Shown: positions 1 through 40,000 of the stretch, piece by piece
How positions within the stretch are numbered: position 1 is the first letter of the stretch
How the letters are laid out: every line of letters starts with the position of its first letter
From: Halopenitus persicus
GTDB lineage: Archaea; Halobacteriota; Halobacteria; Halobacteriales; Haloferacaceae
Direction of reading: 5' to 3'
Assembly (NCBI RefSeq): GCF_900107205.1
Contig: NZ_FNPC01000014.1
Location: forward strand, 1 to 40,000
DNA: 40,000 nucleotides
Notes under the pieces: model-generated
What the model saw: the letters and a program-made list of their open reading frames with translations, nothing else
Database searches by the model: none
Told to the model about the DNA's origin: nothing
Program-made: the position numbers and the translations under genes

Positions 1-532
1 CGAATCGGTAGCGTGGTCCGGCCGCCCGCGGATCACTACCATCCTTCCAGCAGTTGTGATCGGCGTTCTCCTCCTCGGCTTTGGGATCGTCGCCAGTGTT
101 ACTGGAGAGACCACACTCTTCCTCGCAGTCGTTCCACTCGGAGTGGCGATCCCGCTCTGGAAGTATTTCGCTCTTCAAGGCGTACAGTACGTTGTAACGG
201 ACGAAGCACTCTACGTGAAACGCGGCGTTTTGACCCGGTCTGTCACACAGGCAAATCTCGAAACCGTCCAGAACAGCTCCTTTGGGCAGGATATCACGGG
301 GTCGATCTTCGGATACGGCTCAGTCACGTTCGAAATCGCTGGTGGGGACGACCTCTCGTTCCGGGCGATCGAAGACCCTCGTGCAATTCGGGCACTTGTC
401 GATCAAACAACATCGAACGACGATGGTCTCGGTGGTGGCGATAGACGAGAATCCGTTATCCCGGGAGATCTGACGAAGTGGCAGCAAATTCGAGACGAGA
501 TACGAGCGATTCGCAGTACTCTCGAAGAATAA
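1..532 (+). CDS. bPH_2/YdbS-like membrane protein (bacterial PH domain), 5'-partial
   Basis: Frame 2 is open from the window edge (ESVAWSGRPRITTILPAVVIGVL...), so the GTG at 56 is probably internal. Two TM helices are followed by YVVTDEALYVKRGVLTRSVTQANLETVQN...GYGSVTFEIAGGDDLSFRAIEDP, typical of DUF304/bPH proteins. Confidence 0.7.
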   Translation, partial: ESVAWSGRPRITTILPAVVIGVLLLGFGIVASVTGETTLFLAVVPLGVAIPLWKYFALQGVQYVVTDEALYVKRGVLTRSVTQANLETVQNSSFGQDITGSIFGYGSVTFEIAGGDDLSFRAIEDPRAIRALVDQTTSNDDGLGGGDRRESVIPGDLTKWQQIRDEIRAIRSTLEE

Positions 533-630
533 TCGTTCGGGAAAAGCCAGAGGGTAGACGGTATACCTTCTCTGCAAATCTCTCAGTACAGTCGAAATAT
601 CTAACACGTTACTTCGAGTGTCACATCGGT

Positions 631-963
631 ATGAACCCATATGTCTTGCTCGGTGCAGCGATCCTCTCCGAAATCGTTGGAACGACATCACTCAAATTGT
701 CCGAAGGATTCTCACAGCCGCTTCCAAGCCTTGTCGTCGTTCTCGGGTACGGGGCCGCGTTCTACCTGCTCTCCGTAACGTTAGAGGAGTTACCAGTCGG
801 CGTCGTATACGGAACGTGGGCCGCCCTCGGAATCGTTGGCGTTGCAGCGATCGGAATCGTCGTATTCGACGAACAGATCGACATTGCCGGCGTTCTCGGA
901 ATTCTTCTCATCATCGCCGGTGTTTACTGTCTCAATGTCCTCTCCGGAATGTCTACACACTAA
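631..963 (+). CDS. SMR-family small multidrug efflux transporter (EmrE/QacE-like)
   Basis: The ATG at 631 gives a 110-aa protein with 4 TM helices. MNPYVLLGAAILSEIVGTTSLKLSEGF carries the conserved membrane Glu, followed by AFYLLSVTLEELPVGVVYGTWAALGIVG. Confidence 0.85.
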   Translation: MNPYVLLGAAILSEIVGTTSLKLSEGFSQPLPSLVVVLGYGAAFYLLSVTLEELPVGVVYGTWAALGIVGVAAIGIVVFDEQIDIAGVLGILLIIAGVYCLNVLSGMSTH

Positions 964-1139
964 GCAGTCTTTATCGAGCAACTGTTTCATTGCAACGTTG
1001 TCTGAAGATCCAACAGAGCCGACGATCCCACGCGATTAGGAAAACGTGACTCCCCAGGGACTCAGTCGAGACAACATCTAACCGTTCAGTACAAACGGTA
1101 CAGAAACCCCTCAATACAGCCGGAAAAGGAATCAGAGGC

Positions 1140-1343
1140 TCACGTAGAAAGGTCTGCGTAGAATTGGGTCAATCCACACTCGGGACAGAGGAATGCGTCA
1201 AGAGAAGTATTATCGCCGATACCGAGTCGCTTGAGAACCCCTTTTTCTCGTTTGGTTTTAACATAGAGATCTCCAACTCCCTCTGCGGTTACAGTCGTCT
1301 CTTCCATCGCAACGTCACAATGGGGACAGTAGTGGTCGCTCAT
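1140..1343 (-). CDS. small zinc-ribbon protein
   Basis: 67 aa with CPHC near the N-terminus and CPEC near the C-terminus; acidic composition. Confidence 0.6.
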   Translation of the reverse strand: MSDHYCPHCDVAMEETTVTAEGVGDLYVKTKREKGVLKRLGIGDNTSLDAFLCPECGLTQFYADLST

Positions 1344-1649
1344 AGGGGGTTCTCACGAGTGATATAGGTATAGTTGTATTCCTATGAACGATGACAATAT
1401 GATACCGTACTCACTTCGCTACCTAGAGAAGGAGGCTTTTTCAATGAAATTTCTGACGAATAATCTGAAAGGAGGAGAGGGATCTGTGTGTACAGCTGTT
1501 GTCTCTCCTCACTCCCCTCAAAAGCACTCACAACAAGCCGTCGTTGGTATCTGATTCTTGGCTATCGAATGTTCATATCGAATCCACATTCCTTGTGAAA
1601 CTGACTTCACAAAATACCTAATAGCATTTCCACGGAAACAGAAATTGTT

Positions 1650-1910
1650 ATGCAAGAAGGTATGCCAGTGATATTCCAAGCAGGAAGTCCGGTGATAACC
1701 GCAGAATCAGCCGAGTTCCTCGCTGGTGGATTGGCAGCACTCGCTGTTGGATTGGCAGCATATGGAGCAGGGATCGCTGAACGAGGAATTGGCGCAGCAG
1801 CAATTGGTGCAATGGCAGAAGACCCCGACACATTCAGTCGAGGACTAATCCTCACAGTCCTTCCTGAGACGTTGGTCATTCTCACATTGGTTACCGTGTT
1901 TGTTGTATAG
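1650..1910 (+). CDS. atpK: A-type ATP synthase subunit K (proteolipid c-subunit) paralogue
   Basis: 86 aa, two TM helices. GLAALAVGLAAYGAGIAERGIGAAAIGAMAEDPDTFSRGLILTVLPETLVILTLVTVF is the proteolipid hairpin with the conserved Glu in the PET motif. No other atp genes are nearby. Confidence 0.75.
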   Translation: MQEGMPVIFQAGSPVITAESAEFLAGGLAALAVGLAAYGAGIAERGIGAAAIGAMAEDPDTFSRGLILTVLPETLVILTLVTVFVV

Positions 1911-1963
1911 GGGAAACTACAGATGATCGTGTGAGACGTTTGAACAGATGGTGTCGATGTCTT

Positions 1964-2827
1964 TTAGCAGCTAGCGTCAACCGAACAAACGTCGAGAGAT
2001 TCATCAACAACGAGCGTAACTTCATCCCCCTCTGCTTCAATTTCGACTCTTATCCGTAGTGGGTCCTGTGAGATGAGACACGCTGTTGATTCCGGCAGCT
2101 CCCATTCATATTGCTTGACATCGATTCCTACGTACGAAAGCATAGAAATCACCTGGCTGTCAAGTAGAAGGAAAAACAGAATTCGGGATCCAACTATAAA
2201 AGAACACGAATCACACTCAACTACAACCGCAGGTTCGTCGTCTTCCGTAATAGCGTCTTCTTGAACCTCGATCGTAGTTGTCGCCGCACAGAACGGACAC
2301 TGGCCGGACCGAGCTAATTCGAGATGATGTTTACAACGCTTGTGGGCAGCAGAGATGGCTTCGTCGTCAGTCCGATTAATGAATCCGTTTTTTGGAAATG
2401 GATACGAGAAGCCGATCCATCTGTCACAGGATTTGCAGTCAACCGATAGAAATCCCCGTTGATAAGTTCCGACTAGCGAAGCGGTACAACAGGGACATTC
2501 TGAATCGACATCCAACCGTGTTCGATTAGATTCTTGTCGAGGTTTATGCGCGATGACTGCTCGATAGAGTGCGGTCGCTGCGGCGGTTGGGACGTAGCCC
2601 CCGTCAACTTGCTGAACGTACACGCCGCGGAGCTTCCCAAGATGATAGTTGAACTTCCCACTATCCTCTACCTCGGCAGATGCCATTAACTCCGCATACG
2701 GGATTGGCTCAGTATACGCAGCGACCCAATCGTTGAGAAGCGCTCCTAGAATGTTCAGCCGGATCTCATGGCCAAGCAACGCGAACGCCTCTTGCATCGG
2801 TTGCCTCTCTGTGCGGTCATCTCTCAT
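1964..2827 (-). CDS. winged-helix (ArsR-like) transcription regulator with two C-terminal zinc ribbons
   Basis: The N-terminus FALLGHEIRLNILGALL...YAELM...GKFNYHLGKLRGVYV is ArsR-like wHTH. Four CxxC pairs follow (CPCC, CKSC, CPFC, CDSC). The ATG at 2827 is preferred over the TTG at 2851; the start is uncertain. Confidence 0.7.
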   Translation of the reverse strand: MRDDRTERQPMQEAFALLGHEIRLNILGALLNDWVAAYTEPIPYAELMASAEVEDSGKFNYHLGKLRGVYVQQVDGGYVPTAAATALYRAVIAHKPRQESNRTRLDVDSECPCCTASLVGTYQRGFLSVDCKSCDRWIGFSYPFPKNGFINRTDDEAISAAHKRCKHHLELARSGQCPFCAATTTIEVQEDAITEDDEPAVVVECDSCSFIVGSRILFFLLLDSQVISMLSYVGIDVKQYEWELPESTACLISQDPLRIRVEIEAEGDEVTLVVDESLDVCSVDASC

Positions 2828-3110
2828 ATAGCAATCTCTCGGTGAGTCCAAAAAAGTCGTTCTGGTTTGGTGATTCGCCCCATATCTGTGCTGTCTGGCA
2901 GTGTCTCTTGTGAAATAGAGTCCGGAAAACGACTACGTAGGCCACTGTACCATCAATACTCGTTATATCACACAGAAGTAAGTTAGAGGACTACAGATCG
3001 ATCGTTTATTTCCTGTATTCTCTCGGAGCTGCTTTACCAGTCTACTTGAAGCCGCTTGGCTTGACAGCCTATTCATTTCTAACAGACGACGATGCCGAGA
3101 GCACAACTAG

Positions 3111-4250
3111 TTAGACAGATAGATCACCTAAAACGTCTCCTCTGCCTGTGTTCGTAACACGGTCACCAGCCCAGAGATACTTCACACCACTGTCTTGATT
3201 CACCGATTGATAGAAATCATGTTGAACTCGACGGTCGTCATCACGCATCACGATAGCATCTTGAAACTGAGGGACGAGACCCGCAGCGCTCCAGAAGTTC
3301 GGGTGATCCTGGAGTTGATAGTGGAGGTGTGGTTCACCGGAATGCCCCGAGTTACCACATTCGCCTATCACCTCCCCACGATCGACGTGGTCGCCAGGGG
3401 AGACTGTGACACTTCCCTTCCGGAGATGAGCCAGAAGGCTGTACTCACCATCGGCGTGCTTGATCACGACGTGATTGCCGCGAATATCCCAGGTTCGCCA
3501 CTCCAGCCAGCCACTCCCTGGATGCGGGTGATCCCGTAGTCGGTCTTTCGTTTTCACGACTGTCCCGGCTGCGGGTGGATGAATCGGCTTGCCGAAGGCG
3601 TAGTACTCCGTAAGATCGGTGCCAGTACCGGTGTGGGTGGAACCGTCCTCGTCGGTAATGACGAAGTCATAGGCGTAGCGTTGCGCGACGATCATCCACG
3701 AGTGCGAGGTTTCCTCAGTAACCCCGCCGTTGATGACCGTCCACTGGCCGTCGTATGGGAGCAACAGCGCAGTTTCGGGGACGTATCGCTCACGATTGGG
3801 GTAGCGCCGCCGGTAGCGTATCATCGGGATTAGTTGGCCACCAAACTGCAGAACCTGTGTGAGGATTCCCCAAGGAGTAACGCTCCACCCAAGTACAGAG
3901 ACGATATAGCGAAGGCGTTCGCTATGGCTGATCTCGTAGACATACCCATGCGCTTCTTTATCAGTCTCTATCGTTTGAAGCACTATCGGCAGAATTCCGG
4001 CCAAGAGGAAGAAGAGAACTGCAAGAGAACTGAATTGCTCGATCTGCATTGCTACTAATCCTAATATCACGAATCCACTGACAATCACCCAGAAATTGAG
4101 AGTGGCAAACCACAGAAATGTACGATGAAGGTACGACCACACTGTCTGTCGCTTCTTTTGTGAACCTGTTGTTTTCGCAGTCCGATCCGTCATAGAGGAT
4201 GGGTACGACCACCACATAATTAGGGATTTTGCGAAACTAAATTCACTCAT
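3111..4250 (-). CDS. membrane-anchored M23 family metallopeptidase
   Basis: N-terminal TM helices. The C-terminal domain has HxxxD (HVVIKHADGEYSLLAHL) and GNSGHSGEPHLHYQL, the M23/LytM zinc signature. The start is uncertain. Confidence 0.8.
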   Translation of the reverse strand: MSEFSFAKSLIMWWSYPSSMTDRTAKTTGSQKKRQTVWSYLHRTFLWFATLNFWVIVSGFVILGLVAMQIEQFSSLAVLFFLLAGILPIVLQTIETDKEAHGYVYEISHSERLRYIVSVLGWSVTPWGILTQVLQFGGQLIPMIRYRRRYPNRERYVPETALLLPYDGQWTVINGGVTEETSHSWMIVAQRYAYDFVITDEDGSTHTGTGTDLTEYYAFGKPIHPPAAGTVVKTKDRLRDHPHPGSGWLEWRTWDIRGNHVVIKHADGEYSLLAHLRKGSVTVSPGDHVDRGEVIGECGNSGHSGEPHLHYQLQDHPNFWSAAGLVPQFQDAIVMRDDDRRVQHDFYQSVNQDSGVKYLWAGDRVTNTGRGDVLGDLSV

Positions 4251-4271
4251 ACCAGACCGGGGCAGACCGTG

Positions 4272-4589
4272 TTACGGTCGAACCATCCCGTCAATCACAT
4301 CAGCCACGAGCCGTATCCCCTCAGTCGTCAGCGTTCCGGATGGGAGATTATCCCGGATCGACGATAACGGGATCGTGTAGATTGCCCACGGCATCATATA
4401 ACTCGTTTTCTGCAGCTCCACGTCTTCAAGCACGTGGCTGGGTAGTTCAGTAACTTCGTAGGAGTACTCTGTTTGTGTGGTCAGGCACACGACGGTTGCT
4501 TCTTGCTCGACGTACGGCCGGTCAGCAGTAGAAATCACGATCACCGACCGTGGGTTGCTGTGCGCGCCGGTCGGATCAGATGCGAACAC
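4272..4589 (-). CDS. PemK/MazF-like toxin candidate
   Basis: SDP...RSVIVIS...ATVVCLTTQ...SYMMPWAIYTIPLSSI...GTL follows the pattern of haloarchaeal PemK-like proteins. It lies directly downstream of a wHTH gene. Only a GTG start is available, and the N-terminus may be truncated. Confidence 0.5.
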   Translation of the reverse strand: MFASDPTGAHSNPRSVIVISTADRPYVEQEATVVCLTTQTEYSYEVTELPSHVLEDVELQKTSYMMPWAIYTIPLSSIRDNLPSGTLTTEGIRLVADVIDGMVRP

Positions 4590-4631
4590 GAGACTGCCTT
4601 GCAGGTAGTAATATGTTATCTCGGAGTTACC

Positions 4632-5099
4632 CTACTGCTCCTCGCGCCCGTCACTGTCTGTGCCCGCGTCTGCCACCCAGTCGCTGGGTGATGGCTCCTC
4701 ACTAGGTGCGTGGCGTTCGGTTCCCCGATCGCGCGGGAGTTCTGTCTTCGCACCACTCCCGGTTTGTTCAACGTCACCCGGGGTGAGACCCGGATCGGGG
4801 TACCGAGTGAACATATCGTCGAGTTGAACAAGGCTTCGTGCGAATCGGCGAAGGTCGTCGCGGTGCTCGAATCCGTGGTACAGGCCGTCGCTGGTTTTCC
4901 CGATCAGCCCGTCGTCGCGTAGGCGAGACAGCGTCGTCGACGGAGTGCCGCGCGGCAAGTCGAGTGCTTCTTGAATCTCTGCCGGTGTGTACGCGAGATT
5001 CGTGTCTCGGTACAGGAGCTTGATGATCGCGGCTTTGTTCGTTCCGGGGCGGATGTCGATCCCGTCGTCCGGATTGTGTTCACGAAGATCGATAGGCAT
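4632..5099 (-). CDS. MarR-like winged-helix protein (possible antitoxin/regulator)
   Basis: NKAAIIKLLYRD..YTPAEIQEALDLPRGTPSTTLSRLRDDGLIGK is a wHTH. An acidic, disordered C-terminal tail follows. Confidence 0.7.
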   Translation of the reverse strand: MPIDLREHNPDDGIDIRPGTNKAAIIKLLYRDTNLAYTPAEIQEALDLPRGTPSTTLSRLRDDGLIGKTSDGLYHGFEHRDDLRRFARSLVQLDDMFTRYPDPGLTPGDVEQTGSGAKTELPRDRGTERHAPSEEPSPSDWVADAGTDSDGREEQ

Positions 5100-5165
5100 A
5101 ATACATTCCGTATGCGTTTGTATGCGGTTGTAGCATATAACTCCCGTGGTCGCCCTGACCCCGAG

Positions 5166-5483
5166 TCACGAATCACTACTGACCTGTATCGCTGTCTCAA
5201 CGAGATTTGGATTCTCCGGTAGGTTGTACCGATCGATAACCCGTAGAACATCAATATCACCAGTAATCGTGCTTCCTTCGAGGGATTCAGCGTCGCTGTA
5301 GTGGTGTTCAATGTGGAGTGCGACAAGATTGTAGATACAGTGCAATAACCAGTCAGGATTCTCCGTGTCGGCGTCTCCAGCGTGCACGTCGTCGTGACAG
5401 TCCCGACACAGGTAACACCCCTGTTCATTCTCACCGTACCGCCAGTGATGGAAATCCAACCCAGTCTGCTCACTCCCGCACAA
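5166..5483 (-). CDS. small HNH-type nuclease-like protein
   Basis: C-x...HHWRY...CYLCRDCHDDVH resembles the HNH beta-beta-alpha metal finger. Confidence 0.55.
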   Translation of the reverse strand: MCGSEQTGLDFHHWRYGENEQGCYLCRDCHDDVHAGDADTENPDWLLHCIYNLVALHIEHHYSDAESLEGSTITGDIDVLRVIDRYNLPENPNLVETAIQVSSDS

Positions 5484-5518
5484 CGGGCACGCACCTGGGC
5501 GCTCATTATACTCCGTGC

Positions 5519-5719
5519 TTACGTATCGTTTTGGAAGGCACCTACCACCCTGTCACCGACGAGACCGTAGACGAGTCCGAAGATACCGAGGTACAATCCT
5601 GCGTAGATAGCCACACGATCACCCAGTATATCGGGAGCCAATACTGTGAATCCCCCATAGAGTGCAAGCAGGATTGCGAACAGTTCAATGAGGAGGGCTT
5701 TTTGAACGGACATCTTCAT
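5519..5719 (-). CDS. small two-TM membrane protein
   Basis: 66 aa with two hydrophobic helices (LLIELFAILLALYGGFTVLA and IYAGLYLGIFGLVYGLVG). Confidence 0.45.
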   Translation of the reverse strand: MKMSVQKALLIELFAILLALYGGFTVLAPDILGDRVAIYAGLYLGIFGLVYGLVGDRVVGAFQNDT

Positions 5720-5805
5720 TGAATCGTCTTCGTGACCACAACAAGACTTTGATGTCTGGCTAGCCTGTACTGAGCGATTGGGGGAGTATTGAATCTAACA
5801 ACTAT

Positions 5806-5824
5806 TGAGGGTTTCAATAAACCC
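5806..5824 (+). repeat. 19-nt intergenic repeat, copy A (15/19 to copy D)
   Basis: tgagggtttcaataaaccc, about 40 nt upstream of padR. Confidence 0.5.
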
Positions 5825-5865
5825 AGATCAGTAGTATTTCAAAACCCGGATTCGTAATTTGTGAT

Positions 5866-6147
5866 ATGTATGACCTCACTGGCTTTCAGCGAGACCTGCT
5901 GTACGTAATTGCCGGCCTTGATGACCCACACGGGCTTGCGATCAAAGACGAACTTGAGGACTACTACGAAAAAGAGATCCATCATGGTCGGCTCTATCCG
6001 AATCTCGACACGCTTGTTGAGAAGGGACTTGTCGAAAAAAGTCAGCGCGATCGACGAACCAACGAGTACACCACTACTCGCCGGGGCACCAGAGAGATTG
6101 AAGCACGAGCCGAATGGGAAGCCGAGTATATTGACCACGACGACTGA
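5866..6147 (+). CDS. PadR family transcriptional regulator
   Basis: LTGFQRDLLYVIAGLDDPHGLAIKDELEDYY...HGRLYPNLDTLVEKGLVEK...DRRTNEYTTTRRG is the canonical PadR wHTH. Confidence 0.85.
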   Translation: MYDLTGFQRDLLYVIAGLDDPHGLAIKDELEDYYEKEIHHGRLYPNLDTLVEKGLVEKSQRDRRTNEYTTTRRGTREIEARAEWEAEYIDHDD

Positions 6148-6278
6148 CAGAACTGCCCCACTCGGACAGTCCGATCCCGAAAATTCACAGAAATCTCGCG
6201 TAATCTCCACTCAGAAACCCAAATCCTCAAAGTCAACGACTTCGTCAACGAGTACGCACAATAGATTACAAATGTAAT

Positions 6279-6297
6279 GGCTTTGTTGAGATCCTCA
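6279..6297 (-). repeat. 19-nt intergenic repeat, copy B (17/19 to copy E, inverted relative to A/C/D)
   Basis: ggctttgttgagatcctca. Confidence 0.6.
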
Positions 6298-6393
6298 ACA
6301 GAAGACATATTCTGACCCGGCTGCGGTCAATACAGAAGAACAGTGAACCGCACAGTACAGGGTATTATGTATATTCGACAAGGTTGTGAGACT

Positions 6394-6813
6394 ATGTCTG
6401 CCCCAGCGAGCTGGAACGCTTCCGGTCTTTTTGAGAGGAAAGGCGAGGGGCGTCCTCCAATAGATATTCTCGCGCTTGTGGCTGGATTAGTGGTCTTCGC
6501 AGTCGTTTCGTTTTGGATGGCGTTTCTGGCTCAGTTATCAGGGCCGGTCGTTGAAGATGGAATCAACCCCCAAACGGTTGCCAGCTTGCAATGGGGTGCT
6601 GTCGGAGTTGTACTCGGTGTTTTAGCAGTCTTCGTGTATCAACGGAGACCTATCGGCTGGTACGGGACGCTCGCAGCCGCGATGGTCGGGATAATTCAGG
6701 CTGTGAGGGTGGGTATGATATCTGACCTACTCCTACTTGGAGCAGTGTACGGGGCACTCCCGTTGGTAGCATCTGCTCTTTTACTACGCCATCGTGAGAG
6801 ATTTCTCGGGTAG
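6394..6813 (+). CDS. hypothetical integral membrane protein
   Basis: The ATG at 6394 gives four predicted TM helices. No recognisable family. Confidence 0.5.
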   Translation: MSAPASWNASGLFERKGEGRPPIDILALVAGLVVFAVVSFWMAFLAQLSGPVVEDGINPQTVASLQWGAVGVVLGVLAVFVYQRRPIGWYGTLAAAMVGIIQAVRVGMISDLLLLGAVYGALPLVASALLLRHRERFLG

Positions 6814-6856
6814 TAGGTTCGTACTCTTCAGCAACCAGCTATTTCGGACGATAATG

Positions 6857-6875
6857 TGTTTGAAGAATAAGATTT
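6857..6875 (+). repeat. 19-nt intergenic repeat, copy C (15/19 to copy D), next to the transposase remnant
   Basis: ataagatttcaacaaagcc, 45 nt beyond the stop codon of the transposase fragment. Confidence 0.55.
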
Positions 6876-6920
6876 CAACAAAGCCGTTTTGGTGAATCCG
6901 AGGACGGCGTCGAGATCACT

Positions 6921-7115
6921 GTTTGAGAGCCTGTTCGAGGTTGTAGACTGCGGCGGTCAACACGAGTTCGCGGAACTCGCGGTACCTCACTGAGGGTCGA
7001 CAGTGAGCCCGAATCGGCACTTGATGATCAGTAAAACAGTCTCGACCATCCAGCACTGGCCGTATCACTCGCTGTCCGACCGTGTGTCGTGCTCCTTCGG
7101 TTCCGTTGGTTACGG
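6921..7115 (-). pseudogene. C-terminal remnant of an IS transposase (DDE, IS5/ISH-like tail)
   Basis: My minus-strand translation reads ...GARHTVGQRVIRPVLDGRDCFTDHQVPIRAHCRPSVRYREFRELVLTAAVYNLEQALKQ*. The FRELvL.aAVyNLeqa ending is typical of haloarchaeal IS transposase C-termini. No N-terminal part is present, and the fragment abuts the RHH gene. A 19-nt repeat copy lies 45 nt beyond the stop. Confidence 0.55.
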
Positions 7116-7304
7116 CTAGTGAGCTTCAGTTTCGTCTATCTCAACCCGTCCGTGTCGTTCATCGATCTCATCGAGTATATCGAGTGTTTTCCGGATCGAT
7201 GCCCGAATTGCATCGCTTCGATTGACGAACTTTCCCCCGTCACCGACGTGCTCGTCAAGGTCATCAAGCAATTCCCGTGGAATCTCGACGCTGACCTTCG
7301 GCAT
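7116..7304 (-). CDS. ribbon-helix-helix (CopG family) DNA-binding protein
   Basis: From the ATG at 7304: MPKVSVEIPRELLDDLDEHVGDGGKFVNRSDAIRASIRKTL, a classic RHH N-terminal strand plus two helices. Confidence 0.75.
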   Translation of the reverse strand: MPKVSVEIPRELLDDLDEHVGDGGKFVNRSDAIRASIRKTLDILDEIDERHGRVEIDETEAH

Positions 7305-7631
7305 ACACTCGTATTCGCAGAGGAATATCTTCATAGTGTCGCCCAGCACACCGGACTCGCTGGCAGTTCTTTCTACTACACGGGAGAGCCCTGGCGTGGG
7401 TAGTACGGGTCTGTGGAAACCCATAGTAACGACACAGGTTGACCTCTCCGAGATCAACACGAGAGACACGCGTACCAGTCAGCCCGCTGAATCACCCTCA
7501 TCCGAAGAACGCCGTGCGAGATACAGAGGCTGTGTTCGGGAATGGACAAGGGTCGTAGGTCCGGATCACTGGACAAGCCTCACCGCAACTGAGTAGGAAC
7601 TTTGAGGTGAATAAGAGGAGAGTGGAGAGCT

Positions 7632-7916
7632 ATGAGTCCTACCGTCCAGGAACACCGAAACGCGATTCGAGTAGCGACAGGGCGCTTCGAACGGGAGGTT
7701 GAGGCGTCGTTCACGAAGGAGGAACTGCAAGCGATTTGTGAAGCACTGGGAGTCGATATCGGCGAGGCGGGGCGACCGTCAACATCGCAGATGCGTCGAC
7801 TCATCCGGGCGCACGTCGGCATCGCAGAGTCGCCGGAGGCGACCGACGACTCCACCTTCCGGAAGGCCGATCTCCAAGCGATTGCTGACGGAGTCGGGGC
7901 ATCGTTCGAGTCGTAG
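7632..7916 (+). CDS. hypothetical small acidic protein with an internal duplication
   Basis: 94 aa. The motif F-x-K-x-[ED]-L-Q-A-I-x-x-x-x-G-[VA] occurs twice (FTKEELQAICEALGV and FRKADLQAIADGVGA). Confidence 0.5.
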   Translation: MSPTVQEHRNAIRVATGRFEREVEASFTKEELQAICEALGVDIGEAGRPSTSQMRRLIRAHVGIAESPEATDDSTFRKADLQAIADGVGASFES

Positions 7917-8208
7917 TCACCAATTGGCCAATCAAGCTGGTTACTGTAGTTCCCGACCTGACTCCTCGAATGAGGTTGCCTTCTCCTGACCGACTCGCGC
8001 CCTATATTCAGCATAGAATCAACAAACCCTCAGACAGCTGTCAGTAGCGAACTGACCGAGACAGAGGCTGAGTACAGCAGATACTGATAGACCATTTCAT
8101 AGCCGTTACTGGATCTATTGCTCAGTGAACCTGCACACGTTTCAGCTAGATTGGTGGACACTGTAACAATATCTTTAAGAAACTGAATTTAGGTATGGTG
8201 AAAAAGCG

Positions 8209-8997
8209 ATGCCCCCGGAATCACAGCTCTCCAATCCAACAGTTCACACTGTCCAGTCGTCTGATGGAACGAGTATAGCATACGAGAGTGAAGGGAACGG
8301 CCAGCCGTTGATTCTCCTCCACGGCGGATCTGGGACTCGACGGGCGTGGGACACTCTCCGGCCGCATCTTGTCGACGAATTTAGTTTGTACGTCCCGGAT
8401 CGGAGGGGACGAGGTGACAGCAGTGACGGTGACAATTATAGCCTTGCCCGCGAAGCAGCTGACCTCCGAGCGCTCGTTGACGCTGTCAGCGGAACTCCAG
8501 TTGTATTTGGACACTCGTTCGGTGGACTCGTTGCTCTCACAGCCGCACCCGAGATCGCCATCGACCGTCTCGTACTGTATGAACCACCCGTATTGGTGGA
8601 CGAACACAGCGATGACGATTTAGCTGCTCGAATGGAAGCTCGTCTTGAAGCCGGTCAGCGACAGGCCGCAATGCGACTGTTCATTGAGGAGAATGGATCG
8701 GTTTCTGATGTTTCCCAGTTGCCCTGGTGGCCCGAAGAGGCAAATCTCCACCTCGCTGAGACCGTGATCCGGGAGAACTACGAGGTCGAAGCGTTTGGCA
8801 TATCCGATATGCCAGACATAGATGTTCCAGCAGTACTCCTGACTGGTGAGCAGAGTCCGGATCATCTCCGTGCCGGTGTCACTGCTTTGGACGATCATCT
8901 CGATAGGAGCCACCTCATCGAAATGGAGAATGTAGGGCACGTCGCCACGGAAACAGCCCCGGAGAAACTCGCCTCTATCATCAAATCACGGACATAG
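8209..8997 (+). CDS. alpha/beta-fold hydrolase
   Basis: Oxyanion-hole motif LILLHGG, nucleophile elbow GHSFGG, and a C-terminal GH (ENVGHV) catalytic His region. Confidence 0.85.
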   Translation: MPPESQLSNPTVHTVQSSDGTSIAYESEGNGQPLILLHGGSGTRRAWDTLRPHLVDEFSLYVPDRRGRGDSSDGDNYSLAREAADLRALVDAVSGTPVVFGHSFGGLVALTAAPEIAIDRLVLYEPPVLVDEHSDDDLAARMEARLEAGQRQAAMRLFIEENGSVSDVSQLPWWPEEANLHLAETVIRENYEVEAFGISDMPDIDVPAVLLTGEQSPDHLRAGVTALDDHLDRSHLIEMENVGHVATETAPEKLASIIKSRT

Positions 8998-9157
8998 GCG
9001 CTTTCTACGGACACAGGACTGTATTGAACATTTGTTGTGCGTCTCTTGGATGACATTGGTTTTCGGAGATGGCGTTCAGAGAACAGAGATTATTTGCTTT
9101 CTGTAGTGAGCGACTGATTTGATTCAAACTCGCCAACTCGATAGTGCGACATACGCG

Positions 9158-9214
9158 CTCTGTATTCAGCATACCTCCGAGAACATATCACTAATTGAGG
9201 ATTTCAACAGAGCC
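9158..9214 (+). repeat. inverted-repeat arm D (outer 14-nt arm plus inner perfect 19-mer)
   Basis: ctctgtattcagca...tgaggatttcaacagagcc. The inner 19-mer (9196-9214) is the exact reverse complement of 15532-15550. The outer arm matches 15570-15583 at 12 of 14 positions. Confidence 0.75.
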
Positions 9215-9249
9215 GACGAATTCTAACCCATTCAGCAGGGGCGAGGACG

Positions 9250-9939
9250 TTACGAGAACTCCGGCCGTTCAGCATACGTGATCGGATCGCGTGACCCAGC
9301 ATTCCGGAACGCCTCAAGCCGGAACGCACACGCGTCACACGTCCCGCACGCTGGCTCGTCATCCCGGTAACACGACCACGTCATCTCGTACGGCACGCCG
9401 AGTTCTAACCCCCGCTCCGCGATCTTCGTTTTCGACCACTCGACGAACGGGGCTTTCAACTCGATCGCTGTCTCCGGTTTGGTGCCGACATCAATCACGT
9501 TCTGGAAGGCGTCGAAGAACGCCGGGCGGCAGTCAGGGTAGCCCGAGAAATCCTCGGAATGAGCGCCGATAAACAGCGCCTCCGAATCAGTCGCTTCCGC
9601 GTACGACGTCGCCATCGACAACAGATTCGCGTTCCGGAACGGGACGTACGATGACGGGATTTCGTCACTCTCCAAATCTGCATCAGCCACGTCCATCTCC
9701 TCGTCTGTCAGGCTCGACGCGCCGATTTGGGAGAGATGCCCGGTTTCGATATGGAGGAAGTCAGCCGCATCAACCTCTTCAGCGAGCGCTTTCGCGCACT
9801 CGTACTCCTTGTCTTCGGTACGCTGTCCGTACGACGTGTGCAGGAAGTACGGCTCGTAGCCCTGCTCCATCGCCTCGTACACCGCCGTCGCACTATCCAT
9901 CCCGCCGGACACCAGAATCACCGCACTTGTGTTGCTCAT
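9250..9939 (-). CDS. queC: 7-cyano-7-deazaguanine (preQ0) synthase
   Basis: PP-loop SGGMDS, VPFRNANLL, and the zinc motif C-x..C-x-x-C-x-x-C (WSCYRDDEPACGTCDACAFR). Confidence 0.95.
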   Translation of the reverse strand: MSNTSAVILVSGGMDSATAVYEAMEQGYEPYFLHTSYGQRTEDKEYECAKALAEEVDAADFLHIETGHLSQIGASSLTDEEMDVADADLESDEIPSSYVPFRNANLLSMATSYAEATDSEALFIGAHSEDFSGYPDCRPAFFDAFQNVIDVGTKPETAIELKAPFVEWSKTKIAERGLELGVPYEMTWSCYRDDEPACGTCDACAFRLEAFRNAGSRDPITYAERPEFS

Positions 9940-10037
9940 ATCTGCGTAGTTGCGTCAAATCGATCGGTACTCTGTTCTCCATGCCGCGTGCGACGCCCAC
10001 ACCGCACTGCTCCAATCGGGTTGCGCCAGTACAATGC

Positions 10038-10814
10038 TCATGTGCCCGGCGCGTCGTTCCACAGGTCAACGTGGAGTCGCGGCGTGTACCGGAAACCAGA
10101 CTCCATCGCTAACTCTGCCACTTCGCTGCGCGTCCCATCGAGTTGCTCCCGCGTCATTCCTTCCGGCATCAACAACACGTCATCGTCCGCCACGGTCGTC
10201 GCCGTTGCCGCCCGCACCTGGTCAACCAGATCCGTGATCTCCGGCAGATCCGACTCATCTGTCACGACGAACTTCAACTGCGTCTCGTACGCGTCGACCA
10301 TCCGGGGCAGCGCGTCCATATCGATCCGGTTCTGTTCGTGTTGCTCTTCGAATTCGCCGTCGCCTTTCGGGTCCCGTTCCGGCGTCGGCGTACTACTCGC
10401 CAGTTTCGGGCTGATACTCGCCAGATCGATCGGGGCATCCCGGTAGATCGTCCCGTTCGTCTCCACCGTCGTATGATACCCTTCGGCGGCCAGTCGTTCG
10501 AGGAGTTCGACTGACTCCTCGTGGATGAGTGGCTCCCCGCCCGTGAGTACGACGTGGGTGGCCTGCTCGTGGGACTGGACTTCCTCGATGATCGAGTCGA
10601 CGTCACGCCACGCCCCGGTCGGCTCCCACGACGTATGGTACGAATCACAGAACCAACACCGCAGGTTACACCCAGCGGTCCGCACAAACACGGAGGGGAC
10701 GCCAGCACGCGTTCCCTCACCCTGCAACGAGTAGAACACCTCGTTGATCGGGAGCCCCTCACCAGCCGCGTCACCGTCCGTTACAGGTTCCTCTGCATCA
10801 CTTGCCACCGGCAT
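10038..10814 (-). CDS. queE: 7-carboxy-7-deazaguanine synthase (radical SAM)
   Basis: FYSLQGEG...FVRTAGCNLRCWFCDS is the radical-SAM CxxxCxxC cluster in the QueE context. Its start overlaps the queD stop by 1 nt (TGATG). Confidence 0.93.
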   Translation of the reverse strand: MPVASDAEEPVTDGDAAGEGLPINEVFYSLQGEGTRAGVPSVFVRTAGCNLRCWFCDSYHTSWEPTGAWRDVDSIIEEVQSHEQATHVVLTGGEPLIHEESVELLERLAAEGYHTTVETNGTIYRDAPIDLASISPKLASSTPTPERDPKGDGEFEEQHEQNRIDMDALPRMVDAYETQLKFVVTDESDLPEITDLVDQVRAATATTVADDDVLLMPEGMTREQLDGTRSEVAELAMESGFRYTPRLHVDLWNDAPGT

Positions 10815-11275
10815 CAGTAGGTCGCACAGAGCTCGCCGGTTTCACTCACTGACACCGACACATCCGAGACAGTGTCTGGGAACTCGTCGAGCATCCGTTG
10901 TTCAAGCAAGACGCTCATCACCTCCGCCGTCGGCGGGTGGTCCAACACGACGAGTGCCTCGCCGTCGCCGGCCGCCTCGAACGCCTCCACAAGCGGGTCA
11001 CCCGCTTCGACGAGGAACCGGTGATCCCACGCGTCAATGACGTCCGTGACATCGCCTTTGTCGACGACCCACCCCTCTTCGGTGAGTTCACCAGTCACTT
11101 CGACAGCGATCTCGTAGTTGTGACCGTGTGGCCGCGAGCACTTCCCGTCGTGATGCAGAATTCGATGGCCCGAGCTAATTCGGATGGGGTTGTCCGCTCC
11201 GATTTGGAGTGTACGTTGGCCTGCTTCCTGAAGCATATCTGCTTCGGATTCTCCTCTTGATATACCCCGGGACAT
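10814..11275 (-). CDS. queD: 6-carboxy-5,6,7,8-tetrahydropterin synthase
   Basis: SSGHRILHHDGKCSRPHGHNYEIAVEV is the PTPS/QueD Cys-His-His motif. The ATG at 11275 is preferred because a TTTATATA box lies about 21 nt upstream, suggesting a leaderless transcript. Confidence 0.9.
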   Translation of the reverse strand: MSRGISRGESEADMLQEAGQRTLQIGADNPIRISSGHRILHHDGKCSRPHGHNYEIAVEVTGELTEEGWVVDKGDVTDVIDAWDHRFLVEAGDPLVEAFEAAGDGEALVVLDHPPTAEVMSVLLEQRMLDEFPDTVSDVSVSVSETGELCATY

Positions 11276-11296
11276 ACTCGAAGAATACCCAGGGAA

Positions 11297-11304
11297 TATA
11301 TAAA
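11297..11304 (-). promoter_or_regulatory. putative archaeal TATA box of the queD-queE operon
   Basis: TTTATATA on the minus strand ends 21 nt before the ATG at 11275. This is the typical spacing for haloarchaeal leaderless mRNAs. Confidence 0.4.
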
Positions 11305-11455
11305 TATTGAGTTTCGATACTCCATCGATGGAACAGCAGCACCACTCACGATCGTCTCTCCGCCGACTCTCTCGTTGGCCATCGGTATCCACCACGGCCG
11401 GGCCGCAAGATAGCACCGCACGCAGCTGTATGGTCATAGCCGGTGGTGACCGCTA

Positions 11456-12115
11456 ATGGAGACCGAGGATACTCGCGCAATCTTTACTGCTGTGTTCGCC
11501 GGCTCAATCGTCCTCGCAAACGTCCTCGCAGCGAAACTCACGTGGATCGAACTCCCCGGGCTCGGCGGTGTTGCCGTCCCCGCTGGGTTTGTTGCGTTCG
11601 GCGTCGCGTACCTCGCCTCTGACTTGCTCGTCGAGTACCACGGGAAAGAGTACGCTGCGACCGTGGTCAACGGCACCGTCGTCACGCTCGTCATCGCGTA
11701 TGCCCTCGTGTTCCTCGCCATTTGGATGCCATCCGCCCCCTTCTACGGTGGGCAAGACGCGTTCGTCTCGACGCTTGGCGGCTCGGCATCGATCATCCTC
11801 GCCTCCGTCGTCGCGCTCGCGTTCGCCCAACATCTCGACGTCCGACTCTTCGCCAATCTCAAAAGCCGCACTGCTGGCCGTCACCGATGGCTCCGAAACT
11901 GCGGATCCACTGCAATTAGTCAAGGCGTAGACACCGTCGTGTTCATCACGCTCGGCTTCGCCATCTTCCCCGCACTCGGCCTTGGTGGGAACCCAACGTG
12001 GGGCTGGGCGCTCGTATCGATCATCGCCGGACAGTACATCGTGAAACTCCTAGTCACGCTGATCGACACGCTCCCGTTCTACGCCGTCACAGAACTCGTG
12101 GAACGACCGGCTTAG
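11456..12115 (+). CDS. yhhQ: queuosine-precursor (preQ0/preQ1) transporter, YhhQ/DUF165 (VUT) family
   Basis: Six TM helices. IVLANVLAAK, FGVAYLASDLLVEYHGK and RWLRNCGSTAISQGVDTVVFI match the YhhQ family pattern. It is divergent from queD. Confidence 0.85.
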   Translation: METEDTRAIFTAVFAGSIVLANVLAAKLTWIELPGLGGVAVPAGFVAFGVAYLASDLLVEYHGKEYAATVVNGTVVTLVIAYALVFLAIWMPSAPFYGGQDAFVSTLGGSASIILASVVALAFAQHLDVRLFANLKSRTAGRHRWLRNCGSTAISQGVDTVVFITLGFAIFPALGLGGNPTWGWALVSIIAGQYIVKLLVTLIDTLPFYAVTELVERPA

Positions 12116-12357
12116 ATACGATATGTACTGAATGAAGACCAATCACCGATGCTGAATCGGAGCATAATATCGAATTCAGTGTTCGACGTGGTAGACGGTG
12201 AAAAATAGATAAATGAACTCGAAACTACAGGCTGGTTAAATAACAGATTAGTATTGTCGAGATAGATTTATTTCTACTCTCGTTGACGGAATACGATCTC
12301 AGATATTCTAGTCGGGAAAAGATATAAGTCGCAGCTGAGCTTATCGCAGCTCGTTAT

Positions 12358-13392
12358 ATGCTATACAGACGAGGAACATTATCAACACCACACGGGAAAT
12401 TAGAGACACCTGTTCTCTTCCCAGTCCGTAACATCGGGAAGCGATCGAGCGATAACACCCCAGAGTACACGGATGAGATCCCTGACCTTTCGACTGCGAT
12501 GGTTAATGCTCGGTCGATACGTCAGCGAGAACCACAATGGGATAGAATACAGGAGGGCCAGACTCTGCGCGATGAGATGGGGGTACCCCAGTCAACGATT
12601 GTTTTCGCCGATAGTGGCGGGTTTGACTTTCGATCTGAAGAACTAGACACTACCCCAAAGAAATCACTCGAAACACAGCAGGCAATTGATGCAGATATTC
12701 TTGGTACAGTCGACGTTCCACTCTCACGCGAAAACAGGGAGCGTGAGAATGGCCGGCGGGTTGAAGAGAACATTCAACGGGCCCTTGCAGCGAGTGATTC
12801 GCATAATGGCGACGGCTTACTTTTCGCTAGCGTGCACGGATATGACCCTGAGACAATACGGAATGGGATTCGGTATCTTGAGAAAAATGGTGAATTCGAC
12901 GGATACGCGCTCGGTAGTCTTGTTCCTATCAGGACCGACTATGAGAAGGTCACAAAACTGATATTAGCTGCAAGGCGAGCAACTGACAAGCACCTCCATA
13001 CGTACGGATTGGGTGGCCTGGTGTACCAACCATTACTGCTCTACTGCGGAGTAGACAGTTTCGACTCAAGTGCGTTTATCCGAAGTGCTGGTAATCGGAA
13101 CTACCTGATCCCTGGGTTCGGAGGTGAAGAACTTCGACATATCGAGGATCTTGAATACCTTCCTTGTGCTTGTCCAGTCTGCAAAGACCGTACCCTCGAC
13201 GACGTCCGCGAGGATCGTGATGCCCTCGTGAAGCACAACTTATGGGCACTCACACTCGAACTTCGTCGCTTCCGATATATGGTGGAAGCAGGCGAGGACG
13301 TTGAATCATACCTCGATCTTCGCTTCCGTGGCAACGAGGTTACCGCCAGGGCCTACAAACTAGCGAAACAGCAAGTCAGGAGGCTCGTATGA
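12358..13392 (+). CDS. short tRNA-guanine-transglycosylase-superfamily protein lacking a PUA/C-terminal domain (DpdA-like candidate DNA transglycosylase)
   Basis: TGT motifs appear in order: TPVLFPV, FADSGGFDF (12610-12627), LHTYGLGG, GVDSFDSS (13048-13068), and the zinc site CACPVC...H (13165-13236). The protein is only 344 aa. Its stop overlaps the next start (ATGA at 13389-13392). Confidence 0.85.
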   Translation: MLYRRGTLSTPHGKLETPVLFPVRNIGKRSSDNTPEYTDEIPDLSTAMVNARSIRQREPQWDRIQEGQTLRDEMGVPQSTIVFADSGGFDFRSEELDTTPKKSLETQQAIDADILGTVDVPLSRENRERENGRRVEENIQRALAASDSHNGDGLLFASVHGYDPETIRNGIRYLEKNGEFDGYALGSLVPIRTDYEKVTKLILAARRATDKHLHTYGLGGLVYQPLLLYCGVDSFDSSAFIRSAGNRNYLIPGFGGEELRHIEDLEYLPCACPVCKDRTLDDVREDRDALVKHNLWALTLELRRFRYMVEAGEDVESYLDLRFRGNEVTARAYKLAKQQVRRLV

Positions 13393-14282
13393 GTGACGAA
13401 CGCCCCACCGTTCGACCAGTTAACCTCGGTCGACTGGTCGAACTAACCCACTTGTGTCGAAACGACGCGCAGTCGACGGATGACATCGTTGATGCACTCG
13501 ACGTGAGTAAACGGCGTGCACGAGAGACCATCCTCGAATCGACGCGAATCAGTCTCGTTGAAGAAATATCTAACAAGGAAACCTACTCGACAACGACCGT
13601 CGGTGAGCGCTTTATCGATGCCGTTGAATCGAGCGATTGGGAGAAAGTGAACTCGGTTTTGAAAACACACAGTCCACACTACGGCGAATTTCTCAGTCTA
13701 TTCGAAGATGGCAGCACCGTCGAACCGGACGCAGCGCTCGAACTACTTGAAAACCAAGCCGAGTTCACCCCTTACGAGTATAACGAAACATCGTTGGACG
13801 TCATCGGGGCCTGGGCGCAACGCCTCGGCGCTATCCAGAGAAATGCGTTCGATGGTACCTTCTACGCAGTCAAAAAACGCGATGTGCCGCCAAACTTCCC
13901 GTACGCGTTGCTGTCCGTTGCTGACAGTCTTGAGGAAAGTGCTGGTGTGAATCTGAAGAAACGGTATCTCTCGATCCCGGAACTTCGTGAACATACCTGT
14001 GAGTGTCTCAGTTGTGACCGTGCTACGTTCGATGAAGGCCTGCGGACGCTCGCACAACAAAACATCGGTCGGATAGAACTTTCCGGAGCACCCATCGACA
14101 CCGGCGCGAAGGAAGCACGATACGGACTCAAAACGATCGAACTAGCCGACGAGGACGGCGAACTCGTCTCAACCGATCAGTCTTCAGAGCAAGTGATGCG
14201 TGGTGTCGAGCAGCTCGGTAAACAATACTATTACCTCGCGGTGTACGACCGTGAACTCCAATTCAACAATAATGACAACTGA
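13389..14282 (+). CDS. hypothetical protein with an N-terminal winged-helix-like domain
   Basis: LVELTHLCRNDAQSTDDIVDALDVSKRRARETILESTRISLVEE resembles a wHTH. It overlaps both neighbouring genes. Confidence 0.6.
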   Translation: MSDERPTVRPVNLGRLVELTHLCRNDAQSTDDIVDALDVSKRRARETILESTRISLVEEISNKETYSTTTVGERFIDAVESSDWEKVNSVLKTHSPHYGEFLSLFEDGSTVEPDAALELLENQAEFTPYEYNETSLDVIGAWAQRLGAIQRNAFDGTFYAVKKRDVPPNFPYALLSVADSLEESAGVNLKKRYLSIPELREHTCECLSCDRATFDEGLRTLAQQNIGRIELSGAPIDTGAKEARYGLKTIELADEDGELVSTDQSSEQVMRGVEQLGKQYYYLAVYDRELQFNNNDN

Positions 14283-15429
14283 CAAATTCGAAATTACAGA
14301 CGAACAGCGCGACTACTCATCCCTGGGTCTCAACGAAAACCCGTTCCCCTACAGTCCAGTACCCTCAGACAACCCAGAGGTTTACTGTGGACAAGATCAC
14401 GTAGCGAACGCAGTAAGCAATACCGTGTCATCGGTACTCAGTACCGGGAAATCGAAGCACCTCGTCATAACCGGAAAGTACGGAAACGGGAAATCCCATA
14501 CCCTCAAATACGCACGCTCGCTCGTCCGTGACCGCGAAGACGTTCTCGTTGGATACGTCGCTCAGCCCGGAGAAGGGTTCCTCGACGTCTATCACGAGTT
14601 TATGTACGACCTCGGCTTCGATCGTGTGCAGGAACTCGCATATGAATTCCTTGCTCACGTCGCCCGAGAGCACACCGAAACGAATCCGATGGGGGCACTA
14701 TCGATGAAGTCGCTGCTCGATGAGGGAGAAACTCTGCTCTCAGAACTTGTCCCAAAGGCCATCCAACAACTGAGTGATGTCACGAAGTTCGCTGATTTCG
14801 CTCGGGCGATCGTACATATGGTGTACGAGGACACGAACCTCTACGCGTGGCAGTGGCTCACCGCGGAGGGCATTCGGTACGAACAGCGCAAGGAGATGGA
14901 GATTCACAGCGCGCTTGACGACGACACGATGGGTGTACGGGCGTTTACTGCGCTCAAGAATATGCTCCTCGAACTCGGATACACCGGCGTGTTCGTCTTC
15001 GTGGATGAGTTCGAGAGCGTGGCGCGGCTCTCCCCGAAGAACGAACAGGCGACGCTCAACAGTCTACGGCATTTGATGGATCAGAACAGTGCCGGACTCA
15101 GTATGATGTTCGGATGTGCTCCGGAAGTCTGGCAGGACATTATGAGCGAGTACCACGCGTTCTCCGAACGGATCGGTCGAGAAGTCTCCCTCCGACCGAT
15201 GACAGAGGACCACTTGAAAGACCTCGTCGATTCTTATCTTGACCTTGCGTCCGGTGAGGGGGTTTCAGTGTCCGATATTTTCGAGGAAGACAGCCTCCAA
15301 TTGATTTTGCAGAGTTCACAAGGGAACGTACGACAGGCACTTTCTATCTGCAGCTACACAATTGATGATGCAGCCAGACGAGGGCGGGCAAACATCGACG
15401 CAGAAATCATTCAAGAAGCCATCTCCTAA
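14272..15429 (+). CDS. P-loop NTPase (AAA/Orc1-like) with an N-terminal NPF motif
   Basis: The ATG at 14272 overlaps the upstream stop by 11 nt. LNENPFPY; Walker A GKYGNGKSH (14473-14496); Walker B VFVFVDEFE (14989-15015); C-terminal helical lid. Confidence 0.8.
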   Translation: MTTDKFEITDEQRDYSSLGLNENPFPYSPVPSDNPEVYCGQDHVANAVSNTVSSVLSTGKSKHLVITGKYGNGKSHTLKYARSLVRDREDVLVGYVAQPGEGFLDVYHEFMYDLGFDRVQELAYEFLAHVAREHTETNPMGALSMKSLLDEGETLLSELVPKAIQQLSDVTKFADFARAIVHMVYEDTNLYAWQWLTAEGIRYEQRKEMEIHSALDDDTMGVRAFTALKNMLLELGYTGVFVFVDEFESVARLSPKNEQATLNSLRHLMDQNSAGLSMMFGCAPEVWQDIMSEYHAFSERIGREVSLRPMTEDHLKDLVDSYLDLASGEGVSVSDIFEEDSLQLILQSSQGNVRQALSICSYTIDDAARRGRANIDAEIIQEAIS

Positions 15430-15531
15430 AATCATCTACCTCTATCAAGATTCACTTGATCGGTTCTGTTGACATTATCGTCTATTGATGGGTTTGAAGC
15501 GCCGTGGTAGATAGAAAAATGGGATTCAATA

Positions 15532-15583
15532 GGCTCTGTTGAAATCCTCAGAAATTGATAGGTAGTGCTTGCTGAATCAAGAG
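15532..15583 (-). repeat. inverted-repeat arm E (partner of arm D)
   Basis: ggctctgttgaaatcctca...tgctgaatcaagag. Confidence 0.75.
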
Positions 15584-15671
15584 GTGGGTGTAGCACGGTT
15601 CCTTTGATTGTTTCACGTCAAATTGAATGGGCCAGCAACTCGTTGAACGTGCAAATGCAACGGTGGCTCCG

Positions 15672-15842
15672 TCAACCGAGTATTTTCACAACTGTCGCAG
15701 GCTTCCCCAGGACGACGACGTTCTCAGGGATATCTTCGGTAACGACGGCAACTGATGCGATTGTAGAGTTGTTACCAATTGTTACGTCGGGATTGATGTA
15801 CGCTCGCACTTGAGAGATACTAGTAACTGCTCCGAAAATCAT
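15672..15842 (-). pseudogene. C-terminal fragment of a hexapeptide-repeat (LbH) acetyltransferase
   Basis: The minus-strand translation gives ...[48 protein letters not shown], the typical end of a left-handed beta-helix acyltransferase. No N-terminal body is present. Confidence 0.5.
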
Positions 15843-15973
15843 ACTTGGAGTACTGAGGCTGATATTTCCAAGTACAAAAATATAAAAACTGAATTTAGCT
15901 ATACGGCATAGTGATATGAATACTGGACTCCGCGTTGAAAAATATTATATCCGGTGCCGGTGTTGAGACGGTA

Positions 15974-16165
15974 ATGTCAGAGCTTGCACGTGAGTATGGG
16001 GTTCTTCCAGAAGCTACTGAGGAAAGTAAATATTTGTCCGAGCAACTTTCCCGACTTCATATCATATTTGACTACCTCATAAATATGTCAAATGAAATTA
16101 ATGGAGATCCGTCCTCTGATGAACAAGATACTTCTAATACCTCAAACCCATGTCAAAATTTATGA
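15974..16165 (+). CDS. hypothetical small protein (doubtful)
   Basis: AT-rich ORF; an internal ATG gives MSELAREYGVLPEATEESKYL.... No recognisable family. Confidence 0.2.
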   Translation: MSELAREYGVLPEATEESKYLSEQLSRLHIIFDYLINMSNEINGDPSSDEQDTSNTSNPCQNL

Positions 16166-16211
16166 CGTGTCCACACAAATCGAGTGACCCGTTCCCATCC
16201 ATTGGGGCACT

Positions 16212-17009
16212 GTGGGAGGATTCCAACTCGTGACCTTACAGTACTCACGATTCTACCAACTGTACGCAGCAGTCCAGTTGGTTGCAAATGACGAAGCGTA
16301 CACTAAAGAGTCGCTGCGTGAAGCTCTGGTCGCACGGAAAGATCTTGATGCGAACCTCCCAGACTCGGAGGAAGGCGCCAAAGATGTCATCGAAGAGTTG
16401 GGAAATGCCCTACTTATTCAGGAAGCTGATGGTCATATCAAGTTAACATCGGAGGCTGAACTCCCTCAGAATTCGAGGTTGCTATTCTCCGGAAAGGCAG
16501 TAAGTGAGTCGATTTATGCCGCCGACGACACCGAAGCGTATGATCGAATGTTAACGAACCTCACTTATGCCCATCCGGAACTTCTCAACATCGCAAAGGA
16601 GGTCTATCGAAACAAGCCGCTAGAAAAATTTGAGATAAAGCGGGCGATAGCCGGGAACGATCCATTCGGAAACAAACTCAATGATTTCACTATCGATATA
16701 GGTGTAGAACTCTTATCAGATGCGGACGTGATACGGAAGAGTGACCGCGGATACACCGATGGCCGGTGTCCGATTACCCTACTCGCACATCTCATCTATG
16801 AAGAGTACGAAGCAATCGCTTCCGGTGATGAGAATGGCGTCTCCGAGCAAGAACTCTTTGAACGTATCGAACTGATGTACGGTATCGAGAAGTCGACATT
16901 CGAGAACCATCTGTCCCGACTCCAGCGTCACGGGTTCGTCACACCCGGGAGCTACGGCGAAATCACCTTCGACAAGGACGCATTCAACGCAGCTCGTATC
17001 CATGAGTAA
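16212..17009 (+). CDS. hypothetical protein, first gene of the five-gene operon (wHTH-like ends)
   Basis: GTG start (an alternative GTG is at 16230). The C-terminus SEQELFERIELMYGIEKSTFENHLSRLQRHGFVTP resembles a wHTH. Its stop (17007-17009) overlaps the ATG at 17002 of the next gene. Confidence 0.6.
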   Translation: MGGFQLVTLQYSRFYQLYAAVQLVANDEAYTKESLREALVARKDLDANLPDSEEGAKDVIEELGNALLIQEADGHIKLTSEAELPQNSRLLFSGKAVSESIYAADDTEAYDRMLTNLTYAHPELLNIAKEVYRNKPLEKFEIKRAIAGNDPFGNKLNDFTIDIGVELLSDADVIRKSDRGYTDGRCPITLLAHLIYEEYEAIASGDENGVSEQELFERIELMYGIEKSTFENHLSRLQRHGFVTPGSYGEITFDKDAFNAARIHE

Positions 17010-20000
17010 GTACGACAAGTTCGACCTCAACACGAATCCCTTCGAGCGAACGATTGCGAACGAAGAAACCGCTCGAACGTACCGTATTGTCGGCCGCGAC
17101 GACCAGGAAGCCCGACTTGAAGAGTTCGTCCAAGATGCTCTCCAGCATCCAGAGAATATGAGTCGGTCGCTGGTGTTTGGAGACTACGGTACTGGGAAGA
17201 GTCACCATCTCATCCAGCTCCGGGACGACCTGAAGGATGGGATCGAAATCGATGGTGCAACCCATCACGCAATCGGGGTCTACGTTGGCAACCTTGGGTT
17301 GAGTATCAGGTCGCTTTACATAGAGATCATCGAAGAGGTACTCGATTTCGCTCCGGAACTGGAGGATTTCGTAGAAGGACTGAAACCAGTGGAGCCGGAG
17401 TCAAGCGTCGAAGAGACGTTCGAGGTCGAGCAATTGATGAAGAACGTCGCTACGAACCTCCGAAAATTGTCCCAGGAGGCGACGACGGAGTATGATTACA
17501 ACAGTATCTTTATTTTTATCGACGAGGCTGAGGACATAGTCAATGCTGAGGAATCGAAAGTAAAAGACTTCGTCAGGTCGTTCCTCCACGTTGTTAACGA
17601 ACTGAGCGCAGCTCGAATCCACATCCTACTGGGTTTCTCACAGAAGGCGAAAACTCGCATTACGGGGTACGACGAGGAGGGAAGCCAACCGCTCGGGAAC
17701 GCACTCTTCCAGCGCTTCGCACAACGACAGGCGATTCAACTCGGTAACCTTCGAAAAGGGGATGTGGAAGAGATGTTGATCGATCGTCTTGATCAGCACC
17801 GCTCTACTAACAAGGGGAAACTCTACCCCATCGTCGAAGAGACGATCGGAGTAATAAAGTCTCTCACCAACGGGCATCCCCGAGAAATATTGTCAATATA
17901 CGCGTCTGCTCTCCAGTATGCCGCCGAGGCAGACCTGGACGCGGTCAACGGTGACGCCGTATTCTATGCGATTCGCGGGTTCGACTCGCTGGTCCGAGAT
18001 GAACAGATCCTTTCGACGACGTCCCTGAGCAATTTCGAGCAGGGTCTTCGGGACTTTGATACGGACGCGGCGAACGACTTCGAGAACCTTCGGGGTCGTC
18101 TTATTGGGGAAGATGCCCGTGTCCCGCAGGATGGGTTCACGACCGACCCGGAGGAGTTACTCCAGCCGATTTCGATAAGTAGCGATACGGATATCCGGGT
18201 TCTCGAACGTATCAACGAGGACGGGCGGTACTTCTATCAACTCCACGAAGAGGCGAAGGACTTCCTCTTTGGCTCGACCGGTGGCGAAGGAACTCTCATC
18301 GCCGACCTCGACATCCATGCGACGACTGCGCCAATAAAGTACCAATCATCTATGTCCCGTGGATTTGCACTCGCGTTACGGGAGGCCGACTACGCGACGA
18401 CGTTCCCCGATCCGGTCGGGGTCGAATACGAGGACTATCAACTCGAATCGTGGCTCGTCGAGTACCACGTTGGCGAGGGCTACCGGAGGCCCACGGTAGC
18501 ACTCGCGGTTTACAATGGACCGGAACTTCCGAAGGAAATCGCCGAGCTCTTCATCAAAACCATCGAGCAGAAGGGAGCTTCCTTCGGAATTCTACTCAAG
18601 CAGGGTCAGGGTAAATCGGCTGAACTGAACAAGTATCTGAGTGAGTTGGAGGGACTGAAGAGCGACTACTACAGGGAACGGGTCCTCCAGATCGACTTGA
18701 CGGAGAAGCAGCGCGAGGAGTCTGCGTATGGTAAACTTCTAGGTCTGGGCAAATCTGACGTGGAATTCGACGACGACGCGTTCGAAGTCGACGAACTCGT
18801 GGAGTCACTCGGCGTGAACGACCGGCTCGTCGAGGCGATTCAGGAGTCGGTACTCCCGTATCCGGGATCGATCGGACGACGCGTCATTGAGGAGATGGAG
18901 CGCAACCAGCAGAAGGACTTCACGATAACAGGCCTCCGCGAACAACTCGACCTCCAGCAGTACGACCTCCGCAGCGAGACGATGATCGGCTATCTGAAGC
19001 AGGGCCTGGTCTCAAAGGACGGTCAGAACTGGACGTACCCGGATGTCGAGGACGATCGGCCACCATGGTACCACGTCTATGCGATTCTGAAGGACAAGGA
19101 CCCGCTCACGCGCGACGAACTCCAGTTCGAAGTCGAACAGCGCTTCGTTCTCGGTTGCAACGAAGGCGAGGAAGCCGAGATGCTTCAGTGGTATCTCAAC
19201 CGACTCCGCATCGCTGGCTACGTCGAACAGGAGAAAGGTCCTGCCGGAGAGGGGATGAAATACGATGTCGTGAGTGTCGCAGATCAGGTCGACGAGACGG
19301 TTTTACAGGCGAGAGACCGATTGGAAGATGCGAGAGAGACCTACGAGGAAGCGCAGGAACTGAACATCACCGAACTGAACGAGTACAACAACCAGCTTGA
19401 CGATGTCGAAACAACGATTACCGACGTCGATGGGTCACTTAACCCGGATTCGGGCGATCTTTCTCGATTGAAAGATGCTCTCGGCAAAGCCGAGACGGTT
19501 CGTGACGAACTCCAAGATGAAATCGACGCAGGTCACGAGCAGTTGGAGGGCGAAGTAGAGAACCTCGCCATCCAGGCGGATGAACTCGAAGAGAGATTAG
19601 AGGAGATCAAGCAGGAGGAGGTCCACGTTGACGACTTCGATACCTGGCACGAAGAACTCTCCACACTGCTAGAGGATCTCCGAGAGCTCGTCGAGGACGA
19701 TGAGTATTCACTACTGGCCGACCGTGTGGAAGAGGTTGGAGAACGCCTCGATGAAATTGACGAGGAACTAGAGGAGATAGCCGGTGCGAAACAGCAGTGT
19801 GTCAAGGCGTATCAACACGCCCAGGATTTGAAAGAGGAAGCAGCCGATGCTATTGCGGACATCAGTACGGATAACGACCAGCAGGAGGTACTTCAGCAGG
19901 AACTCAACGGTTTCGAGGAGGTGTTAGAAGCTTACGATAAGTATTACAGCGCAACACAGTACAAAGAGGCCCTGACGTACCTCAACGATCACCTACCAGA

Positions 20001-20373
20001 ACTTGAGGACACCGCGGACCGTGCCCAGAAGATCTCTAGTCGACAGAACCGCTTGAACAACAACCTAGATAGTATCGAGTCCGACGTCAAGAAAGAGGGC
20101 GACGACGACCTGCTCGAACAGTTCCGTGACGCCCGTGAGAACGTGGCTCGCGGCCAGTTCGCTGAAGCCGAACAACAACTCGGGGACATCCAGGACAGAC
20201 TGGAGGGCCCAACACCCGAGGAACGGTTCAGAAATGCCGTCGAGGAACACGACGGGCGGTTATCGAAGGTCGTCGATGCGACCGATTTCAGTTGGGATGA
20301 GACGTTCAAATGGGCGTACCAGCTGTACAATAACGGTGAATTCAACGACATCCACCTGGTGAACGACAAATGA
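17002..20373 (+). CDS. large P-loop ATPase with an NPF N-terminus and a long acidic coiled-coil C-terminal region
   Basis: LNTNPFE; Walker A GDYGTGKSH (17179-17202); Walker B IFIFIDEAED (17512-17526). About 300 aa are E/D/L/Q-rich heptad-like sequence (roughly 19280-20180). 1123 aa. Confidence 0.85.
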   Translation: MSKYDKFDLNTNPFERTIANEETARTYRIVGRDDQEARLEEFVQDALQHPENMSRSLVFGDYGTGKSHHLIQLRDDLKDGIEIDGATHHAIGVYVGNLGLSIRSLYIEIIEEVLDFAPELEDFVEGLKPVEPESSVEETFEVEQLMKNVATNLRKLSQEATTEYDYNSIFIFIDEAEDIVNAEESKVKDFVRSFLHVVNELSAARIHILLGFSQKAKTRITGYDEEGSQPLGNALFQRFAQRQAIQLGNLRKGDVEEMLIDRLDQHRSTNKGKLYPIVEETIGVIKSLTNGHPREILSIYASALQYAAEADLDAVNGDAVFYAIRGFDSLVRDEQILSTTSLSNFEQGLRDFDTDAANDFENLRGRLIGEDARVPQDGFTTDPEELLQPISISSDTDIRVLERINEDGRYFYQLHEEAKDFLFGSTGGEGTLIADLDIHATTAPIKYQSSMSRGFALALREADYATTFPDPVGVEYEDYQLESWLVEYHVGEGYRRPTVALAVYNGPELPKEIAELFIKTIEQKGASFGILLKQGQGKSAELNKYLSELEGLKSDYYRERVLQIDLTEKQREESAYGKLLGLGKSDVEFDDDAFEVDELVESLGVNDRLVEAIQESVLPYPGSIGRRVIEEMERNQQKDFTITGLREQLDLQQYDLRSETMIGYLKQGLVSKDGQNWTYPDVEDDRPPWYHVYAILKDKDPLTRDELQFEVEQRFVLGCNEGEEAEMLQWYLNRLRIAGYVEQEKGPAGEGMKYDVVSVADQVDETVLQARDRLEDARETYEEAQELNITELNEYNNQLDDVETTITDVDGSLNPDSGDLSRLKDALGKAETVRDELQDEIDAGHEQLEGEVENLAIQADELEERLEEIKQEEVHVDDFDTWHEELSTLLEDLRELVEDDEYSLLADRVEEVGERLDEIDEELEEIAGAKQQCVKAYQHAQDLKEEAADAIADISTDNDQQEVLQQELNGFEEVLEAYDKYYSATQYKEALTYLNDHLPELEDTADRAQKISSRQNRLNNNLDSIESDVKKEGDDDLLEQFRDARENVARGQFAEAEQQLGDIQDRLEGPTPEERFRNAVEEHDGRLSKVVDATDFSWDETFKWAYQLYNNGEFNDIHLVNDK

Positions 20374-23105
20374 GCCGAACACAGATGGACGGCCGGGACG
20401 ACCTCAAGACCCTCCAGGCCGTCTGGAACCAACTCCCCCAAGAGTTCAAGACGGAGTTGCAGCAGCGGCTGCTTAGGGCAATCGACGACCGCTGCAAGCG
20501 ACAGATCAACTCCGGCAACTACGACGCCACCGTGGCGCTCGGGGAACTGTACGAGGACTTCGTCGGTACCATAGCCGATGACGACCGGTTCTCTGACGCG
20601 GTCCCGCGCAAGGTCGGAGAGGACCACGCGAGCCACCTCGTCTTCCAGCGTCTCGTTGACGAACTCGAAGGGCGGAACACGATTTTGTACGTCTACGACC
20701 GCCAACGTGTCCGGAGCCGTGTCGCAGAAGTTACGCGGTACTTCGCGTTGCTACGGCAGCGATTCGTCGGTGAGGAGTACGACTTCACTCCGAGCCTAAC
20801 GAAGATGGTGAAGATGGACATTCAGTCCCGGGAGAAGCCGAAGTGGGGAGAGGACGGGAAGCGTATCAACTCCATCGTCCGCGACATCTACCAAGAGGTC
20901 AAAATCTCCGAACCGGCCGCTGAGTTCCAAGAGGCATTCGACTCCACCGGCGACTGGCAGGATGCCATAGAAACGTCACTGACGCTGGTCAGAGAGCTCT
21001 GCCACGAACTGGGGATGAAAGGACTCGCCAAATACCAGGGCCGTGCCTTCGAGCGGCTCTACCTCCAGAGCGTCACCGACGACAACGACGGAACAGCTCG
21101 CGTTGTCACCGCTAGTACTGGGGGCGGCAAGACAGAAGCGTTCCTGTTTCCCCTACTCACATATGCCTTGACCGCGTCACAGGCGAATCTGAACGGAGCG
21201 CGAGCCCTGCTGGCATATCCACGTACCGACCTCTGTGACAACCAATTCGAGCGAGTGGTTCACTATCTCTACACCATCGGCGAACTCATCGAGGACGACG
21301 AGTCATCACCATTCAACCAGTTCCCACTCTCGGTGAATCTGCAACACAGCAGCAGCGGGAAAGTCGAGATAGACTGTCCGGAGTGTGGCGGCCGGATGTC
21401 GGCGGAGGAGGACTTCGAGTGCTCTGAAAACCCAGATCACGTCATTGACTACGTCTCCACCGGAAACCGGGCTCAGGCTGATATCTTCATCACAACGCCG
21501 GACACTCTCCATCGACGACTTATGGACCCGTACGGGCAGAACCAGTTCTGGAAGCGAGGCTACCCGCCGAAGTTCGTCGTCCTCGATGAGGTCCACGTCT
21601 ACACCGACCAGTACGGGATGCACGTTGCTAACCTGATGCGTCGGCTGAAGGCGACGATGAGGGCAGTCGCAGAAGAACAGGATCCCGTTCTCGTGGCATC
21701 GAGTGCGACGATTTCGAACGCCGAAGACTTCACCAAGCGAATTTTCGACGCTCCCCGTGCAGAGCAGATCAAACCGTACTCGAAGAAAGACATCGAGGAG
21801 ATGGACGAGAGCCGTAGCGAGGGCCTCGAACCGGAACTTGAGGAGATTGGCTGGGAGTACCTCGTCTTCGTCAAATCGACGGAGCCCAGAACCGTCCAGA
21901 TTCCACAGGGCGACGACGTTTACAAGCCTCGCTCCGAGTGGGAGGAGTTCGACGAGACGAACGTGACCAACCTTTCGACGATGATCCAGGTCGCGTTTGC
22001 GTTCTACCACACGATCCTGAAGGAGCGACCCGAAGATGACGACACGAAGGACAAGATCCTCGGCTTCGTCGATTCGATCGACTCCGTCAAACGCCTAGGC
22101 GACTACATCCACGACGCCGAGGGAGCTGGAGGAAACGATGACGCCGGGCTCTACTCACTCAGGAAGCCAGACGCCTTCCTCCCTGAAACAGAACAAACGA
22201 ACCCCGACTGTCCGAAAGACCTGTTCAGAGGGTCGGCAGCCGACCACGAGACCGCAGTATGTGAACCACTCCCTCCGAATCCAGAACTGAACCCCTGTCC
22301 AGTGTACGAGGCCGGTGAGTGCTGGTGGACGCTGCAGGACGACTTTCTCGAATCGATGGATGTCTATCTGCATAAGAGCGGTCGGACTGAAACTCCCGAC
22401 GGAAGCCGTGTCAACGACGACGAGTGGGATATGATGGTCACGACCAGCGCGTTAGAGGTTGGGTTCGACCATCCGAGTATCATCGGGACATTCCAGTACC
22501 GGGCGCCAATGAACATCCCCGGTTTCGTCCAGCGGAAAGGTCGTGGCGGACGGGACCCGGGCGATCAACCGGTTTCGGTCGTCGTCCTCGGGACGTTCCC
22601 GGAGGATTCGTTCTACTTCCACCACGAAGAGCTCTTGAGCAATCCGAGCGACGAATACCTGAAGATTTCACTTGACGAGGAGAACGAGTTCGTTAGGACC
22701 CAGCACGTCGTCTCAGCGATCTTCGATTACGTCAACGTTCGGCATCAGGACGTCTCGGACGAGATCTACAGGCGATTGGAGATACCGGAGTTGATTCGCA
22801 TCCTTGAGGACGACCGTGACGAGATAGAGAGGTGGCTAGATGAAGCGTTCCAATCGGCGGACCCCGACTTCCTTGAGGGGGTCCTAGACGACCTGACTGA
22901 TTACGTCGGGCTGACCGAGATGGCGCTGGCTCCGCACGACCAGTTGGAGGAGGCCGGTGGATTCGAGAAGTTCTGGGAAGCGCTTCGGATCGAATCCGGT
23001 ACGAAGTCGAAGCAGATTGAACGAGAGAAAGAACAGTTGCAGAAGCTCCTGACGCAGTTCGAGATACTTCAGGGTGTGAATGCGGCCGGAGGTACTGACG
23101 AATGA
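20370..23105 (+). CDS. DEAD/DEAH-box (DEVH) SF2 helicase, YprA/MrfA/DrmA-like
   Basis: Motif I ASTGGGKTEAF (21111-21134); motif II VVLDEVHVY (DEVH at 21585-21596); motif III SSATISN; motif V TTSALEVGFD; motif VI QRKGRGGR (22530-22553), followed by VVVLGTFPEDSFYFHH. A zinc-ribbon insert CPECG...C..NPDH lies at 21375-21440. ATGA overlaps at both ends. Confidence 0.9.
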   Translation: MSRTQMDGRDDLKTLQAVWNQLPQEFKTELQQRLLRAIDDRCKRQINSGNYDATVALGELYEDFVGTIADDDRFSDAVPRKVGEDHASHLVFQRLVDELEGRNTILYVYDRQRVRSRVAEVTRYFALLRQRFVGEEYDFTPSLTKMVKMDIQSREKPKWGEDGKRINSIVRDIYQEVKISEPAAEFQEAFDSTGDWQDAIETSLTLVRELCHELGMKGLAKYQGRAFERLYLQSVTDDNDGTARVVTASTGGGKTEAFLFPLLTYALTASQANLNGARALLAYPRTDLCDNQFERVVHYLYTIGELIEDDESSPFNQFPLSVNLQHSSSGKVEIDCPECGGRMSAEEDFECSENPDHVIDYVSTGNRAQADIFITTPDTLHRRLMDPYGQNQFWKRGYPPKFVVLDEVHVYTDQYGMHVANLMRRLKATMRAVAEEQDPVLVASSATISNAEDFTKRIFDAPRAEQIKPYSKKDIEEMDESRSEGLEPELEEIGWEYLVFVKSTEPRTVQIPQGDDVYKPRSEWEEFDETNVTNLSTMIQVAFAFYHTILKERPEDDDTKDKILGFVDSIDSVKRLGDYIHDAEGAGGNDDAGLYSLRKPDAFLPETEQTNPDCPKDLFRGSAADHETAVCEPLPPNPELNPCPVYEAGECWWTLQDDFLESMDVYLHKSGRTETPDGSRVNDDEWDMMVTTSALEVGFDHPSIIGTFQYRAPMNIPGFVQRKGRGGRDPGDQPVSVVVLGTFPEDSFYFHHEELLSNPSDEYLKISLDEENEFVRTQHVVSAIFDYVNVRHQDVSDEIYRRLEIPELIRILEDDRDEIERWLDEAFQSADPDFLEGVLDDLTDYVGLTEMALAPHDQLEEAGGFEKFWEALRIESGTKSKQIEREKEQLQKLLTQFEILQGVNAAGGTDE

Positions 23106-25207
23106 GTGGGGACGAGAAAAAACGGCATCAGCGGAAACTGGGTGACAGAATCAAATCCATCGTTCGGTTCTACGACGATCTCGCAGAGCGAACCAGATAC
23201 GGGCCTGTTCAGCCCTACTGCCACGTTCCAGACCTGTTCGAGGTGGACCCCGAAGCGGAACGCCCCCTCACAGTTCCTGGGACGTTCATCTCCGAGCAGG
23301 TCGGCGGCAACATCCCCGTCACAGCAGACGAGGGGGGGCTGCTCGACTCGGAGCCCCTCGACCTGATGCTCTCGTACTACCTCCCTGGTGGTTACAAACG
23401 GCGATGGGACTTCGAGATGTGGACCGGAGACTTCGCTGCCTCGCAACGCGACGGCTACGTGGACGTCACGTCTGGCTTCGAGTTCCGCCAGGACTACCCT
23501 CTCGAAGAGGTGCTCTCTTTGACGGACTCGGAGGAGTACACACCGTTCGGGTACGAAACGGACGAGGTCGGTCTCTATGTACCCGAGGAGATCTACGTAA
23601 AGCAGCCAGCGTCCCCGCGTTACTTCTTCGACACCGTTCACAAGCACGTACTGAACTACAATCCCGACACCGTTCCAGACGAAGACGTTATCGACCTCGG
23701 AATGAGCGACCCGAGCTCGAACTTTCTCTGGTTCAAACACCTTCACCGACTCGGTGGAGACATCGAAAGATTCGACATCGAGGAGGAGGGCGAACTGTTC
23801 AGTCGGATCGTCTTCTCCGACGAGTCCGTCTTCCTGAAGTGTTACTACGCGACGGTCCTCACTTTGTATCGGCAGGACCAGCGGACATTCTCCGATGTCG
23901 TCCGGTACTTCAATGACCGTAGCGGTCGGGTCGCCTTCGTGACGAGTGAGGAGAAGAGCCAGGTGCTCCTCTTCGACATTCCTCGTGAATGGGTCGAAAA
24001 ATCGGTCAGTAGGCAACTGGACTCGAACGAGTCACTGCGGCGTGACCTCGGGTTCGCACAACTGTATCGGGAGCTCTGGGACGACCTCTTCTTCACCGAC
24101 CGGACGATACAGAACGTCTACGGCGTCGATCCAGTCTTCCGATCCCTTCAGGCTGCGGACTACTGGATTCGGACCTCAGACGAGAGTCCCAATTCTGTGT
24201 TCGAGGCATCGGTCAACGAGATTTGCGGAGTTCTCGACAAGGTAATTCCGGAATCAGGTCCGAGCAGACTTCGGCTGATGGGATACGACAGCGACCAGCG
24301 CGAGGATCTGAAGGATCTTTTCCGGGACAACTCGGAAGAACTACGCGAGGTTCTGGAGAACTGTGCGTCGATAGAAAACCAGCGGACGTTCACCGAGCAG
24401 GTCCTCGTTCACTCCCTGCAGAACGCCGTCGCAGGATGGGCCGTGGCGGCGGGACTTGGCGGAAGCGACTTCGAAACCTGGTACGACGCGAACTACCAGA
24501 GCAAGGACATCGACGTCGTACAGTTAGCGCTCTACGACACGATTCAGGGCGGCGCCGGGACGAGCAAAGAGGTCTTCAAACGGCTCAAGGATGGATCACT
24601 CGACATCTCCGGCCCGCTCTCTAACCAGTGTTCCTGCCACATCTCGCTCGCGGAGGACCTCGTGCTCTCGCTGCTCGCCGAGCGCGACGCGTCCGTTCTC
24701 TACGACATCTACACGCAGGGCGACGGCGAAGACGACGAGATTCAGCGGGATCTCTTCGACCTCGCAGTCGCTACCGCGTCAGATATCGACAGAGCCAAGC
24801 TCGTTGACGAGGAGGAGGTCATCACCGTATTCAATCGTCGGATTGCCTCGCTGTACGAGACGAAAGAACTTGCACGCTTCTACGGCGCGGTCGCCCGGGC
24901 GTACCACCGCATAGCGTCCGAACTGAATCGGACACCGACTGCGATGGACGTTGTCCTCGGTCTCGAAGAAGAGACGTTTATCGATTCCCGGGTGAGAAAC
25001 ACCTACGAACGGTTCGCCAACCGTGGCTCCCAGCGTAGGGACCTGAGCGAACTTGCCGACCGCGTCGAGGAGATCACAAAGCAGTGCATCAGAGCCTGTC
25101 CGGACTGTCTCGAACGACAGGACTCTATGTACGCGTATCGCTACCAGAACCAGATGCTCGACAAACGCCTCTTGCAGGCGTCGCTTTCCGAGGTGATTGA
25201 AGTATGA
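23102..25207 (+). CDS. DUF1998 (MrfA Zn-binding, DrmB-like) domain protein
   Basis: The C-terminal third contains HSLQNAV...LALYDTIQGGAGTS (24530-24559) and Cys pairs C510-x-C512 and CIRACPDCL (25085-25108), followed by NQMLDKRLL. This matches the DUF1998 pattern. The N-terminal ~470 aa are unassigned. Confidence 0.7.
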   Translation: MSGDEKKRHQRKLGDRIKSIVRFYDDLAERTRYGPVQPYCHVPDLFEVDPEAERPLTVPGTFISEQVGGNIPVTADEGGLLDSEPLDLMLSYYLPGGYKRRWDFEMWTGDFAASQRDGYVDVTSGFEFRQDYPLEEVLSLTDSEEYTPFGYETDEVGLYVPEEIYVKQPASPRYFFDTVHKHVLNYNPDTVPDEDVIDLGMSDPSSNFLWFKHLHRLGGDIERFDIEEEGELFSRIVFSDESVFLKCYYATVLTLYRQDQRTFSDVVRYFNDRSGRVAFVTSEEKSQVLLFDIPREWVEKSVSRQLDSNESLRRDLGFAQLYRELWDDLFFTDRTIQNVYGVDPVFRSLQAADYWIRTSDESPNSVFEASVNEICGVLDKVIPESGPSRLRLMGYDSDQREDLKDLFRDNSEELREVLENCASIENQRTFTEQVLVHSLQNAVAGWAVAAGLGGSDFETWYDANYQSKDIDVVQLALYDTIQGGAGTSKEVFKRLKDGSLDISGPLSNQCSCHISLAEDLVLSLLAERDASVLYDIYTQGDGEDDEIQRDLFDLAVATASDIDRAKLVDEEEVITVFNRRIASLYETKELARFYGAVARAYHRIASELNRTPTAMDVVLGLEEETFIDSRVRNTYERFANRGSQRRDLSELADRVEEITKQCIRACPDCLERQDSMYAYRYQNQMLDKRLLQASLSEVIEV

Positions 25208-28200
25208 TTGTCTCGCTGTACGACGTCGTCCACAACGCCGAGAAGTACGCAATAACAGACCTTTCCAAGGAAGAGCAAGCGTTCAAGGATAAGGAACTCA
25301 CCGTCCGATGTGAAGTCACCGGGATTCCATCGACCGGAACTGCAGGGGGTGAGAAGACTCTCTACCCGGTCGACGACCCGACGACTCAGCTCCAAGACGA
25401 AGTACTGCTATCATTCTGGCACGAGGACTCCAACTGGGGCCGGCTTGAGGAGACCGACAACGCGGTTCAGACCTTCGTCGACACGTCGCCGCTCCAGCGT
25501 GGGGAGGAGTTGCTCGTGCGGGCGATTCCTGTCCATCGAGAGGGCAAGTGGTACCTCAACGTGACGTCGCTGTTCGTCCGCAACCCTGACATAACCATTG
25601 GGAAGAGCGAGATGCGGTCGGCCAACGAATGTCCCCGAATCTACGACCTACGATACCGGAAGAACGTTTTCAACCCGAACCGGTACGACATCTCGAAGGG
25701 CGCCGTCAAGGGCAGCATCGCTCACCGGGCACTGGAACGCGCGATAGACGACTCCGAGTTCGCCGCGAACTTCGAGTCGGGATGGACGGACGACGATGTC
25801 GAGGAACTCATGGACGCCGTCGTGGATGAGAGCTTCTCGATGGAGATGACGCTGTGCCGCCTCGCCTGGGTGAGCCCCAACGACATCAAGGAGTTTGCCG
25901 AAAACTCGGTTCTCAACCTTCTCCAGGACGCTGGGTTCACGAAACTCGTTCGGGGAACCGAAACCCTGGAAACTGAACGAACGATCGCCGACTCGTACGG
26001 CTTGAACGGCCGCGTCGACCTGATGATCGACGGTAGTCCGCTCGACCTCAAGACGAACTTCTTCCTCGAAGACGGGATGAAACAGCGGCACAGGTTCCAA
26101 CTTCGCCTGTACTTATTCGGGGTCCTGCTGGAGAACCTGGACCAGGGAATGAATCTCGGCAAGGTGTTGGACGAACTCCCGCCGGGCGTGATTATCTACC
26201 CCAATCTGCAAGATGAGTCGGAACCGGTGTACGAACGGGTAGAACTAGAGCACCACCACATCGAGGAGATCATGCAACTCCGGAACCAGGCGGCGACGCT
26301 CCGGGATTCCTTCGCCGTGCCGACGACGTATGACAGGGACTGTTCTGGCTGCTACTTTAAGGACGAAGACACGATCGGTAGCGGTGCAGGCGCAGGCCAG
26401 AGGCTGCCGTCCGCCTGCAAGTTCCACTGCCAGTCGGAACGCCGGTGGGCCTGCCACGAAACGAACGACGAGGGCGAGGTGAAGACCGAGTGTCCCTTGT
26501 ATCACGAGTGCGACCAGCGCCTGGAGTACCGCAATCCGAGCGTCACGGACCACTATAACCAGCTTAGGTCGGCTCTCCAGGATGAGAAGCGAGCCAGGAA
26601 GGATGCCGGCAAGACGATGGCCCGGATGACTGACGAGGTCCTAGAGAACGCAGGGATGCAGCTTTCCGGGCTTTCCTTCGAGGAGGAACTCTCAACCCGG
26701 CGGATGCTCTATTCCGGCGAGTCGGTTCGCCTGTTCGAACCCGGGACCCCAGTACGAATCGTCCCAGAAGACGAAGATACACACATCGTGGCGACCTACT
26801 GTGGTACCCAGGAAGGGGGTTATGTCTTCGAGTTCGACGGGTCGCCCCCGACTGACTTCAAACGGTTCAATGTCACGTACCGAGCCACGAGAGCGGTCGA
26901 ATCGACGTCGCTCCCTCGCCGATTGCTCTCGGAGCTCGATTACGCACAACGGATCGGAATCGACCCCCGTCTCCGAGAGTCAGGAGAGATCTCCCCAAGT
27001 CCGGAGCGAATTGCTCCTGACGCAGTCGAAAAGATTGCGGACTACCTAGACAACCGGCAGGTATTCGTTAACCTCCCGGCGCGAGTCAGTCGCTCCGAGA
27101 AACTCACCCAACTCGTTCGTGAGGTCACGCAGTCCCCTCTCCAGTCGCTTGACGGAGACTGGGTGCCTGACGACGACCGCCGGGTGCTCGTGCTCGGGGC
27201 TCGGCTCCCCGAGCTAGACTCCGTGGCCGACCATCTTGTCGACGGAGATGATATCATCCGTGTCGACGGATTCGGTGACGCGAAGAACGCATACGGCCCG
27301 ACCAGCAACTCGCACAGGCTCTACGAAGCAATTCGGGACTCCAACGTCATCGTCTCCTCGGCCCAGTACGCGCTGCAGGAAGGTGTCTTCCATTCGATGA
27401 CATCGGGTGATGAATCGGCTCGGCCTCATTCGAGCCGCTTCTTCGATGCAATCGTGATACTTGGTGCTGAGACCCTGACGGAACCCGAGTACGTCTTCCT
27501 CCGTGACCTCGCCGACCGAACTGTCGCCGTCGGAGAAGTCAACCGGGAGAGTCCCGAGATGGTCAGCGAAGAGGCTCGGGAGAAGGGACTCGCTGAGTCC
27601 TACTACGTTAACGCGTACAAGCGCTTCAGCACGATTTCGAGTGAATCTGCCGAGTCGATTTTCATCGAGGGGGAGGCCTCGACGCCAGTCGCCGAGTTCT
27701 TCAAACCGCTGGACATCGAGCTTGATGGGATCGGCGGCTCCGCGTCGTTCCACCACGTCTCGGGAGAGGAGCAACGAGCAGAGGAATATATGACTATTGA
27801 GCGGCGAATTCATACGGTAGGCGAGACCGACGAGCCACGGGATATCCTCCTCAAAGCGCTCGATCGAGGTGACGCTCTTTACGTCGCGTCCCAACTCGAC
27901 GATCTGAACGCACTCGATGCAACCGACCTCAGAGTGGGACAGACCTACACGTTCGGCGAGGCCCGGTTCCGAGTCGAAAACAATGACGTCGCCCCCGACC
28001 GCGATATGGGCCACGTGGTCACCGTCGACATCAACCTCTCCCAGACGCCATACTTCACCCGGCGACTCATCTTGAACCCGCTGGAAGCGCAGGAAGTCGC
28101 TAATCTCACAGCCGAACAGGAGCCTTCGCTCGTCGTCACTCCCTTCGAAGCGCAAGCCGTATCCATCAGCACGGAACTGGAGGACCGAGGGATTGACGTG

Positions 28201-28413
28201 CCGGTGGTCACTCCCGACGCCCTCGAAGGAGACATCGTAGAAGATGTAATCGTGAGCCTCACAGTGGCCAACGACGAAGAAATCGTCCGGCCACCGGTGA
28301 ATAACATCGAGACACTGTACACCTTGCTAACGGCTGGTGAGTCCGTCACTGTCGTTGGGGACGAAGCGACGCTCAAGCGAAATACACTAACCGAACGCCT
28401 CACCGACTTGTAA
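25204..28413 (+). CDS. multidomain protein: N-terminal OB-like region, Cas4/RecB-type PD-(D/E)XK Fe-S nuclease, and a degenerate Upf1/Dna2-like SF1 helicase core
   Basis: Nuclease motifs: ECPRIY, GSIAHRALE, GRVDLMIDGSPLDLKT, QLRLYLFGV, and C380-x2-C383...C405 (about 25606-26433). The helicase C-terminal signature is VVTPFEAQAVSI...VVTPDALEGDIVEDVIVSL...VTVVGDEATL (28120-28410). The Walker A slot reads VLVLGARLPEL (27184-27216) and the Walker B slot FDAIVILGAE (27442-27471). Confidence 0.8.
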   Translation: MIVSLYDVVHNAEKYAITDLSKEEQAFKDKELTVRCEVTGIPSTGTAGGEKTLYPVDDPTTQLQDEVLLSFWHEDSNWGRLEETDNAVQTFVDTSPLQRGEELLVRAIPVHREGKWYLNVTSLFVRNPDITIGKSEMRSANECPRIYDLRYRKNVFNPNRYDISKGAVKGSIAHRALERAIDDSEFAANFESGWTDDDVEELMDAVVDESFSMEMTLCRLAWVSPNDIKEFAENSVLNLLQDAGFTKLVRGTETLETERTIADSYGLNGRVDLMIDGSPLDLKTNFFLEDGMKQRHRFQLRLYLFGVLLENLDQGMNLGKVLDELPPGVIIYPNLQDESEPVYERVELEHHHIEEIMQLRNQAATLRDSFAVPTTYDRDCSGCYFKDEDTIGSGAGAGQRLPSACKFHCQSERRWACHETNDEGEVKTECPLYHECDQRLEYRNPSVTDHYNQLRSALQDEKRARKDAGKTMARMTDEVLENAGMQLSGLSFEEELSTRRMLYSGESVRLFEPGTPVRIVPEDEDTHIVATYCGTQEGGYVFEFDGSPPTDFKRFNVTYRATRAVESTSLPRRLLSELDYAQRIGIDPRLRESGEISPSPERIAPDAVEKIADYLDNRQVFVNLPARVSRSEKLTQLVREVTQSPLQSLDGDWVPDDDRRVLVLGARLPELDSVADHLVDGDDIIRVDGFGDAKNAYGPTSNSHRLYEAIRDSNVIVSSAQYALQEGVFHSMTSGDESARPHSSRFFDAIVILGAETLTEPEYVFLRDLADRTVAVGEVNRESPEMVSEEAREKGLAESYYVNAYKRFSTISSESAESIFIEGEASTPVAEFFKPLDIELDGIGGSASFHHVSGEEQRAEEYMTIERRIHTVGETDEPRDILLKALDRGDALYVASQLDDLNALDATDLRVGQTYTFGEARFRVENNDVAPDRDMGHVVTVDINLSQTPYFTRRLILNPLEAQEVANLTAEQEPSLVVTPFEAQAVSISTELEDRGIDVPVVTPDALEGDIVEDVIVSLTVANDEEIVRPPVNNIETLYTLLTAGESVTVVGDEATLKRNTLTERLTDL

Positions 28414-28807
28414 CCGGACCGCATCCCCGGGGACTCGCTATTAGACGAGAAAGTCGATGATACCAATAGAGAGGCGTGTCAACTTCTTTTCTTCCTCGAT
28501 CGCGCTTGAGGTTCCAACATCGTGTATTCAATTCACTCAAGAACATCCCCTAAACGAGCGAGTTCTTTGAAATTGTCCACATCGATTTCATTCTTCCCTA
28601 TTTAGCCGCGACTACTGTAGCAGCGACTACCTATTGGCCAGCATCCCTCCTTCACCGAAAGTATTACTACTGGTATCAGATGCGATCTGGGAGTACTCTA
28701 CAACAATTTCTTTGGTTCGAAAAGAAAGATCGAGAATTTCGGCTGCAGTTTCGATCTGGTTCTTTGCCGCCTTCGAAACGCCGCTCTCAGGGAGTTCTGG
28801 GTTGCTC

Positions 28808-29974
28808 TCAGTTATTGGATGCGTCTTCAGTAAGAATTCCTGCACTCCGAAATGCGGCCATCAACGAGCCGAATTTCTTCACATAGGCTCTGTGGGAGAA
28901 CCGTGTTCTGTCGTTGATTTCGGTCTCATTAGGGAGTCTACCCAACTCCTGAGTCAGCGCGACTAACTCGATGATAAGTTCTCGTTTGTCCCAGTCGAAT
29001 TCCTCCTCATAGGTATTGGAAGTCGGTCGTAATTCGGAGGACTCCAGCGAGTCTTGGGATACTGATTCGGCGTCCGTCTGAGTTGAGGCTTCGTTTTGAT
29101 TACTGGGTTTGGGTTCCACCCACTCCAGGACCACGTCGAGCTGGTCCTCAATCACATCCTGAATAGAGGGATCTTCGTAACGAGCGTATTCCAAGAGGTC
29201 GAAAAGGATCAGCGAGAGGCTCTGGTAGAAACCCATCCCTCCAACTTCTTTGGTATGCTCGCCCGCAAATGCATCCACTTTCTCACGAGGCGTGGTATCA
29301 TCGATACCTTTCCGTCGCGCATAGGCGTTTTCTGCTTCAGCGAGACGGCGCCGGACGCTCTCGTACTTCTCAGTGTCTGAAACAAGAGGGAGAGGTCCGA
29401 GGGCTGTCTCTACGTACCGGCGCTCGAATTCGGTGATGAAGTCGAAGGTGTCGTCCGGGTCGAGATCCCAGTAGTTCGCAATGACCCACGCGTAGTCTTC
29501 ATCAATCTCTGTGACTTTATTGGCAGGAATCCACTCGGTGACGTCAAGTCGATCGACGAGTAGATCGTTCCAGCGCAAAAGCGAGCAACTCAGCGTCGGA
29601 TCCATCACCCGAGCAAAGTACGGAATCGATTCGAGAGAGTAGACAAGAGCGGGTCCGTCGATGTCTTTGGCTCGCAGGACCGCGCTGTACTCGTCAAGCA
29701 GTTTCTCGAACCGTCGGTGTCGGTGTTTGTTGATGGCGTTCCGAACGTACTTTTCACGTACACCGATTTCGCCGGCGAGTTCGGAGACCGTATATCGACT
29801 GTTTTGGAGTCGGTCGAAGATGGCGGTAGTGAACGGTTTATCGAGAACCCTAATCGGCGCTCCGTACTCAGGGATTTCACGCACAGGATTCTGGTCGAGG
29901 ATCACCCTCCGCTCATCGACCAGTTTCCGTTGTTCTTCCTGAGAGAGTGCGTAGAATTCCTCGCTCGATACCAT
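28808..29974 (-). CDS. HTH protein with a C-terminal homing-endonuclease-associated repeat
   Basis: HTH: YTVSELAGEIGVREKYVRNAINK. The C-terminal ELIIELVALTQELGRLPNETEINDRTRFSHRAYVKKFGSLMAAFRSAGI matches the repeat commonly found with haloarchaeal HNH proteins. Confidence 0.7.
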   Translation of the reverse strand: MVSSEEFYALSQEEQRKLVDERRVILDQNPVREIPEYGAPIRVLDKPFTTAIFDRLQNSRYTVSELAGEIGVREKYVRNAINKHRHRRFEKLLDEYSAVLRAKDIDGPALVYSLESIPYFARVMDPTLSCSLLRWNDLLVDRLDVTEWIPANKVTEIDEDYAWVIANYWDLDPDDTFDFITEFERRYVETALGPLPLVSDTEKYESVRRRLAEAENAYARRKGIDDTTPREKVDAFAGEHTKEVGGMGFYQSLSLILFDLLEYARYEDPSIQDVIEDQLDVVLEWVEPKPSNQNEASTQTDAESVSQDSLESSELRPTSNTYEEEFDWDKRELIIELVALTQELGRLPNETEINDRTRFSHRAYVKKFGSLMAAFRSAGILTEDASNN

Positions 29975-30036
29975 CTATTCGGTATCTAATGGTAGAGCGT
30001 CTTTTCAGTTTGGGTAGTACTCCCCGATGACCGGTG

Positions 30037-30631
30037 TCATTCCAGAACCTGATTGACGAAGTCGGGGGGATATCGTTCTCACAGTTGTCTACTGCTTGGT
30101 CTAGAACTCGAATACACACGGACAGTATCTGTCGGATATTCCCTTGCGAACGTTGTAGAATAAGTTCTACAACCTCTTCTGAGAATAGCTTCCTCCCTGT
30201 CGTTGACCCGGTACGTTGTTTGCCTAGGTACGCTTCAATAAGTTGGTTGACATCGTCAACTGTCAGAGGGCTGAGTACAATTTCTTGACCTATTCTCTCA
30301 GAGGAGGCGTGGTATTTACTCATCACGTCCTGCCAGACCTCGGGAGCACACCCAAAGAGTATGTAAAGCCCCGATAGTTCTGATCCATTAGGTGCCGGAT
30401 GGTGTTCAACGTAGACAGATCGTCTTTCGGAGAATCTTGTAGTCACTCCCACTGGGATTCACGCTGTCTGATGGCACGGGCGTTGACCATCGCGGTCTGC
30501 AAATCATAGATGCTGTCCACATATTCTGGGGTATTGTCGCTCGACCGCTTCCCGATGTTCCGGACCGAGAGTAGGATAAGGATGTTGAGTGCTCCGTGGG
30601 GTGTCTAGAGCGTCCGTTGTCGGTACAGCAT
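30037..30631 (-). pseudogene. decayed second copy of the TGT-like/ATPase module (deletion fusion)
   Basis: The minus-strand reading MLYRQRTL*TPHGALNILILLSVRNIGKRSSDNTPEYVDSIYDLQTAMVNARAIRQRESQW parallels residues 1-61 of the 12358 gene, with an in-frame TAG at 30605-30607. It then joins directly to ...SPKDDLSTLNTIRHLMDQN / GLYILFGCAPEVWQDVMSKYHASSERIG..., which parallels the C-terminal third of the 14272 ATPase. A 1-nt deletion lies between about 30355 and 30385. A second frame change sits at the G6 run at 30064-30069. Confidence 0.8.
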
Positions 30632-30702
30632 TTGGCAACTCACTCGATTAGGCTCAGGTCTGAGATGAAGCCAATTATAATAATTATGTCATTCTGAGGA
30701 GT

Positions 30703-31416
30703 TCACGAGTCTTCGAACTGCTTGAAGTCGAGTTGGGCCGTGGGTTCCGAAGTGCAGAACTCCTCAATATCAGAGATAGTCTCGATTGTATTCCCGGCAG
30801 ACAGGTTGCTGGCGAAGTTCTTCAGATACGTTCCTTTAAGCGCGACGACAATCGATCCGTTCTCCTTCGCCTCGTCAGTTCTTGCCGGAATCGAGATGAG
30901 ATTCTTCCGCCCGTTGGCCACCTCTGCCTGGTTGAAAAGCACACCCCAGGTGCCGGATGGGATTTCAGACATTATCCCCTGGACGTCTATGCTGAGATAG
31001 TACTTGCTCCCCAGTGCGAAGAACACGATGTCGTACGGCTTCTCCACGGCAAAGAGTTCCCGAACCGACTGCGGAATCCCGAGTTTCGTCCTCCGATTTA
31101 GAAGCTCTTCCTTCAACATCTCGTTGAAGGTGACTTCGTACGGGGGAAGTTCCTCGGTCTCTTCGACGAGACCGAACCCTGCGCTGATGAAGTAGCGGTC
31201 CACCTCATACCCCGTTTCCCGAAGAGCGTCGACGGCTTCGGAGATATATTGCTGCTGTCGGCCCTTGTAGAGATCACGTGCCCGCAATCTTGCCACACCC
31301 TCTTGTTCAAACAACTCCTCTCTCGGCTGCGCATCGATCTCGTCGGCATCGAACACCGGACTCTCATCGGGGTACTCCTTCGCTCCCGAGCACTGGTCGA
31401 TGATGAGTATCTTCAT
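30703..31416 (-). CDS. hypothetical protein with a DUF6884-like / YaaA(DUF328)-like motif pattern
   Basis: MKILIIDQCSGAKE...ARDLYKGRQQQYI...DRYFISAGFGLVEETEELPPYEVTF. This gives an N-terminal beta-strand plus CSxxK, LYxG, and SAxxGL...PYxxT. Its start overlaps the stop of the 734-aa TGT-like gene (forward TCAT at 31413-31416). Confidence 0.65.
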   Translation of the reverse strand: MKILIIDQCSGAKEYPDESPVFDADEIDAQPREELFEQEGVARLRARDLYKGRQQQYISEAVDALRETGYEVDRYFISAGFGLVEETEELPPYEVTFNEMLKEELLNRRTKLGIPQSVRELFAVEKPYDIVFFALGSKYYLSIDVQGIMSEIPSGTWGVLFNQAEVANGRKNLISIPARTDEAKENGSIVVALKGTYLKNFASNLSAGNTIETISDIEEFCTSEPTAQLDFKQFEDS

Positions 31417-33617
31417 TGGCTGAACTCCGCGAGCCCGGATTGGACGAGCCGTGACGGCAGATATTCAGCCTCGTACCCCAGGCGGTCGAGAACCGCCGTT
31501 CGTAGCTCATTCGCGTCGGAATACTCGTGAACCGTACAATCTTGGGTCTCGACCGCGTGTCGAACTTCCTCGAACAGAGGGCGATCCGTCGAATATATGA
31601 AGAGGTCTTGATAGCGGACGCAATGGGCTCCGATTTGTTGACCGAGTTTGGACGGGGCGAGTGAAACCGTCGACGGCGGTTGCTCCCACCATTCGTGAAC
31701 GCCGTTTGCGGTTACGACCCCGATCTCCGCGACCGGCAGGTCATGAACCGCCTTCCAGAGTTCGGGTTCACTGTTCCGAAGATACGACTCGATCGTTTCA
31801 ACACCCGATAAACTGGCTGAGGCCTCGGTGGCAACGAGGATCTTCGGCAGTTCCTCCTCAAACTCGTCGTAGAACTTCCGGGTGTTGTGGAATCCGCGGC
31901 GACGGTTCCGGTTGTTTCCCCGGAAGATGGCGACTTCGATACCGAGTTCGGAGCAGATTGGACAGCCACACTCCCGCCACGGTTCGTTGCGGAGGGTCTT
32001 CTCGTAGGCTTGGAGGTGGTCCTCGTCACCCATCCACTCCGCATACGATTTGACGAGCGCCCAGACCTGTTTGAACGTCCCGACATCGGCGGTCGTCCGT
32101 TCGCGCCGTGCAATCTCCGCTTGCATCGACTCGAACTCTTCGAATACGCCGCTCGCTGTCTTCAACAATCTCGCGTACTCTTCGAAAAGGAGTGGCTCCT
32201 CCGGGTCGTCTTCGCGGAGGAGTTTGTGGACGCGACTCCGGAGCATATCGCTGAAACTCGCCTTCAACTCCCCTGCCAGATCGAAGTCCTCTCGGAGTGA
32301 CTGCTCAATGTCACGGAGCCGAGAAGCATCGAACCGGTCGTCGAACCGGTTGTCATAGAGGTAGCTCTCGAAGCTATCGAGGGCAATCTCGGCCGACGAG
32401 AGCCACTCGTCGAGCGCATCTGCGATCGACCGATTCTCGTCGAACGCCCGGAGGCCGTGAAGCACCTCCTGTCCGCGGAGGGCCTTCTCGACAGCGTCTT
32501 CGAGGTCATCACCGTTCGACGGGTACCGGACGCGGATGGCGTCATAGCGGCGTTCACTATCGAGGTGGTAGTTCTCGCCGCCCGTCCAGGCAGCCCGCAG
32601 CATACTCGCGCTGTCAAAACTCGTCATCCCGGTCCGACCGATCGTCTCGAAGGCGTCCGTCTTTGCGAACCCGAAGACGTGCGTGTCGACTCGGGTGTCG
32701 AACCCGCGTTCGTAGTCCTTGATAACAGTCCCGAGCTCGGTGGTGGTCTTTCGGACGTCCTCGACGTTGCTGCCCGCAACCCCACCGATACCGAGGTAGT
32801 CGTAGCCCATCCCGAGGACCTTCCGTGCCGCATTGGCGTACGATCCGGGATCCCACCCCTGGATTGCGACCATAAGACGAAATGAGTAGCCGTTTTCTTC
32901 GTAGAGGTCGCGCATCTCGCGGGCGTTCTTCAGCGTCAACTGGTAGCGAAAGTCGGTGTCGTCTTCCCGATAGACCGCCCGTGGGTCGTCCCGGAGGTCG
33001 GCGAGGACACGATCGGCCGATCCCTCGAAAATCGATAAGTCGAACGGGTCCGGATCGCCCGCCTCGTAGATCGACGGTTCGGATTCGGCCACATAGTCGG
33101 GCCAGGTGTCAGGCCACTCGTCGATCATAAGGTCGAGGTCCTCCGTTAGGTCCTCGGGTAGATCGTCCGTGGAGAATCCCTCGGGCATCGCACGCTTGTC
33201 GAGGTAGAGTCGCTCCTGATGACCAGTGCCTAGCACAAGGTGGTCGATAGTCACGCCGACCGTGACGCCAAGTTGCTCGTAGAATTCCAACATCCCGTCG
33301 TTGTCGTAGGGCGGAAACGGGAGTTGTTTGTAGCCCCAAGCCCCGCAGTCGCTGATCGTAGGCAGCCAGTCGGGGATGTTCAGACCGGACGCTTCGTGGT
33401 GGACTCCGTGGTCGATGAGACGCTCGAACTTCGTGCGGCTGTCCTCAACCTGCTCGCGGGAGATGAGGACGCCGTCGATGGGTGTGCTCTCGTAATCGAA
33501 GATATCCCAGATGTACTGCTGGACGCGTTCGCTGGTATGCGGCGAAGAGTGCTCGTCGTGCTCAAAGTCATAGTGAGCGTCGACGCGGTCTTCCCATTCC
33601 GGTACGTAGAACCTCAC
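31413..33617 (-). CDS. large divergent TGT-superfamily protein (734 aa) with long insertions and a C-terminal extension
   Basis: FYVPEW; SDCGAWGY (33330-33353, the DSGGFQ position); YLGIGGVAG; HVFGFAKT; MTSFDSASMLR (around 32610-32618). The zinc site is CGCPIC-x21-H (31887-31970, ...NRRRGFHN). About 210 aa of helical insert separate FDS from the zinc site, and residues 590-734 are unassigned. Confidence 0.8.
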   Translation of the reverse strand: MRFYVPEWEDRVDAHYDFEHDEHSSPHTSERVQQYIWDIFDYESTPIDGVLISREQVEDSRTKFERLIDHGVHHEASGLNIPDWLPTISDCGAWGYKQLPFPPYDNDGMLEFYEQLGVTVGVTIDHLVLGTGHQERLYLDKRAMPEGFSTDDLPEDLTEDLDLMIDEWPDTWPDYVAESEPSIYEAGDPDPFDLSIFEGSADRVLADLRDDPRAVYREDDTDFRYQLTLKNAREMRDLYEENGYSFRLMVAIQGWDPGSYANAARKVLGMGYDYLGIGGVAGSNVEDVRKTTTELGTVIKDYERGFDTRVDTHVFGFAKTDAFETIGRTGMTSFDSASMLRAAWTGGENYHLDSERRYDAIRVRYPSNGDDLEDAVEKALRGQEVLHGLRAFDENRSIADALDEWLSSAEIALDSFESYLYDNRFDDRFDASRLRDIEQSLREDFDLAGELKASFSDMLRSRVHKLLREDDPEEPLLFEEYARLLKTASGVFEEFESMQAEIARRERTTADVGTFKQVWALVKSYAEWMGDEDHLQAYEKTLRNEPWRECGCPICSELGIEVAIFRGNNRNRRRGFHNTRKFYDEFEEELPKILVATEASASLSGVETIESYLRNSEPELWKAVHDLPVAEIGVVTANGVHEWWEQPPSTVSLAPSKLGQQIGAHCVRYQDLFIYSTDRPLFEEVRHAVETQDCTVHEYSDANELRTAVLDRLGYEAEYLPSRLVQSGLAEFSQ

Positions 33618-33881
33618 GCGTAGATAGTCACCTACTGTTACGTGTCCCGACCAGTATTTGAAAGCTGTTTTTTTCGGGGCGGGAACCGGCCCTCGGCGTG
33701 AACCTGATCTAATTTTAGTTGGGGACGGTCTGTTTCAGACTCGCCAAATAGTTCCCTGCGTCACAATACCCCAATTACTCAATCAACTGAGTAAGGGGAT
33801 TGTCAAGGATTTAGAAGACAAGAATGTTGGAGTGGACTACTGAGATCGACGATAGAGTCACCAATTCAGCTATTGTAGTAG

Positions 33882-34202
33882 ATGATGTATCGTATATCGG
33901 GAGTGGGCATAGGTTATATTCACATCAAAGGTGAAACGGGTCCAGTCGTCGTTAACGAACATACATCACCACTTCTGTTGCTGGTGATCAAGACTAAGAA
34001 ATCGGTAGAGTATCTGACTGCACCAAATCCACATCACAAGACGCAGATAAACGCGTATCTCCATGGTTTGGCAAAAAGTACGCTCAGCACCCCGAGACTA
34101 CAGCGATTATTTATGGGAGTCGGACAAGCCTCGATATTCGGACCTTTAGGATTCAGTTTGATCCGGACTTCTGGGAAGAGACTGTCCTTGACTGCGTCTT
34201 AG
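33882..34202 (+). CDS. hypothetical protein (doubtful; AT-rich spacer region)
   Basis: 106-aa ORF, basic and not haloarchaeal-like in composition. A weak ...LLLLVIKTKK...HHKTQINAYLHGL pattern hints at a PD-(D/E)XK remnant but is unsupported. Confidence 0.25.
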   Translation: MMYRISGVGIGYIHIKGETGPVVVNEHTSPLLLLVIKTKKSVEYLTAPNPHHKTQINAYLHGLAKSTLSTPRLQRLFMGVGQASIFGPLGFSLIRTSGKRLSLTAS

Positions 34203-34231
34203 AACAAACGACCTATCGCACCTACGGAGGG

Positions 34232-34435
34232 CTATTCCTCCAGACCCTGAATACGATTGGAAGGTAAGAGGTGTGAAATGATGTTCAGAACGAGTTCGTT
34301 TTCCGACGGACCGTAATTGTAGCCCGGCATAAATAGCGAGAAGTGAGTCGCTGTGCCGCGTTCGCTGTTGGCCGTGAACGGTTCGTGAGTAAGTGGGCGA
34401 GACGGGATTTCATTATAAGGCCCTGTCAGGAACAT
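34232..34435 (-). CDS. hypothetical small protein downstream of the HTH gene (doubtful)
   Basis: 67-aa ORF 24 nt downstream of the 34460-34744 gene. No recognisable motif. Confidence 0.25.
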   Translation of the reverse strand: MFLTGPYNEIPSRPLTHEPFTANSERGTATHFSLFMPGYNYGPSENELVLNIISHLLPSNRIQGLEE

Positions 34436-34459
34436 ACAAACTCATATTGAATGGGTAAG

Positions 34460-34744
34460 CTACTCAGAAAGACTCCAGAGCAGTGAACTTCCGACCTTAC
34501 GGCTCTCAATCTTAGTCTGATCTTCCAAGGACTTGAGTCGCGTGTATGCGGTCCGCTGAGTACAACCAATCTCCTCGGCGATCTCTGATGTACCTGCCAT
34601 TCCTTCGAGTTGCTGAATGGCTTCTATAAACTCAGAATCGGTATAAGTCGTAGTATACCTTCCCGATTCTTCCTCACGATCTTTTCCAGGCACGATGTCT
34701 AATTCGTATACTTCGCCTATGTAAGTGATGGGTTGGAAACCCAT
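34460..34744 (-). CDS. small winged-helix DNA-binding protein
   Basis: EFIEAIQQLEGMAGTSEIAEEIGCTQRTAYTRLKSLEDQTKIESRKVGSSLLWSL is an HTH plus wing. Confidence 0.7.
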   Translation of the reverse strand: MGFQPITYIGEVYELDIVPGKDREEESGRYTTTYTDSEFIEAIQQLEGMAGTSEIAEEIGCTQRTAYTRLKSLEDQTKIESRKVGSSLLWSLSE

Positions 34745-34889
34745 CTCTTATGGAAGAGATGGAAAAGTTTATACCATTACACTATATAAGATATGGTGTG
34801 GAAGCCCGGTCCCAACGGGGCGTTAATGTCGAGAAACGCCCGAGTGCTAGGGACACTCGGACTGGGTTTCACACTGGACGTGAGAACCC

Positions 34890-35390
34890 ATGGAAAACTC
34901 AAATCCCCCGAATCAAGAGGTTGTCGGTGACCAGTTAATTGAAGATATATCAAAAATAAAATATATTGCGCTCGGGGAAGGGCCGGCGGCGTGTCAGGTC
35001 TGCGACCGCGAGCTCCGGGAAGGCGACGAGCTGACCGCGTATGCCTTCCGGGCGGCTGGCAACCCCATTTTTGAGATCGGATACGTGATGTGCGGGGCGG
35101 ACGAGCACGCACACCCGACGGAGTTTATGCGCGGCGTCCACGAGCTCGTGGTGACTGGTCGGGTTGGGCTGTGTTCTGATGTGGCGGTGCAGTCGTCGTG
35201 GTTGGTTCTGCTTGCGCCGTCGGTGGTGGTGGTGAGTGTGGCGTCGTCGGACTCGGCTTGCGTGGTGGGTGATGACACGACGCGCGATGCTGAGGCCCGG
35301 AGCACTACCGTCACTGAGCATCGGGGTGGTCCGAGGTCGTTGCTGTCGGTTGTCTGTGAGGATACTCGGGCTGATGGGGGTGGTTGGTGA
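34890..35390 (+). CDS. hypothetical protein, first ORF of the RAMP operon
   Basis: The only in-frame start is the ATG at 34890. Its stop overlaps the next ATG (TGATG at 35388-35392). It contains CQVCD...MCGADEH. The first ~28 codons are AT-rich and the rest is GC-rich. Confidence 0.5.
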   Translation: MENSNPPNQEVVGDQLIEDISKIKYIALGEGPAACQVCDRELREGDELTAYAFRAAGNPIFEIGYVMCGADEHAHPTEFMRGVHELVVTGRVGLCSDVAVQSSWLVLLAPSVVVVSVASSDSACVVGDDTTRDAEARSTTVTEHRGGPRSLLSVVCEDTRADGGGW

Positions 35391-36307
35391 TGGTGTTGGA
35401 GTTTGAGACGTCGCATTTGGATCGTGAGGTGTCGCTCCCGGACGATGTCGAGGAGCTCACGCTTCCGGATCTGTACGTGGGACTCGAGATTCCGCTGCTC
35501 GCACCGGGCGATGGGATCGTGACGGATCGCCATCACGCCTCGGCGGATCGGTATGAGGCGGATGATCCGCAGAATTTGATTGGTGGGATGGTGTCGCCGT
35601 TCCCATTGTCGGGGTGGTTGCGGCACGGTTGTGAGCGTGTGGTGCAGGTGGCGGGCGGGTCGGCGTGTCATCCGGGTGAGGCGAATGCGGACTATATGCT
35701 TGAGGATGTGTATGAGCGTGACCTCGACGCCGGGTACCACGAGAAAGGGTCGTGCGTCGACGACGATGCGGGCTGTGTCGTCTATGACTTGTTCGGCGGG
35801 TTTAATGATCGGGCGGGGCGGTTGGTGCGTCGGCCGATCCGGTTTTCTCCGATTCGCCGGCAAGTCGACGTCCTGCAGGGCGAAGCGGAAGCGCATTACC
35901 GCCAACTGAATACGCAGGTGCGTTCGCGGAACAGTGAGGATGACGGGCAGCCGTTGCGGATGGCGTCCCGAGACGTTGTCGGGAACCTGGTGGGGACGTG
36001 GAAGTTGTCGCTGCGGGAGTTGAAACCGGAGTACGTCGGGCTGCTGGTTGAGGCGGTTGATTATTTGGATGCGCATAGTGATGAGTTTGAGCTTCAGCTT
36101 GGTGGGGCGCGGAATTTCGGGGCGGGGATGGTGGATGCGCGCGTCATCAACCCGTTGTACACGGACGCTGAGATCAAGCGGGTGTATAATCGCGCGCAGG
36201 ACGCCACGTCGGGGATGGCGTGGAAGGATGACCTGTGGCGGGAGTCGGTGCGCCAGGAGTTCGTGACGCCGCTGCAAGAGCGTGTGAACAGTATGGGGGA
36301 GCTGTGA
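35390..36307 (+). CDS. RAMP-superfamily (Cas7-like) protein, not linked to a CRISPR array
   Basis: LEIPLLAPGDG (beta1 plus glycine), PFPLSGWLRHGCERVV (the S-x-x-G-x-x-R position), GCVVYDLFGG (the C..c.lFG motif), and LQLGGARNFGAGMVD (the C-terminal G-rich loop). Confidence 0.7.
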   Translation: MVLEFETSHLDREVSLPDDVEELTLPDLYVGLEIPLLAPGDGIVTDRHHASADRYEADDPQNLIGGMVSPFPLSGWLRHGCERVVQVAGGSACHPGEANADYMLEDVYERDLDAGYHEKGSCVDDDAGCVVYDLFGGFNDRAGRLVRRPIRFSPIRRQVDVLQGEAEAHYRQLNTQVRSRNSEDDGQPLRMASRDVVGNLVGTWKLSLRELKPEYVGLLVEAVDYLDAHSDEFELQLGGARNFGAGMVDARVINPLYTDAEIKRVYNRAQDATSGMAWKDDLWRESVRQEFVTPLQERVNSMGEL

Positions 36308-37128
36308 TGGCGCAAGCGAGTGATACGGTTAGCGTGGATCTGCGGGTGGCGTATCGGCACGATGTTCACAAACTGCGTGGTCGTCAGCACGGGTCGGGGT
36401 GTGACGAGCTGTTCGATGTGCCGGTTAATGAATCAGTCCCGATGCAGGCGGATCGGGATGCGGCGTTGTTGAGCCGGCCGGACGGCGAACCCGAGCAGAC
36501 GGTGGCGAATCATGCGTCGCCGGCGCGGCTGTCGCTGCTCACGGGCTCGGTACTCGAAACGGGGGCGGTCCCCGTACAGGATACTTCGATCACGCCGCTG
36601 GTTGATGGGTCGCCGGAAGAGTTGCACGCGGCGTGGTTGACGAGTGAGACTGCGTCGCTGGTGAATGAGTCGGTGTTTCTGCCGTATTCGTCGTTGAAGT
36701 ATCACGTGTTGCTGGTGGCGGGACTGCTTGATGCGTACCGGGCGGGCCACGTGTTTGATGACCTGTTCCTGGTTGTAGAACCGACTACAGATGTACCGCC
36801 ACGAGATGCGGATCGAGTAGTGAGACAGCAGGCGGCACTTGACGCAGATACGGTGATTCCACACCGAACCATCCTGTGGACGGAGGCGATGACGATGCGG
36901 TTGACGGCGTCACCGGACGGGTCGGCGGCGTGGCTTGGTCCGGCGCCGGCTGAGTCGTTTGCGGATGTGTGGAGTCGCGTGTCTGGGTCGCCGGTGGATC
37001 GTGACACGGTATGGTGGCGACACGTCGACGCACAGCTCCGTCGCATCCGGTCGTGGTCGACGGCGCTACAGTACATTGAGGATGCTGTCGCGGGTGAGAC
37101 GCGCGGCACGGTGGGGGTGGATGCGTGA
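36307..37128 (+). CDS. hypothetical protein of the RAMP operon
   Basis: The ATG at 36307 overlaps the upstream TGA by 1 nt. 273 aa, acidic, no recognisable motif. LPYSSLKYHVLLVAGLLDAY is only faintly HD-like. Confidence 0.6.
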   Translation: MAQASDTVSVDLRVAYRHDVHKLRGRQHGSGCDELFDVPVNESVPMQADRDAALLSRPDGEPEQTVANHASPARLSLLTGSVLETGAVPVQDTSITPLVDGSPEELHAAWLTSETASLVNESVFLPYSSLKYHVLLVAGLLDAYRAGHVFDDLFLVVEPTTDVPPRDADRVVRQQAALDADTVIPHRTILWTEAMTMRLTASPDGSAAWLGPAPAESFADVWSRVSGSPVDRDTVWWRHVDAQLRRIRSWSTALQYIEDAVAGETRGTVGVDA

Positions 37129-37438
37129 CCCGTCGTCACGGTCGTGACGGCTGGGCTGCTGACTCCGGTCATGCGATATGGTCGTACGGTGAGTCGGCGG
37201 GTCGGACTGCGTGTCCGGTCGCGTTCCCGGCTCTCCAGGGTCGAGGGTCGTTGGACCGCCCGGCAGTACACGCCTCACCAGCGGTTCGCCGTGCGTTGCG
37301 GGTGCTTGGTGGGGCTGTGTCTCCTGCTGGTGGTGAGTGGGGGTTGAGTCGAGTGGGGGCTCGCTGTGGTGATGCAGTTACCCGGGATGGGTCGGTGTGT
37401 TATGATCTCGATGTGAACCGAAGGGGGTGTGGTGTGGT

Positions 37439-38383
37439 ATGACGCGGATCCAGCAGGTCGTGTTCGAGTTGACAGCGCCGTACGCGGGGCGGCCGTATCA
37501 CGTGTCGGGTCACGCGTTGTTTCAAGCGATCGCGGCGGACGTCGACGACCGGGCGCGACGCGAGTTACAGGTGAGTCACGGGGTGTTCACGCCGTCTGAG
37601 TACGGGTCGTACCCGGATGAGCATTCACAGGATGGGTATGCGGGGAAGCTCGGCGGGTCGCTCCCGCCGGTCGAGTCGTACGAGGATCTGTTCCTGTTTC
37701 GGGACGCAGCCCAGCGATGGTTGCAGGCGTCCCGGCCGCGTGAGGCGCAGAATACGATGGATGTCCAGTCGCACGGCGGGCGGCTCGCGGTCGCGCCGGA
37801 GTCGTTCTTCGGGGTGCCGGCACACCAGCGGAATTCGAAGCGCCGCGTGACATGGTACATCCACGCGTATCTTCACAGTGAGCGCGAGGGCGTGCTCCCG
37901 CTTGATGAGAGCGTGCTTGATGGGATCCGGGTGGGCGGCGCGCGGAACTACGGGTTTGGGGAGGTATCGCTTGTCGACTCACAGGTCGTCGATCTCGACG
38001 CGGTGTCGTTCGATGGGCTGCGGGGGCACGACCAGTACTCCATCGAGCTGGTGACGCCGTACGTCTTGCAGAGTGAGGCCCCGGACGCGGACACCCAGTC
38101 GGTGCCGTGGTGGTGGGATACGTCGGTTACGGGCATGGGAAGTGATGCGCCGACGCGAGACCGGCGGTTGCGTCGCCGCGAGGAGCGACTCGCTGGGGAG
38201 TCGGTGTACGACTTGGCGACGATCGATCACGGGCAACTTGTCGGCTACGCCGGAAACGACCCGATACAGACGGCGAAAAACGGCGTGTTGCGAATCGGAA
38301 CACACGCACGATTCGGGTTCGGTGAGCTGCGGGTGCGGCCGGCGGGTCGTGATCGCGTGCCGGAGCGTGAGGGGGTGGTGTGA
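37439..38383 (+). CDS. RAMP-superfamily protein with two G-rich loops (Cas5/Cas6-like two-RRM architecture)
   Basis: YHVSGHALFQAI near the N-terminus. The two glycine-rich loops are IRVGGARNYGFGEVSL and LRIGTHARFGFGELRV. Confidence 0.7.
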   Translation: MTRIQQVVFELTAPYAGRPYHVSGHALFQAIAADVDDRARRELQVSHGVFTPSEYGSYPDEHSQDGYAGKLGGSLPPVESYEDLFLFRDAAQRWLQASRPREAQNTMDVQSHGGRLAVAPESFFGVPAHQRNSKRRVTWYIHAYLHSEREGVLPLDESVLDGIRVGGARNYGFGEVSLVDSQVVDLDAVSFDGLRGHDQYSIELVTPYVLQSEAPDADTQSVPWWWDTSVTGMGSDAPTRDRRLRRREERLAGESVYDLATIDHGQLVGYAGNDPIQTAKNGVLRIGTHARFGFGELRVRPAGRDRVPEREGVV

Positions 38384-39042
38384 TGCTTGAGCAGGTGGCG
38401 TTCGATATTGAGACGACTGGATTTGACATCAATGATGAGGTGACGGTCGTCGGGTTTGCGATGCCGATGGGTGTCCGGGTGTTCGTTCAGACCGCTGGGC
38501 GGGCCGCCGGCGATGTCGAGGCCAGCGTGTCGGCGCGGCTGTCGGACACACTTGTGAATGTGTCGACACACCCTGATGAGTCCGCGCTGTTGGCGGCTGT
38601 CGCGGCGTTCATCGGTGACCGGATACAGGACGCGGAGTCGCTGCTCGTTGCGTTTAACGGCGAGGTGTGGAGTGGCGGGTTCGATCTGCCGTTCCTGCGG
38701 AGTCGGTACGCGGCGCATGGGATGGCGTGGCCGTTCGATGTGGCGTATGCGGACGTGTTGCCGGTGATTTCGGATCGGTTCAACACGACGGTTGACGGTG
38801 AGGAACAGCGCGGGTTGGCGGCTGTGTACAGGCTGCTCGGCGACGGGTCGCATAGTGACCTTGATCCGTTTGAGGACAGTGCCGCGGCGGTGACCGCTTT
38901 CGAAGACGGGCGGTTCGTGGAGCTCGTGTTGCATAACGTGGCGGATGTGTTGCGGACGCGGGCGCTCGGCCGGGTTGCTGAGCGGTACTGTAGCAAGGCA
39001 GAGTTCAACGTGAAATCGTTGACGCCGACGAGGTCGAGTTGA
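38383..39042 (+). CDS. DEDDh 3'-5' exonuclease (DnaQ/RNase T-like)
   Basis: Exo I AFDIETTG; Exo II LVAFNGEVWSGGFDLPFL; Exo III LHNVADVLRT (H-x4-D). The ATG overlaps the upstream TGA (38381-38385). Confidence 0.8.
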   Translation: MLEQVAFDIETTGFDINDEVTVVGFAMPMGVRVFVQTAGRAAGDVEASVSARLSDTLVNVSTHPDESALLAAVAAFIGDRIQDAESLLVAFNGEVWSGGFDLPFLRSRYAAHGMAWPFDVAYADVLPVISDRFNTTVDGEEQRGLAAVYRLLGDGSHSDLDPFEDSAAAVTAFEDGRFVELVLHNVADVLRTRALGRVAERYCSKAEFNVKSLTPTRSS

Positions 39043-39238
39043 GATGCGGGTGCCGGGAGTCGTAGCCGCGTGGCGGGCTGGGCAAGTGCGTGACTGGGTG
39101 GTGCCGCCGGATTGACGCGCGGTGTCGACAGGCGGCTCCGTTGGTGCTGTCGGTGCGGAGTGAAGCGATACACCAAGACTCACGGCAGCGCAGTGCAGTA
39201 TCGGTCGCAACTGAACACGACGTACACTGAGAGACAAT

Positions 39239-40000
39239 ATGGCAGAAGCTGATACACGACCCCGAGCGGATGAATCAGGCAGTCCAACTACAGACGGCAA
39301 GGACGCCGGGACGACGAGCCCTCGTGAGTGTCACGAGACGGTTGACCCGGCGACGCGTGACGAGGTCCTGACGGAGTACCAGCATCGGTGCCAGGCGTGC
39401 GGGCGACGCGGGCCTGCACAAGGTGGGCTGGCGACGCTGCACGTCCATCACATCGAGCGGGACCCCGACGGGATAAACGAGCACGACCTGGAGAATTTAA
39501 CGTTGCTGTGCCGGTCGTGCCATAGTTGGTTCCACCAGCAGAGCACCCCGGATGAGTTGCCAGTGGATATCACTGAGGAAGATGAGAGTGTGCTGCTCCC
39601 GCAGGACATCGAGATCCTGCGGTACTTGGCTGATGAGGGGCCGGCGCGGACCGGTGAGATTTCGAACGGGTTGACGGCTGAGTTGTCCGTCACCACGGTT
39701 CGGGAGCGGCTGGCGTTGCTGATGGGGCTTGACAATATGGTCGACTCTCGGGACCAGCAGATCGTCGATCAGGACGCTGACACCGGCGAGTGGGGCCTGA
39801 CCGAGCAGATTGAGCATTCAGCGCGTGGGCATATTCCGTCGGATCCGCAAGCGTTGATTCAGCGCGTTGAGGACGAGCAAGTTAGGCAGGCACTGGAGCG
39901 TGGGTGCGACCGGGAGACCGTGATGGCTGTGCTCGATGTCTCCAGAAGGACGACGTTTCACAAGGAAAAACGCGCGATGGCGTACGATTTCCCGTTGAAT
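39239..40000 (+). CDS. HNH endonuclease fused to a winged-helix domain, 3'-partial
   Basis: This ORF is missing from the supplied track because it runs off the window. My translation from the ATG at 39239 gives ...YQHRCQACGRRGP...LHVHHIERDP...NLTLLCRSCHSWFH (an HNH motif). It continues with EILRYLADEGPARTGEISNGL..TTVRERLALL (a wHTH). The frame is open to position 40000. Confidence 0.8.
   Translation, partial: MAEADTRPRADESGSPTTDGKDAGTTSPRECHETVDPATRDEVLTEYQHRCQACGRRGPAQGGLATLHVHHIERDPDGINEHDLENLTLLCRSCHSWFHQQSTPDELPVDITEEDESVLLPQDIEILRYLADEGPARTGEISNGLTAELSVTTVRERLALLMGLDNMVDSRDQQIVDQDADTGEWGLTEQIEHSARGHIPSDPQALIQRVEDEQVRQALERGCDRETVMAVLDVSRRTTFHKEKRAMAYDFPLN

Follow-up and report, generated by a model that had tools for sequence, protein, structure and literature searches.

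A 40-kb stretch of Halopenitus persicus DNA (GCF_900107205.1 NZ_FNPC01000014.1:1-40000; hereafter the window) carries preQ0 genes, TGT-superfamily genes and a helicase/nuclease operon, and raises the question of whether these genes form a single DNA-marking defence system and which of their products exchanges the base. A sequence-only reading had placed such a system at 9250-28413, with a 344-aa TGT-fold protein as the counterpart of DpdA. ORF and profile-HMM analyses recovered all genes of its three blocks (preQ0 genes with a transporter, TGT operon, helicase operon) at the positions given there and with matches to the families named, and confirmed that these blocks co-occur in the island. 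The range was, however, too short: beyond it lie a further conserved gene (388 aa), an ATPase paralog that is truncated and, at 30703-33617, where the island ends, a DpdC-like gene together with the true DpdA. Its features are listed below.

9250-9939, minus strand: queC, 7-cyano-7-deazaguanine synthase, 229 aa (PF06508, 5.3e-73)
10038-10814, minus strand: queE-type radical SAM protein, 7-carboxy-7-deazaguanine synthase, 258 aa (Radical_SAM, 1.4e-17)
10814-11437, minus strand: queD/PTPS-fold protein, 6-carboxytetrahydropterin synthase, 207 aa (PF01242, 5.3e-20, residues 86-207)
11456-12115, plus strand: YhhQ/Vut_1 queuosine-precursor transporter, 219 aa (PF02592, 1e-38)
12358-13392, plus strand: TGT2, short arcTGT-derived transglycosylase, 344 aa, catalytic domain only (PF01702, 1.4e-29)
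13389-14282, plus strand: p297, 297 aa, three tandem winged-helix domains (AF2 model)
14272-15429, plus strand: BrxD-like AAA+ ATPase, 385 aa (PF10923 BrxC_BrxD, 3.8e-17)
16212-17009, plus strand: p265, small protein, first gene of the helicase operon (weak Csa3-like HTH match)
17002-20373, plus strand: ATP1123, giant NPF/Walker A ATPase with an SMC-like coiled-coil C-terminal half (AAA_22 and AAA_16, weak)
20370-23105, plus strand: hel911, DEVH-box helicase, helicase half of a split DpdJ-like YprA-family protein (PADLOC DpdJ, 7.5e-59)
23102-25207, plus strand: p701, candidate for the OB-CON-DUF1998 half of the split YprA helicase (Pfam MZB/DUF1998, just under threshold)
25204-28413, plus strand: nuc1069, DNA2/Cas4-like PD-(D/E)XK nuclease fused to an SF1 helicase, 1069 aa (PDDEXK_1, 1.5e-12)
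28808-29974, minus strand: HNHrep388, conserved accessory protein, 388 aa, with a C-terminal HNH-associated repeat (PF18780, 8.2e-10)
29913-30452, minus strand: C-terminal fragment of a BrxD-like ATPase paralog (49% identity to the ATPase over 95 aa)
30703-31416, minus strand: DpdC-like DUF6884 protein, 237 aa (PADLOC DpdC, 7.2e-10)
31413-33617, minus strand: DpdA ortholog, predicted DNA-guanine transglycosylase, 734 aa (NCBIfam NF041059)

The queE-type protein matched TIGR04349 (QueE) at 3.6e-31, under the family cutoff, and its homologs carry the PGAP name QueE. The queD product has an N-terminal extension of ∼85 aa and matched TIGR03367 (QueD) at 4.5e-20, and homologs of the YhhQ/Vut_1 protein with 82-83% identity are annotated as ‘queuosine precursor transporter’. 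Among the other loci fetched through TGT2, preQ0 genes adjoin the cassette in 22 of 32 and queC in 18 of 32.

The true DpdA of the island is the 734-aa protein, a predicted DNA-guanine transglycosylase which scored 283.9 bits against the NF041059 DpdA model (cutoff 200) and 1.7e-74 with PADLOC DpdA, and whose sole PDB match was 7UI4, the DpdA of S. Montevideo (1.7e-40). Despite two insertions and a C-terminal extension, its catalytic and zinc motifs are intact (DCGAW, SFDSAS and CxCxxC...FHN). The assignment of the DpdA role to the 344-aa protein was not supported, as TGT2 reached only 26 bits on the DpdA model and did not match 7UI4. The DpdC-like protein resembles DpdC over its N-terminal ∼110 aa only (DUF6884 8e-6, under the Pfam cutoff) and has invariant QCSGxK and SAGFGL..LPPYE motifs; its gene is fused to DpdA in loci L024, L026, L028, L032, L045 and L047. 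In the window both ORFs are intact and lie 17 kb from TGT2, beside the truncated ATPase paralog, so that local decay is possible. This paralog aligns with residues 274-368 of the BrxD-like ATPase (E 9e-33), also shows up in the nucleotide sequence as inverted repeat I1, and is probably left over from a second or rearranged cassette.

Beside the true DpdA, TGT2 is a second paralog, derived from archaeosine TGT. Its best PDB match was the ArcTGT of Pyrococcus horikoshii (1IQ8), to which it aligns at the catalytic Asp residues and at the zinc site (CxCxxC...HN), and the domains C1, C2 and PUA are missing, as the sequence-only reading had said. This nearness to ArcTGT, together with a related short TGT located among housekeeping genes in a methanogen-like genome and the frequent clustering of defence genes without joint function, would suit an explanation in which TGT2 and the que genes act in archaeosine formation for tRNA or in the salvage of preQ0, with the helicase operon as a separate, modification-independent defence. 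The housekeeping short TGT belongs to the same clade as TGT2 and is probably a split tRNA enzyme; shortness alone is therefore no proof that TGT2 acts on DNA. Nevertheless, TGT2 scored far under the TgtA cutoff (147 versus 350 bits) and lacks the tRNA-binding domains, it was found in only 23 species-representative genomes and nine plasmids with a true DpdA always near, and the triad formed by TGT2, p297 and the BrxD-like ATPase was present in all three helicase-homolog contexts sampled, one of them the chromosome of a Methanosarcina, which belongs to a different class of archaea and has its genes in the same order. We consider it very improbable that these genes are unrelated neighbours.

Overlaps of 4 and 11 nt join the genes of the triad, and TGT2 is translationally coupled to p297 and the BrxD-like ATPase. 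For p297, which had no Pfam, PADLOC or NCBIfam match, the AF2 model (pLDDT 79.5, pTM 0.76) predicts three tandem winged helices, and the best Foldseek matches were the FokI recognition domain (2.8e-4, with a low TM score of 0.30) and RPC62. In all loci and contexts sampled p297 was the neighbour of TGT2, and we propose it as a putative DNA-recognition partner of this enzyme. The BrxD-like ATPase (PADLOC BrxD, 7e-12) has an N-terminal NPF motif and the Walker A sequence GKYGNGKS. Its longest ORF opens at a GTG at 14200; the start is probably the ATG at 14272, because PGAP models of its homologs are 385-388 aa long. ATP1123 likewise has an N-terminal NPF motif and a Walker A sequence (GDYGTGKS) of the pattern GxYGxGKS, and the description of two wHTH and NPF-ATPase cassettes was accurate.

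The triad is retained down to ∼33% identity (33-39%), including on contigs of 38-45% GC, and accompanied DpdA wherever the fetched DNA was long enough to judge. Its slowest-evolving members are TGT2, with 72-76% identity between genera the most conserved protein of the cassette, and the ATPase, p297 being faster (52-57% identity). The active-site motifs of TGT2 are kept in homologs of 33-39% identity, and over the whole range of 33-97% identity its homologs retain the two catalytic Asp residues together with the zinc site and substrate pocket. These data bear on the possibility that DpdA and the DpdC-like protein do all the marking, with the triad as a sensor or loader which flips target guanines, reads the mark and licenses DpdA or the nuclease operon. 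Such a division of labour would agree with DpdA being the only protein to pass a DpdA model, with the position of the triad between the modification and restriction genes, with the separate ATPase and DNA-binding partner that bacterial DpdA requires (PMC10164549), no DpdB being present here, and with the sensing or assembly role ascribed to BrxC/D-type ATPases in BREX-like systems (PMC12839542). A non-catalytic reader would, however, be expected to shed its catalytic residues rather than to keep them in the most conserved protein of the cassette. Such a loss is exemplified by QTRT2. We regard the single-writer arrangement as unlikely; that TGT2 is itself a DNA transglycosylase has, in our estimation, slightly less than an even chance.

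The helicase operon comprises five genes, with overlaps of 8, 4, 4 and 4 nt, whose products are 265, 1123, 911, 701 and 1069 aa long. No significant family match was obtained for p265 in profile searches; its orthologs in loci L005, L007, L008, L022 and L028 share 42-44% identity, that in Methanosarcina 26%. The coiled-coil region of ATP1123 matched JetC and SMC models, a full-length ortholog exists in Methanosarcina (26% identity, E 1.7e-120), and the protein is probably the ‘DpdHI/BrxC-like’ factor of a recent preprint (bioRxiv 10.1101/2025.09.15.676423). With its DEAD and Helicase_C domains and a DEVH box at residue 406, hel911 belongs to the YprA lineage common to Dpd and DISARM, and to this extent the proposal of a DISARM-like helicase core was sound; the core is only loosely DISARM-like, as hel911 is far nearer to DpdJ than to DrmA (PADLOC 7.5e-59 versus 2.6e-21), scoring 174 bits with NCBIfam DpdJ (cutoff 800). 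For the DUF1998-like nature claimed for p701, Pfam gave a match just under threshold (MZB/DUF1998, 23.8 bits against 24.2, E 7e-5), and a family HMM found no significant match to other DUF1998 regions. A LYDTIQGGAG motif followed by CxC is present, the Methanosarcina ortholog was flagged ‘MZB (faint)’, and p701 is a candidate for the DUF1998 half of the split helicase. The predicted Cas4-Dna2-like fusion was found in nuc1069, which in addition to PDDEXK_1 matched Dna2 (8.3e-6), ends in an SF1 helicase of the IGHMBP2 family and contains a Cys-rich segment (CSGC...C...C); its orthologs carry AAA_12. We propose nuc1069 as the putative restriction effector and, by homology to Dpd and DISARM, a restriction role for the operon. 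HNHrep388 orthologs lie beside window-type operons in the same five loci that have p265 orthologs, and were also found in Haladaptatus (33%, 1e-54) and Methanosarcina (26%, 3e-18). Profile scans of ∼38 ORFs gave no match to methyltransferase, PglZ or PLD families, in agreement with the sequence-only reading.

The order DpdA, DpdC-like, TGT2, p297 and ATPase on one strand was conserved in 18 of the 23 species genomes, and DpdA lay near TGT2 in every cassette locus judged. All five cassette genes occur together on the nine haloarchaeal plasmids, some with unrelated genes inserted and one with the ATPase unannotated. In Methanosarcina sp. Mfa9 each component is represented by an ortholog and the gene order is unchanged, DpdA being convergent. 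A large helicase module adjoins the cassette in at least 23 of 33 loci and, together with the three helicase contexts, extends the co-occurrence of TGT and helicase operons to other genomes. At least three alternative module types exist: in Halorubrum distributum, whose TGT2 is 97% identical, the other type occupies the same position, and the second type comprises Csa3, four small or large genes, two ∼1820-aa helicases and a PLD protein.

Such systems are located on plasmids and in low-GC islands, and the island in the window has plasmid-like neighbours also present on a Halorientalis plasmid. Together with the phage DpdA systems that shield DNA from restriction without a cognate nuclease (PMC6884629), the many plasmid copies of the cassette could speak for a ‘stealth’ module, by which plasmids and integrated elements hypermodify their own DNA against host restriction and CRISPR, the helicase operon serving element maintenance or competition. 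Among viruses, however, our searches detected no close relative of either TGT2 or DpdA, and the order-conserved linkage to nucleases and helicases, with modules swapped at one position, points to interchangeable restriction modules, so that modification without restriction seems highly unlikely.

The best reading is a Dpd/BRIGADE-class island with two base-exchange modules, and the outline of the earlier reading was right. From homology and linkage, the region 9250-33617 is probably one system of ∼24 kb, a Dpd-type 7-deazaguanine restriction-modification island of the BRIGADE group, and a role in deazaguanine DNA-marking defence is likely. QueD, QueE and QueC would make preQ0, with GTP cyclohydrolase provided by the host, and YhhQ would import preQ0. 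The DpdA ortholog would exchange guanine for preQ0 at specific sites in the host's own DNA, and the DpdC-like protein probably hydrolyses the nitrile of preQ0 in DNA to the amide (dADG). In a second DNA writer, TGT2 would catalyse the exchange, p297 recognise the sites and the BrxD-like ATPase supply energy, the role of DpdB in bacteria; the ATPase may also serve DpdA. The TGT2 complex may be directed at a second site or at the opposite strand, an idea that we consider unlikely. Unmarked DNA would be detected and degraded by the five-gene operon, that is by p265 and the BrxC-like giant ATPase, the split DpdJ-like YprA helicase and the DNA2-like nuclease-helicase, with HNHrep388 as a conserved accessory. 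The literature searched contained no report of 7-deazaguanine in archaeal chromosomal DNA.

The claim that the island matches no named system did not hold, as its class is already described: haloarchaeal Dpd-like systems were named BRIGADE, on computation only, in the preprint of September 2025 cited above, which reached the same class-level reading independently. The window and BRIGADE have in common a host among the haloarchaea, clustered 7-deazaguanine genes, an ATPase of the BrxC/DpdHI kind, a Dpd-branch helicase of the YprA family and a PD-(D/E)xK nuclease in place of PLD, and the Type II representative WP_226013624.1 corresponds to the second module type found here in other loci. In contrast to BRIGADE, the window, like the Halorientalis plasmid, has a single YprA helicase, divided between two genes, and it contains neither an ARMADA-like YprA nor a PLD anywhere in its 40 kb; its architecture extends to Methanosarcina, whereas the preprint reports BRIGADE in halophiles only. 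Beyond the predicted class, the island contains a putative second base-swapping enzyme module, the TGT2 triad. As TGT and DpdA are never mentioned in the main text of the preprint, the triad and the two-TGT arrangement appear undiscussed there.

With DISARM (DrmA, DrmB, DrmC and a methyltransferase) the island shares the modification-versus-restriction logic and a YprA-lineage helicase and putative DUF1998 part encoded by two genes (as DrmA/DrmB), but its helicase is DpdJ-like and methyltransferase, PLD (DrmC), DrmD and DrmE are lacking. BRC (HerA/FtsK, PglZ and GNAT/TGT; PMC12839542) likewise has a TGT-family enzyme recruited beside BREX-related ATPases, and an NTPase has been proposed to stand in for DpdB there, whereas HerA/FtsK, PglZ, GNAT and DUF4007 are absent here. 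Bacterial Dpd (dpdA-K of Salmonella Montevideo; PMC10164549, PMC5699537) has in common a DpdA that clears the curated cutoff and has a partner resembling DpdC, preQ0 genes in a cluster, a DpdJ-like helicase and a horizontally mobile island of ∼20 kb whose restriction genes differ between loci. It differs in that DpdB (a ParB/DndB-like ATPase) and DpdD, carried by ∼90% of bacterial dpd clusters (PMC5699537), as well as DpdE, DpdF and DpdK/PLD, are absent from the island, which has instead an extra TGT of arcTGT descent, accompanied by a winged-helix protein and a BrxD-like ATPase, a DpdJ-like helicase split in two, a DNA2-like nuclease and large insertions in DpdA. Finally, TGT2 shares with ArcTGT/TgtA the TIM-barrel catalytic domain, the Asp residues, the zinc site and a preQ0-type pocket (G-x-x-V-P). 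Unlike ArcTGT, and apart from its missing domains and low TgtA score, it is encoded on a plasmid or island in an operon with a DNA-binding protein and an ATPase, and its pocket has His in place of Gln169, as does the DpdA of S. Montevideo (His181).

All genes named in the sequence-only reading were recovered by ORF listing and profile searches, and the island (9250–33617, ∼24 kb, GC content 48–62%) was found to comprise the following features:

9250–9939 (−), queC
10038–10814 (−), queE-type radical SAM enzyme gene
10814–11437 (−), queD
11456–12115 (+), Vut_1/YhhQ transporter gene
12358–13392 (+), TGT2, a 344-aa TGT, first gene of a triad
next gene, p297, 297 aa, no family match
third gene of the triad, BrxC/BrxD-family ATPase
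16212–28413 (+), helicase operon of five genes, in order:
p265 (+), 265 aa
ATP1123 (+), 1123-aa ATPase; Walker A motif, NPF motif, SMC-like coiled coil
hel911 (+), 911-aa DEVH helicase
p701 (+), 701 aa, DUF1998/MZB match just below threshold
nuc1069 (+), 1069 aa, PD-(D/E)XK/Dna2-like nuclease ending in an SF1 helicase
28808–29974, 388-aa gene, conserved member of the system
30703–31416 (−), DpdC-like DUF6884 protein, 237 aa
31413–33617 (−), DpdA, 734 aa

The genes of the triad overlap by 4 and 11 nt and those of the helicase operon by 8, 4, 4 and 4 nt. Methyltransferase, PglZ and PLD genes, already reported as lacking, were absent from all of the ∼38 ORFs scanned, and Rfam searches of the window gave no match to a riboswitch or other known RNA. 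The folE gene was missing from the window but present in most relatives, where the order is queC-folE-queE-queD (homologous loci L005–L032 compared); in the Halorubrum group, as in the window, a YhhQ transporter gene stands in place of folE, and QueD is extended at its N-terminus by ∼85 aa (207 aa versus ∼152).

A scan with the 344-aa TGT, using a single genome per species, yielded 23 haloarchaeal loci, and a tblastn matrix of these loci revealed that two window ORFs of 734 and 237 aa accompany TGT2 at nearly all of them, mostly directly upstream of TGT2 and on the same strand. The larger of the two ORFs encodes a protein that scored above the curated cutoff of NCBIfam NF041059 (283.9 bits versus 200), matched the PADLOC DpdA model at 1.7e-74, had the Salmonella Montevideo DNA-guanine transglycosylase 7UI4 as its sole PDB match (1.7e-40) and retains both its zinc site and the Asp motifs of catalysis. 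This protein is the real DpdA, a role which the sequence-only reading had wrongly given to the 344-aa TGT; together with the DpdC-like gene, it falls outside the range 9250–28413 in which that reading had enclosed the island. Against the PADLOC DpdC models, the 237-aa protein scored 7.2e-10, the match being confined to ∼110 residues at its N-terminus; its match to Pfam DUF6884 was below threshold. Several genomes encode it as a fusion with DpdA, and searches with its family profile detected no solved relative by sequence. For a degenerate DUF6884/DpdC domain in the C-terminal extension of DpdA itself, an alignment with the short DpdA forms of Methanosarcina and of a metagenomic contig (L037), together with a weak precomputed Pfam flag, is no more than suggestive, and neither BLASTP nor HMM comparison reached significance.

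Orthology of TGT2 to DpdA was likewise rejected, since it scored 26 bits against the DpdA model and did not match 7UI4; its similarity to the DpdA of the window is marginal (E 0.03), the two being barely alignable. The nearest relative of TGT2 is the archaeal tRNA enzyme ArcTGT (TgtA model, 147.3 bits versus a cutoff of 350; PDB 1IQ8 at 1.5e-21), from which it differs in ending after the catalytic domain, without the C1, C2 and PUA tRNA-binding domains. Judged by these comparisons, the island therefore holds two TGT-superfamily enzymes of different origins. An exhaustive search of representatives uncovered further short TGTs of ∼345 aa with 33–40% identity to TGT2, beside which the triad recurs wherever contigs are long enough. 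Active-site and zinc motifs are retained in all short-TGT relatives with the triad. Neighbour-joining analysis of 139 TGT representatives placed TGT2 in a group with 55 members, 51 being short TGTs, and this group was split from the long TGTs (446–714 aa) in 200 of 200 bootstraps. This group also includes a short TGT from a housekeeping neighbourhood of a methanogen-like genome, and shortness alone is thus no proof that TGT2 acts on DNA. On the methanogen-like contigs (L041–L043) this TGT has 352 aa, is 31–33% identical to TGT2 and neighbours Trm56, pyruvate:ferredoxin oxidoreductase and GMP synthase; it is probably a split tRNA enzyme, namely an ArcTGT of which this protein is the catalytic half, and a plausible ancestor type for TGT2. 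At the pocket position occupied by Gln169 in ArcTGT, TGT2 has His (∼158, VHG), as does the S. Montevideo DpdA (His181), whereas the DpdA of the window has Gln (∼253, IQG), so that the paralogs carry swapped versions of a base-contacting residue.

The set consisting of DpdA, the DpdC-like protein, TGT2, p297 and the BrxD-like ATPase, hereafter the cassette, was essentially constant across 33 loci (the window, 23 genomes and nine plasmids), and preQ0 genes adjoin it in 22 of the 32 loci other than the window. Between genera, TGT2 (72–76% identity) and the ATPase (70–74%) evolve most slowly, and DpdA (54–60%), p297 (52–57%) and the DpdC-like protein (45–55%) faster. More divergent triads were also encountered. 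The 16.5 kb metagenomic contig SRR17205155_454014 (L037) carries a triad at 39% identity and a 578-aa DpdA homolog with a weak DUF6884 flag, along with genes for a DndB-family protein, a UvrD helicase, a PD-(D/E)XK nuclease and an integrase; from its gene content it looks like a smaller system with a different restriction module, and it may keep a DpdB-like component. In L040 the gene order is ATPase, TGT, p297, and the triads of L035 and L036 lie on contigs of 38–39% GC. No viral carrier of TGT2 or DpdA was detected in two scans, each sensitive to close relatives only. In the window, DpdA and the DpdC-like gene are located 17 kb from TGT2 and on the opposite strand. As this convergent DpdA layout is common to the window and Methanosarcina, the window arrangement is not simply the product of decay. 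Directly downstream of the DpdC-like gene, a 179-aa ORF (29913–30452, −) aligns with the ATPase C-terminus over 95 aa at 49% identity (E 9e-33). It is a truncated, diverged paralog and probably a relic of a past rearrangement or of a second cassette.

In the predicted structure of p297 (pLDDT 79.5, pTM 0.76), three winged-helix domains follow one another in tandem, accompanied by a small β element and a loop without order. Its best Foldseek matches were the DNA-recognition domain of FokI (2.8e-4) and RPC62, with low TM scores, and the model fits a DNA-recognition subunit. Sequence comparison did not support p297 as an analog of DpdB/ParB, its family profile finding nothing better in PDB than a weak MarR-like match, and a ParB fold was rejected as winged helices were predicted instead. 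The ATPase of the triad resembles BrxD (PF10923, 3.8e-17; NCBIfam BrxD, 43 bits versus 350).

When 10-kb flanks were considered, a helicase operon of the window type was present in 4 of 23 loci. That the operon is only loosely linked to the cassette was, however, rejected by 20-kb plasmid flanks and by contexts centred on the helicase: with these plasmid flanks and more query proteins, a large helicase module was found to adjoin the cassette in at least 23 of the 33 loci. The proposed linkage of the TGT and helicase operons was clearly borne out, as the triad was present in all three sampled contexts that were found from the helicase. One of these, in Haladaptatus, has ten genes on one strand; in that of Salinigranum halophilum, both p265 and the giant ATPase are missing; and the chromosome of Methanosarcina sp. 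Mfa9 (L044, CP195119.1, 3978069–4000483) carries an ortholog of every component in the same order, with a convergent 549-aa DpdA after the nuclease, followed by a PD-(D/E)XK nuclease and a UvrD helicase. No que genes were located within 10 kb of the Methanosarcina system. A homolog of the 388-aa gene (28808–29974) is present in this context, which identifies that gene as a conserved member of the system.

The helicase modules were sorted into at least three patterns. The window-type module was seen in the window, L005, L007, L008, L022, L026 and L028. A second type, consisting of a Csa3-like regulator, proteins of ∼275, 287, 1100 and 251 aa and two helicases of ∼1820 aa, was found in L001, L004, L020, L024, L025 and L027. 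In the third pattern (L003, L006, L011, L013, L018, L019, L023 and L030), a helicase end, a Zn-binding domain and a PLD lie directly upstream of DpdA, and these may form the last part of a second-type module or of some other one. In Halorubrum distributum (L001), whose TGT2 is 97% identical, the second type occupies the position downstream of the ATPase where the window has the split-YprA/DNA2 type (15429–28413). With near-identical modification cassettes and different modules at the same position, the restriction module has evidently been swapped between the two. Among window proteins, the helicases of the second type match only hel911, at 24–28%. The best match of hel911 itself was DpdJ (7.5e-59, versus 2.6e-21 for DrmA), although it covers only the N-terminal ∼440 of 1487 model positions and reaches 174 bits against an equivalog cutoff of 800. 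This partial coverage, taken with the subthreshold DUF1998 match of p701, makes hel911 and p701 look like separately encoded parts of one YprA-family helicase; comparison of p701 with other DUF1998 regions by family HMM gave no significance. ATP1123, with its Walker A and NPF motifs, matched AAA_16/22 weakly and did not match DpdH, and no small protein matched DpdG, DpdH or DpdI at relaxed thresholds.

The 18-nt motif GGCTCTGTTGAAATCCTC was present in four intergenic copies with up to three mismatches, versus 0.03 expected by chance: 6279–6296 (+), 6868–6885 (−), 9197–9214 (−) and 15532–15549 (+). One inverted pair (32 nt, 84% complementary) flanks the queC-to-ATPase segment and the other a 156-aa ORF (6343–6813). 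On a Haloferax alexandrinus plasmid (L024), a copy lies beside the cassette at 21677–21694, with the variant GGATCTGTTGAAATCCTC ∼40 nt upstream; from this distribution, the motif may serve as a binding site for a regulator or may be a small repeat element. At 35384–39042 (+), five consecutive ORFs with short overlaps show a raised GC content of 61–65% and an unusually strong GC skew (+0.17 to +0.26). Except for a weak RNase_H_2/DNA-polymerase-exonuclease-like match of 38380–39042, these ORFs gave no Pfam or PHROG match, and gene calls there are uncertain because of long overlapping ORFs on the opposite strand. At 1964–4250 (−), a DUF7347/DUF7351 HTH protein gene adjoins an M23 peptidase gene, and a similar pair is found on a Halorientalis litorea plasmid (L034) carrying the same system, a hint that the window may be plasmid DNA or an integrated element resembling a plasmid.

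In the mechanism that we propose, preQ0 would be synthesized by QueD, QueE and QueC or imported by YhhQ, and DpdA, as the first writer, would put it into DNA, where the DpdC-like protein would probably convert it to the amide. Bacterial DpdA requires the ATPase DpdB (PMC10164549), and since DpdB is absent here, the BrxD-like ATPase would be its obvious substitute. The strictly conserved active site, the dedicated winged-helix partner and the translational coupling to the ATPase lead us to read TGT2 as a second DNA transglycosylase complex acting with these partners. Alternatively, TGT2 may have a sensing or loading role, and what speaks for transglycosylation instead is that same conservation of the active site. 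In the restriction step, p265 and the giant BrxC-like ATPase would deal with unmarked DNA, which the split YprA helicase would then unwind for cleavage by the DNA2-like nuclease. It is a tentative and rather doubtful proposal that archaea mark their own chromosomes and plasmids by two unrelated TGT-family writers, a DpdA/DpdC pair and an ArcTGT-derived enzyme with a three-winged-helix subunit and an AAA+ motor, which would act on different sites, strands or bases, the cassette being paired with interchangeable restriction modules in Halobacteria and Methanosarcina. If true, this would be the first restriction-modification system based on hypermodification of archaeal cellular DNA, and the first tRNA-type TGT re-targeted to DNA independently of DpdA. 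Experimentally, 7-deazaguanine marks in DNA are established in bacteria (Dpd) and viruses only, and the island, its ∼30 haloarchaeal relatives and the Methanosarcina copy would extend this chemistry to archaeal cellular DNA. The least expected feature is the ArcTGT-derived TGT2 with dedicated DNA-binding and ATPase partners. It suggests that a tRNA enzyme was recruited to DNA a second time, independently, and makes TGT2 a candidate programmable base-exchange enzyme. Annotation pipelines mask the system by labelling both DpdA and TGT2 ‘tRNA-guanine transglycosylase’. Compact and modular, the island could be transferred to a genetically tractable host such as Haloferax, which would make it possible to study how Dpd-type restriction distinguishes marked from unmarked DNA and why base exchange in duplex DNA needs an ATPase.

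Compared with known systems, DISARM is represented by a secondary DrmA match only (2.6e-21; NCBIfam 20.8 bits versus 950), its methyltransferase and DrmC-type PLD being absent, and BREX by the BrxD-like ATPase alone, PglZ and PglX being absent from the island. With the bacterial Dpd system (PMC5699537, PMC10164549), the island shares DpdA; its DpdC-like protein matches DpdC only in part, over the N-terminal ∼110 residues. Bacterial DpdC is a DUF328 enzyme converting preQ0-DNA to ADG-DNA. DpdB, a ParB/DndB-like ATPase, occurs in 92% of dpdA genomes, and DpdB and DpdD in ∼90% of bacterial clusters (PMC5699537); no island protein matched DpdB, ParB or DndB, and a DndB gene was found only in the divergent variant L037. 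Among possible counterparts of the bacterial restriction genes, only a DpdJ-like helicase was detected in the island; DpdK/PLD, DpdD and DpdE were not found among its proteins and DpdF matches were trivial.

Haloarchaeal Dpd-like systems have already been named BRIGADE in a preprint (bioRxiv 10.1101/2025.09.15.676423), whose main text reports them from halophiles only and does not mention TGT or DpdA. They are described there computationally, ARMADA alone having been tested, and comprise a 7-deazaguanine cluster, DpdG, a DpdHI/BrxC-like factor, PLD or PD-(D/E)xK nucleases and at least one YprA helicase, usually two, one of them ARMADA-like. Type II combines a CasRa-like regulator with a pair of ARMADA-like helicases that are nearly identical. 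Its representative WP_226013624.1, encoded on the same Halomicrobium salinisoli plasmid that carries cassette locus L029, equals our second helicase module type. In the literature searched, we found no description of an architecture with two TGTs, of the triad as a conserved unit, of a form with a single YprA or of the occurrence in Methanosarcina. Relative to the main-text description, the window differs in having one Dpd-branch YprA helicase, split as hel911 and p701, without an ARMADA-like YprA or a PLD within 40 kb, as is also the case for the Halorientalis plasmid, and no window protein matched DpdG models; its nuclease is of the PD-(D/E)XK DNA2-like kind. The linkage and the predicted chemistry of the sequence-only reading stood, whereas its DpdA, its boundaries and its view of the system as unnamed had to be given up. 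As in the BRIGADE systems of that text, queC, queE, queD, yhhQ, DpdA, the DpdC-like gene and TGT2 are paired with adjoining effectors in a halophilic archaeon, and the island is best classed as a Dpd/BRIGADE variant.

What the first reader, a model, noticed from the sequence alone, without database searches (positions are those of the whole stretch)
12358..15429. TGT-like + wHTH + NPF-motif ATPase three-gene operon: possible DpdA/DpdB-type insertion machinery with a different ATPase
Seen: the three genes overlap (ATGA at 13389-13392; an 11-nt overlap at 14272-14282). The TGT-like protein keeps DSGGF, the FDS nucleophile region and CxCxxC...H. The ATPase has intact Walker A/B motifs. A TATA-like GATATAAG and a direct repeat TCGCAGCT(x2) lie about 30 nt before the ATG at 12358. 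Established: bacterial DpdA needs the ATPase DpdB (ParB/DndB-like) to load preQ0 into DNA. Inference: the Orc1/AAA-like ATPase and the wHTH protein could take the DpdB/targeting role. That would be a non-orthologous replacement.
Basis: partly seen in the sequence, partly recalled or inferred. Interest (0 to 1): 0.75.

Follow-up and report, generated by a model that had tools for sequence, protein, structure and literature searches.

The report
Second transglycosylase module in archaeal Dpd island
The three overlapping genes are real and almost always sit beside a standard DNA-guanine-swapping enzyme (DpdA) in salt-loving archaea; these gene islands lack DpdA's usual helper DpdB, so the trio looks like an undescribed second, ATP-driven arm of a 7-deazaguanine DNA-marking defence system.

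Summary
Three translationally coupled genes sit behind a conserved TATA-like element. They encode a 344-aa TGT-fold enzyme with an intact active site and Zn site, a 297-aa protein, and a 385-aa Walker A/B ATPase.

The window comes from a haloarchaeon (Halopenitus persicus) and holds a Dpd-type 7-deazaguanine island. That island includes queC/E/D, yhhQ and a DpdJ-like helicase/nuclease block.

It also holds a bona fide DpdA (31413-33617, minus strand; NCBIfam DpdA 283.9 bits, cutoff 200) next to a DpdC-like DUF6884 gene. So the finding's TGT is not the island's DpdA. It is a second paralog that resembles the catalytic domain of arcTGT.

The order TGT-p297-ATPase is kept in 23/23 genome loci and in 72/72 and 61/62 assessable metagenome loci. 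It is also kept in non-halophile relatives at 35-50% identity. DpdA is in the same locus in 45/46 cases. No DpdB/ParB homolog was found anywhere.

p297 models as three tandem winged helices, with FokI's recognition domain as the best match. The ATPase is BrxD-type (ORC/Cdc6 clade).

Most likely the trio is an ATP-dependent, DNA-directed preQ0 insertase arm that occupies the DpdB niche. Why two active transglycosylases are needed remains unresolved. I rate it a new variant of a known kind.

The parts
12321..12328 (+). TATA-like promoter element (GATATAAG), 30-37 nt upstream of the TGT2 start codon
   Evidence: An (A/T)TAAGT element at the same distance is conserved across genera (A2), even where the trio follows DpdA-DpdC. 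This fits a separate promoter and a leaderless transcript (inference).
12329..12351 (+). Direct repeat TCGCAGCT x2 (12329-12336 and 12344-12351) between the TATA element and the ATG
   Evidence: these are the only two copies in the window. It is seen only in the Halorubrum loci L001-L004 and this window, so no general function is supported.
12358..13392 (+). TGT2: a 344-aa protein resembling the arcTGT catalytic domain, with intact active-site Asp residues and Zn site and without the C1/C2/PUA tRNA-binding domains
   Evidence: Pfam TGT 1.4e-29. NCBIfam TgtA 4.4e-43 but 147 bits against a cutoff of 350; DpdA only 26 bits against a cutoff of 200. PDB 1iq8 1.5e-21 over residues 6-334. The listed homologs are almost all 344 aa (a few up to 371) and 72-97% identical across genera. 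Catalytic residues are invariant.
13389..14282 (+). p297: three tandem winged-helix domains plus a conserved C-terminal tail modelled with low confidence; putative nucleic-acid-binding adaptor
   Evidence: No Pfam, NCBIfam, PADLOC, PHROG or PDB sequence hit. AF2 pLDDT 77, pTM 0.72. Foldseek top hits are the FokI recognition domain (E 2e-4), RPC62 and SelB winged-helix arrays. The family is narrow, with 115 clusters at 50% identity.
14272..15429 (+). BrxD-type AAA+ ATPase (ORC/Cdc6 clade), 385 aa, with an N-terminal LNxNPF motif, Walker A/B and a C-terminal lid; no DNA-binding domain of its own
   Evidence: Pfam BrxC_BrxD 3.8e-17 (62.8 bits, cutoff 22.2), PADLOC BrxD 7e-12 and SngB 6.6e-11, NCBIfam BrxD 1.9e-11 (below the equivalog cutoff). 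Motifs.
31413..33617 (-). Bona fide DpdA (734 aa, with an enlarged helical insertion and an extra C-terminal alpha/beta domain); partner of the trio
   Evidence: NCBIfam DpdA 1.8e-84, 283.9 bits, cutoff 200. PADLOC DpdA 1.7e-74. PDB 7ui4 1.7e-40, with equivalents of Asp95, Asp130 and Asp256 conserved. AF2 plus Foldseek top hit is 7ui4, E 2.4e-12. It lies directly upstream of the trio in most loci.
30703..31416 (-). DpdC-like DUF6884 protein (237 aa); fused to DpdA as one protein of about 966 aa in most other loci
   Evidence: Pfam DUF6884 8e-6 (below cutoff), PADLOC DpdC 7e-10. Fusion. DUF6884 is the DpdC family according to 10.1101/2025.02.24.639861.
9250..12115 (.). preQ0 supply genes: queC (9250-9939, -), queE (10038-10814, -), queD (10814-11437, -), and the preQ0 transporter yhhQ/Vut_1 (11456-12115, +)
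   Evidence: These genes are linked to the trio in most loci.
16212..28413 (+). Candidate restriction block: p265; a 1123-aa AAA+/coiled-coil protein whose N-terminus is a paralog of the trio ATPase; a DpdJ-like DEAD helicase; an MZB (DUF1998) protein; and a PD-(D/E)XK/Dna2-like protein
   Evidence: In other loci this block is replaced by other sets that resemble Dpd or DISARM restriction genes.

Best explanation
The trio is the conserved second arm of the modification core of a haloarchaeal Dpd-type 7-deazaguanine DNA modification/restriction island.

TGT2 is an arcTGT catalytic domain that has lost its tRNA-binding C1/C2/PUA domains but keeps every catalytic and Zn-binding residue. p297 supplies nucleic-acid binding in trans through three winged helices. 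The BrxD-type ORC/Cdc6-clade AAA+ ATPase supplies ATP-driven loading or local DNA opening.

Together they most likely form an ATP-dependent, DNA-directed guanine/preQ0 exchange complex. This complex would work beside the canonical DpdA::DpdC protein, which inserts preQ0 and converts it to dADG. It would fill the niche that the ParB-like ATPase DpdB fills in bacteria. Adjacent helicase/nuclease sets that vary between loci would act as the restriction half.

Shown: the domain identities, the intact active sites, the operon structure, the near-obligate linkage to DpdA-DpdC and preQ0 genes, the absence of DpdB, and horizontal mobility. Inferred: complex formation, DNA as the substrate, ATP dependence of the exchange reaction, and the division of labour between the two transglycosylases.
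For: Gene identities.

Catalytic Asp, Zn-binding Cys and His residues are invariant across 35-97% identity.

Overlapping genes and a separate conserved TATA-like element.

Trio order is kept in 23/23 genome loci. p297 and the ATPase are adjacent in 72/72 and 61/62 assessable metagenome loci. The order is also kept in three non-halophile contexts.

DpdA is in the locus in 45/46 metagenome loci with enough upstream DNA, and directly upstream in 33 of them. Three of three reverse look-ups starting from DpdA find the trio directly downstream.

The true DpdA and the DpdC-like gene are identified.

preQ0 genes and yhhQ are adjacent.

No DpdB/ParB/DndB hit appears in any locus.

The restriction-like neighbours vary while the five-gene core is constant.

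Bacterial DpdA strictly needs the ATPase DpdB (PMC10164549). BrxD is an ORC/Cdc6-clade AAA+ with no DNA-binding domain of its own (PMC12839542).
Against: Nothing here shows the substrate is DNA, that the three proteins bind each other, or that ATP is needed.

If the trio only replaced DpdB, a second catalytically intact TGT would be unnecessary. If TGT2 alone inserted preQ0, DpdA would be redundant.

p297 is evenly and fairly well conserved (52-60% identity between genera, with no hypervariable domain). That is unlike a typical swappable specificity subunit.

The Foldseek matches for p297 have low TM-scores (0.31), and winged-helix arrays can also bind RNA, as in SelB.
Confidence: 0.5

Rival explanations
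1. The ATPase and p297 serve the canonical DpdA as a straight DpdB substitute. TGT2 is a structural or regulatory partner of DpdA, forming a QTRT1/QTRT2-like heteromer rather than acting as an independent insertase.
For: DpdA and the trio are almost always adjacent and are often read in one direction. DpdB is absent. Eukaryotic TGT is a heterodimer of paralogs (PMC10164549).
Against: All catalytic and Zn-binding residues of TGT2 are invariant over deep divergence, which argues for retained catalysis. TGT2 overlaps p297 and the ATPase rather than DpdA, and it has its own promoter element.
Confidence: 0.15
2. The trio is a reading or restriction arm rather than a writing arm. It scans DNA and acts on foreign DNA. 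It could do this by excising guanine or a viral 7-deazaguanine (halovirus DNA carries dPreQ1), by forming covalent enzyme-DNA intermediates, or by recruiting the helicase/nuclease block.
For: BrxD-type ATPases belong to the restriction side of BREX type 2 and are proposed helicase loaders (PMC12839542). The 1123-aa protein of the restriction block is a paralog of the trio ATPase. Haloviruses modify their DNA with 7-deazaguanines (PMC6884629, PMC10516641). TGT chemistry is reversible (established knowledge).
Against: The trio stays constant with DpdA-DpdC and the preQ0 genes while the nuclease/helicase sets are swapped, which is the pattern expected of a modification core. No nuclease domain is present in the trio.
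Confidence: 0.15
3. The trio modifies RNA (tRNA or another RNA) with preQ0, using p297 as an RNA-binding adaptor, and is only co-located with Dpd genes.
For: TGT2 is closest to the tRNA enzyme arcTGT. Winged-helix arrays such as SelB bind RNA.
Against: TGT2 lacks the C1/C2/PUA tRNA-binding domains. Its distribution is patchy and it is horizontally mobile (at least 98% nt identity between genera), so it is not housekeeping. Its linkage to DpdA-DpdC is near-obligate, and it scores well below the TgtA equivalog cutoff.
Confidence: 0.07
4. The trio is an independent defence system that merely shares a defence island with Dpd genes.
For: Defence genes cluster in islands, and the trio has its own promoter element.
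Against: DpdA is in the same locus in 45/46 cases and directly upstream in 33/46. The linkage also holds in non-halophile relatives and in all reverse look-ups. In addition, a TGT enzyme needs the adjacent preQ0 supply.
Confidence: 0.05

Closest known systems
Bacterial Dpd system modification module DpdA-DpdB-DpdC (Salmonella Montevideo; PMC10164549)
   Same: The same island logic: a DpdA ortholog with conserved catalytic Asp residues, a DpdC-family (DUF6884) partner, linked preQ0 synthesis and yhhQ genes, neighbours like DpdJ, DpdH and the PLD protein DpdK, and an ATPase encoded in the modification core.
   Different: There is no DpdB (ParB/DndB-like). In its place are a BrxD-type AAA+ ATPase, a triple winged-helix protein and a second, arcTGT-like transglycosylase. 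DpdA is enlarged (about 730 aa) and usually fused to DpdC. The host is archaeal.
Archaeosine tRNA-guanine transglycosylase (arcTGT/TgtA; PDB 1iq8)
   Same: It is the best sequence match for TGT2 across the whole catalytic TIM-barrel, with identical catalytic Asp residues, substrate Asp and a CxCxxC...H Zn site.
   Different: TGT2 lacks the C1, C2 and PUA tRNA-binding domains. It scores 147 bits against an equivalog cutoff of 350, has His160 where arcTGT has Gln169, and is a patchy, mobile, island-encoded gene.
Viral DpdA subfamilies (DpdA1-4; PMC6884629, PMC10516641)
   Same: They are stand-alone TGT-fold enzymes without PUA domains that insert 7-deazaguanines into DNA.
   Different: There is no close similarity: the best phage tblastn hits are 24% identical with E about 1e-4, and there is one distant IMG/VR hit. 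Viral DpdAs are not reported with a wHTH plus BrxD-type ATPase pair.
BREX-related capture (BRC) systems with TGT/GNAT (PMC12839542)
   Same: They are a precedent for a TGT homolog combined with BREX-type ORC/Cdc6 AAA+ ATPases and no DpdB or DpdC. The authors likewise propose that an NTPase substitutes for DpdB.
   Different: BRC is defined by HerA/FtsK, PglZ, DUF6079, DUF4007 and a STAND NTPase. None of these was detected here. This system keeps DpdA and a DpdC-like gene and has a second TGT.
BrxD of type 2 BREX (Pgl)
   Same: The ATPase belongs to the same Pfam family (PF10923) and has the same stand-alone AAA+ architecture without DNA-binding domains.
   Different: It scores far below the BrxD equivalog cutoff (43.7 against 350). 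It is paired with a TGT and a wHTH protein rather than with the BrxHI helicase, PglX and PglZ.

Membership tests
TGT superfamily (Pfam PF01702) | TIM-barrel TGT domain scoring above the gathering threshold | tested here: met
   TGT2 scores 103.7 bits against a cutoff of 26.3.
TGT superfamily (Pfam PF01702) | Catalytic Asp pair, substrate-binding Asp and a CxCxxC...H Zn site | tested here: met
   D85, D119, D236, C270, C272, C275 and H293 are invariant in A4 and align to arcTGT D95, D130, D249 and its Zn ligands.
arcTGT / TgtA (NCBIfam TIGR00432 equivalog) | Score above the equivalog cutoff, plus the C-terminal C1/C2/PUA tRNA-binding domains | tested here: not met
   147.3 bits against a cutoff of 350. 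The protein ends at aa 344, which corresponds to residue 347 of the 582-aa 1iq8 chain.
Bacterial-type DpdA (NCBIfam NF041059) | Score above the equivalog cutoff (200 bits) | tested here: not met
   TGT2 scores 26.2 bits. By contrast, the window gene at 31413-33617 scores 283.9 bits and matches PDB 7ui4 at 1.7e-40.
DpdB (ParB/DndB-like ATPase with a DGQQR motif) | Sequence or fold similarity to ParB/DndB in p297 or in the ATPase | tested here: not met
   p297 and the ATPase give no Pfam, PADLOC, NCBIfam or PDB hit to ParB, DndB or DpdB. The p297 model is an array of winged helices.
BrxC/BrxD ATPase family (Pfam PF10923) | Domain score above the gathering threshold, with Walker A and Walker B motifs | tested here: met
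   62.8 bits against a cutoff of 22.2; GKYGNGKS and FVFVDE.
BREX BrxD (NCBIfam NF033438 equivalog) | Score above the equivalog cutoff, in a BREX type 2 context (PglX, PglZ, PglW, BrxHI) | tested here: not met
   43.7 bits against a cutoff of 350. No PglX, PglZ or PglW was detected among the window ORFs that were scanned.
Dpd restriction-modification system | DpdA present | tested here: met
Dpd restriction-modification system | DpdB present (found in 92% of dpdA genomes according to PMC5699537) | tested here: not met
   No DpdB hit in the window or in the related loci examined. Regions of these genomes outside the fetched loci were not searched.
Dpd restriction-modification system | DpdC (DUF6884) present | tested here: inconclusive
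   DUF6884 scores 26.4 bits against a cutoff of 30; PADLOC DpdC 7e-10. Fused homologs carry the PF21818 annotation.
Dpd restriction-modification system | 7-deazaguanine (dPreQ0/dADG) present in host DNA, and restriction of unmodified DNA | not testable with these tools
   This needs LC-MS/MS of genomic DNA and transformation or infection assays.
BREX-related capture (BRC) system (PMC12839542) | HerA/FtsK translocase, PglZ, DUF6079 and DUF4007 | tested here: not met
   None of these was detected by Pfam or PADLOC among the window ORFs that were scanned.

The most novel reading that the evidence does not exclude
TGT2, p297 and the BrxD-type ATPase form a self-contained, ATP-driven DNA guanine transglycosylase that arose independently from arcTGT, making it a further DNA-insertase lineage besides bDpdA and DpdA1-4. 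Haloarchaeal Dpd islands would then be two-writer systems in which DpdA::DpdC and the trio install marks at different sites or strands, or install chemically different marks. An ORC/Cdc6-type AAA+ would replace the ParB-type DpdB as the motor that makes dsDNA accessible to base exchange.
Probability: 0.35. Interest if true: 0.75.

Novelty: new variant of a known kind. Interest (0 to 1): 0.62.

Why it matters
Dpd is the only known cellular restriction-modification system that marks DNA by base exchange, and why DpdA needs an ATPase is still unresolved. This is a natural variant in which the ParB-like DpdB is missing and an ORC/Cdc6-type AAA+, a triple winged-helix protein and a second intact transglycosylase are always present. 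It offers an independent way to study that ATP requirement.

It also points to 7-deazaguanine marking of cellular DNA in archaea. So far this has been noted only as a 'DpdA homolog' in Haloarcula vallismortis, the host of the dPreQ1-modified virus HVTV-1. If the trio is a self-sufficient DNA insertase, it would be a compact, sequence-directed base-exchange tool.

Tried and rejected
1. TGT2 as the island's DpdA. Rejected: it scores 26 bits against a cutoff of 200, and a true DpdA is present.

2. p297 or the ATPase as a DpdB/ParB homolog. Rejected: no sequence or fold similarity.

3. A ParB-like domain hidden in the enlarged DpdA. Not supported: there is no Pfam hit, and AF2 plus Foldseek finds only DpdA (7ui4), TGT and generic TIM barrels. 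The C-terminal alpha/beta domain (about residues 593-715) remains unassigned.

4. Membership of the BRC system. Rejected: no HerA, PglZ or DUF4007.

5. Viral origin. There are no close phage relatives: 24% identity at best, and a single distant IMG/VR hit, L030.

6. p265 as a paralog of p297, which would have implied a duplicated wHTH-plus-ATPase pair. Rejected: hhalign probability 0.4%. The two ATPases, however, are distant paralogs.

7. The TCGCAGCT direct repeat as a conserved operator. Rejected: it is confined to the Halorubrum loci L001-L004 and this window.

8. p297 as a hypervariable specificity subunit. Not supported: its conservation is even along the protein.

Full report
**Observation.**
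- The TGT-like ORF (12358-13392) ends inside ATGA at 13389-13392, which starts the 297-aa ORF.
- That ORF overlaps the ATPase ATG by 11 nt (ATGACAACTGA, 14272-14282).
- A longer GTG-initiated ORF from 14200 exists, but homologs elsewhere align from the 14272 ATG.
- The TGT-like protein has DSGGF (aa 85-89), FDS (235-237), CACPVC (270-275) and His293.
- The ATPase has NPF (23-25), GKYGNGKS (68-75) and FVFVDE (241-246).
- GATATAAG (12321-12328) and two TCGCAGCT copies (12329, 12344; the only two in the window) precede the ATG.
- An alignment of upstream regions from 17 loci shows a conserved (A/T)TAAGT element about 27-30 nt before the ATG in all genera. The direct repeat is limited to the Halorubrum loci L001-L004 and this window.
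- The spacing fits an archaeal TATA box driving a leaderless mRNA. This is an inference from established haloarchaeal promoter architecture.

**What the three proteins are.**

*TGT2.* It is a TGT-fold enzyme (Pfam PF01702, 1.4e-29). It is closest to archaeal arcTGT (NCBIfam TgtA 4.4e-43; Pyrococcus arcTGT 1iq8 1.5e-21 over residues 6-334). However, it scores far below the TgtA equivalog cutoff (147 against 350 bits) and stops where the tRNA-binding C1/C2/PUA domains of arcTGT would begin. It scores only 26 bits against the DpdA model, whose cutoff is 200. Across relatives down to 35% identity, the catalytic Asp residues, the substrate Asp and the CxCxxC...H Zn site are invariant (A4). Catalysis is therefore under selection.

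*p297.* It has no hit in Pfam, NCBIfam, PADLOC, PHROGs or PDB sequences. An AlphaFold2 model built from 32 homologs (pLDDT 77, pTM 0.72) shows three successive winged-helix units, followed by a tail that is conserved in sequence but modelled with low confidence (residues 234-279). Foldseek's only hits below 1e-3 are the three-subdomain DNA-recognition region of FokI. RPC62 and SelB winged-helix arrays follow. TM-scores are low (0.31), so this supports 'tandem winged helices' and nothing more specific.

*ATPase.* It belongs to the BrxC/BrxD family (PF10923, 62.8 bits against a cutoff of 22.2; PADLOC BrxD 7e-12). It is far below the BrxD equivalog cutoff. A recent analysis places BrxD in the ORC/Cdc6 AAA+ clade and notes that it lacks its own DNA-binding domain (PMC12839542).

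**Context changes the picture.** The window is haloarchaeal: p297 is 100% identical to a Halopenitus persicus protein.
- Upstream lie queC, queE, queD and the preQ0 transporter yhhQ.
- Downstream on the plus strand lie a 265-aa protein, a 1123-aa AAA+/coiled-coil protein, a DpdJ-like helicase (PADLOC 7.5e-59), an MZB/DUF1998 protein and a PD-(D/E)XK/Dna2-like protein.
- At 31413-33617 on the minus strand lies a bona fide DpdA. Evidence: NCBIfam 283.9 bits against a cutoff of 200; PDB 7ui4 'DNA-guanine transglycosylase' 1.7e-40 with the Asp95, Asp130 and Asp256 equivalents conserved; and the AF2 model's best Foldseek hit is 7ui4 at 2.4e-12.
- Next to it is a DUF6884/DpdC-like gene at 30703-31416. 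DUF6884 is DpdC's family.

The finding's TGT is therefore a second transglycosylase in a Dpd-type island, not the island's DpdA.

**Conservation.**
- In 23 GTDB genome loci, TGT2-p297-ATPase is present in the same order in 23/23. DpdA and the DpdC-like gene lie directly upstream on the same strand in 17 loci and elsewhere in the locus in 3 more.
- In most loci DpdA and DUF6884 are one fused protein of about 966 aa.
- In 80 hypersaline metagenome loci, p297 is adjacent in 72/72 assessable cases and the ATPase in 61/62. DpdA is in the locus in 45/46 cases with at least 3.1 kb upstream, and directly upstream in 33 of them.
- Reverse look-ups from three DpdA homologs all find the trio immediately downstream.
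- A profile search shows that p297 is a narrow family (115 clusters at 50% identity) that includes non-halophile members with basic pI. Their contigs keep the trio. Wherever flanks allow, they also carry an enlarged DpdA, preQ0 genes, a PLD protein and a large DEAD helicase.
- No DpdB/ParB/DndB hit appears in any of these loci.
- The neighbouring helicase/nuclease sets vary. Four kinds were seen: the window's DpdJ-like/MZB/PD-(D/E)XK set; a DrmA-like helicase with MZB and PLD; a Csa3-like regulator with DpdH-like large ATPases; and UvrD-PD-(D/E)XK. The five-gene core and the que genes stay constant.
- The island is mobile. DNA is at least 98% identical over 11-14 kb between Halorubrum rubrum, two Haloarcula species and Haloparvum sedimenti.

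**Mechanism.** Established background: bacterial DpdA exchanges guanine for preQ0 in DNA only when the ParB-like DpdB hydrolyses ATP, and DpdC then makes dADG (PMC10164549).

The best-supported reading is as follows. The trio forms a complex, as suggested by translational coupling and a conserved disordered p297 tail. In this complex a tRNA-domain-less arcTGT core is brought to nucleic acid by p297 and assisted by an ORC/Cdc6-type AAA+. It acts as an ATP-dependent DNA preQ0 insertase within the modification core, and it occupies the niche left by DpdB.

What remains unexplained is why two intact transglycosylases are retained. Possibilities that I cannot separate are:
- two sites or two strands;
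- a heteromer with DpdA;
- a reading or restriction role.

p297 is evenly conserved. It therefore does not behave like a swappable specificity subunit.

[quoted passage not shown] It also describes the viral DpdA1-4 subfamilies (PMC10516641). A 2026 study describes TGT in HerA/PglZ-based BRC systems and similarly proposes that an NTPase replaces DpdB (PMC12839542). That system's defining genes are absent here, and it lacks DpdC.

I found no description of the TGT2-p297-BrxD trio. It is best classed as a new variant of a known kind: a Dpd-type system.

**Verdict.** Interest is moderate to high.

Noticed in passing
window 35000-40000: A region of high GC (0.61-0.65) with unusually strong positive GC skew (+0.17 to +0.26). 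The plus-strand ORFs 35384-36307, 36235-37128 and 37427-38383 have no Pfam hit. Two carry glycine-rich 'GGARNFGAG'/'GGARNYGFG' motifs, and one gives a weak Cmr3/RAMP hit (PADLOC 1.3e-4). 38380-39042 is a weak DEDDh/RNase H-like exonuclease. This may be a divergent RAMP-containing module.
   Followed up: partly
window 30703-33617 (minus strand): A bona fide DpdA (734 aa) and a DpdC-like DUF6884 gene overlap by 4 nt here but form a single fusion protein of about 966 aa in most other loci. The DpdA carries an expanded helical insertion and an unassigned conserved C-terminal alpha/beta domain at about residues 593-715.
   Followed up: yes
window 17002-20373: The 1123-aa AAA+/coiled-coil protein has an N-terminal ATPase domain that is a distant paralog of the trio ATPase. 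It includes the same N-terminal 'LNxNPF' motif and a GxGKSH Walker A (BLASTP 8e-6, collinear). Equivalent large ATPases in other loci hit DpdH weakly.
   Followed up: partly
L007, L008, L009, L011 (and L005/L006, L018/L019): The island is nearly identical between different genera: 98.2-99.6% nt identity over 11-14 kb among Halorubrum rubrum, Haloarcula mannanilytica, H. vallismortis and Haloparvum sedimenti. This indicates recent horizontal transfer. L113 has a phage-type integrase nearby.
   Followed up: yes
window 20370-28413 and loci L013, L018, L032, L042, L065: The putative restriction blocks resemble DISARM: a DrmA/DpdJ-like helicase plus an MZB (former DUF1998, DrmB-like) protein plus either a PD-(D/E)XK or a PLD nuclease. 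They are exchanged between loci while the modification core stays the same.
   Followed up: partly
window 9250-12115: The window has queC, queE, queD and yhhQ but no folE. Many other loci carry a GTP cyclohydrolase I gene between queC and queE and lack yhhQ.
   Followed up: partly
window 28808-29974 (minus strand): A 388-aa protein with a C-terminal 'homing endonuclease associated repeat' (PF18780, 8e-10). Homologs recur next to the p265/p1123 block in other loci.
   Followed up: no
L113 1-505: Natronobacterium texcoconense carries, about 10 kb from the DpdA/trio core, another gene annotated with Pfam PF23859 'DpdA'. That family did not hit the window's DpdA in my Pfam scan. It may be a third transglycosylase type in the same neighbourhood.
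   Followed up: no
window 1964-2851 (minus strand): A DUF7347/DUF7351 protein (4.6e-39) with a weak Lar restriction-alleviation-like zinc motif lies near the left end of the window.
   Followed up: no

Follow-up and report, generated by a model that had tools for sequence, protein, structure and literature searches.

The question raised by this locus is whether a set of overlapping genes in Halopenitus persicus forms the effector half of a modification-linked defense system, as a sequence-only reading of the DNA had claimed. The window analyzed was a stretch of 40,000 nucleotides (positions 1 to 40,000 of contig NZ_FNPC01000014.1, assembly GCF_900107205.1). Our conclusion, drawn from sequence and genomic context, is that five genes (g1 through g5) and a sixth partner (g6) probably act as the effector, or restriction, part of a Dpd-like 7-deazaguanine restriction-modification system.

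An ORF scan gave exactly five ORFs on the same strand, g1 through g5 (Table 1), and reproduced the coordinates and the overlap at every junction that had been claimed for them. Inspection of the junctions showed that g1 and g2 overlap by 8 nt (ATGAGTAA), and that g2/g3, g3/g4, and g4/g5 overlap by 4 nt each, in every case ATGA. Because an array of the same order recurs in about 30 loci, from Halobacteria to Methanosarcina and at 24–57% identity, g1 through g5 are real genes and not chance ORFs. A single transcript and balanced stoichiometry are plausible, being compatible with the conserved overlaps. The unit is not, as had been thought, one of five genes; g6, on the opposite strand, is also conserved. 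We use type A for the arrangement with g1, full-length g2, g3 through g5, and g6, for which about 30 loci were compared. Every type-A locus has a g6 homologue next to the operon; in Methanosarcina-type loci it follows g5 in the same direction. In the protein, some 300 N-terminal aa form a conserved domain, which in our reading resembles a winged helix, and the C-terminus varies, being an HNH_repeat in this window.

Table 1. Genes of the island and the assignments predicted for them
Feature	Positions	Strand	Length (aa)	Basis
QueC	9250-9939	-		Pfam QueC 5e-73
QueE-like radical SAM	10038-10814	-		Pfam Radical_SAM 1.4e-17
QueD/PTPS	10814-11437	-		Pfam PTPS 5e-20
YhhQ/Vut_1 transporter	11456-12115	+		Pfam Vut_1 1e-38
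Short TGT-family transglycosylase	12358-13392	+		Pfam TGT 1.4e-29
g1 paralogue (unk297)	13389-14282	+	297	hhalign vs g1
BrxD-like AAA+ ATPase, paralogue of g2 N-terminus	14200-15429	+		Pfam PF10923 BrxC_BrxD 3.8e-17
g1, tandem winged-helix protein	16212-17009	+	265	AF2 model
g2, ORC/Cdc6-like AAA+ ATPase, BrxC/BrxD superfamily	17002-20373	+	1123	AF2, Foldseek, profiles
g3, N-terminal and helicase half of split DpdJ-type YprA DExH helicase	20370-23105	+	911	
g4, C-terminal half of same helicase, DUF1998/MZB four-Cys Zn site	23102-25207	+	701	
g5, Dna2-like effector nuclease	25204-28413	+	1069	Pfam, profile
g6, sixth conserved partner	28808-29974	-		Pfam HNH_repeat 8e-10, C-terminus only
Second BrxD-like ATPase, C-terminal fragment	29913-30452	-		Custom BrxD-like HMM E 1.4e-41
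DpdC-like DUF6884 protein	30703-31416	-		PADLOC DpdC 7e-10
Long DpdA	31413-33617	-		PADLOC DpdA 1.7e-74; catalytic Asp residues kept

By sequence comparison, the products of g3 and g4 are two halves of one DpdJ-type YprA DExH helicase, with the ATPase motifs and the Zn site intact. The SF2 motifs and the YprA/MrfA character claimed for g3 were borne out: motifs I (GGGKT), II (DEVH), III (SAT), and VI (QRKGRGGR) were invariant in 11 homologues, and g3 matched the YprA/MrfA structure 6ZNP at 7e-17. Each RecA domain carries a conserved Zn-binding insert, C336/C339/C351/H357 in RecA1 and C614/C631/C643/C651 in RecA2. In PADLOC the best match was DpdJ (7.5e-59), followed by DrmA (2.6e-21) and DruE (1e-14); the score against NCBIfam DpdJ was 174 bits, relative to a cut-off of 800. 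Alignment with three canonical DpdJ sequences by hhalign covered DpdJ 7–749 (Prob 100%, E 5.7e-58), and g3 falls in the defense (DpdJ) branch of the YprA helicases, not the repair branch. The proposal that helicase and DUF1998 modules are split over two proteins also stood. Pfam MZB/DUF1998 matched g4 with 23.8 bits, just under the cut-off of 24.2; C512, C662, C666, and C669 were invariant in 22 sequences; and a soda-lake MAG (L020) encodes a fused g3+g4 helicase of 1583 aa, in which residues 945–1564 match the g4 profile (3e-40, hhalign Prob 99.8%). Between g4 and the C-terminus of canonical DpdJ, hhalign detected no similarity (E 0.18).

The g5 product had been read as a nuclease-helicase fusion; the nuclease was confirmed and the active helicase was not. 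Pfam identified PDDEXK_1 (1.5e-12) and Dna2 (8e-6), and the g5 profile matched mouse DNA2 (5EAW, 1.9e-8), as well as Upf1, SMUBP-2, and Cas4. The nuclease is of the RecB/Cas4 PD-(D/E)XK type with conserved residues D272, D281-x-K283, and Q299...Y303, accompanied by a conserved cysteine cluster (C143, C380, C383, C405, C409, C417, C430, and C436); the N-terminal domain resembles an OB fold in our reading. The domain order, RecB-type nuclease, Fe-S-type cysteine cluster, and then SF1B helicase, is that of eukaryotic DNA2 and bacterial Bad. In contrast to those proteins, g5 is encoded beside a separate, predicted active helicase, and in the alignment of 12 homologues all 12 lacked the Walker A lysine, the Walker B acidic pair, and the motif VI arginine; the DEASQ and RLNVALTRA motifs of DNA2 are replaced. 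We therefore expect g5 to have no autonomous motor, and predict it to be a Dna2-like Fe-S nuclease with an ATPase-dead SF1B helicase-like module.

The 1123-aa coiled-coil ATPase claimed for g2 was upheld. In the AF2 model (pLDDT 84.8) an ORC/Cdc6-like AAA+ domain (residues 1–330) is followed by winged-helix and alpha/beta domains (approximately 340–756), a coiled-coil arm of about 300 residues (759–1066), and a small C-terminal helical domain. The Walker A sequence GDYGTGKSHH, the Walker B sequence DEAE, and a GHPR sensor motif are all invariant among homologues, and the ATPase is predicted to be catalytically intact. Foldseek gave Cdc6/ORC as the best structural match (Cdc6 1FNN, 3.8e-7), with ORC1 and RdrA also matching. 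The likeness to BrxC, also claimed previously, was borne out for fold and superfamily: the Acinetobacter BrxC N-terminus (9ZLL) matched at 1.9e-4 with 500–590 columns aligned, and the g2 profile retrieved hundreds of PF10923 ATPases. The last 360 aa are homologous to a stand-alone protein of BRIGADE Type I loci (Prob 98.1%, E 6.8e-14; 0 of 107 controls matched). There it is a separate protein of 355–372 aa, its gene and g3 share 4 nt, and the AAA+ part is replaced. From this separate form beside g3, the coiled-coil tail may be the link between g2 and g3 through g5.

For g1 the ORF was confirmed, but its start was not; judging from homologues, whose first residues correspond to MTLQY, translation probably begins at GTG 16230. 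The protein had no match in Pfam, PADLOC, or NCBIfam. Its AF2 model (pLDDT 74) contains two helix-helix-helix-strand-strand winged-helix units, and the best Foldseek matches against the PDB, none below E 0.04, were proteins with multiple winged helices, BpuJI, SelB, and Hel308 among them. Both g1 and the N-terminus of g2 have paralogues upstream, unk297 (hhalign Prob 94%, E 1.2e-7, 190 columns) and the BrxD-like ATPase (Prob 99.1%, E 5.7e-19), respectively. We regard g1 as the putative winged-helix partner of g2.

With their ORC-like ATPase, helicase, and Dna2-like nuclease, the genes could also serve a plasmid or integrated element in replication, repair, or maintenance. Cdc6/ORC is the best structural match of g2, g5 resembles DNA2, a replication and repair enzyme, and a Halorientalis plasmid carries the operon, with the same deazaguanine-gene linkage, near Cdc6 and PolB genes. 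We consider this explanation very improbable, because the neighboring replication genes vary between loci, the Methanosarcina array lies in the chromosome amid housekeeping genes, the helicase belongs to the DpdJ branch, and the helicase module of g5 appears ATPase-dead.

The genes flanking the operon point to base modification. Those from 9250 to 12115 are predicted to supply preQ0. A companion cassette (12358–15429) of the short TGT, the g1 paralogue, and the BrxD-like ATPase is linked to g1 through g6 in both Halobacteria and Methanosarcina, and residues corresponding to catalytic Asp95 and Asp256 are kept in the short TGT. Downstream, the second BrxD-like ATPase covers only positions 274–375 of the 386 in the HMM; because two other loci (L029 and L032) have intact copies at this position, it appears to be the remnant of a rearranged TGT-WH-ATPase cassette. 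Nearly every g1–g5 locus with enough flank was linked to preQ0 synthesis, TGT/DpdA-family, and DpdC-like genes, in agreement with the claim of an effector half.

These results also bear on a different possibility, that the operon is a self-contained helicase-nuclease defense sensing ssDNA or free DNA ends, and that only a common island ties it to the deazaguanine genes. DrmAB and DruE are reported to sense such substrates, and the YprA-family helicases of DISARM and Druantia recognize ssDNA or 5' overhangs, not a modification; defense systems cluster in islands, and one locus (L018) has all six genes but lacks any modification gene within 10 kb. However, the TGT, DpdA, and DpdC linkage is kept from Halobacteria to Methanosarcina despite only 24–27% protein identity, and includes both a co-directional array of nine genes in Methanosarcina and the fused-helicase relative in the soda-lake MAG. 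Mere co-location is hard to square with g1 and g2 being paralogous to the pair attached to a TGT gene, and we judge modification-independent defense unlikely. Less likely still is a modification-dependent (type IV-like) nuclease directed against viral DNA with 7-deazaguanines, the local TGT genes serving another purpose. In the part of the literature available, DpdA and deazaguanine-modified genomes are described in haloarchaeal tailed viruses and many phages. The island, however, is predicted to encode complete preQ0 synthesis and two TGT-family transglycosylases with both catalytic aspartates, so a nuclease cutting modified DNA would be self-toxic; moreover, Dpd, the closest characterized relative, restricts unmodified DNA.

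Comparison with canonical Dpd (DpdA-K of Salmonella Montevideo and Enterobacter pPOL9A) showed a shared logic of preQ0 synthesis, DpdA transglycosylase, DpdC, and a multi-gene restriction block, and a parallel order of small protein, P-loop ATPase of about 1100 aa, YprA helicase, and nuclease. In Salmonella the restriction phenotype comes from dpdD-K (PMC10164549). Only the helicase half of the module matches, through the homology of g3 to DpdJ over its N-terminal and helicase portion. By PADLOC, NCBIfam, and hhalign, DpdB, DpdD, DpdE, DpdF, DpdG, DpdH, DpdI, and DpdK were absent or undetectable, and homology to DpdG, DpdH, DpdI, DpdK, or DpdD was not detected for g1, g2, g4, g5, or g6; a single helicase and the genomic context therefore carry the analogy to Dpd restriction. 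The systems differ in the nuclease (PD-(D/E)XK Dna2-like here, PLD in Dpd), in the helicase (split here, with the DUF1998 four-Cys site that canonical DpdJ has lost), and in the second TGT paralogue and BrxD-type ATPase in place of a DpdB-type partner.

Among the families named by the sequence-only reading, dpd was thus supported through g3, whereas DISARM and Druantia lacked their partner genes. DISARM (DrmA/DrmB) likewise pairs a YprA-family helicase with a separate protein, encoded downstream, that bears the DUF1998 module, but DpdJ models far outscored DrmA for g3, Pfam, PADLOC, and NCBIfam found no DrmMI/MII methyltransferase, DrmC PLD, or DrmD/E in the window, and the predicted modification is base exchange rather than methylation. 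No Druantia genes were found at the locus. With BREX BrxC/PglY and BrxD, g2 shares the AAA+ fold, the GxGKSH P-loop, and the PF10923 superfamily by profile, but its winged-helix and coiled-coil C-terminal region is family-specific and PADLOC BrxC models did not match it. PglX, PglZ, BrxA, BrxB, and BrxL were not found at the locus; the statement that no other BREX genes are present was not quite right, given the BREX-family ATPase just upstream. PbeABCD, the haloarchaeal Dnd-linked module named in the same reading, is built differently (large helicase-like PbeA, 66-aa PbeB, SMC-like PbeC, and 152-aa PbeD), and the sole Pbe match in PADLOC was to PbeC at the level of coiled coil.

The most extensive overlap was with BRIGADE Type I (Bell et al., bioRxiv 10.1101/2025.09.15.676423), a system predicted only, in haloarchaea, whose defining component is an ARMADA-like YprA helicase. 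Common to both are the g3-g4-g5 core of split DpdJ-like YprA helicase and Dna2-like nuclease (32–48% identity), the g2 tail homologue, and linkage to one set of 7-deazaguanine genes, the TGT-WH-BrxD-like cassette among them. In BRIGADE Type I the ARMADA-like helicase (1854 aa in the example L026; best PADLOC match DruE1, 1.4e-47) sits in an operon that also encodes a DpdH-like ATPase and small proteins; neither these nor a PLD occurred in the window or in the approximately 30 type-A loci, which have g1, full-length g2, and g6 instead and extend beyond halophiles to Methanosarcina. Thus no named system was orthologous in all five genes, BRIGADE Type I sharing g3 through g5 and Dpd g3 only, and this recurrent archaeal arrangement of g1 through g6 has no existing name. 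Its plasmid carriage, 92–95% DNA identity over five genera, and GC of 0.51–0.57 are signs of mobility, a pattern typical of defense islands.

If the module is the restriction half of a Dpd-like system, host DNA would carry the predicted mark, preQ0 or its amide (ADG). The paralogous cassette would install it by the same ATP-driven DNA engagement, its need for an ATPase resembling the dependence of bacterial DpdA on the DpdB ATPase (PMC10164549). A g1–g2 complex would load onto DNA like ORC, BrxC, or DpdB and check for the mark. On unmarked DNA, we infer, the coiled-coil arm of g2 would dock on the g3/g4 motor, holding or activating it, and the motor would unwind or translocate and hand the strands to the g5 nuclease; with its own helicase module apparently dead, g5 would need g3/g4 as its motor.

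An ORF scan reproduced exactly the five genes that the sequence-only reading had described as an overlapping operon (g1 to g5; see table). Their junction sequences contained one 8-nt overlap and three ATGA overlaps. The window derives from Halopenitus persicus, as a homologue search returned a protein assigned to this species with 100% identity to g4. In many other loci g1 through g5 were kept as an ordered array with 24–57% identity, and we therefore concluded that they are true genes and not chance ORFs. The tight gene coupling was conserved as well; the Methanosarcina genes overlap by 8, 1, 11, and 1 nt and are separated at one junction, by 111 nt. The central proposal of the earlier reading, that the operon is the effector half of a defense system, is largely right.

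Positions and sizes of the operon genes, their neighbors, and other features in the window.
Feature	Positions	Strand	Length (aa)
DUF7347/DUF7351 protein	1964-2851	−	
M23 peptidase	3111-4250	−	
Short TGT-family protein (companion cassette)	12358-13392	+	344
Paralogue of g1 (companion cassette)	13389-14282	+	297
BrxD-like ATPase (companion cassette)	14200-15429	+	409
ORF in spacer	15672-15842	−	56
ORF just upstream of g1	15935-16165	+	76
g1	16212-17009	+	265 (probably 259)
g2	17002-20373	+	1123
g3	20370-23105	+	911
g4	23102-25207	+	701
g5	25204-28413	+	1069
g6 (sixth partner gene)	28808-29974	−	
ATPase remnant	29913-30452	−	179
Long DpdA (TGT family)	31413-33617		734
Region of positive GC skew	35000-39300		
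Five end-to-end ORFs	35384-39042	+	

The helicase encoded by the operon was examined as two proteins, g3 and g4. In g3, SF2 motifs I, II (DEVH), III, and VI were all invariant, and two conserved Zn-binding inserts were present. Its top library matches were to DpdJ (PADLOC, 7.5e-59; NCBIfam, 174 bits against an equivalog cut-off of 800), with lower matches to DrmA (2.6e-21) and DruE (~1e-14), and the nearest solved structure was that of YprA/MrfA. Comparison by hhalign with an alignment of three annotated DpdJ proteins gave Prob 100% and E 5.7e-58 over DpdJ residues 7-749. For g4, the Pfam MZB/DUF1998 score was slightly under threshold, four cysteines were invariant, and a PDB search with the profile gave only a weak match, to MrfA in its DUF1998 region (E 0.4). 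Locus L020, from a soda-lake MAG, encodes a single 1583-aa helicase, of which residues 36-880 matched the g3 profile (4.5e-159) and residues 945-1564 that of g4 (3e-40; hhalign Prob 99.8%). Because one protein matched both profiles, we concluded that g3 and g4 are one YprA-type helicase split in two. By hhalign, g4 had no similarity to the C-terminus of canonical DpdJ (E 0.18); the four-Cys site, which has been lost in canonical Dpd, is retained in g4.

The g5 protein contains a RecB/Cas4-type PD-(D/E)XK nuclease core, together with eight cysteines that are invariant. In its C-terminal half it aligned with SF1B helicase domains, namely those of mouse DNA2 (1.9e-8), Upf1, and SMUBP-2. The Walker A lysine was absent throughout a 12-sequence g5 alignment, and the DNA2 motifs DEASQ and RLNVALTRA were substituted; thus the helicase-like module of this Dna2-like nuclease is ATPase-dead. 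To judge from the sequences, the catalytic motifs of g2, g3, and the g5 nuclease are intact.

The structural model of g2 (pLDDT 84.8) has four regions: an AAA+ domain, a winged-helix plus alpha/beta region, a coiled coil (residues 759-1066), and a small terminal domain. The best matches among PDB structures were Cdc6 (3.8e-7), ORC1, RdrA, an archaeal Walker ATPase, the N-terminal part of Acinetobacter BrxC (1.9e-4), and TnsC; a PADLOC match to DruC was confined to the coiled coil. When a profile of g2 residues 1-755 was searched against 1.84 billion representatives, three tiers of relatives were found, consisting of ~11 full-length clusters, proteins of ~915 aa, and hundreds of ~400-aa PF10923 (BrxC_BrxD) ATPases. 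Among the PF10923 relatives is the neighboring BrxD-like ATPase (BLASTP, 1e-5; hhalign, Prob 99.1%, E 5.7e-19). The model of g1 (pLDDT 74) consists of tandem winged helices, for which a fold search against the PDB gave no significant match. The 297-aa protein encoded next to the BrxD-like ATPase is distantly paralogous to g1 (hhalign, Prob 94%, E 1.2e-7).

The distribution of the operon was determined by annotating 79 loci with our own HMMs; this set was assembled from a single genome scan, a single metagenome scan, look-ups of contigs, and plasmid matches. They fell into three arrangements. Type A, the arrangement in the window, consists of g1-g2-g3-g4-g5 plus g6 and was found in ~30 loci, on haloarchaeal chromosomes, a Halorientalis plasmid with a complete island (H. 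litorea ZY14, NZ_CP095485.1), ~18 low-GC metagenomic contigs, and the chromosome of Methanosarcina sp. Mfa9. Type B corresponds to Type I of BRIGADE, a predicted haloarchaeal system defined by an ARMADA-like YprA helicase, as described by Bell et al. (2025, bioRxiv 10.1101/2025.09.15.676423). In type B, g1 and g2 are replaced by a 355-372-aa homologue of the g2 coiled-coil tail (hhalign, Prob 98.1%, E 6.8e-14); the 107 controls (shuffled, reversed, or unrelated coiled-coil sequences) gave no such match. These loci also contain an extra divergent operon, in which a true homologue of DpdH and small proteins are encoded along with a helicase of 1800 aa; the best PADLOC match of this helicase was DruE1. 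The fused type (L020, L021, and L078) has g1-like and g2-like genes, an additional protein of 955 aa, a helicase that is not split, and a homologue of g5. In L020 and L021 the 955-aa protein (10368-13235) lies between the g2-like ATPase and the helicase; it had no PADLOC match and no similarity to g2, DpdH, or DpdI.

Six haloarchaeal copies of the operon (among L005-L009, L015, and L023), from the five genera Haloterrigena, Halovenus, Halorubrum, Haloparvum, and Haloarcula, were 92-95% identical in DNA sequence, with a locus GC of 0.51-0.57. This identity and GC content point to recent horizontal transfer between genera. The Halorientalis plasmid had the same arrangement with identical protein lengths, which also points to very recent exchange.

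In the window the operon lies inside a 7-deazaguanine island of roughly 25 kb with genes for QueC, QueE, QueD, and a YhhQ-type transporter. The island includes a companion cassette of overlapping genes for a short TGT-family protein, the g1 paralogue, and the BrxD-like ATPase. On the other flank of the operon are a DpdC-like DUF6884 gene (PADLOC DpdC, 7e-10) and a long DpdA (1.7e-74). The two TGT-family paralogues are both conserved in type-A loci, and equivalents of DpdA Asp95 and Asp256 are conserved in both; they may represent two insertion activities or two target contexts. Every haloarchaeal locus of type A had a g6 homologue beside the operon; in Methanosarcina and the low-GC loci the homologues were 3′ of g5 and co-directional. 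In Methanosarcina sp. Mfa9 the TGT, winged-helix (WH) protein, ATPase, and g1 through g6 are all co-directional, and DpdA adjoins them. These results established that the WH + AAA+ cassettes are paralogous, that the coiled-coil tail is separable, and that the operon is linked to deazaguanine genes. The alternatives weighed were defense independent of modification, a nuclease resembling type IV enzymes, and a module for replication or repair; the conservation of this linkage across distant lineages and the paralogy of the cassettes argue mainly against the first of these.

Several other features of the island were observed. The 179-aa ORF at 29913-30452 corresponds to the C-terminal third of another BrxD-like ATPase, for which our own HMM gave a match (E 1.4e-41) over positions 274-375 of 386. 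In L029 and L032 an intact TGT-WH-ATPase cassette occupies the position of this remnant; the island in the window has therefore been rearranged, with the remnant there and the intact copy of the cassette upstream of g1. Between the BrxD-like ATPase and g1 is a 780-bp spacer containing a 56-aa ORF that is probably a gene fragment, as its translation resembles the C-terminal end of a hexapeptide-repeat acetyltransferase. The 76-aa ORF just upstream of g1 lies in an AT-rich stretch and had no Pfam match. The genes for the DUF7347/DUF7351 protein and M23 peptidase, which mark the left edge of the low-GC stretch, were not found again next to the operon in any other annotated locus. Toward the right end, in the region 35000-39300, GC is higher (0.61-0.65) and GC skew is strongly positive (+0.17 to +0.26). 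The five end-to-end ORFs located there may form another small operon; the last contains an RNase_H_2 domain (PF13482) opening with a DIETTG motif, and the remaining four had no Pfam match. No tRNA genes were found in the window as island borders.

The arrangement was compared with canonical clusters of Dpd, the bacterial 7-deazaguanine DNA modification-restriction system, from three bacterial plasmids with the order dpdE-F-G-H-(I)-J-K-D. The order of a small protein, a ~1100-aa P-loop ATPase, a YprA helicase, and a nuclease parallels g1-g2-g3/4-g5. The modification module is also alike, since DpdA with its catalytic Asp residues, DpdC, and the preQ0 genes QueC, QueD, and QueE are all present; no DpdB (ParB-like) protein was found in the window. 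In the restriction genes detectable homology was limited to the helicase half. The 40-kb window contained no ORFs for DpdE, DpdF, or DpdD, with weak DpdF matches falling on the g3 helicase motifs alone, and, in the search for DpdK, a PLD HMM found no match in the window or in type-A loci. Neither g1 nor g2 had a PADLOC or NCBIfam match to DpdG, DpdH, or DpdI. By hhalign, g1 gave E values of 0.05-0.3 with DpdG and DpdI, the g2 N-terminus matched DpdH over 133 P-loop columns only (Prob 74%), and g5 had no similarity to DpdD or DpdK. Orthology of g1, g2, and g5 to DpdG/I, DpdH, and DpdK/D was therefore rejected, as PADLOC, NCBIfam, and hhalign against single sequences and three-sequence alignments gave nothing beyond a P-loop-level match. 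The DpdH homologues of BRIGADE Type I loci (E 1.3e-13) are dissimilar to g2, and homology between g2 and this DpdH-like ATPase was likewise rejected, with both BLASTP and hhalign negative.

BRIGADE Type I resembles the window in having a 7-deazaguanine biosynthesis cluster, a DpdJ-like YprA helicase, and a DNA2-like nuclease, with g3 through g5 being 32-48% identical. It differs in that the ARMADA-like YprA helicase, in which large inserts separate RecA1 from RecA2, was missing from the 40-kb window and all type-A loci. There, g3 alone was matched, both by its own HMM and by one derived from the ARMADA-like YprA helicases of L026 and L027, whereas the same HMMs and tblastn detected the ARMADA-like helicase in BRIGADE loci. 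HMM annotation found no ARMADA-like helicase, PLD, or DpdH homologue in any type-A locus. In the literature searched, the BRIGADE preprint was the sole description touching the g1-g6 module, and there was no experiment on BRIGADE or the type-A arrangement. In the YprA tree of Bell et al., DUF1998 is retained by "deeper branching Dpd-like" lineages, among which g3 would be expected to fall. None of the genera we searched for is among the rows listed in the part of Supplementary Table S1 of Bell et al. that was available.

Other systems were more distant. DISARM shares only the split helicase/DUF1998 layout; the DrmA match of g3 was well under that to DpdJ, and the window contained no DrmMI/MII methyltransferase and no PLD. 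For Druantia, the DruE models matched only ~60 residues around motif I, and the DruA-D/DruH partners were lacking. PbeABCD, which consists of a helicase-like PbeA, PbeB (66 aa), an SMC-like PbeC, and PbeD (152 aa) beside dndCDEA (PMC6459918), was rejected because its composition differs and the sole PADLOC match was PbeC (4.5e-4) in the g2 coiled coil; no dnd genes were found among the neighbors scanned. With BREX, g2 and the 409-aa ATPase share the BrxC_BrxD superfamily, but PglX, PglZ, BrxA, BrxB, and BrxL were absent from the window. Clear orthology of all five genes to a named system, which would have counted against the sequence-only reading, was not found: homology to Dpd stops at the helicase half, BRIGADE Type I shares g3 through g5, and Pbe, DISARM, Druantia, and BREX fail on their defining features.

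We conclude that this is an unnamed, Dpd-like arrangement with a core common to BRIGADE Type I. As far as we could find, its new features are the consistent helicase fission with DUF1998 kept, the ATPase-dead Dna2-like nuclease, the duplicated WH + AAA+ cassette, the modular coiled-coil tail, the sixth gene, and the occurrence in Methanosarcina. In the mechanism we propose, host DNA would be marked with preQ0 or ADG; g1 and g2 would engage DNA and tell marked from unmarked; g2 would be linked to the g3/g4 motor through its coiled-coil arm; and g5 would degrade the DNA presented by the motor. More tentatively, and with the odds somewhat against it, the ~10 genes for DpdA, DpdC, the TGT with its winged-helix protein and BrxD-like ATPase, and g1 through g6 might constitute a distinct, self-contained 7-deazaguanine R-M type of Halobacteria and Methanosarcina with two matched WH + AAA+ DNA-engagement engines, one for modification and one for restriction. 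One cassette would then drive base exchange by the TGT enzyme, and the other would license the split YprA helicase and the ATPase-dead nuclease on unmodified DNA. If this were true, modification and restriction would rely on duplicated copies of one recognition apparatus, and such a design has not been described for Dpd, BRIGADE, DISARM, or BREX.

To our knowledge, the mechanism of Dpd-type DNA restriction is not known even in bacteria, where the modification half alone has been reconstituted. The archaeal variant is simpler in restriction, with a single active helicase, a single nuclease, and a single AAA+ ATPase, and without DpdD, E, F, and K. Because its parts are modular (a separable tail, a helicase either split or fused, and a motorless nuclease), it should be tractable for studying YprA helicase-nuclease coupling and the reading of 7-deazaguanine in DNA. 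It extends the Dpd-like range past the "halophile-only" BRIGADE and, as far as the literature searched shows, would be the first cellular deazaguanine-DNA system for study in archaea, a methanogen included.

What the first reader, a model, noticed from the sequence alone, without database searches (positions are those of the whole stretch)
30703..33617. Second, highly divergent 734-aa TGT-fold protein overlapping a DUF6884/YaaA-like partner: possible DpdA+DpdC-type pair
Seen: the 734-aa protein carries TGT landmarks in the right order: SDCGAWGY, LGIGG, HVFGF, FDSAS and CGCPIC-x21-H. It also has a ~210-aa helical insertion before the zinc site and a ~145-aa C-terminal extension. Its stop overlaps the start of a 237-aa protein with the pattern MKILIIDQCSGAK...LYKG...ISAGFGLV..ELPPYEVTF. 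Established: that pattern resembles both DUF6884 and the YaaA/DUF328 family. In bacterial dpd islands a DUF328 protein (DpdC) converts preQ0-DNA to ADG-DNA. Inference: a second deazaguanine transglycosylase/tailoring pair lies on the opposite strand of the same island. It may install a different derivative or act on a different substrate.
Basis: partly seen in the sequence, partly recalled or inferred. Interest (0 to 1): 0.75.

Follow-up and report, generated by a model that had tools for sequence, protein, structure and literature searches.

The report
Haloarchaeal DpdA plus DpdC-like DNA-modification pair
These two overlapping genes most likely swap a queuosine-precursor base (preQ0) into the cell's own DNA and then process it, and they belong to a widespread but undescribed archaeal version of the bacterial Dpd restriction-modification system.

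Summary
Both ORFs exist exactly as described and overlap by 4 bases (ATGA). The 734-aa protein is a true DpdA-family DNA-guanine transglycosylase. It scores 283.9 bits on NCBIfam's DpdA model (cut-off 200) and matches the solved Salmonella DpdA at E 1.7e-40. All catalytic aspartates and the zinc site are invariant. It carries two insertions and an unexplained ~140-aa C-terminal domain.

The 237-aa protein is a DUF6884/YaaA-fold protein. It shares the CxxxK, SAGxGL and PYxxTF motifs with authentic DpdC, but only over its N-terminal half.

The two genes are adjacent in 36 of 36 haloarchaeal genomes and fused into one protein in 25. Reverse-order fusions occur elsewhere, one in a planctomycete bacterium.

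The "independent second system" reading fails. In nearly all relatives the pair is followed, in one operon, by the window's other TGT (344 aa), a 297-aa protein and a BrxD-like ATPase, next to preQ0-synthesis genes. Here that operon is broken. A TGT pseudogene fused to a BrxD-like 3′ remnant lies just downstream of the pair, and intact copies sit on the other strand.

No DpdB homolog exists. Chemistry and product are untested.

The parts
31413..33617 (-). DpdA-long, 734 aa: a DpdA-family DNA-guanine transglycosylase. TIM-barrel core with insertions at ~131-223 and ~390-530, plus a ~140-aa C-terminal alpha/beta domain (591-734) of unknown function.
   Evidence: - NCBIfam NF041059 DpdA: 283.9 bits against a cut-off of 200.
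- PADLOC DpdA E 1.7e-74.
- PDB 7UI4 E 1.7e-40, in 3 blocks.
- Residue map: D95>D90, D130>D125, D256>D335, C368/370/373>C550/552/555, H395>H577. All are invariant in 46 homologs.
- C-terminal domain: invariant W621 P628 E631 G633 G639 E642 W644 R668 Y669, pLDDT ~90, and no match to the PDB, DUF6884 or DpdB.
30703..31416 (-). DpdC-like DUF6884 protein, 237 aa, translationally coupled to DpdA-long by an ATGA overlap.
   Evidence: - Pfam DUF6884: 26.4 bits, E 8e-6.
- PADLOC DpdC PDLC02815: E 7e-10 over residues 2-113.
- Invariant D7 Q8 C9 S10 K13, S78-A-G-F-G82, L90-P-x-Y93.
- AF2 pLDDT 90.6. The only significant PDB fold match is YaaA 5CAJ, E 2.6e-4.
- hhalign against authentic DpdC: 78% probability, E 2e-5, 100 columns.
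- Authentic DpdC has the same CxxxK motif.
30431..30631 (-). Pseudogene remnant: the first 67 codons of a TGT344-family gene, with two in-frame stops.
   Evidence: tblastn with 30 TGT344-family proteins gives 67-70% identity and E down to 2.5e-27. Stops occur at 'TL*TPHG' and 'QWE*LQDS'.
30042..30433 (-). Pseudogene remnant: the last ~110-130 codons of a BrxD-like ATPase gene. It lies inside the mechanical ORF 29913..30452, which is therefore not a real gene.
   Evidence: - tblastn with BrxD-like family members: 54-65% identity, E 1.6e-38, covering family residues ~273-385 of 385.
- 49% identity to the window's intact copy (first seen).
12358..13392 (+). TGT344: the second TGT-fold protein and the pair's normal operon partner. 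Catalytic and zinc motifs appear intact; it has no PUA or tRNA-binding domains.
   Evidence: - Pfam TGT 103.7 bits.
- tgt_general 74.5 bits, above its 47.6 cut-off. TgtA 147 bits, below its 350 cut-off.
- Motifs DSGGF, VDVPL, VHGY, FDSSA and CACPVC...H are present.
- It lies directly downstream of DUF6884 in 30/36 genome loci and 24/29 metagenome loci.
13389..14282 (+). Conserved 297-aa module protein of unknown family.
   Evidence: - Co-occurs in 30/36 loci, always after TGT344.
- No Pfam, NCBIfam, PADLOC or PHROG hit. The only trace is a faint HVO_A0261_N hit at E 0.024.
- Not DpdB-like.
14200..15429 (+). BrxD-like AAA ATPase, the last gene of the conserved five-gene module. The true start is probably near 14272, because homologs align from residue ~25.
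   Evidence: - Pfam BrxC_BrxD 62.8 bits; PADLOC BrxD E 7e-12.
- Present in 30/36 loci.
9250..12115 (.). preQ0 supply: queC (9250-9939, -), queE (10038-10814, -), queD (10814-11437, -) and a YhhQ/Vut_1-type transporter (11456-12115, +).
   Evidence: - Pfam QueC 245 bits, Radical_SAM/Fer4_12, PTPS, and Vut_1 133 bits.
- queD, queE and queC lie next to the module in 23, 19 and 17 of 36 loci. FolE lies between queC and queE in 13 loci.
16212..29974 (.). Candidate restriction/effector cassette, lying between the two halves of the module:
- 265-aa unknown protein
- 1123-aa SMC/AAA-like ATPase
- 911-aa DpdJ-like DEAD helicase
- 701-aa MZB-domain protein
- 1069-aa PD-(D/E)XK/Dna2-like nuclease-helicase (all + strand)
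- 388-aa HNH-repeat protein (- strand)
   Evidence: - Family hits (DpdJ PDLC02896, E 7.5e-59).
- The same cassette is present in Halorubrum sp. SP9 and partly in L010, L014, L019, L028, L035 and L041.
- Other loci carry different cassettes instead.

Best explanation
The two genes form the modification core of a haloarchaeal, DpdB-less relative of the bacterial Dpd system.

**Proposed mechanism**
1. DpdA-long is a zinc-dependent TIM-barrel transglycosylase. Asp335 acts as nucleophile and Asp90 as general acid/base to exchange a guanine in double-stranded DNA for preQ0.
2. preQ0 is made by the neighbouring QueC, QueD and QueE (plus FolE in other loci) or imported by the YhhQ-type transporter.
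3. The DUF6884 protein is translationally coupled here and covalently fused in most relatives. It binds the modified DNA with its YaaA-like cleft, flips out the base and processes the 7-cyano group. The most likely product is the amide (dADG), as made by DpdC. The invariant Cys9/Lys13 (CxxxK) and SAGFG motifs would form the active site.
4. The pair normally works in one operon with a second, apparently catalytically intact TGT paralog, a 297-aa protein and a BrxD-like ATPase. The ATPase is the best candidate to supply the ATP-dependent step that DpdB provides in bacteria.
5. Variable helicase/nuclease cassettes nearby would restrict unmodified DNA.

**Shown here:** family membership of DpdA-long, conservation of its catalytic residues, the fold and motifs of the partner, the gene coupling, and the operon history.

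**Inferred:** DNA as the substrate, preQ0 as the base, the product, the role of the ATPase, and the defence function.
For: **DpdA identity**
- NCBIfam DpdA equivalog above its cut-off; PADLOC; 7UI4 at E 1.7e-40.
- The residues shown by mutagenesis to be essential in Salmonella DpdA, D95 and D256 (PMC10164549), map to invariant D90 and D335. D130 and the zinc ligands are also invariant.

**Partner identity**
- DUF6884; DpdC models over the N-terminal half; YaaA fold.
- Motifs shared with an authentic DpdC from an Enterobacter dpd plasmid.
- Pfam's DUF6884 model is what detects bacterial DpdC (PMC12235509).

**Coupling**
- ATGA overlap.
- Adjacent in 36/36 loci and fused in 25/36.
- Fusions in the opposite order occur elsewhere, one in a planctomycete bacterium.

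**Context**
- queC, queD, queE and FolE flank the module.
- DpdJ-like, DpdH-like and PLD (DpdK/DrmC-like) effectors lie nearby.
- The island's GC content is low, ~48-59% against 61-65% in the flank. Several loci are on plasmids.

**One functional unit**
- The five-gene operon is present in 30/36 genome loci and 24/29 metagenome loci.
- The window keeps exactly one intact copy of each of the five genes, plus TGT and BrxD pseudogene scars next to the pair.
Against: - No modified nucleoside has been measured in any haloarchaeon, and no paper on a cellular archaeal dpd cluster was found.
- No DpdB homolog is present in the window or in 36 loci. DpdB is required by the only biochemically characterised cellular DpdA.
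- The similarity to DpdC is modest (78% probability, 29% identity over 100 columns) and covers only the N-terminal half. The C-terminal halves do not align. The window protein itself scores just below Pfam's DUF6884 cut-off (26.4 against 30).
- The catalytic residues of DpdC are not known from the literature I could read, so the role of Cys9 is conjecture.
- A second, apparently active TGT in the same operon means the enzyme that actually inserts the base could be either one.
- Pocket residues differ from bacterial DpdA (W94, Q253, F315), so the base may not be preQ0.
- The AF2 model of DpdA-long is poor in the catalytic core (pLDDT below 50 at 335-357 and 552-585), and its fold search was uninformative.
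Confidence: 0.68

Rival explanations
1. The DUF6884 domain is not a tailoring enzyme. It is a DNA-binding, base-flipping accessory subunit that targets DpdA-long to DNA, functionally replacing DpdB. The final modification is then dPreQ0 alone, or whatever base DpdA-long inserts.
For: - YaaA, the only solved structural relative, is described as a DNA-binding protein. DUF6884/YfjM is modelled flipping a nucleotide (PMC11701544; fold match).
- There is no DpdB anywhere in the system.
- Covalent fusion to DpdA in both orders suits an obligate subunit.
- Similarity to DpdC is confined to the conserved core.
Against: - The invariant Cys-x3-Lys, SAGFG, Y50, Q54/Q55 and R74 look like an active site rather than only a binding surface.
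- The same motifs are present in authentic DpdC, which is catalytic and works independently of DpdA and DpdB.
- A BrxD-like ATPase is available as the DpdB substitute.
Confidence: 0.15
2. One reading: the pair is an independent second transglycosylase/tailoring system on the opposite strand. It installs a different derivative, or acts on a different substrate, from the system headed by the 344-aa TGT.
For: - In this window the two TGT genes are 17 kb apart on opposite strands.
- Both TGT-fold proteins keep their catalytic motifs.
- The DpdA-long pocket differs from bacterial DpdA at three invariant positions.
- The pair's sequence lineage differs from that of the triad. TGT344, the 297-aa protein and the BrxD-like ATPase are 87-96% identical to Halorubrum-type loci whose DpdA is only ~50-57% identical.
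Against: - The two TGT genes are in one co-directional operon in 30/36 and 24/29 loci, and never occur alone when the flanks are informative.
- The TGT and BrxD pseudogene scars next to the pair show the separation is secondary.
- The window retains exactly one intact copy of each module gene. That argues for complementation, not independence.
- A division of labour between the two TGTs *within* one system remains possible and is not excluded here.
Confidence: 0.08
3. The enzymes act on invading viral DNA rather than marking self DNA. For example, they could exchange or remove 7-deazaguanine bases from modified halovirus genomes (such as HVTV-1, which carries dPreQ1) as a defence.
For: - Haloviruses do carry 7-deazaguanines (PMC6884629; PMC10516641).
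- Glycosylases that target such bases are a known defence strategy (bioRxiv 10.1101/2025.10.29.685425).
- TGT reactions are reversible base exchanges.
Against: - Tight linkage to a full preQ0 biosynthesis set and a transporter makes sense for insertion, not removal.
- The protein is homologous to the enzyme that inserts preQ0 into self DNA.
- No close viral relatives were found.
Confidence: 0.05
4. The pair is a tRNA-modifying system: an archaeosine-pathway paralog acting on tRNA G15 or another position.
For: - NCBI annotates family members as 'queuine tRNA-ribosyltransferase'.
- Haloarchaea use preQ0 for archaeosine (PMC5699537).
Against: - The best model is DpdA, not TgtA or Tgt. Pfam TGT scores only 11 bits.
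- It has no PUA, C1 or C2 tRNA-binding domains.
- Distribution is patchy, island- and plasmid-borne, next to helicase/nuclease defence genes.
- The partner has a DNA-binding YaaA fold.
Confidence: 0.03

Closest known systems
Bacterial DpdA (bDpdA; Salmonella Montevideo, PDB 7UI4; NCBIfam NF041059)
   Same: - Homologous over the whole catalytic core: E 1.7e-40, and above the equivalog cut-off.
- Same nucleophile and general-acid aspartates, same base-recognition Asp, same CxCxxC...H zinc site.
- Same genomic association with preQ0 genes and a DpdJ-like helicase.
   Different: - 734 aa against 416 aa: a ~75-aa insertion, a ~100-aa helical insertion and a ~140-aa C-terminal alpha/beta domain with its own invariant residues.
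- Pocket residues are W94, Q253 and F315 instead of F99, H181 and L236.
- No DpdB partner.
- Usually fused to the DpdC-like domain.
- Archaeal host.
Bacterial DpdC (DUF328/DUF6884-type; converts dPreQ0-DNA to dADG-DNA)
   Same: - Encoded next to dpdA.
- Shares the N-terminal strand plus CxxxK, A-x-LY-G, SAGxGL and PYxxTF blocks.
- PADLOC DpdC models hit at E 7e-10.
- The same Pfam family (DUF6884) detects both.
   Different: - 237 aa against ~320 aa.
- Only ~100 columns align (29% identity, hhalign probability 78%), and the C-terminal halves are unrelated at profile level.
- No activity data.
E. coli YaaA (PDB 5CAJ; DUF328/PF03883) and B. subtilis YfjM (DUF6884)
   Same: - YaaA is the only significant PDB fold match (Foldseek E 2.6e-4, probability 1.0).
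- 18 of 105 tail relatives also hit the YaaA Pfam model.
- Both are proposed DNA-binding, base-flipping proteins with a cleft.
   Different: - TM-score is only ~0.4 and sequence identity 10%.
- YaaA has Ser where this family has the invariant Cys.
- YaaA and YfjM are not linked to TGT genes.
Eukaryotic QTRT1/QTRT2 heterodimeric TGT (analogy only, for the two-TGT operon)
   Same: Two TGT-fold paralogs that always occur together.
   Different: - QTRT2 is non-catalytic, whereas here both paralogs keep their catalytic and zinc motifs.
- No evidence of a physical complex was obtained.
BREX-related capture (BRC) systems with TGT (PMC12839542)
   Same: A TGT homolog in a defence locus without DpdB or DpdC, where another NTPase was proposed to replace DpdB.
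   Different: BRC loci are built around PglZ, HerA/FtsK, DUF4007 and GNAT. None of these is present here, and BRC lacks a DpdC-like partner.

Membership tests
DpdA (DNA-guanine transglycosylase; NCBIfam NF041059) | Score above the curated equivalog cut-off | tested here: met
   283.9 bits against a cut-off of 200, E 1.8e-84. PADLOC DpdA E 1.7e-74.
DpdA (DNA-guanine transglycosylase; NCBIfam NF041059) | Catalytic Asp95 (acid/base), Asp256 (nucleophile) and Asp130 (base recognition) | tested here: met
   They map to D90, D335 and D125, all invariant in 46 homologs. Their roles are taken from PMC10164549.
DpdA (DNA-guanine transglycosylase; NCBIfam NF041059) | Zinc site CxCxxC...H | tested here: met
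   C550, C552, C555 and H577 align to C368, C370, C373 and H395 and are invariant.
DpdA (DNA-guanine transglycosylase; NCBIfam NF041059) | His181, Phe99 and Leu236 lining the base pocket | tested here: not met
   Replaced by Q253, W94 and F315, each invariant in the haloarchaeal family. Gln is the residue expected at this position in tRNA TGTs (from my own knowledge, not tested here).
DpdA (DNA-guanine transglycosylase; NCBIfam NF041059) | A DpdB (ParB/DndB-like ATPase) partner encoded alongside | tested here: not met
   - No DpdB hit for any window ORF scanned.
- hhalign of authentic DpdB against DpdA-long, the TGT344 family, the 297-aa family, the BrxD-like family, cluster 10 and the C-terminal domain gives probability of 1% or less in every case.
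DpdA (DNA-guanine transglycosylase; NCBIfam NF041059) | Inserts preQ0 into DNA | not testable with these tools
   Needs biochemistry or nucleoside mass spectrometry.
DpdC (dPreQ0-to-dADG hydrolase of dpd clusters) | Match to DpdC profile models over the full length | tested here: not met
   - PADLOC DpdC models match only residues 2-113, to profile positions 6-116 of 312, at E 7e-10.
- hhalign against authentic DpdC covers 100 columns at 78% probability.
- The authentic DpdC scores E 6e-142 on the same library.
DpdC (dPreQ0-to-dADG hydrolase of dpd clusters) | Conserved core motifs (CxxxK; LY-G; SAGxGL; PYxxTF) | tested here: met
   Halopenitus has C9SGAK13, LYKG, ISAGFGL and PPYEVTF. Enterobacter DpdC has CTNGK, LYKG, LSAGLGL and PYKATF.
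DpdC (dPreQ0-to-dADG hydrolase of dpd clusters) | Encoded next to dpdA | tested here: met
   Adjacent in 36/36 loci and fused in 25/36. 4-base overlap in this window.
DpdC (dPreQ0-to-dADG hydrolase of dpd clusters) | Hydrates the nitrile of DNA-bound preQ0 | not testable with these tools
   Activity is known only for the Salmonella enzyme (PMC10164549).
DUF6884 (Pfam PF21818) | Score at or above the Pfam gathering cut-off | tested here: inconclusive
   - The window protein scores 26.4 bits against a cut-off of 30.
- Most close homologs carry a precomputed PF21818 hit.
- 103 of 105 more distant relatives match at E of 1e-3 or better.
DUF6884 (Pfam PF21818) | CxxxK and LSAxxG motifs (PMC11701544) | tested here: met
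   C9-x3-K13 and I77-S-A-G-F-G82. C9, K13, S78, A79, G80 and G82 are invariant.
DUF6884 (Pfam PF21818) | YaaA-like alpha/beta 'cantaloupe' fold | tested here: met
YaaA / DUF328 (Pfam PF03883) | Match to the PF03883 model | tested here: not met
   No hit at E of 1 or better for the window protein. 18 of 105 tail relatives do hit it.
tRNA-guanine transglycosylase (Pfam PF01702; TgtA/Tgt) | Match to the TGT model above cut-off, and tRNA-binding C-terminal domains | tested here: not met
   PF01702 scores 11 bits against a cut-off of 26.3. No TgtA or Tgt NCBIfam hit. No PUA domain was detected.

The most novel reading that the evidence does not exclude
This is the core of the first cellular archaeal 7-deazaguanine DNA modification-restriction system.
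- It is DpdB-independent.
- A DpdA fused or coupled to a DpdC-like domain channels base insertion and tailoring.
- It works obligatorily with a second active TGT paralog and a BrxD-like ATPase.
- Given the altered base pocket, the two transglycosylases and the unexplained conserved C-terminal domain, it may produce a DNA base or a sequence/strand pattern not seen in bacteria.
Probability: 0.4. Interest if true: 0.8.

Novelty: new variant of a known kind. Interest (0 to 1): 0.62.

Why it matters
- 7-Deazaguanine DNA modification is documented in bacteria and in viruses, including haloviruses. I found no report for the chromosome of any archaeon.
- This family is widespread in Halobacteria: 36 species-level genomes in at least 20 genera from one pattern-limited scan, plus hundreds of metagenomic proteins. 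It is currently annotated as a tRNA enzyme or as a DUF.
- The recurrent DpdA/DUF6884 fusions, in both orders and in both domains of life, give the uncharacterised DUF6884 family a concrete, testable role.
- The absence of DpdB, together with an obligatory second TGT and a BrxD-like ATPase, offers a natural experiment. It bears on why bacterial DpdA needs an ATPase and on how target sites are chosen.
- Haloferax and Halobacterium genetics make this directly testable.
- It would also affect how haloarchaeal virus-host arms races are read, because haloviruses use the same chemistry.

Tried and rejected
- **Fold search of the whole DpdA-long model against the PDB:** only generic TIM barrels, nothing at E of 1e-3 or better. 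The model is weak in the catalytic core.
- **C-terminal domain of DpdA-long:**
  - A profile search of the PDB gave only de novo designed Rossmann-like proteins at E ~0.01.
  - It shows no similarity to DUF6884 or DpdB.
  - Pfam hits were weak and below cut-off (DUF4853, DUF7007).
  - Its function stays unknown.
- **Search for a hidden DpdB:** authentic DpdB compared with every conserved module protein, all negative.
- **Relationship to viral DpdA subfamilies:** no PHROG hit and no haloviral tblastn hit. The 344-aa TGT is not detectably DpdA4-like at this sensitivity.
- **NCBIfam scan of 105 distant relatives:** no DpdC-named model matched. I do not know whether NCBIfam has a DpdC model, so I drew no conclusion from this.
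- **Literature:** a search on 'DpdC' alone was swamped by unrelated acronyms. The 2016 PNAS and 2018 Mol Microbiol dpd papers are not held, so I cannot exclude a passing mention of archaeal homologs there.
- **Island boundaries:** no tRNA gene and no DNA-level direct or inverted repeats of 40 bp or more. The boundaries and the rearrangement mechanism are therefore unresolved, and the pseudogene copies are old or foreign rather than a recent duplication.
- **'Second independent system':** considered and rejected; see the rival explanations.

Full report
**1.

The window is from *Halopenitus persicus*: the 237-aa protein is 100% identical to an NCBI entry of that species.

ORFs of 734 aa (31413..33617, minus strand, GTG start) and 237 aa (30703..31416, minus strand) exist as described. 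At the junction the minus strand reads caATGAag, so the TGA stop and the ATG start share four bases. This is the classic arrangement for translational coupling.

All quoted motifs are at the expected places, including His577 exactly 21 residues after Cys555.

**2. The 734-aa protein is a DpdA**

- Pfam's TGT model barely sees it (11 bits). That explains why it looked 'highly divergent'.
- NCBIfam's DpdA equivalog scores 283.9 bits against a cut-off of 200.
- PADLOC's DpdA model gives E 1.7e-74.
- The crystallised Salmonella DNA-guanine transglycosylase 7UI4 matches at E 1.7e-40, in three blocks.

I fetched a 93%-identical dpdA from an Enterobacter plasmid and mapped the residues that PMC10164549 defines:

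| Bacterial DpdA | Role | This protein |
|---|---|---|
| D95 | acid/base | D90 |
| D130 | base recognition | D125 |
| D256 | nucleophile | D335 |
| C368/C370/C373/H395 | zinc site | C550/C552/C555/H577 |

. All of these are invariant in 46 family members.

Three pocket residues differ and are themselves invariant: F99→W94, H181→Q253 and L236→F315.

Relative to bacterial DpdA there are three additions:
- a ~75-aa insertion at ~131-223;
- a ~100-aa insertion within the helical region 372-545;
- a ~140-aa C-terminal extension.

The extension is predicted with high confidence as an α/β domain. It has its own invariant residues, W621 P628 E631 G633 G639 E642 W644 R668 Y669. It matches nothing informative.

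**3. The 237-aa protein is a DUF6884/YaaA-fold relative of DpdC**

- Pfam DUF6884 scores 26.4 bits, just under the cut-off of 30.
- PADLOC DpdC models match the N-terminal half at E 7e-10.
- The two motifs that Pfam's curators use to define DUF6884, CxxxK and LSAxxG (PMC11701544), are present and invariant: C9…K13 and S78-A-G-F-G82.
- A confident AF2 model (pLDDT 90.6) has E. coli YaaA (5CAJ) as its only significant PDB match: E 2.6e-4, probability 1.0, TM 0.40.

For a direct test I took the gene upstream of dpdA on the Enterobacter plasmid. PADLOC identifies it as DpdC at E 6e-142.
- The profile comparison with the haloarchaeal family gives 78% probability, E 2e-5 and 29% identity over 100 columns.
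- Reading 36 codons upstream of its annotated start reveals …LITTCTNGK…, the same CxxxK motif.
- The C-terminal halves do not align.

The protein therefore shares DpdC's conserved core but is not a full-length ortholog.

PMC12235509 notes that DUF6884 is the Pfam domain found on bacterial DpdC. The DUF328 and DUF6884 labels therefore describe the same neighbourhood of sequence space. Consistent with that, 18 of 105 distant relatives hit both models.

**4. The two genes are coupled far beyond this window**

- A genome scan returned 36 haloarchaeal loci from more than 20 genera, several on plasmids.
- The DUF6884 gene follows the DpdA gene in all 36.
- In 25 they are one polypeptide of ~965 aa, in 9 they are separate genes as here, and in 2 the gene is disrupted.
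- A profile search of 1.84 billion representatives found 877 relatives.
- Among 105 non-core relatives, 12 carry a DpdA domain, mostly in the opposite order, DUF6884→DpdA. One of these is from the planctomycete *Ca.* Uabimicrobium amorphum.

Independent fusions in both orders and in both prokaryotic domains are strong evidence that the two activities act together.

**5. The pair is not an independent second system**

- In 30 of the 36 loci, which are all those with enough 3′ flank, the order on one strand is DpdA-long, DUF6884, TGT (344 aa, 70-76% identical to the window's 12358-13392), a 297-aa protein and a BrxD-like ATPase.
- queD, queE and queC lie just upstream in 23, 19 and 17 loci. FolE is present in 13.
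- The reverse test used 51 metagenomic loci found with the 344-aa TGT. Of the 29 with at least 1.5 kb of upstream flank, 24 have DpdA-long and DUF6884 upstream on the same strand.
- The other 5 are 'window-like': the transporter is upstream instead. Window-like loci with enough 3′ flank (L039, L040, L043, L049, L053, L079) carry the pair convergently downstream of the ATPase.
- *Halorubrum* sp. SP9 has the same layout as this window, with the helicase/nuclease cassette in between.

**6. Pseudogene scars show how the window's arrangement arose**

- Directly after the 237-aa gene, window 30631→30431 encodes the first 67 codons of a TGT344-family gene. It is 67-70% identical (E 2.5e-27) and has two in-frame stops.
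- This is fused to the last ~110-130 codons of a BrxD-like gene at 30433→30042 (E 1.6e-38).
- The pair therefore once led a full five-gene operon on this strand.
- An internal deletion of about 2.5 kb, estimated from canonical gene lengths, removed the rest.
- The mechanical ORF 29913..30452 is a remnant, not a gene.
- The window keeps exactly one intact copy of each of the five genes. That is what one expects if they form a single functional unit.
- No DNA-level repeats of 40 bp or more link the remnants to the intact copies, so the two module copies were already divergent.

**7. How it most likely works**

By homology with the characterised bacterial system (PMC10164549):
1. DpdA-long exchanges guanine in DNA for preQ0, which is supplied by the adjacent que genes or the YhhQ-type transporter.
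2. The DUF6884 partner then processes the DNA-bound base, most simply to dADG.

The invariant cysteine is a chemically plausible nucleophile for nitrile hydration. That is my inference; DpdC's catalytic residues are not described in the papers I could read.

No DpdB homolog exists in the module. The universally co-encoded BrxD-like AAA ATPase is the obvious candidate for the ATP-dependent step. A similar substitution has been proposed for other TGT-containing defence loci (PMC12839542).

The role of the second TGT is unresolved. Its catalytic and zinc motifs appear intact by inspection.

Variable neighbouring cassettes fit a restriction arm:
- DpdJ-like helicase with PD-(D/E)XK nuclease and SMC-like ATPase here;
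- a DruE/DrmA-like helicase with a PLD nuclease in ~10 loci;
- a DpdH-like protein in 5 loci.

Restriction itself is untested.

**8. Novelty**

- Published descriptions place dpd clusters 'around the bacterial tree' (PMC5699537).
- DpdA4 is assigned to archaeal viruses (PMC10516641).
- A 2025 survey of haloarchaeal defence systems does not mention deazaguanine or transglycosylases.
- I found no description of this cellular archaeal module.

I rate it a new variant of a known kind: clearly Dpd-like chemistry, with a distinct architecture.

**9. Limits**

- Everything about substrate, product and defence is inference from homology and context.
- The DpdA-long model is weak in its core.
- The DpdC relationship is significant but modest.

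Noticed in passing
window 35000-40000 (ORFs 35384-36307, 36235-37128, 37427-38383, 38380-39042, all +): Just beyond the island, GC content rises to 61-65% and GC skew becomes strongly positive, +0.17 to +0.26. The 307-aa ORF has a weak, sub-threshold RAMP-superfamily hit (E 0.017) and the 220-aa ORF an RNase_H_2 hit (E 5e-5). No repeat array was found in 28-40 kb, and none of these ORFs recurs in the 36 related loci. It may be a separate, uncharacterised element.
   Followed up: partly
window 31413-31840 (residues ~591-734 of the 734-aa protein): This is a conserved C-terminal alpha/beta domain with an invariant HDLPVAE-G...G-HEWW...RY signature. It has no detectable relative in Pfam, the PDB, DUF6884 or DpdB. 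In the fused proteins it sits between the DpdA core and the DUF6884 domain. It may be a catalytic or DNA-binding module of a new family.
   Followed up: partly
L012, L013, L015, L020, L024, L029, L030, L033, L036 (upstream of the module); L006, L008, L017, L022, L027: Other haloarchaea pair the same five-gene module with different putative effector cassettes. One is a ~1300-aa DruE/DrmA-like helicase plus a ~660-aa PLD-domain protein. Another is a ~950-aa DpdH-like protein plus two unknowns of ~300 aa. This suggests modular exchange of restriction arms.
   Followed up: partly
P0269, P0277, P0278, P0297, P0298, P0300, P0333, P0335, P0340, P0343 (520-565 aa); P0285, P0322, P0341, P0344, P0368 (590-645 aa): Many non-haloarchaeal DUF6884 proteins are fused to a ~350-380-aa domain that neither my DpdA-long profile nor my TGT344 profile detects. 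This is another recurrent DUF6884 architecture of unknown function.
   Followed up: no
Literature: PMC10058572, Table 2 (Halobacterium salinarum UC 4243): One food-isolate strain is reported with 5 copies of GTP cyclohydrolase I and 6 copies each of queD, queE and queC. The authors interpret this as folate-pathway enrichment. Given the islands described here, these may instead be multiple Dpd-like modification modules.
   Followed up: no
window 14200-15429 (+): The mechanical ORF for the BrxD-like ATPase probably starts too early. All homologs align from residue ~25-28, and Met25 (MTTDKF..., ~14272) would overlap the stop of the preceding 297-aa gene, as expected for an operon.
   Followed up: partly
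window 28808-29974 (-) and L010, L014, L019, L028, L035, L038: A 388-aa protein whose only hit is a C-terminal HNH_repeat domain (homing-endonuclease-associated). It travels with the SMC-like/DpdJ-like cassette in six other loci. Its role is unknown.
   Followed up: no
L037 7449-8408 (Enterobacter cloacae plasmid pPOL9A): The dpdC gene of this plasmid is annotated only as 'hypothetical protein'. Its start also appears to be called ~36 codons too far downstream, which cuts off the conserved CxxxK motif.
   Followed up: yes

Follow-up and report, generated by a model that had tools for sequence, protein, structure and literature searches.

Haloarchaeal RAMP (HRAMP) loci were reportedly first described from genomes by Makarova and colleagues in 2019. 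They are presented in reviews as type III-derived systems that lack a CRISPR array, typically include HNH and PD-(D/E)xK nucleases, and act by an unknown mechanism (PMC8730458, PMC12669027). The locus at positions 34890-40000 of a 40-kb window (the whole stretch of DNA that was analyzed) shares with these systems a Cas7-like and a Cas5-like protein, a conserved uncharacterized protein, nucleases, and the lack of an array. Its content fits the published descriptions and, therefore, it is very probably a member of an already known kind: a complete-looking copy of the HRAMP subfamily with DEDD exonuclease and HNH nuclease, assigned by matching its sequence-derived features to the two accounts. 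The first-pass annotation had tentatively named HRAMP and proposed a derived type III/IV-like module, a reading supported by the exclusively haloarchaeal relatives, the gene content, the missing array, and the fit to PMC8730458 and PMC12669027. While the locus is ordinary overall for HRAMP, four of its or its relatives' features are not mentioned in the reviews describing this system: a stop-free insert between two core genes, a 20-nt motif, an element (E2) upstream of the HNH gene, and a weak likeness of the core protein p3 to Cas10.

Layout and distribution of the locus

The operon lies on the plus strand and, according to the ORF listing of the window, runs p1, p2, p3, insert, p4, p5, p6, the last gene being interrupted at residue 254 (of about 354), where the window stops. 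GC content across the operon is 0.61 to 0.65, and the GC skew is unusual, at +0.17 to +0.26. Overlaps of 1 nt (TGATG) connect p1 to p2, p2 to p3, and p4 to p5; p3 and p4 are bridged by an open frame of 105 codons that overlaps its two neighbors by 4 nt each (GTGA and ATGA), and a 196-nt spacer precedes the HNH gene p6. Both the TGATG and the ATGA overlaps had been claimed in the first-pass annotation and are present at the junctions, and the open reading frames and motifs that it described were found in place when the p2, p4, p5, and p6 sequences were re-read. It placed the two RAMPs ahead of the unknown protein, whereas the order is Cas7-like, unknown, Cas5-like; the genes that it listed are all there, but p1, the 310-nt insert, and the 196-nt spacer were missing from its inventory.

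The p2-p3-p4 trio was found in 79 haloarchaeal loci from many genera, with all three genes in order in 69, and protein searches returned about 450-560 homologs per protein, all of them haloarchaeal. Two subfamilies were distinguished: subfamily A, organized as p1-p2-p3-(insert)-p4-p5-p6, and subfamily B, consisting of the trio alone with variable neighbors and containing neither the insert, E2, nor the 20-nt motif. The claimed absence of CRISPR components from the window held, in that a search of all 40 kb revealed no tandem or CRISPR-like repeats and a scan of 27 ORFs no cas1, cas2, cas3, or cas10 domains. Among the 79 related 20-kb loci, an array was present within 10 kb in only one, a subfamily-B locus (L065) with 14 repeats located 1 kb downstream. 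The region upstream of the operon in the window encodes a Dpd-like 7-deazaguanine DNA-modification cluster, a BrxC/D-like ATPase, helicases, and PD-(D/E)xK nucleases, and neighbors in other loci include an SNF2 helicase, a type IIG methylase-like protein, and a UvrD and PD-(D/E)xK pair; the locus thus sits within a defense island.

Other genes surround the trio. The opening gene of the subfamily-A operon, p1 (34890-35390, plus strand; 166 aa), has homologs immediately 5′ of p2 in 42 loci; it carries a CxxC...C..H.H pattern in its N-terminal ~140 residues, followed by a non-conserved tail, and shows weak local similarity to C2H2 zinc fingers, while Pfam, NCBIfam, and PADLOC profile searches gave no match. 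The product of p5 (38383-39042, plus strand; 219 aa) is a DEDD-type 3′-5′ exonuclease of the RNase H-like fold (DIET...FNG..FD...HNVAD), matching Pfam RNase_H_2 (4.5e-5), the NCBIfam DEDD exonuclease (1.4e-3), and the CRISPR-associated DEDDh profile of PADLOC (2.2e-4); it usually comes after p4 in subfamily A, tblastn having detected it in 42 of the first 49 loci. The HNH nuclease p6 (39239-40000 and continuing past the window, plus strand) has a Zn-ribbon (CxxC...CxxC) and reads CxxC...HVHHI...CRSCH, followed by a central HTH (Pfam HNH, 6.9e-10; HTH_20, weak at 0.036), and full-length relatives, with a median of 354 aa, occur in 34 loci. Finally, a divergently oriented gene (34460-34744, minus strand) encodes a 94-aa HTH protein (Pfam HTH_11, 3.5e-4) that is a possible regulator of the operon. 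Its association with the operon is only moderate; protein clustering showed that 10 related loci encode similar proteins of ~96 aa upstream of the operon, in the opposite orientation.

RAMP proteins and the core protein p3

The RAMP similarity that had been proposed from motifs was recovered by profile searches for both proteins. The first of these, p2 (35390-36307, plus strand; 305 aa), is a Cas7-like RAMP nearest Csm3 and bears the motifs PLSGWLRHGCER, CVVYDLFGGF, and LGGARNFGAG, with GGARNFGAG as its G-rich loop. The Pfam RAMPs family matched the p2 of the window at E=0.017, which is under the curated cut-off, and 18 of 32 relatives (best 3.7e-5), and the PADLOC Csm3 profile matched 12 of the 32 (best 7.5e-5); NCBI lists one relative as "RAMP superfamily CRISPR-associated protein." C93, H94, C122, and C129 are invariant in the alignment of relatives and probably form a Zn site. 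The second, p4 (37439-38383, plus strand; 314 aa), belongs to the Cmr3/Csm4 group of Cas5-like RAMPs, and its two G-rich loops read GGARNYGFGE and THARFGFGE. PADLOC Cmr3 matched it at 1.3e-4 and all 32 relatives (best 1.1e-6), in each case only through the ~30-aa G-rich loop region. The loops of p2 and p4 align with each other (hhalign E 1.7e-4) and have GGARN(F/Y)G in common, and a broader p4 profile gave weak Csm4 matches in the PDB (E 0.87). The p2, p3, and p4 profiles had no significant match to PDB sequences, and the AF2 model of p4 (pLDDT 37) gave no structural confirmation of the RAMP fold.

The core protein p3 (36307-37128, plus strand; 273 aa), assigned to Pfam DUF8168 in precomputed database annotation and 100% identical to a Halopenitus persicus protein, is flanked by p2 and p4 in 69 of the 79 related loci; the others are mainly interrupted by a contig edge. 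Its invariant residues are R17, H18, D19, H21, K22, H28, D49, H69, H107, H133, and D241. When its AF2 model (pLDDT 68, pTM 0.73) was compared to the PDB with Foldseek, no match was significant (best E 1.5); among the 25 weak matches, 14 were type III Csm/Cmr effector-complex or Csm1 entries, in which we take the recognized chains to be the Cas10 subunit. The model thus weakly suggests a likeness to Cas10, making p3 a candidate for a degenerate large subunit.

The p3-p4 insert and its conserved motif

The G-rich, 310-nt insert between p3 and p4 (37129-37438, plus strand) is spanned by the 105-codon open frame (37125-37442). Its GC content by codon position is 0.74/0.66/0.55, versus about 0.70/0.45/0.75 in the flanking genes, and the translated frame is only 46-50% identical over partial length to those of the closest loci, where the flanking proteins are 82-95% identical. 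The reading frame that runs up to the start of p4 is free of stops in 29 of 31 distinct inserts, compared to 1.4 expected. The insert is, therefore, probably a translated-through spacer rather than a conserved protein. No significant RNA fold (z -0.96) and no Rfam match were detected for the insert of the window.

The insert at this junction varies between loci of the DEDD/HNH subfamily and contains in 23 loci one to five copies of a near-invariant 20-nt motif, GRCACTGGAAACRGGGTGTGTG, for which no secondary structure is predicted. In an nhmmer search, 66 of 80 matches fell on the sense strand between p3 and p4, the only other significant matches being located just upstream of p4 in locus L028; likewise, 31 of 56 exact metagenome matches were in HRAMP loci, again between p3 and p4. 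The canonical motif was not detected in the window and, therefore, is not essential to all HRAMP loci. A diverged terminal copy of the pre-p4 element of subfamily-A loci, CTCGATGTGAACCGAAGGGGGTGTGGTGTGGT (37407-37438, plus strand), which includes a Shine-Dalgarno-like GGGGGTG, was identified there by comparing the 70 nt upstream of p4 over all loci and by alignment with Halorubrum loci.

Elements upstream of the HNH nuclease gene

The spacer between p5 and p6 includes a 23-codon micro-ORF (39044-39115, plus strand) that encodes MRVPGVVAAWRAGQVRDWVVPPD followed by a stop, and whose C-terminal (R)DWVVPPD is retained in five related loci (L009, L011, L014, L021, and L038). Its 3′ part, block 1 (39089-39113), is 100% identical over all 25 nt in L011 and L014, with identical runs of 23 nt in L038, 22 nt in L009, and 18 nt in L021. 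Farther downstream lies E2 (39154-39174, plus strand), which reads GCGGAGTGAAGCGATACACCA in the window and has the family consensus GCGGATTGAAGCGATACACCA. When 32 p5-p6 spacers from different genera were aligned, E2 was recognized in about 30 of them, with about 16 positions nearly invariant (TTGAAGCGATA..CCA). Of the 39 forward matches in a search of 1.56 Mb, 34 precede p6 by 31-120 nt (65-113 nt in most cases), including loci where p5 is absent, and no match was found downstream of p5 in loci without p6. Part of E2, CGGATTGAAGC, agrees at 10 of 11 nt with the 3′ terminus (CGGGTTGAAGC) of the L065 CRISPR repeat, a real type I-B repeat. Possible pairing between E2 and block 1 shows some covariation.

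Proposed mechanism and alternative explanations

The best explanation as a whole, judged slightly more likely than not, is a type III-derived HRAMP system with an RNA-binding complex, a role in defense, and an operon-encoded RNA. The complex would be formed by p2 as a Cas7-like backbone, p4 as the Cas5-like subunit, and p3 as a candidate remnant of the large subunit, and would serve as a defense sensor that guides or licenses attack on foreign nucleic acid by the HNH nuclease and perhaps also by the DEDD exonuclease. That HRAMP is a defense system is probable; that it uses a non-CRISPR RNA is a more tentative proposition, with chances somewhat below even. Such an RNA would originate outside any CRISPR array, our preferred guess being a fixed RNA encoded within the operon and defined by the conserved handle-like elements before p4 and p6, and the DEDD exonuclease might either trim this RNA or degrade the target.

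Alternatively, HRAMP could be a protein-only, RNA-independent sensor-effector or a non-specific RNA binder, with the conserved elements serving as ordinary expression signals: E2 could act as core promoter or operator for the HNH gene, with the HTH of p6 or the upstream HTH protein as a possible binder, and the pre-p4 element could be a ribosome-binding region duplicated by slippage. E2 indeed travels only with p6, at a sensible distance for a promoter or 5′ UTR; the 20-nt motif has a Shine-Dalgarno-like 3′ half, GGGGTG, and its last copy lies 5-10 nt before the p4 start; the motif lacks predicted structure and is missing from the window and from subfamily B; and reviews consider that the most derived variants may have abandoned RNA guidance. 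However, the motif is near-invariant across genera in which the flanking proteins are about 55-60% identical, a conservation that, like that of E2, exceeds the usual level of promoters and ribosome-binding sites; tandem copies within a translated frame would be odd for a promoter; and the 10/11 match of E2 to a repeat end has a rough chance estimate of 1e-3 to 1e-4. To our knowledge, RAMPs are RNA-binding proteins in all characterized systems. Overall, the protein-only alternative is considered rather unlikely. An array-dependent role is less probable still. HRAMP might be an RNA-guided interference module, with HNH replacing Cas10/Cas3, that borrows mature crRNAs in trans from arrays elsewhere in the genome—usually the type I-B arrays of haloarchaea, which are processed by Cas6b—as happens with some type III and type IV loci that have no array of their own. 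The sequence CGG(A/G)TTGAAGC is common to E2 and the type I-B repeat 3′ end, which gives rise to the 8-nt 5′ handle that Cas5 binds; recognition of such a handle may, therefore, persist in the Cas5-like p4. The array next to L065 fits this scenario, but the other 78 loci have none within 10 kb, no cas6 or adaptation genes are linked, and HRAMP is called array-less and expected to have a non-CRISPR mechanism (PMC8730458, PMC12669027), leaving crRNA borrowing improbable. If this were an ordinary cas operon, as raised in the first-pass annotation, its array and adaptation genes would have to be hidden in the unseen region downstream of the truncated p6. The contig of the Halopenitus persicus protein identical to p3 is given as 42,475 bp and, if it is the source contig, would extend only slightly past the 40-kb window. 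In the six closest loci, however, the HNH gene is followed by unrelated genes (PD-(D/E)xK nuclease, UvrD helicase, exonuclease VII) and no cas genes; given also the 78 array-free loci and the lack of any cas1, cas2, cas3, cas6, or cas10 signal in profile searches of the window ORFs, this explanation is hardly credible.

A further alternative is a CreTA-like self-regulatory or addiction circuit, in which an RNA derived from a degenerate repeat, made up of a psi-repeat handle and a fixed "spacer," would guide the RAMP complex to repress a toxic component, e.g., the HNH nuclease, so that loss or inhibition of the complex would lead to cell death or arrest. CreTA modules are said to have been found in the intergenic regions of haloarchaeal cas operons by Li et al. 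in 2021, and the HRAMP operon has repeat-end-like elements with conserved downstream sequence before p4 and the HNH gene; reviews also stress that repeat variants are repurposed outside arrays. Against such a circuit, E2 lacks a second flanking repeat, neither a toxin RNA nor convincing complementarity of the sequence downstream of E2 to another conserved site was found (only 7 bp with the 20-nt motif, by inspection), and subfamily B lacks the repeat-end-like elements altogether, making a CreTA-like circuit quite improbable.

For HRAMP, then, the conserved repeat-like elements may point to the missing RNA of this system, and they are compatible with a non-CRISPR RNA guide or with a defense or RNA-processing complex.

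Operon organization and assignment to HRAMP

The operon is a single, tightly packed gene set on the + strand at positions 34890–40000 of the window, comprising p1 (34890–35390, 166 aa), the Cas7-like p2 (35390–36307, 305 aa), p3 (36307–37128, 273 aa), a stop-free stretch of 105 codons (37125–37442), the Cas5-like p4 (37439–38383, 314 aa), p5 (38383–39042, 219 aa), a 196-nt spacer (39043–39238), and p6, which begins at 39239 and has 254 of its ~354 residues inside the window. The first-pass annotation had described this region as a CRISPR-less RAMP operon with overlapping junctions, and both the overlaps and all of the protein motifs that it quoted were recovered in the operon ORFs: TGATG (1-nt) junctions occur at p1/p2, p2/p3, and p4/p5, and GTGA and ATGA (4-nt) overlaps flank the 105-codon stretch. 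The operon has a GC content of 0.61–0.65, and on its sense strand G strongly outweighs C (GC skew +0.17 to +0.26) and T exceeds A, a bias that the rest of the window does not share.

The RAMP operon proved to be real. For p2, the match of the window protein to Pfam RAMPs is weak and below the cut-off (E 0.017), but 18 of its 32 relatives match this family (best 3.7e-5) and 12 of 32 match the PADLOC Csm3 models (best 7.5e-5). PADLOC Cmr3 models match p4 of the window and all 32 of its relatives (best 1.1e-6), the match being limited to a G-rich loop of ~30 residues; a broader p4 profile searched against the PDB gave sub-threshold matches to Csm4 (E 0.87). The GGARN(F/Y)G loop is common to p2 and p4 (hhalign E 1.7e-4). 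Profiles of p2, p3, and p4, including broader ones that incorporate the second subfamily described below, had no significant match among PDB sequences, and the AF2 model of p4 from a 32-sequence alignment was unusable (pLDDT 37); the RAMP folds of p2 and p4 are predicted from sequence. p5 is a DEDD/RNase H-like exonuclease (Pfam RNase_H_2, 4.5e-5; PADLOC "DEDDh, CRISPR-associated", 2e-4), p6 combines an HNH nuclease domain (Pfam, 7e-10) with a weak HTH signal, and p1 had no match in the four libraries searched. Residues C93, H94, C122, and C129 of p2 (35390–36307) are invariant in both subfamilies and probably make up a zinc site that interrupts the Cas7-like fold as an insertion.

HRAMP (haloarchaeal RAMP) was reportedly first described by Makarova et al. 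in 2019 (FEMS Microbiol Lett fnz079); literature searches returned no experimental work on it, and Pfam, NCBIfam, and PADLOC contain no profile for it. Published descriptions define it by extremely diverged Cas5 and Cas7 homologs accompanied by extra nucleases and uncharacterized proteins, as a type III-derived system without an array whose commonest nuclease partners are HNH and PD-(D/E)xK proteins, and which is expected to be a defense system acting differently from CRISPR (PMC8730458, PMC12669027). The locus studied here resembles HRAMP in its halobacterial host, in its combination of diverged Cas7 and Cas5 proteins with a conserved uncharacterized protein and nucleases (HNH here), in lacking a CRISPR array, adaptation genes, and Cas10 or Cas3, and in being somewhat closer to type III. 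Specifically, the p2 family supplies the diverged Cas7 homolog, as indicated by its Pfam RAMPs and PADLOC Csm3 matches, the p4 family supplies the diverged Cas5 homolog through its Cmr3 loop matches, p3 (DUF8168) is the additional conserved uncharacterized core protein, and the HNH and DEDD nucleases lie inside the operon; no array, adaptation module, or Cas10/Cas3 was found across the 40-kb window. All named homologs of p2, p3, and p4 are haloarchaeal, the best being from Halorubrum and Halopenitus (94–100% identity). Since the locus displays every testable feature of HRAMP and no conflicting one, it is a member of this known, uncharacterized kind, as judged by the descriptions in PMC8730458 and PMC12669027. 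The HRAMP identity that the first-pass annotation had tentatively suggested was thus right.

HRAMP has already been described, and the locus adds nothing categorically new. Absent from those two publications' descriptions are the division into two subfamilies, the repeated 20-nt motif and the translated G-rich insert that holds it, an element that precedes the HNH gene and resembles a CRISPR-repeat end, the skew toward G, and a weak Cas10-like signal in p3.

Genomic neighborhood and comparison with CRISPR-Cas types

No CRISPR array was detected in the 40 kb by TRF, a repeat finder, or a k-mer array scan, and Pfam scans of 27 ORFs identified no cas1, cas2, cas3, or cas10 in the window, bearing out what had been concluded from the sequence by eye; cas6 was likewise absent. 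A Halopenitus persicus protein on a contig given as 42.5 kb shares 100% identity with p3, so little sequence is likely to lie beyond the window. In the closest relatives, the genes 3′ of the HNH gene encode a PD-(D/E)xK nuclease, a UvrD helicase, and exonuclease VII, not Cas proteins.

Upstream, positions 9250–28413 hold a Dpd-like 7-deazaguanine DNA-modification/restriction island, encoding QueC, a radical-SAM QueE-like protein, a PTPS/QueD-like protein, a Vut_1 (YhhQ-type) transporter, and a TGT/DpdA-like protein, followed by a BrxC/D-like ATPase, a 1123-aa ATPase, a DEAD helicase, an MZB-domain protein, and a 1069-aa PD-(D/E)xK/Dna2-like protein. With these ATPases, the helicase, and the nuclease alongside the modification genes, the HRAMP operon is placed in a defense island; the window contains no tRNA gene that could have served as an integration site. 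Between the island and the operon lies a 388-aa protein (28808–29974, − strand) whose C-terminal part matches the "homing endonuclease associated repeat" family (HNH_repeat, 8e-10). At 30703–33617 (− strand), a 734-aa protein with a TGT-like CxCxxC zinc motif and no Pfam match adjoins a DUF6884 protein, and the two appear fused (~670 aa) just upstream of the operon in several HRAMP loci (a cluster of six, including L001 at 3218–5236, L002 at 3365–5386, and L037 at 3376–5367 of these 20-kb loci). The TGT-like/DUF6884 protein may be a recurrent HRAMP neighbor.

Among CRISPR-Cas types, III-A and III-B (Csm/Cmr) are similar in pairing a Csm3-like Cas7 with a Cmr3/Csm4-like Cas5 bearing G-rich loops and in a possible large-subunit remnant, and p2 and p4 correspond to the Cas7 (Csm3/Cmr4) and Cas5 (Csm4/Cmr3) RAMPs of that type. 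In contrast to type III, the operon encodes no recognizable Cas10 (HMMs detect neither an HD nor a palm domain, nor GGDD) and no Cas11, Cas6, CARF, or other cOA-dependent effectors, and it carries DEDD and HNH nucleases in place of Cas10, Cas6, and cOA effectors; nor is there an array to yield Cas6-processed crRNA, since neither an array nor a Cas6 signal was found in the window. Type IV and ARAMP (Asgard RAMP) also derive from type III by reduction, having Cas7, Cas5, and a "large subunit" that is small and does not look enzymatic, and ARAMP is array-less and nuclease-linked as well. However, type IV usually keeps arrays, the Cas6-like Csf5, and DinG or CysH, and ARAMP usually has a Cas1 homolog, none of which is present here; a faint match to the type IV Cas7 (Csf2) was obtained for only one of 32 relatives of p4.

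Related loci and two subfamilies

Each core protein has ~450–560 homologs, all named ones being haloarchaeal. A scan with one genome per species gave 79 related loci, of which 69 contain p2, p3, and p4 in that order, and most of the others are cut by a contig end. Subfamily A (L001–L049 and the window) has the arrangement p1-p2-p3-p4-p5-p6, with the DEDD or HNH gene sometimes absent or replaced. Subfamily B (L050–L079) consists of the p2-p3-p4 trio alone, with 4-nt overlaps, highly variable neighbors, and p4 at ~47% identity. By clustering, HNH genes occur in 34 related loci and DEDD genes in 26. In every genus, the sense strand of the subfamily-A p2-p4 genes (L001–L049; 35000–40000 in the window) is rich in G, with a median GC skew of +0.2 and third-position G of 0.47–0.57 versus C of 0.19–0.28; this skew is absent from subfamily B and from the flanks. 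Only one of the 79 loci has a CRISPR array within 10 kb. In that locus, L065 of subfamily B (Halarchaeum sp. P4), 14 repeats of GTTACAGACGAACCCTAGTCGGGTTGAAGC lie at 11921–12793, 1 kb downstream of the trio.

The p3-p4 insert and its 20-nt motif

p3 and p4 overlap or lie at most 10 nt apart in 25 of 27 subfamily-B loci and in nine subfamily-A loci, and a G-rich insert of 40–600 nt (310 nt in the window) separates them in 38 of 47 subfamily-A loci. Codon-position GC in the insert is ~0.66/0.68/0.59, versus 0.70/0.45/0.75 in the neighboring genes, and its "protein" is barely conserved, even among close relatives. The frame ending in the ATGA/GTGA overlap with p4 is nevertheless stop-free in 29 of 31 distinct inserts, against 1.4 expected from shuffles. 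A frame kept open despite a noncoding composition suggests selection for translation through the spacer, and we infer that the insert is a spacer to be translated through, keeping p4 translationally coupled. A conserved small protein (e.g., Cas11-like) was rejected as an explanation of the 105-codon frame on account of its poor conservation, its noncoding codon-position GC, and a shared motif that falls in three frames. A structured noncoding RNA was not supported for the window insert (z −0.96; no Rfam match), and neither this insert nor that of L030 had a match in the phage collection that might represent a viral target.

In 23 loci within L007–L049, the insert contains one to five direct, sense-strand copies of the 20-nt motif GRCACTGGAAACRGGGTGTGTG (e.g., in the inserts at 3427–3640 of L029, 9632–9949 of L030, and 9822–9920 of L013). 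L029 (Halorubrum californiense contig_75) and L030 (Halorussus marinus) are among the motif-rich loci. Genera whose flanking proteins share ~55–60% identity keep the motif almost unchanged; copies are mostly spaced 33–99 nt apart, and the sequences between them are often duplicated rather than unique. An nhmmer profile gave 66 matches in inserts, all on the sense strand, and only four significant matches outside them, all in L028 just upstream of p4. An exact scan of a metagenome collection returned 56 stretches. Of these, 31 are HRAMP loci, where the motif sits between p3 and p4, and the others are single matches near chance expectation in number. A two-copy match outside HRAMP (L095) was dismissed as chance, as it lies inside duplicated ABC-transporter genes. 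The motif is absent from viral contigs and has no Rfam family, and a hairpin within it was excluded, RNAalifold finding 0 pairs. It occurs in each of the three reading frames (RTLETGCV, GTGNGVC, and HWKQGVS), so it is the nucleic acid that is constrained. The insert of the window and its closest Halorubrum relatives is a different sequence from the motif-bearing inserts.

Elements in the spacer upstream of the HNH gene

The p5-p6 spacer contains a conserved element, E2 (39154–39174), with the consensus GCGGATTGAAGCGATAC(A/T)CCA in ~30 of 32 aligned spacers; the window copy differs from it by one T-to-G change. In 1.56 Mb of loci, 34 of 39 forward E2 matches lie 31–120 nt (mostly 65–113 nt) upstream of p6. 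The element persists upstream of p6 where p5 is absent, and no match was seen in the same 1.56 Mb downstream of p5 where p6 is absent. No Rfam match was found for E2. The 5′ part of E2 (CGGATTGAAGC) agrees at 10 of 11 nt with CGGGTTGAAGC, with which the genuine L065 repeat GTTACAGACGAACCCTAGTCGGGTTGAAGC ends on its 3′ side, the similarity to this type I-B CRISPR repeat being confined to the last ~11 nt. In haloarchaeal I-B systems, this part of the repeat becomes the 8-nt handle at the 5′ end of the crRNA. E2 also shares T(C/T)GAAGCGA with the pre-p4 element of Halorubrum loci. Occurrences of TTGAAGC inside p2 were discounted as a nucleotide element, as they are explained by ELKPE codons with mixed TTG/CTG usage.

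Directly after the DEDD gene lies a 23-codon micro-ORF (39044–39115) encoding MRVPGVVAAWRAGQVRDWVVPPD up to its stop, the 3′ end of which forms block 1 (39089–39113). Block 1 is shared across genera by eight loci including the window, with all 25 nt identical in L011 and L014 and shorter identical runs in L038, L009, and L021. Block 1 may pair with E2, though the evidence is thin: RNAalifold gives 22 pairs, six with compensatory changes, and 88% of cells are paired versus 29–49% when the alignment is slid, for a structure derived from the same eight sequences on which it is scored, the window's own fold not being significant.

p3 as a possible Cas10 remnant

Relatives of p3 are tagged DUF8168 in the protein database; p3 itself had no HMM match in Pfam, PADLOC, NCBIfam, or PDB sequences, and searching its profile exhaustively against 1.8 billion representatives returned only 143 small relatives, with no link to larger proteins. 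Its AF2 model is of moderate quality (pLDDT 68, pTM 0.73), with helices making up the N-terminal half, plus a small alpha/beta domain. Foldseek found nothing significant in the PDB (best E 1.5); among the 25 weak matches, all with E of at least 1.5, 14 come from entries for type III effector complexes (Csm/Cmr) or for Csm1, the others including palm-domain enzymes. We take the recognized chains among these type III matches to be the Cas10 subunit. The family has many invariant His and Asp residues, the first of them in an N-terminal R-H-D-x-H-K that resembles the N-terminal HD motif of Cas10, and no GGDD of a Cas10 large subunit occurs in the p3 sequence. A minimal Cas10/HD remnant is a possible identity for p3, to be treated as a lead and not as a finding.

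Proposed mechanism and alternatives

In the most likely mechanism, RNA would be bound by a Cas7-like filament of p2, with the Cas5-like p4 as its cap and p3 attached; this complex would sense invaders and then recruit or license the HNH nuclease, and the DEDD exonuclease p5 would trim the bound RNA or degrade the target. Type III crRNAs are trimmed by host exonucleases. The most interesting candidate source of the RNA would be the operon itself, through a fixed RNA produced from the handle-like elements. In its full form, which we regard as rather unlikely, the proposal is that HRAMP is array-less yet uses RNA: subfamily A, with its DEDD and HNH genes, would carry degenerate elements derived from repeats (AUUGAAGC-handle-like before the HNH gene, and one to five tandem CUGGAAAC-GGGGUGUGUG units in the translated spacer before the Cas5-like gene), giving fixed RNAs bound by the Cas5/Cas7-like complex and serving as a hard-wired, self-encoded guide or as a CreA-like regulatory or addiction circuit over the nucleases, with p3 as a minimized Cas10.

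Three alternatives are live. The handle-like elements may be ordinary expression signals: both stand at fixed sites upstream of a gene, and a diverged copy of the 20-nt motif, containing the Shine-Dalgarno-like GGGGGTG, always lies 5–10 nt before the p4 start. In the window and its closest Halorubrum relatives, this terminal diverged copy (37407–37438) is the only one, the canonical motif being absent. HRAMP may instead take crRNAs in trans from I-B arrays, the source of the repeat end that E2 resembles, one such array being found within 10 kb of a trio. The elements may also belong to a CreA-like regulatory circuit. CreTA and the degenerate mini-CRISPR ("psi-repeat") RNAs of haloarchaeal type I-B loci place repeat-derived sequence in an intergenic region of a cas-like operon, with fixed sequence downstream of the repeat-derived element, an arrangement that E2 may share. 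However, no psi-repeat pair flanking a psi-spacer and no Cascade are present here, and the resemblance rests on 10–11 nt; E2 is single, and the copies of the 20-nt motif are tandem with non-unique spacers. Subfamily B lacks the handle-like elements and the window lacks the 20-nt motif, so neither can have a universal role.

HRAMP is among the most derived CRISPR offshoots, and the loci compared here provide testable leads: two nearly invariant nucleotide elements at fixed operon sites, one of them CRISPR-repeat-end-like, together with a translation-open p3-p4 spacer, a possible Cas10 remnant in p3, and a clear division into two subfamilies. If the elements mark an RNA partner, HRAMP would show an adaptive, array-based system turning into a hard-wired innate one and would offer a compact Cas7/Cas5 and HNH effector for study. 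If they are plain promoter or ribosome-binding signals, HRAMP would more likely represent RAMP proteins reused without dependence on RNA, an outcome that would also be informative.
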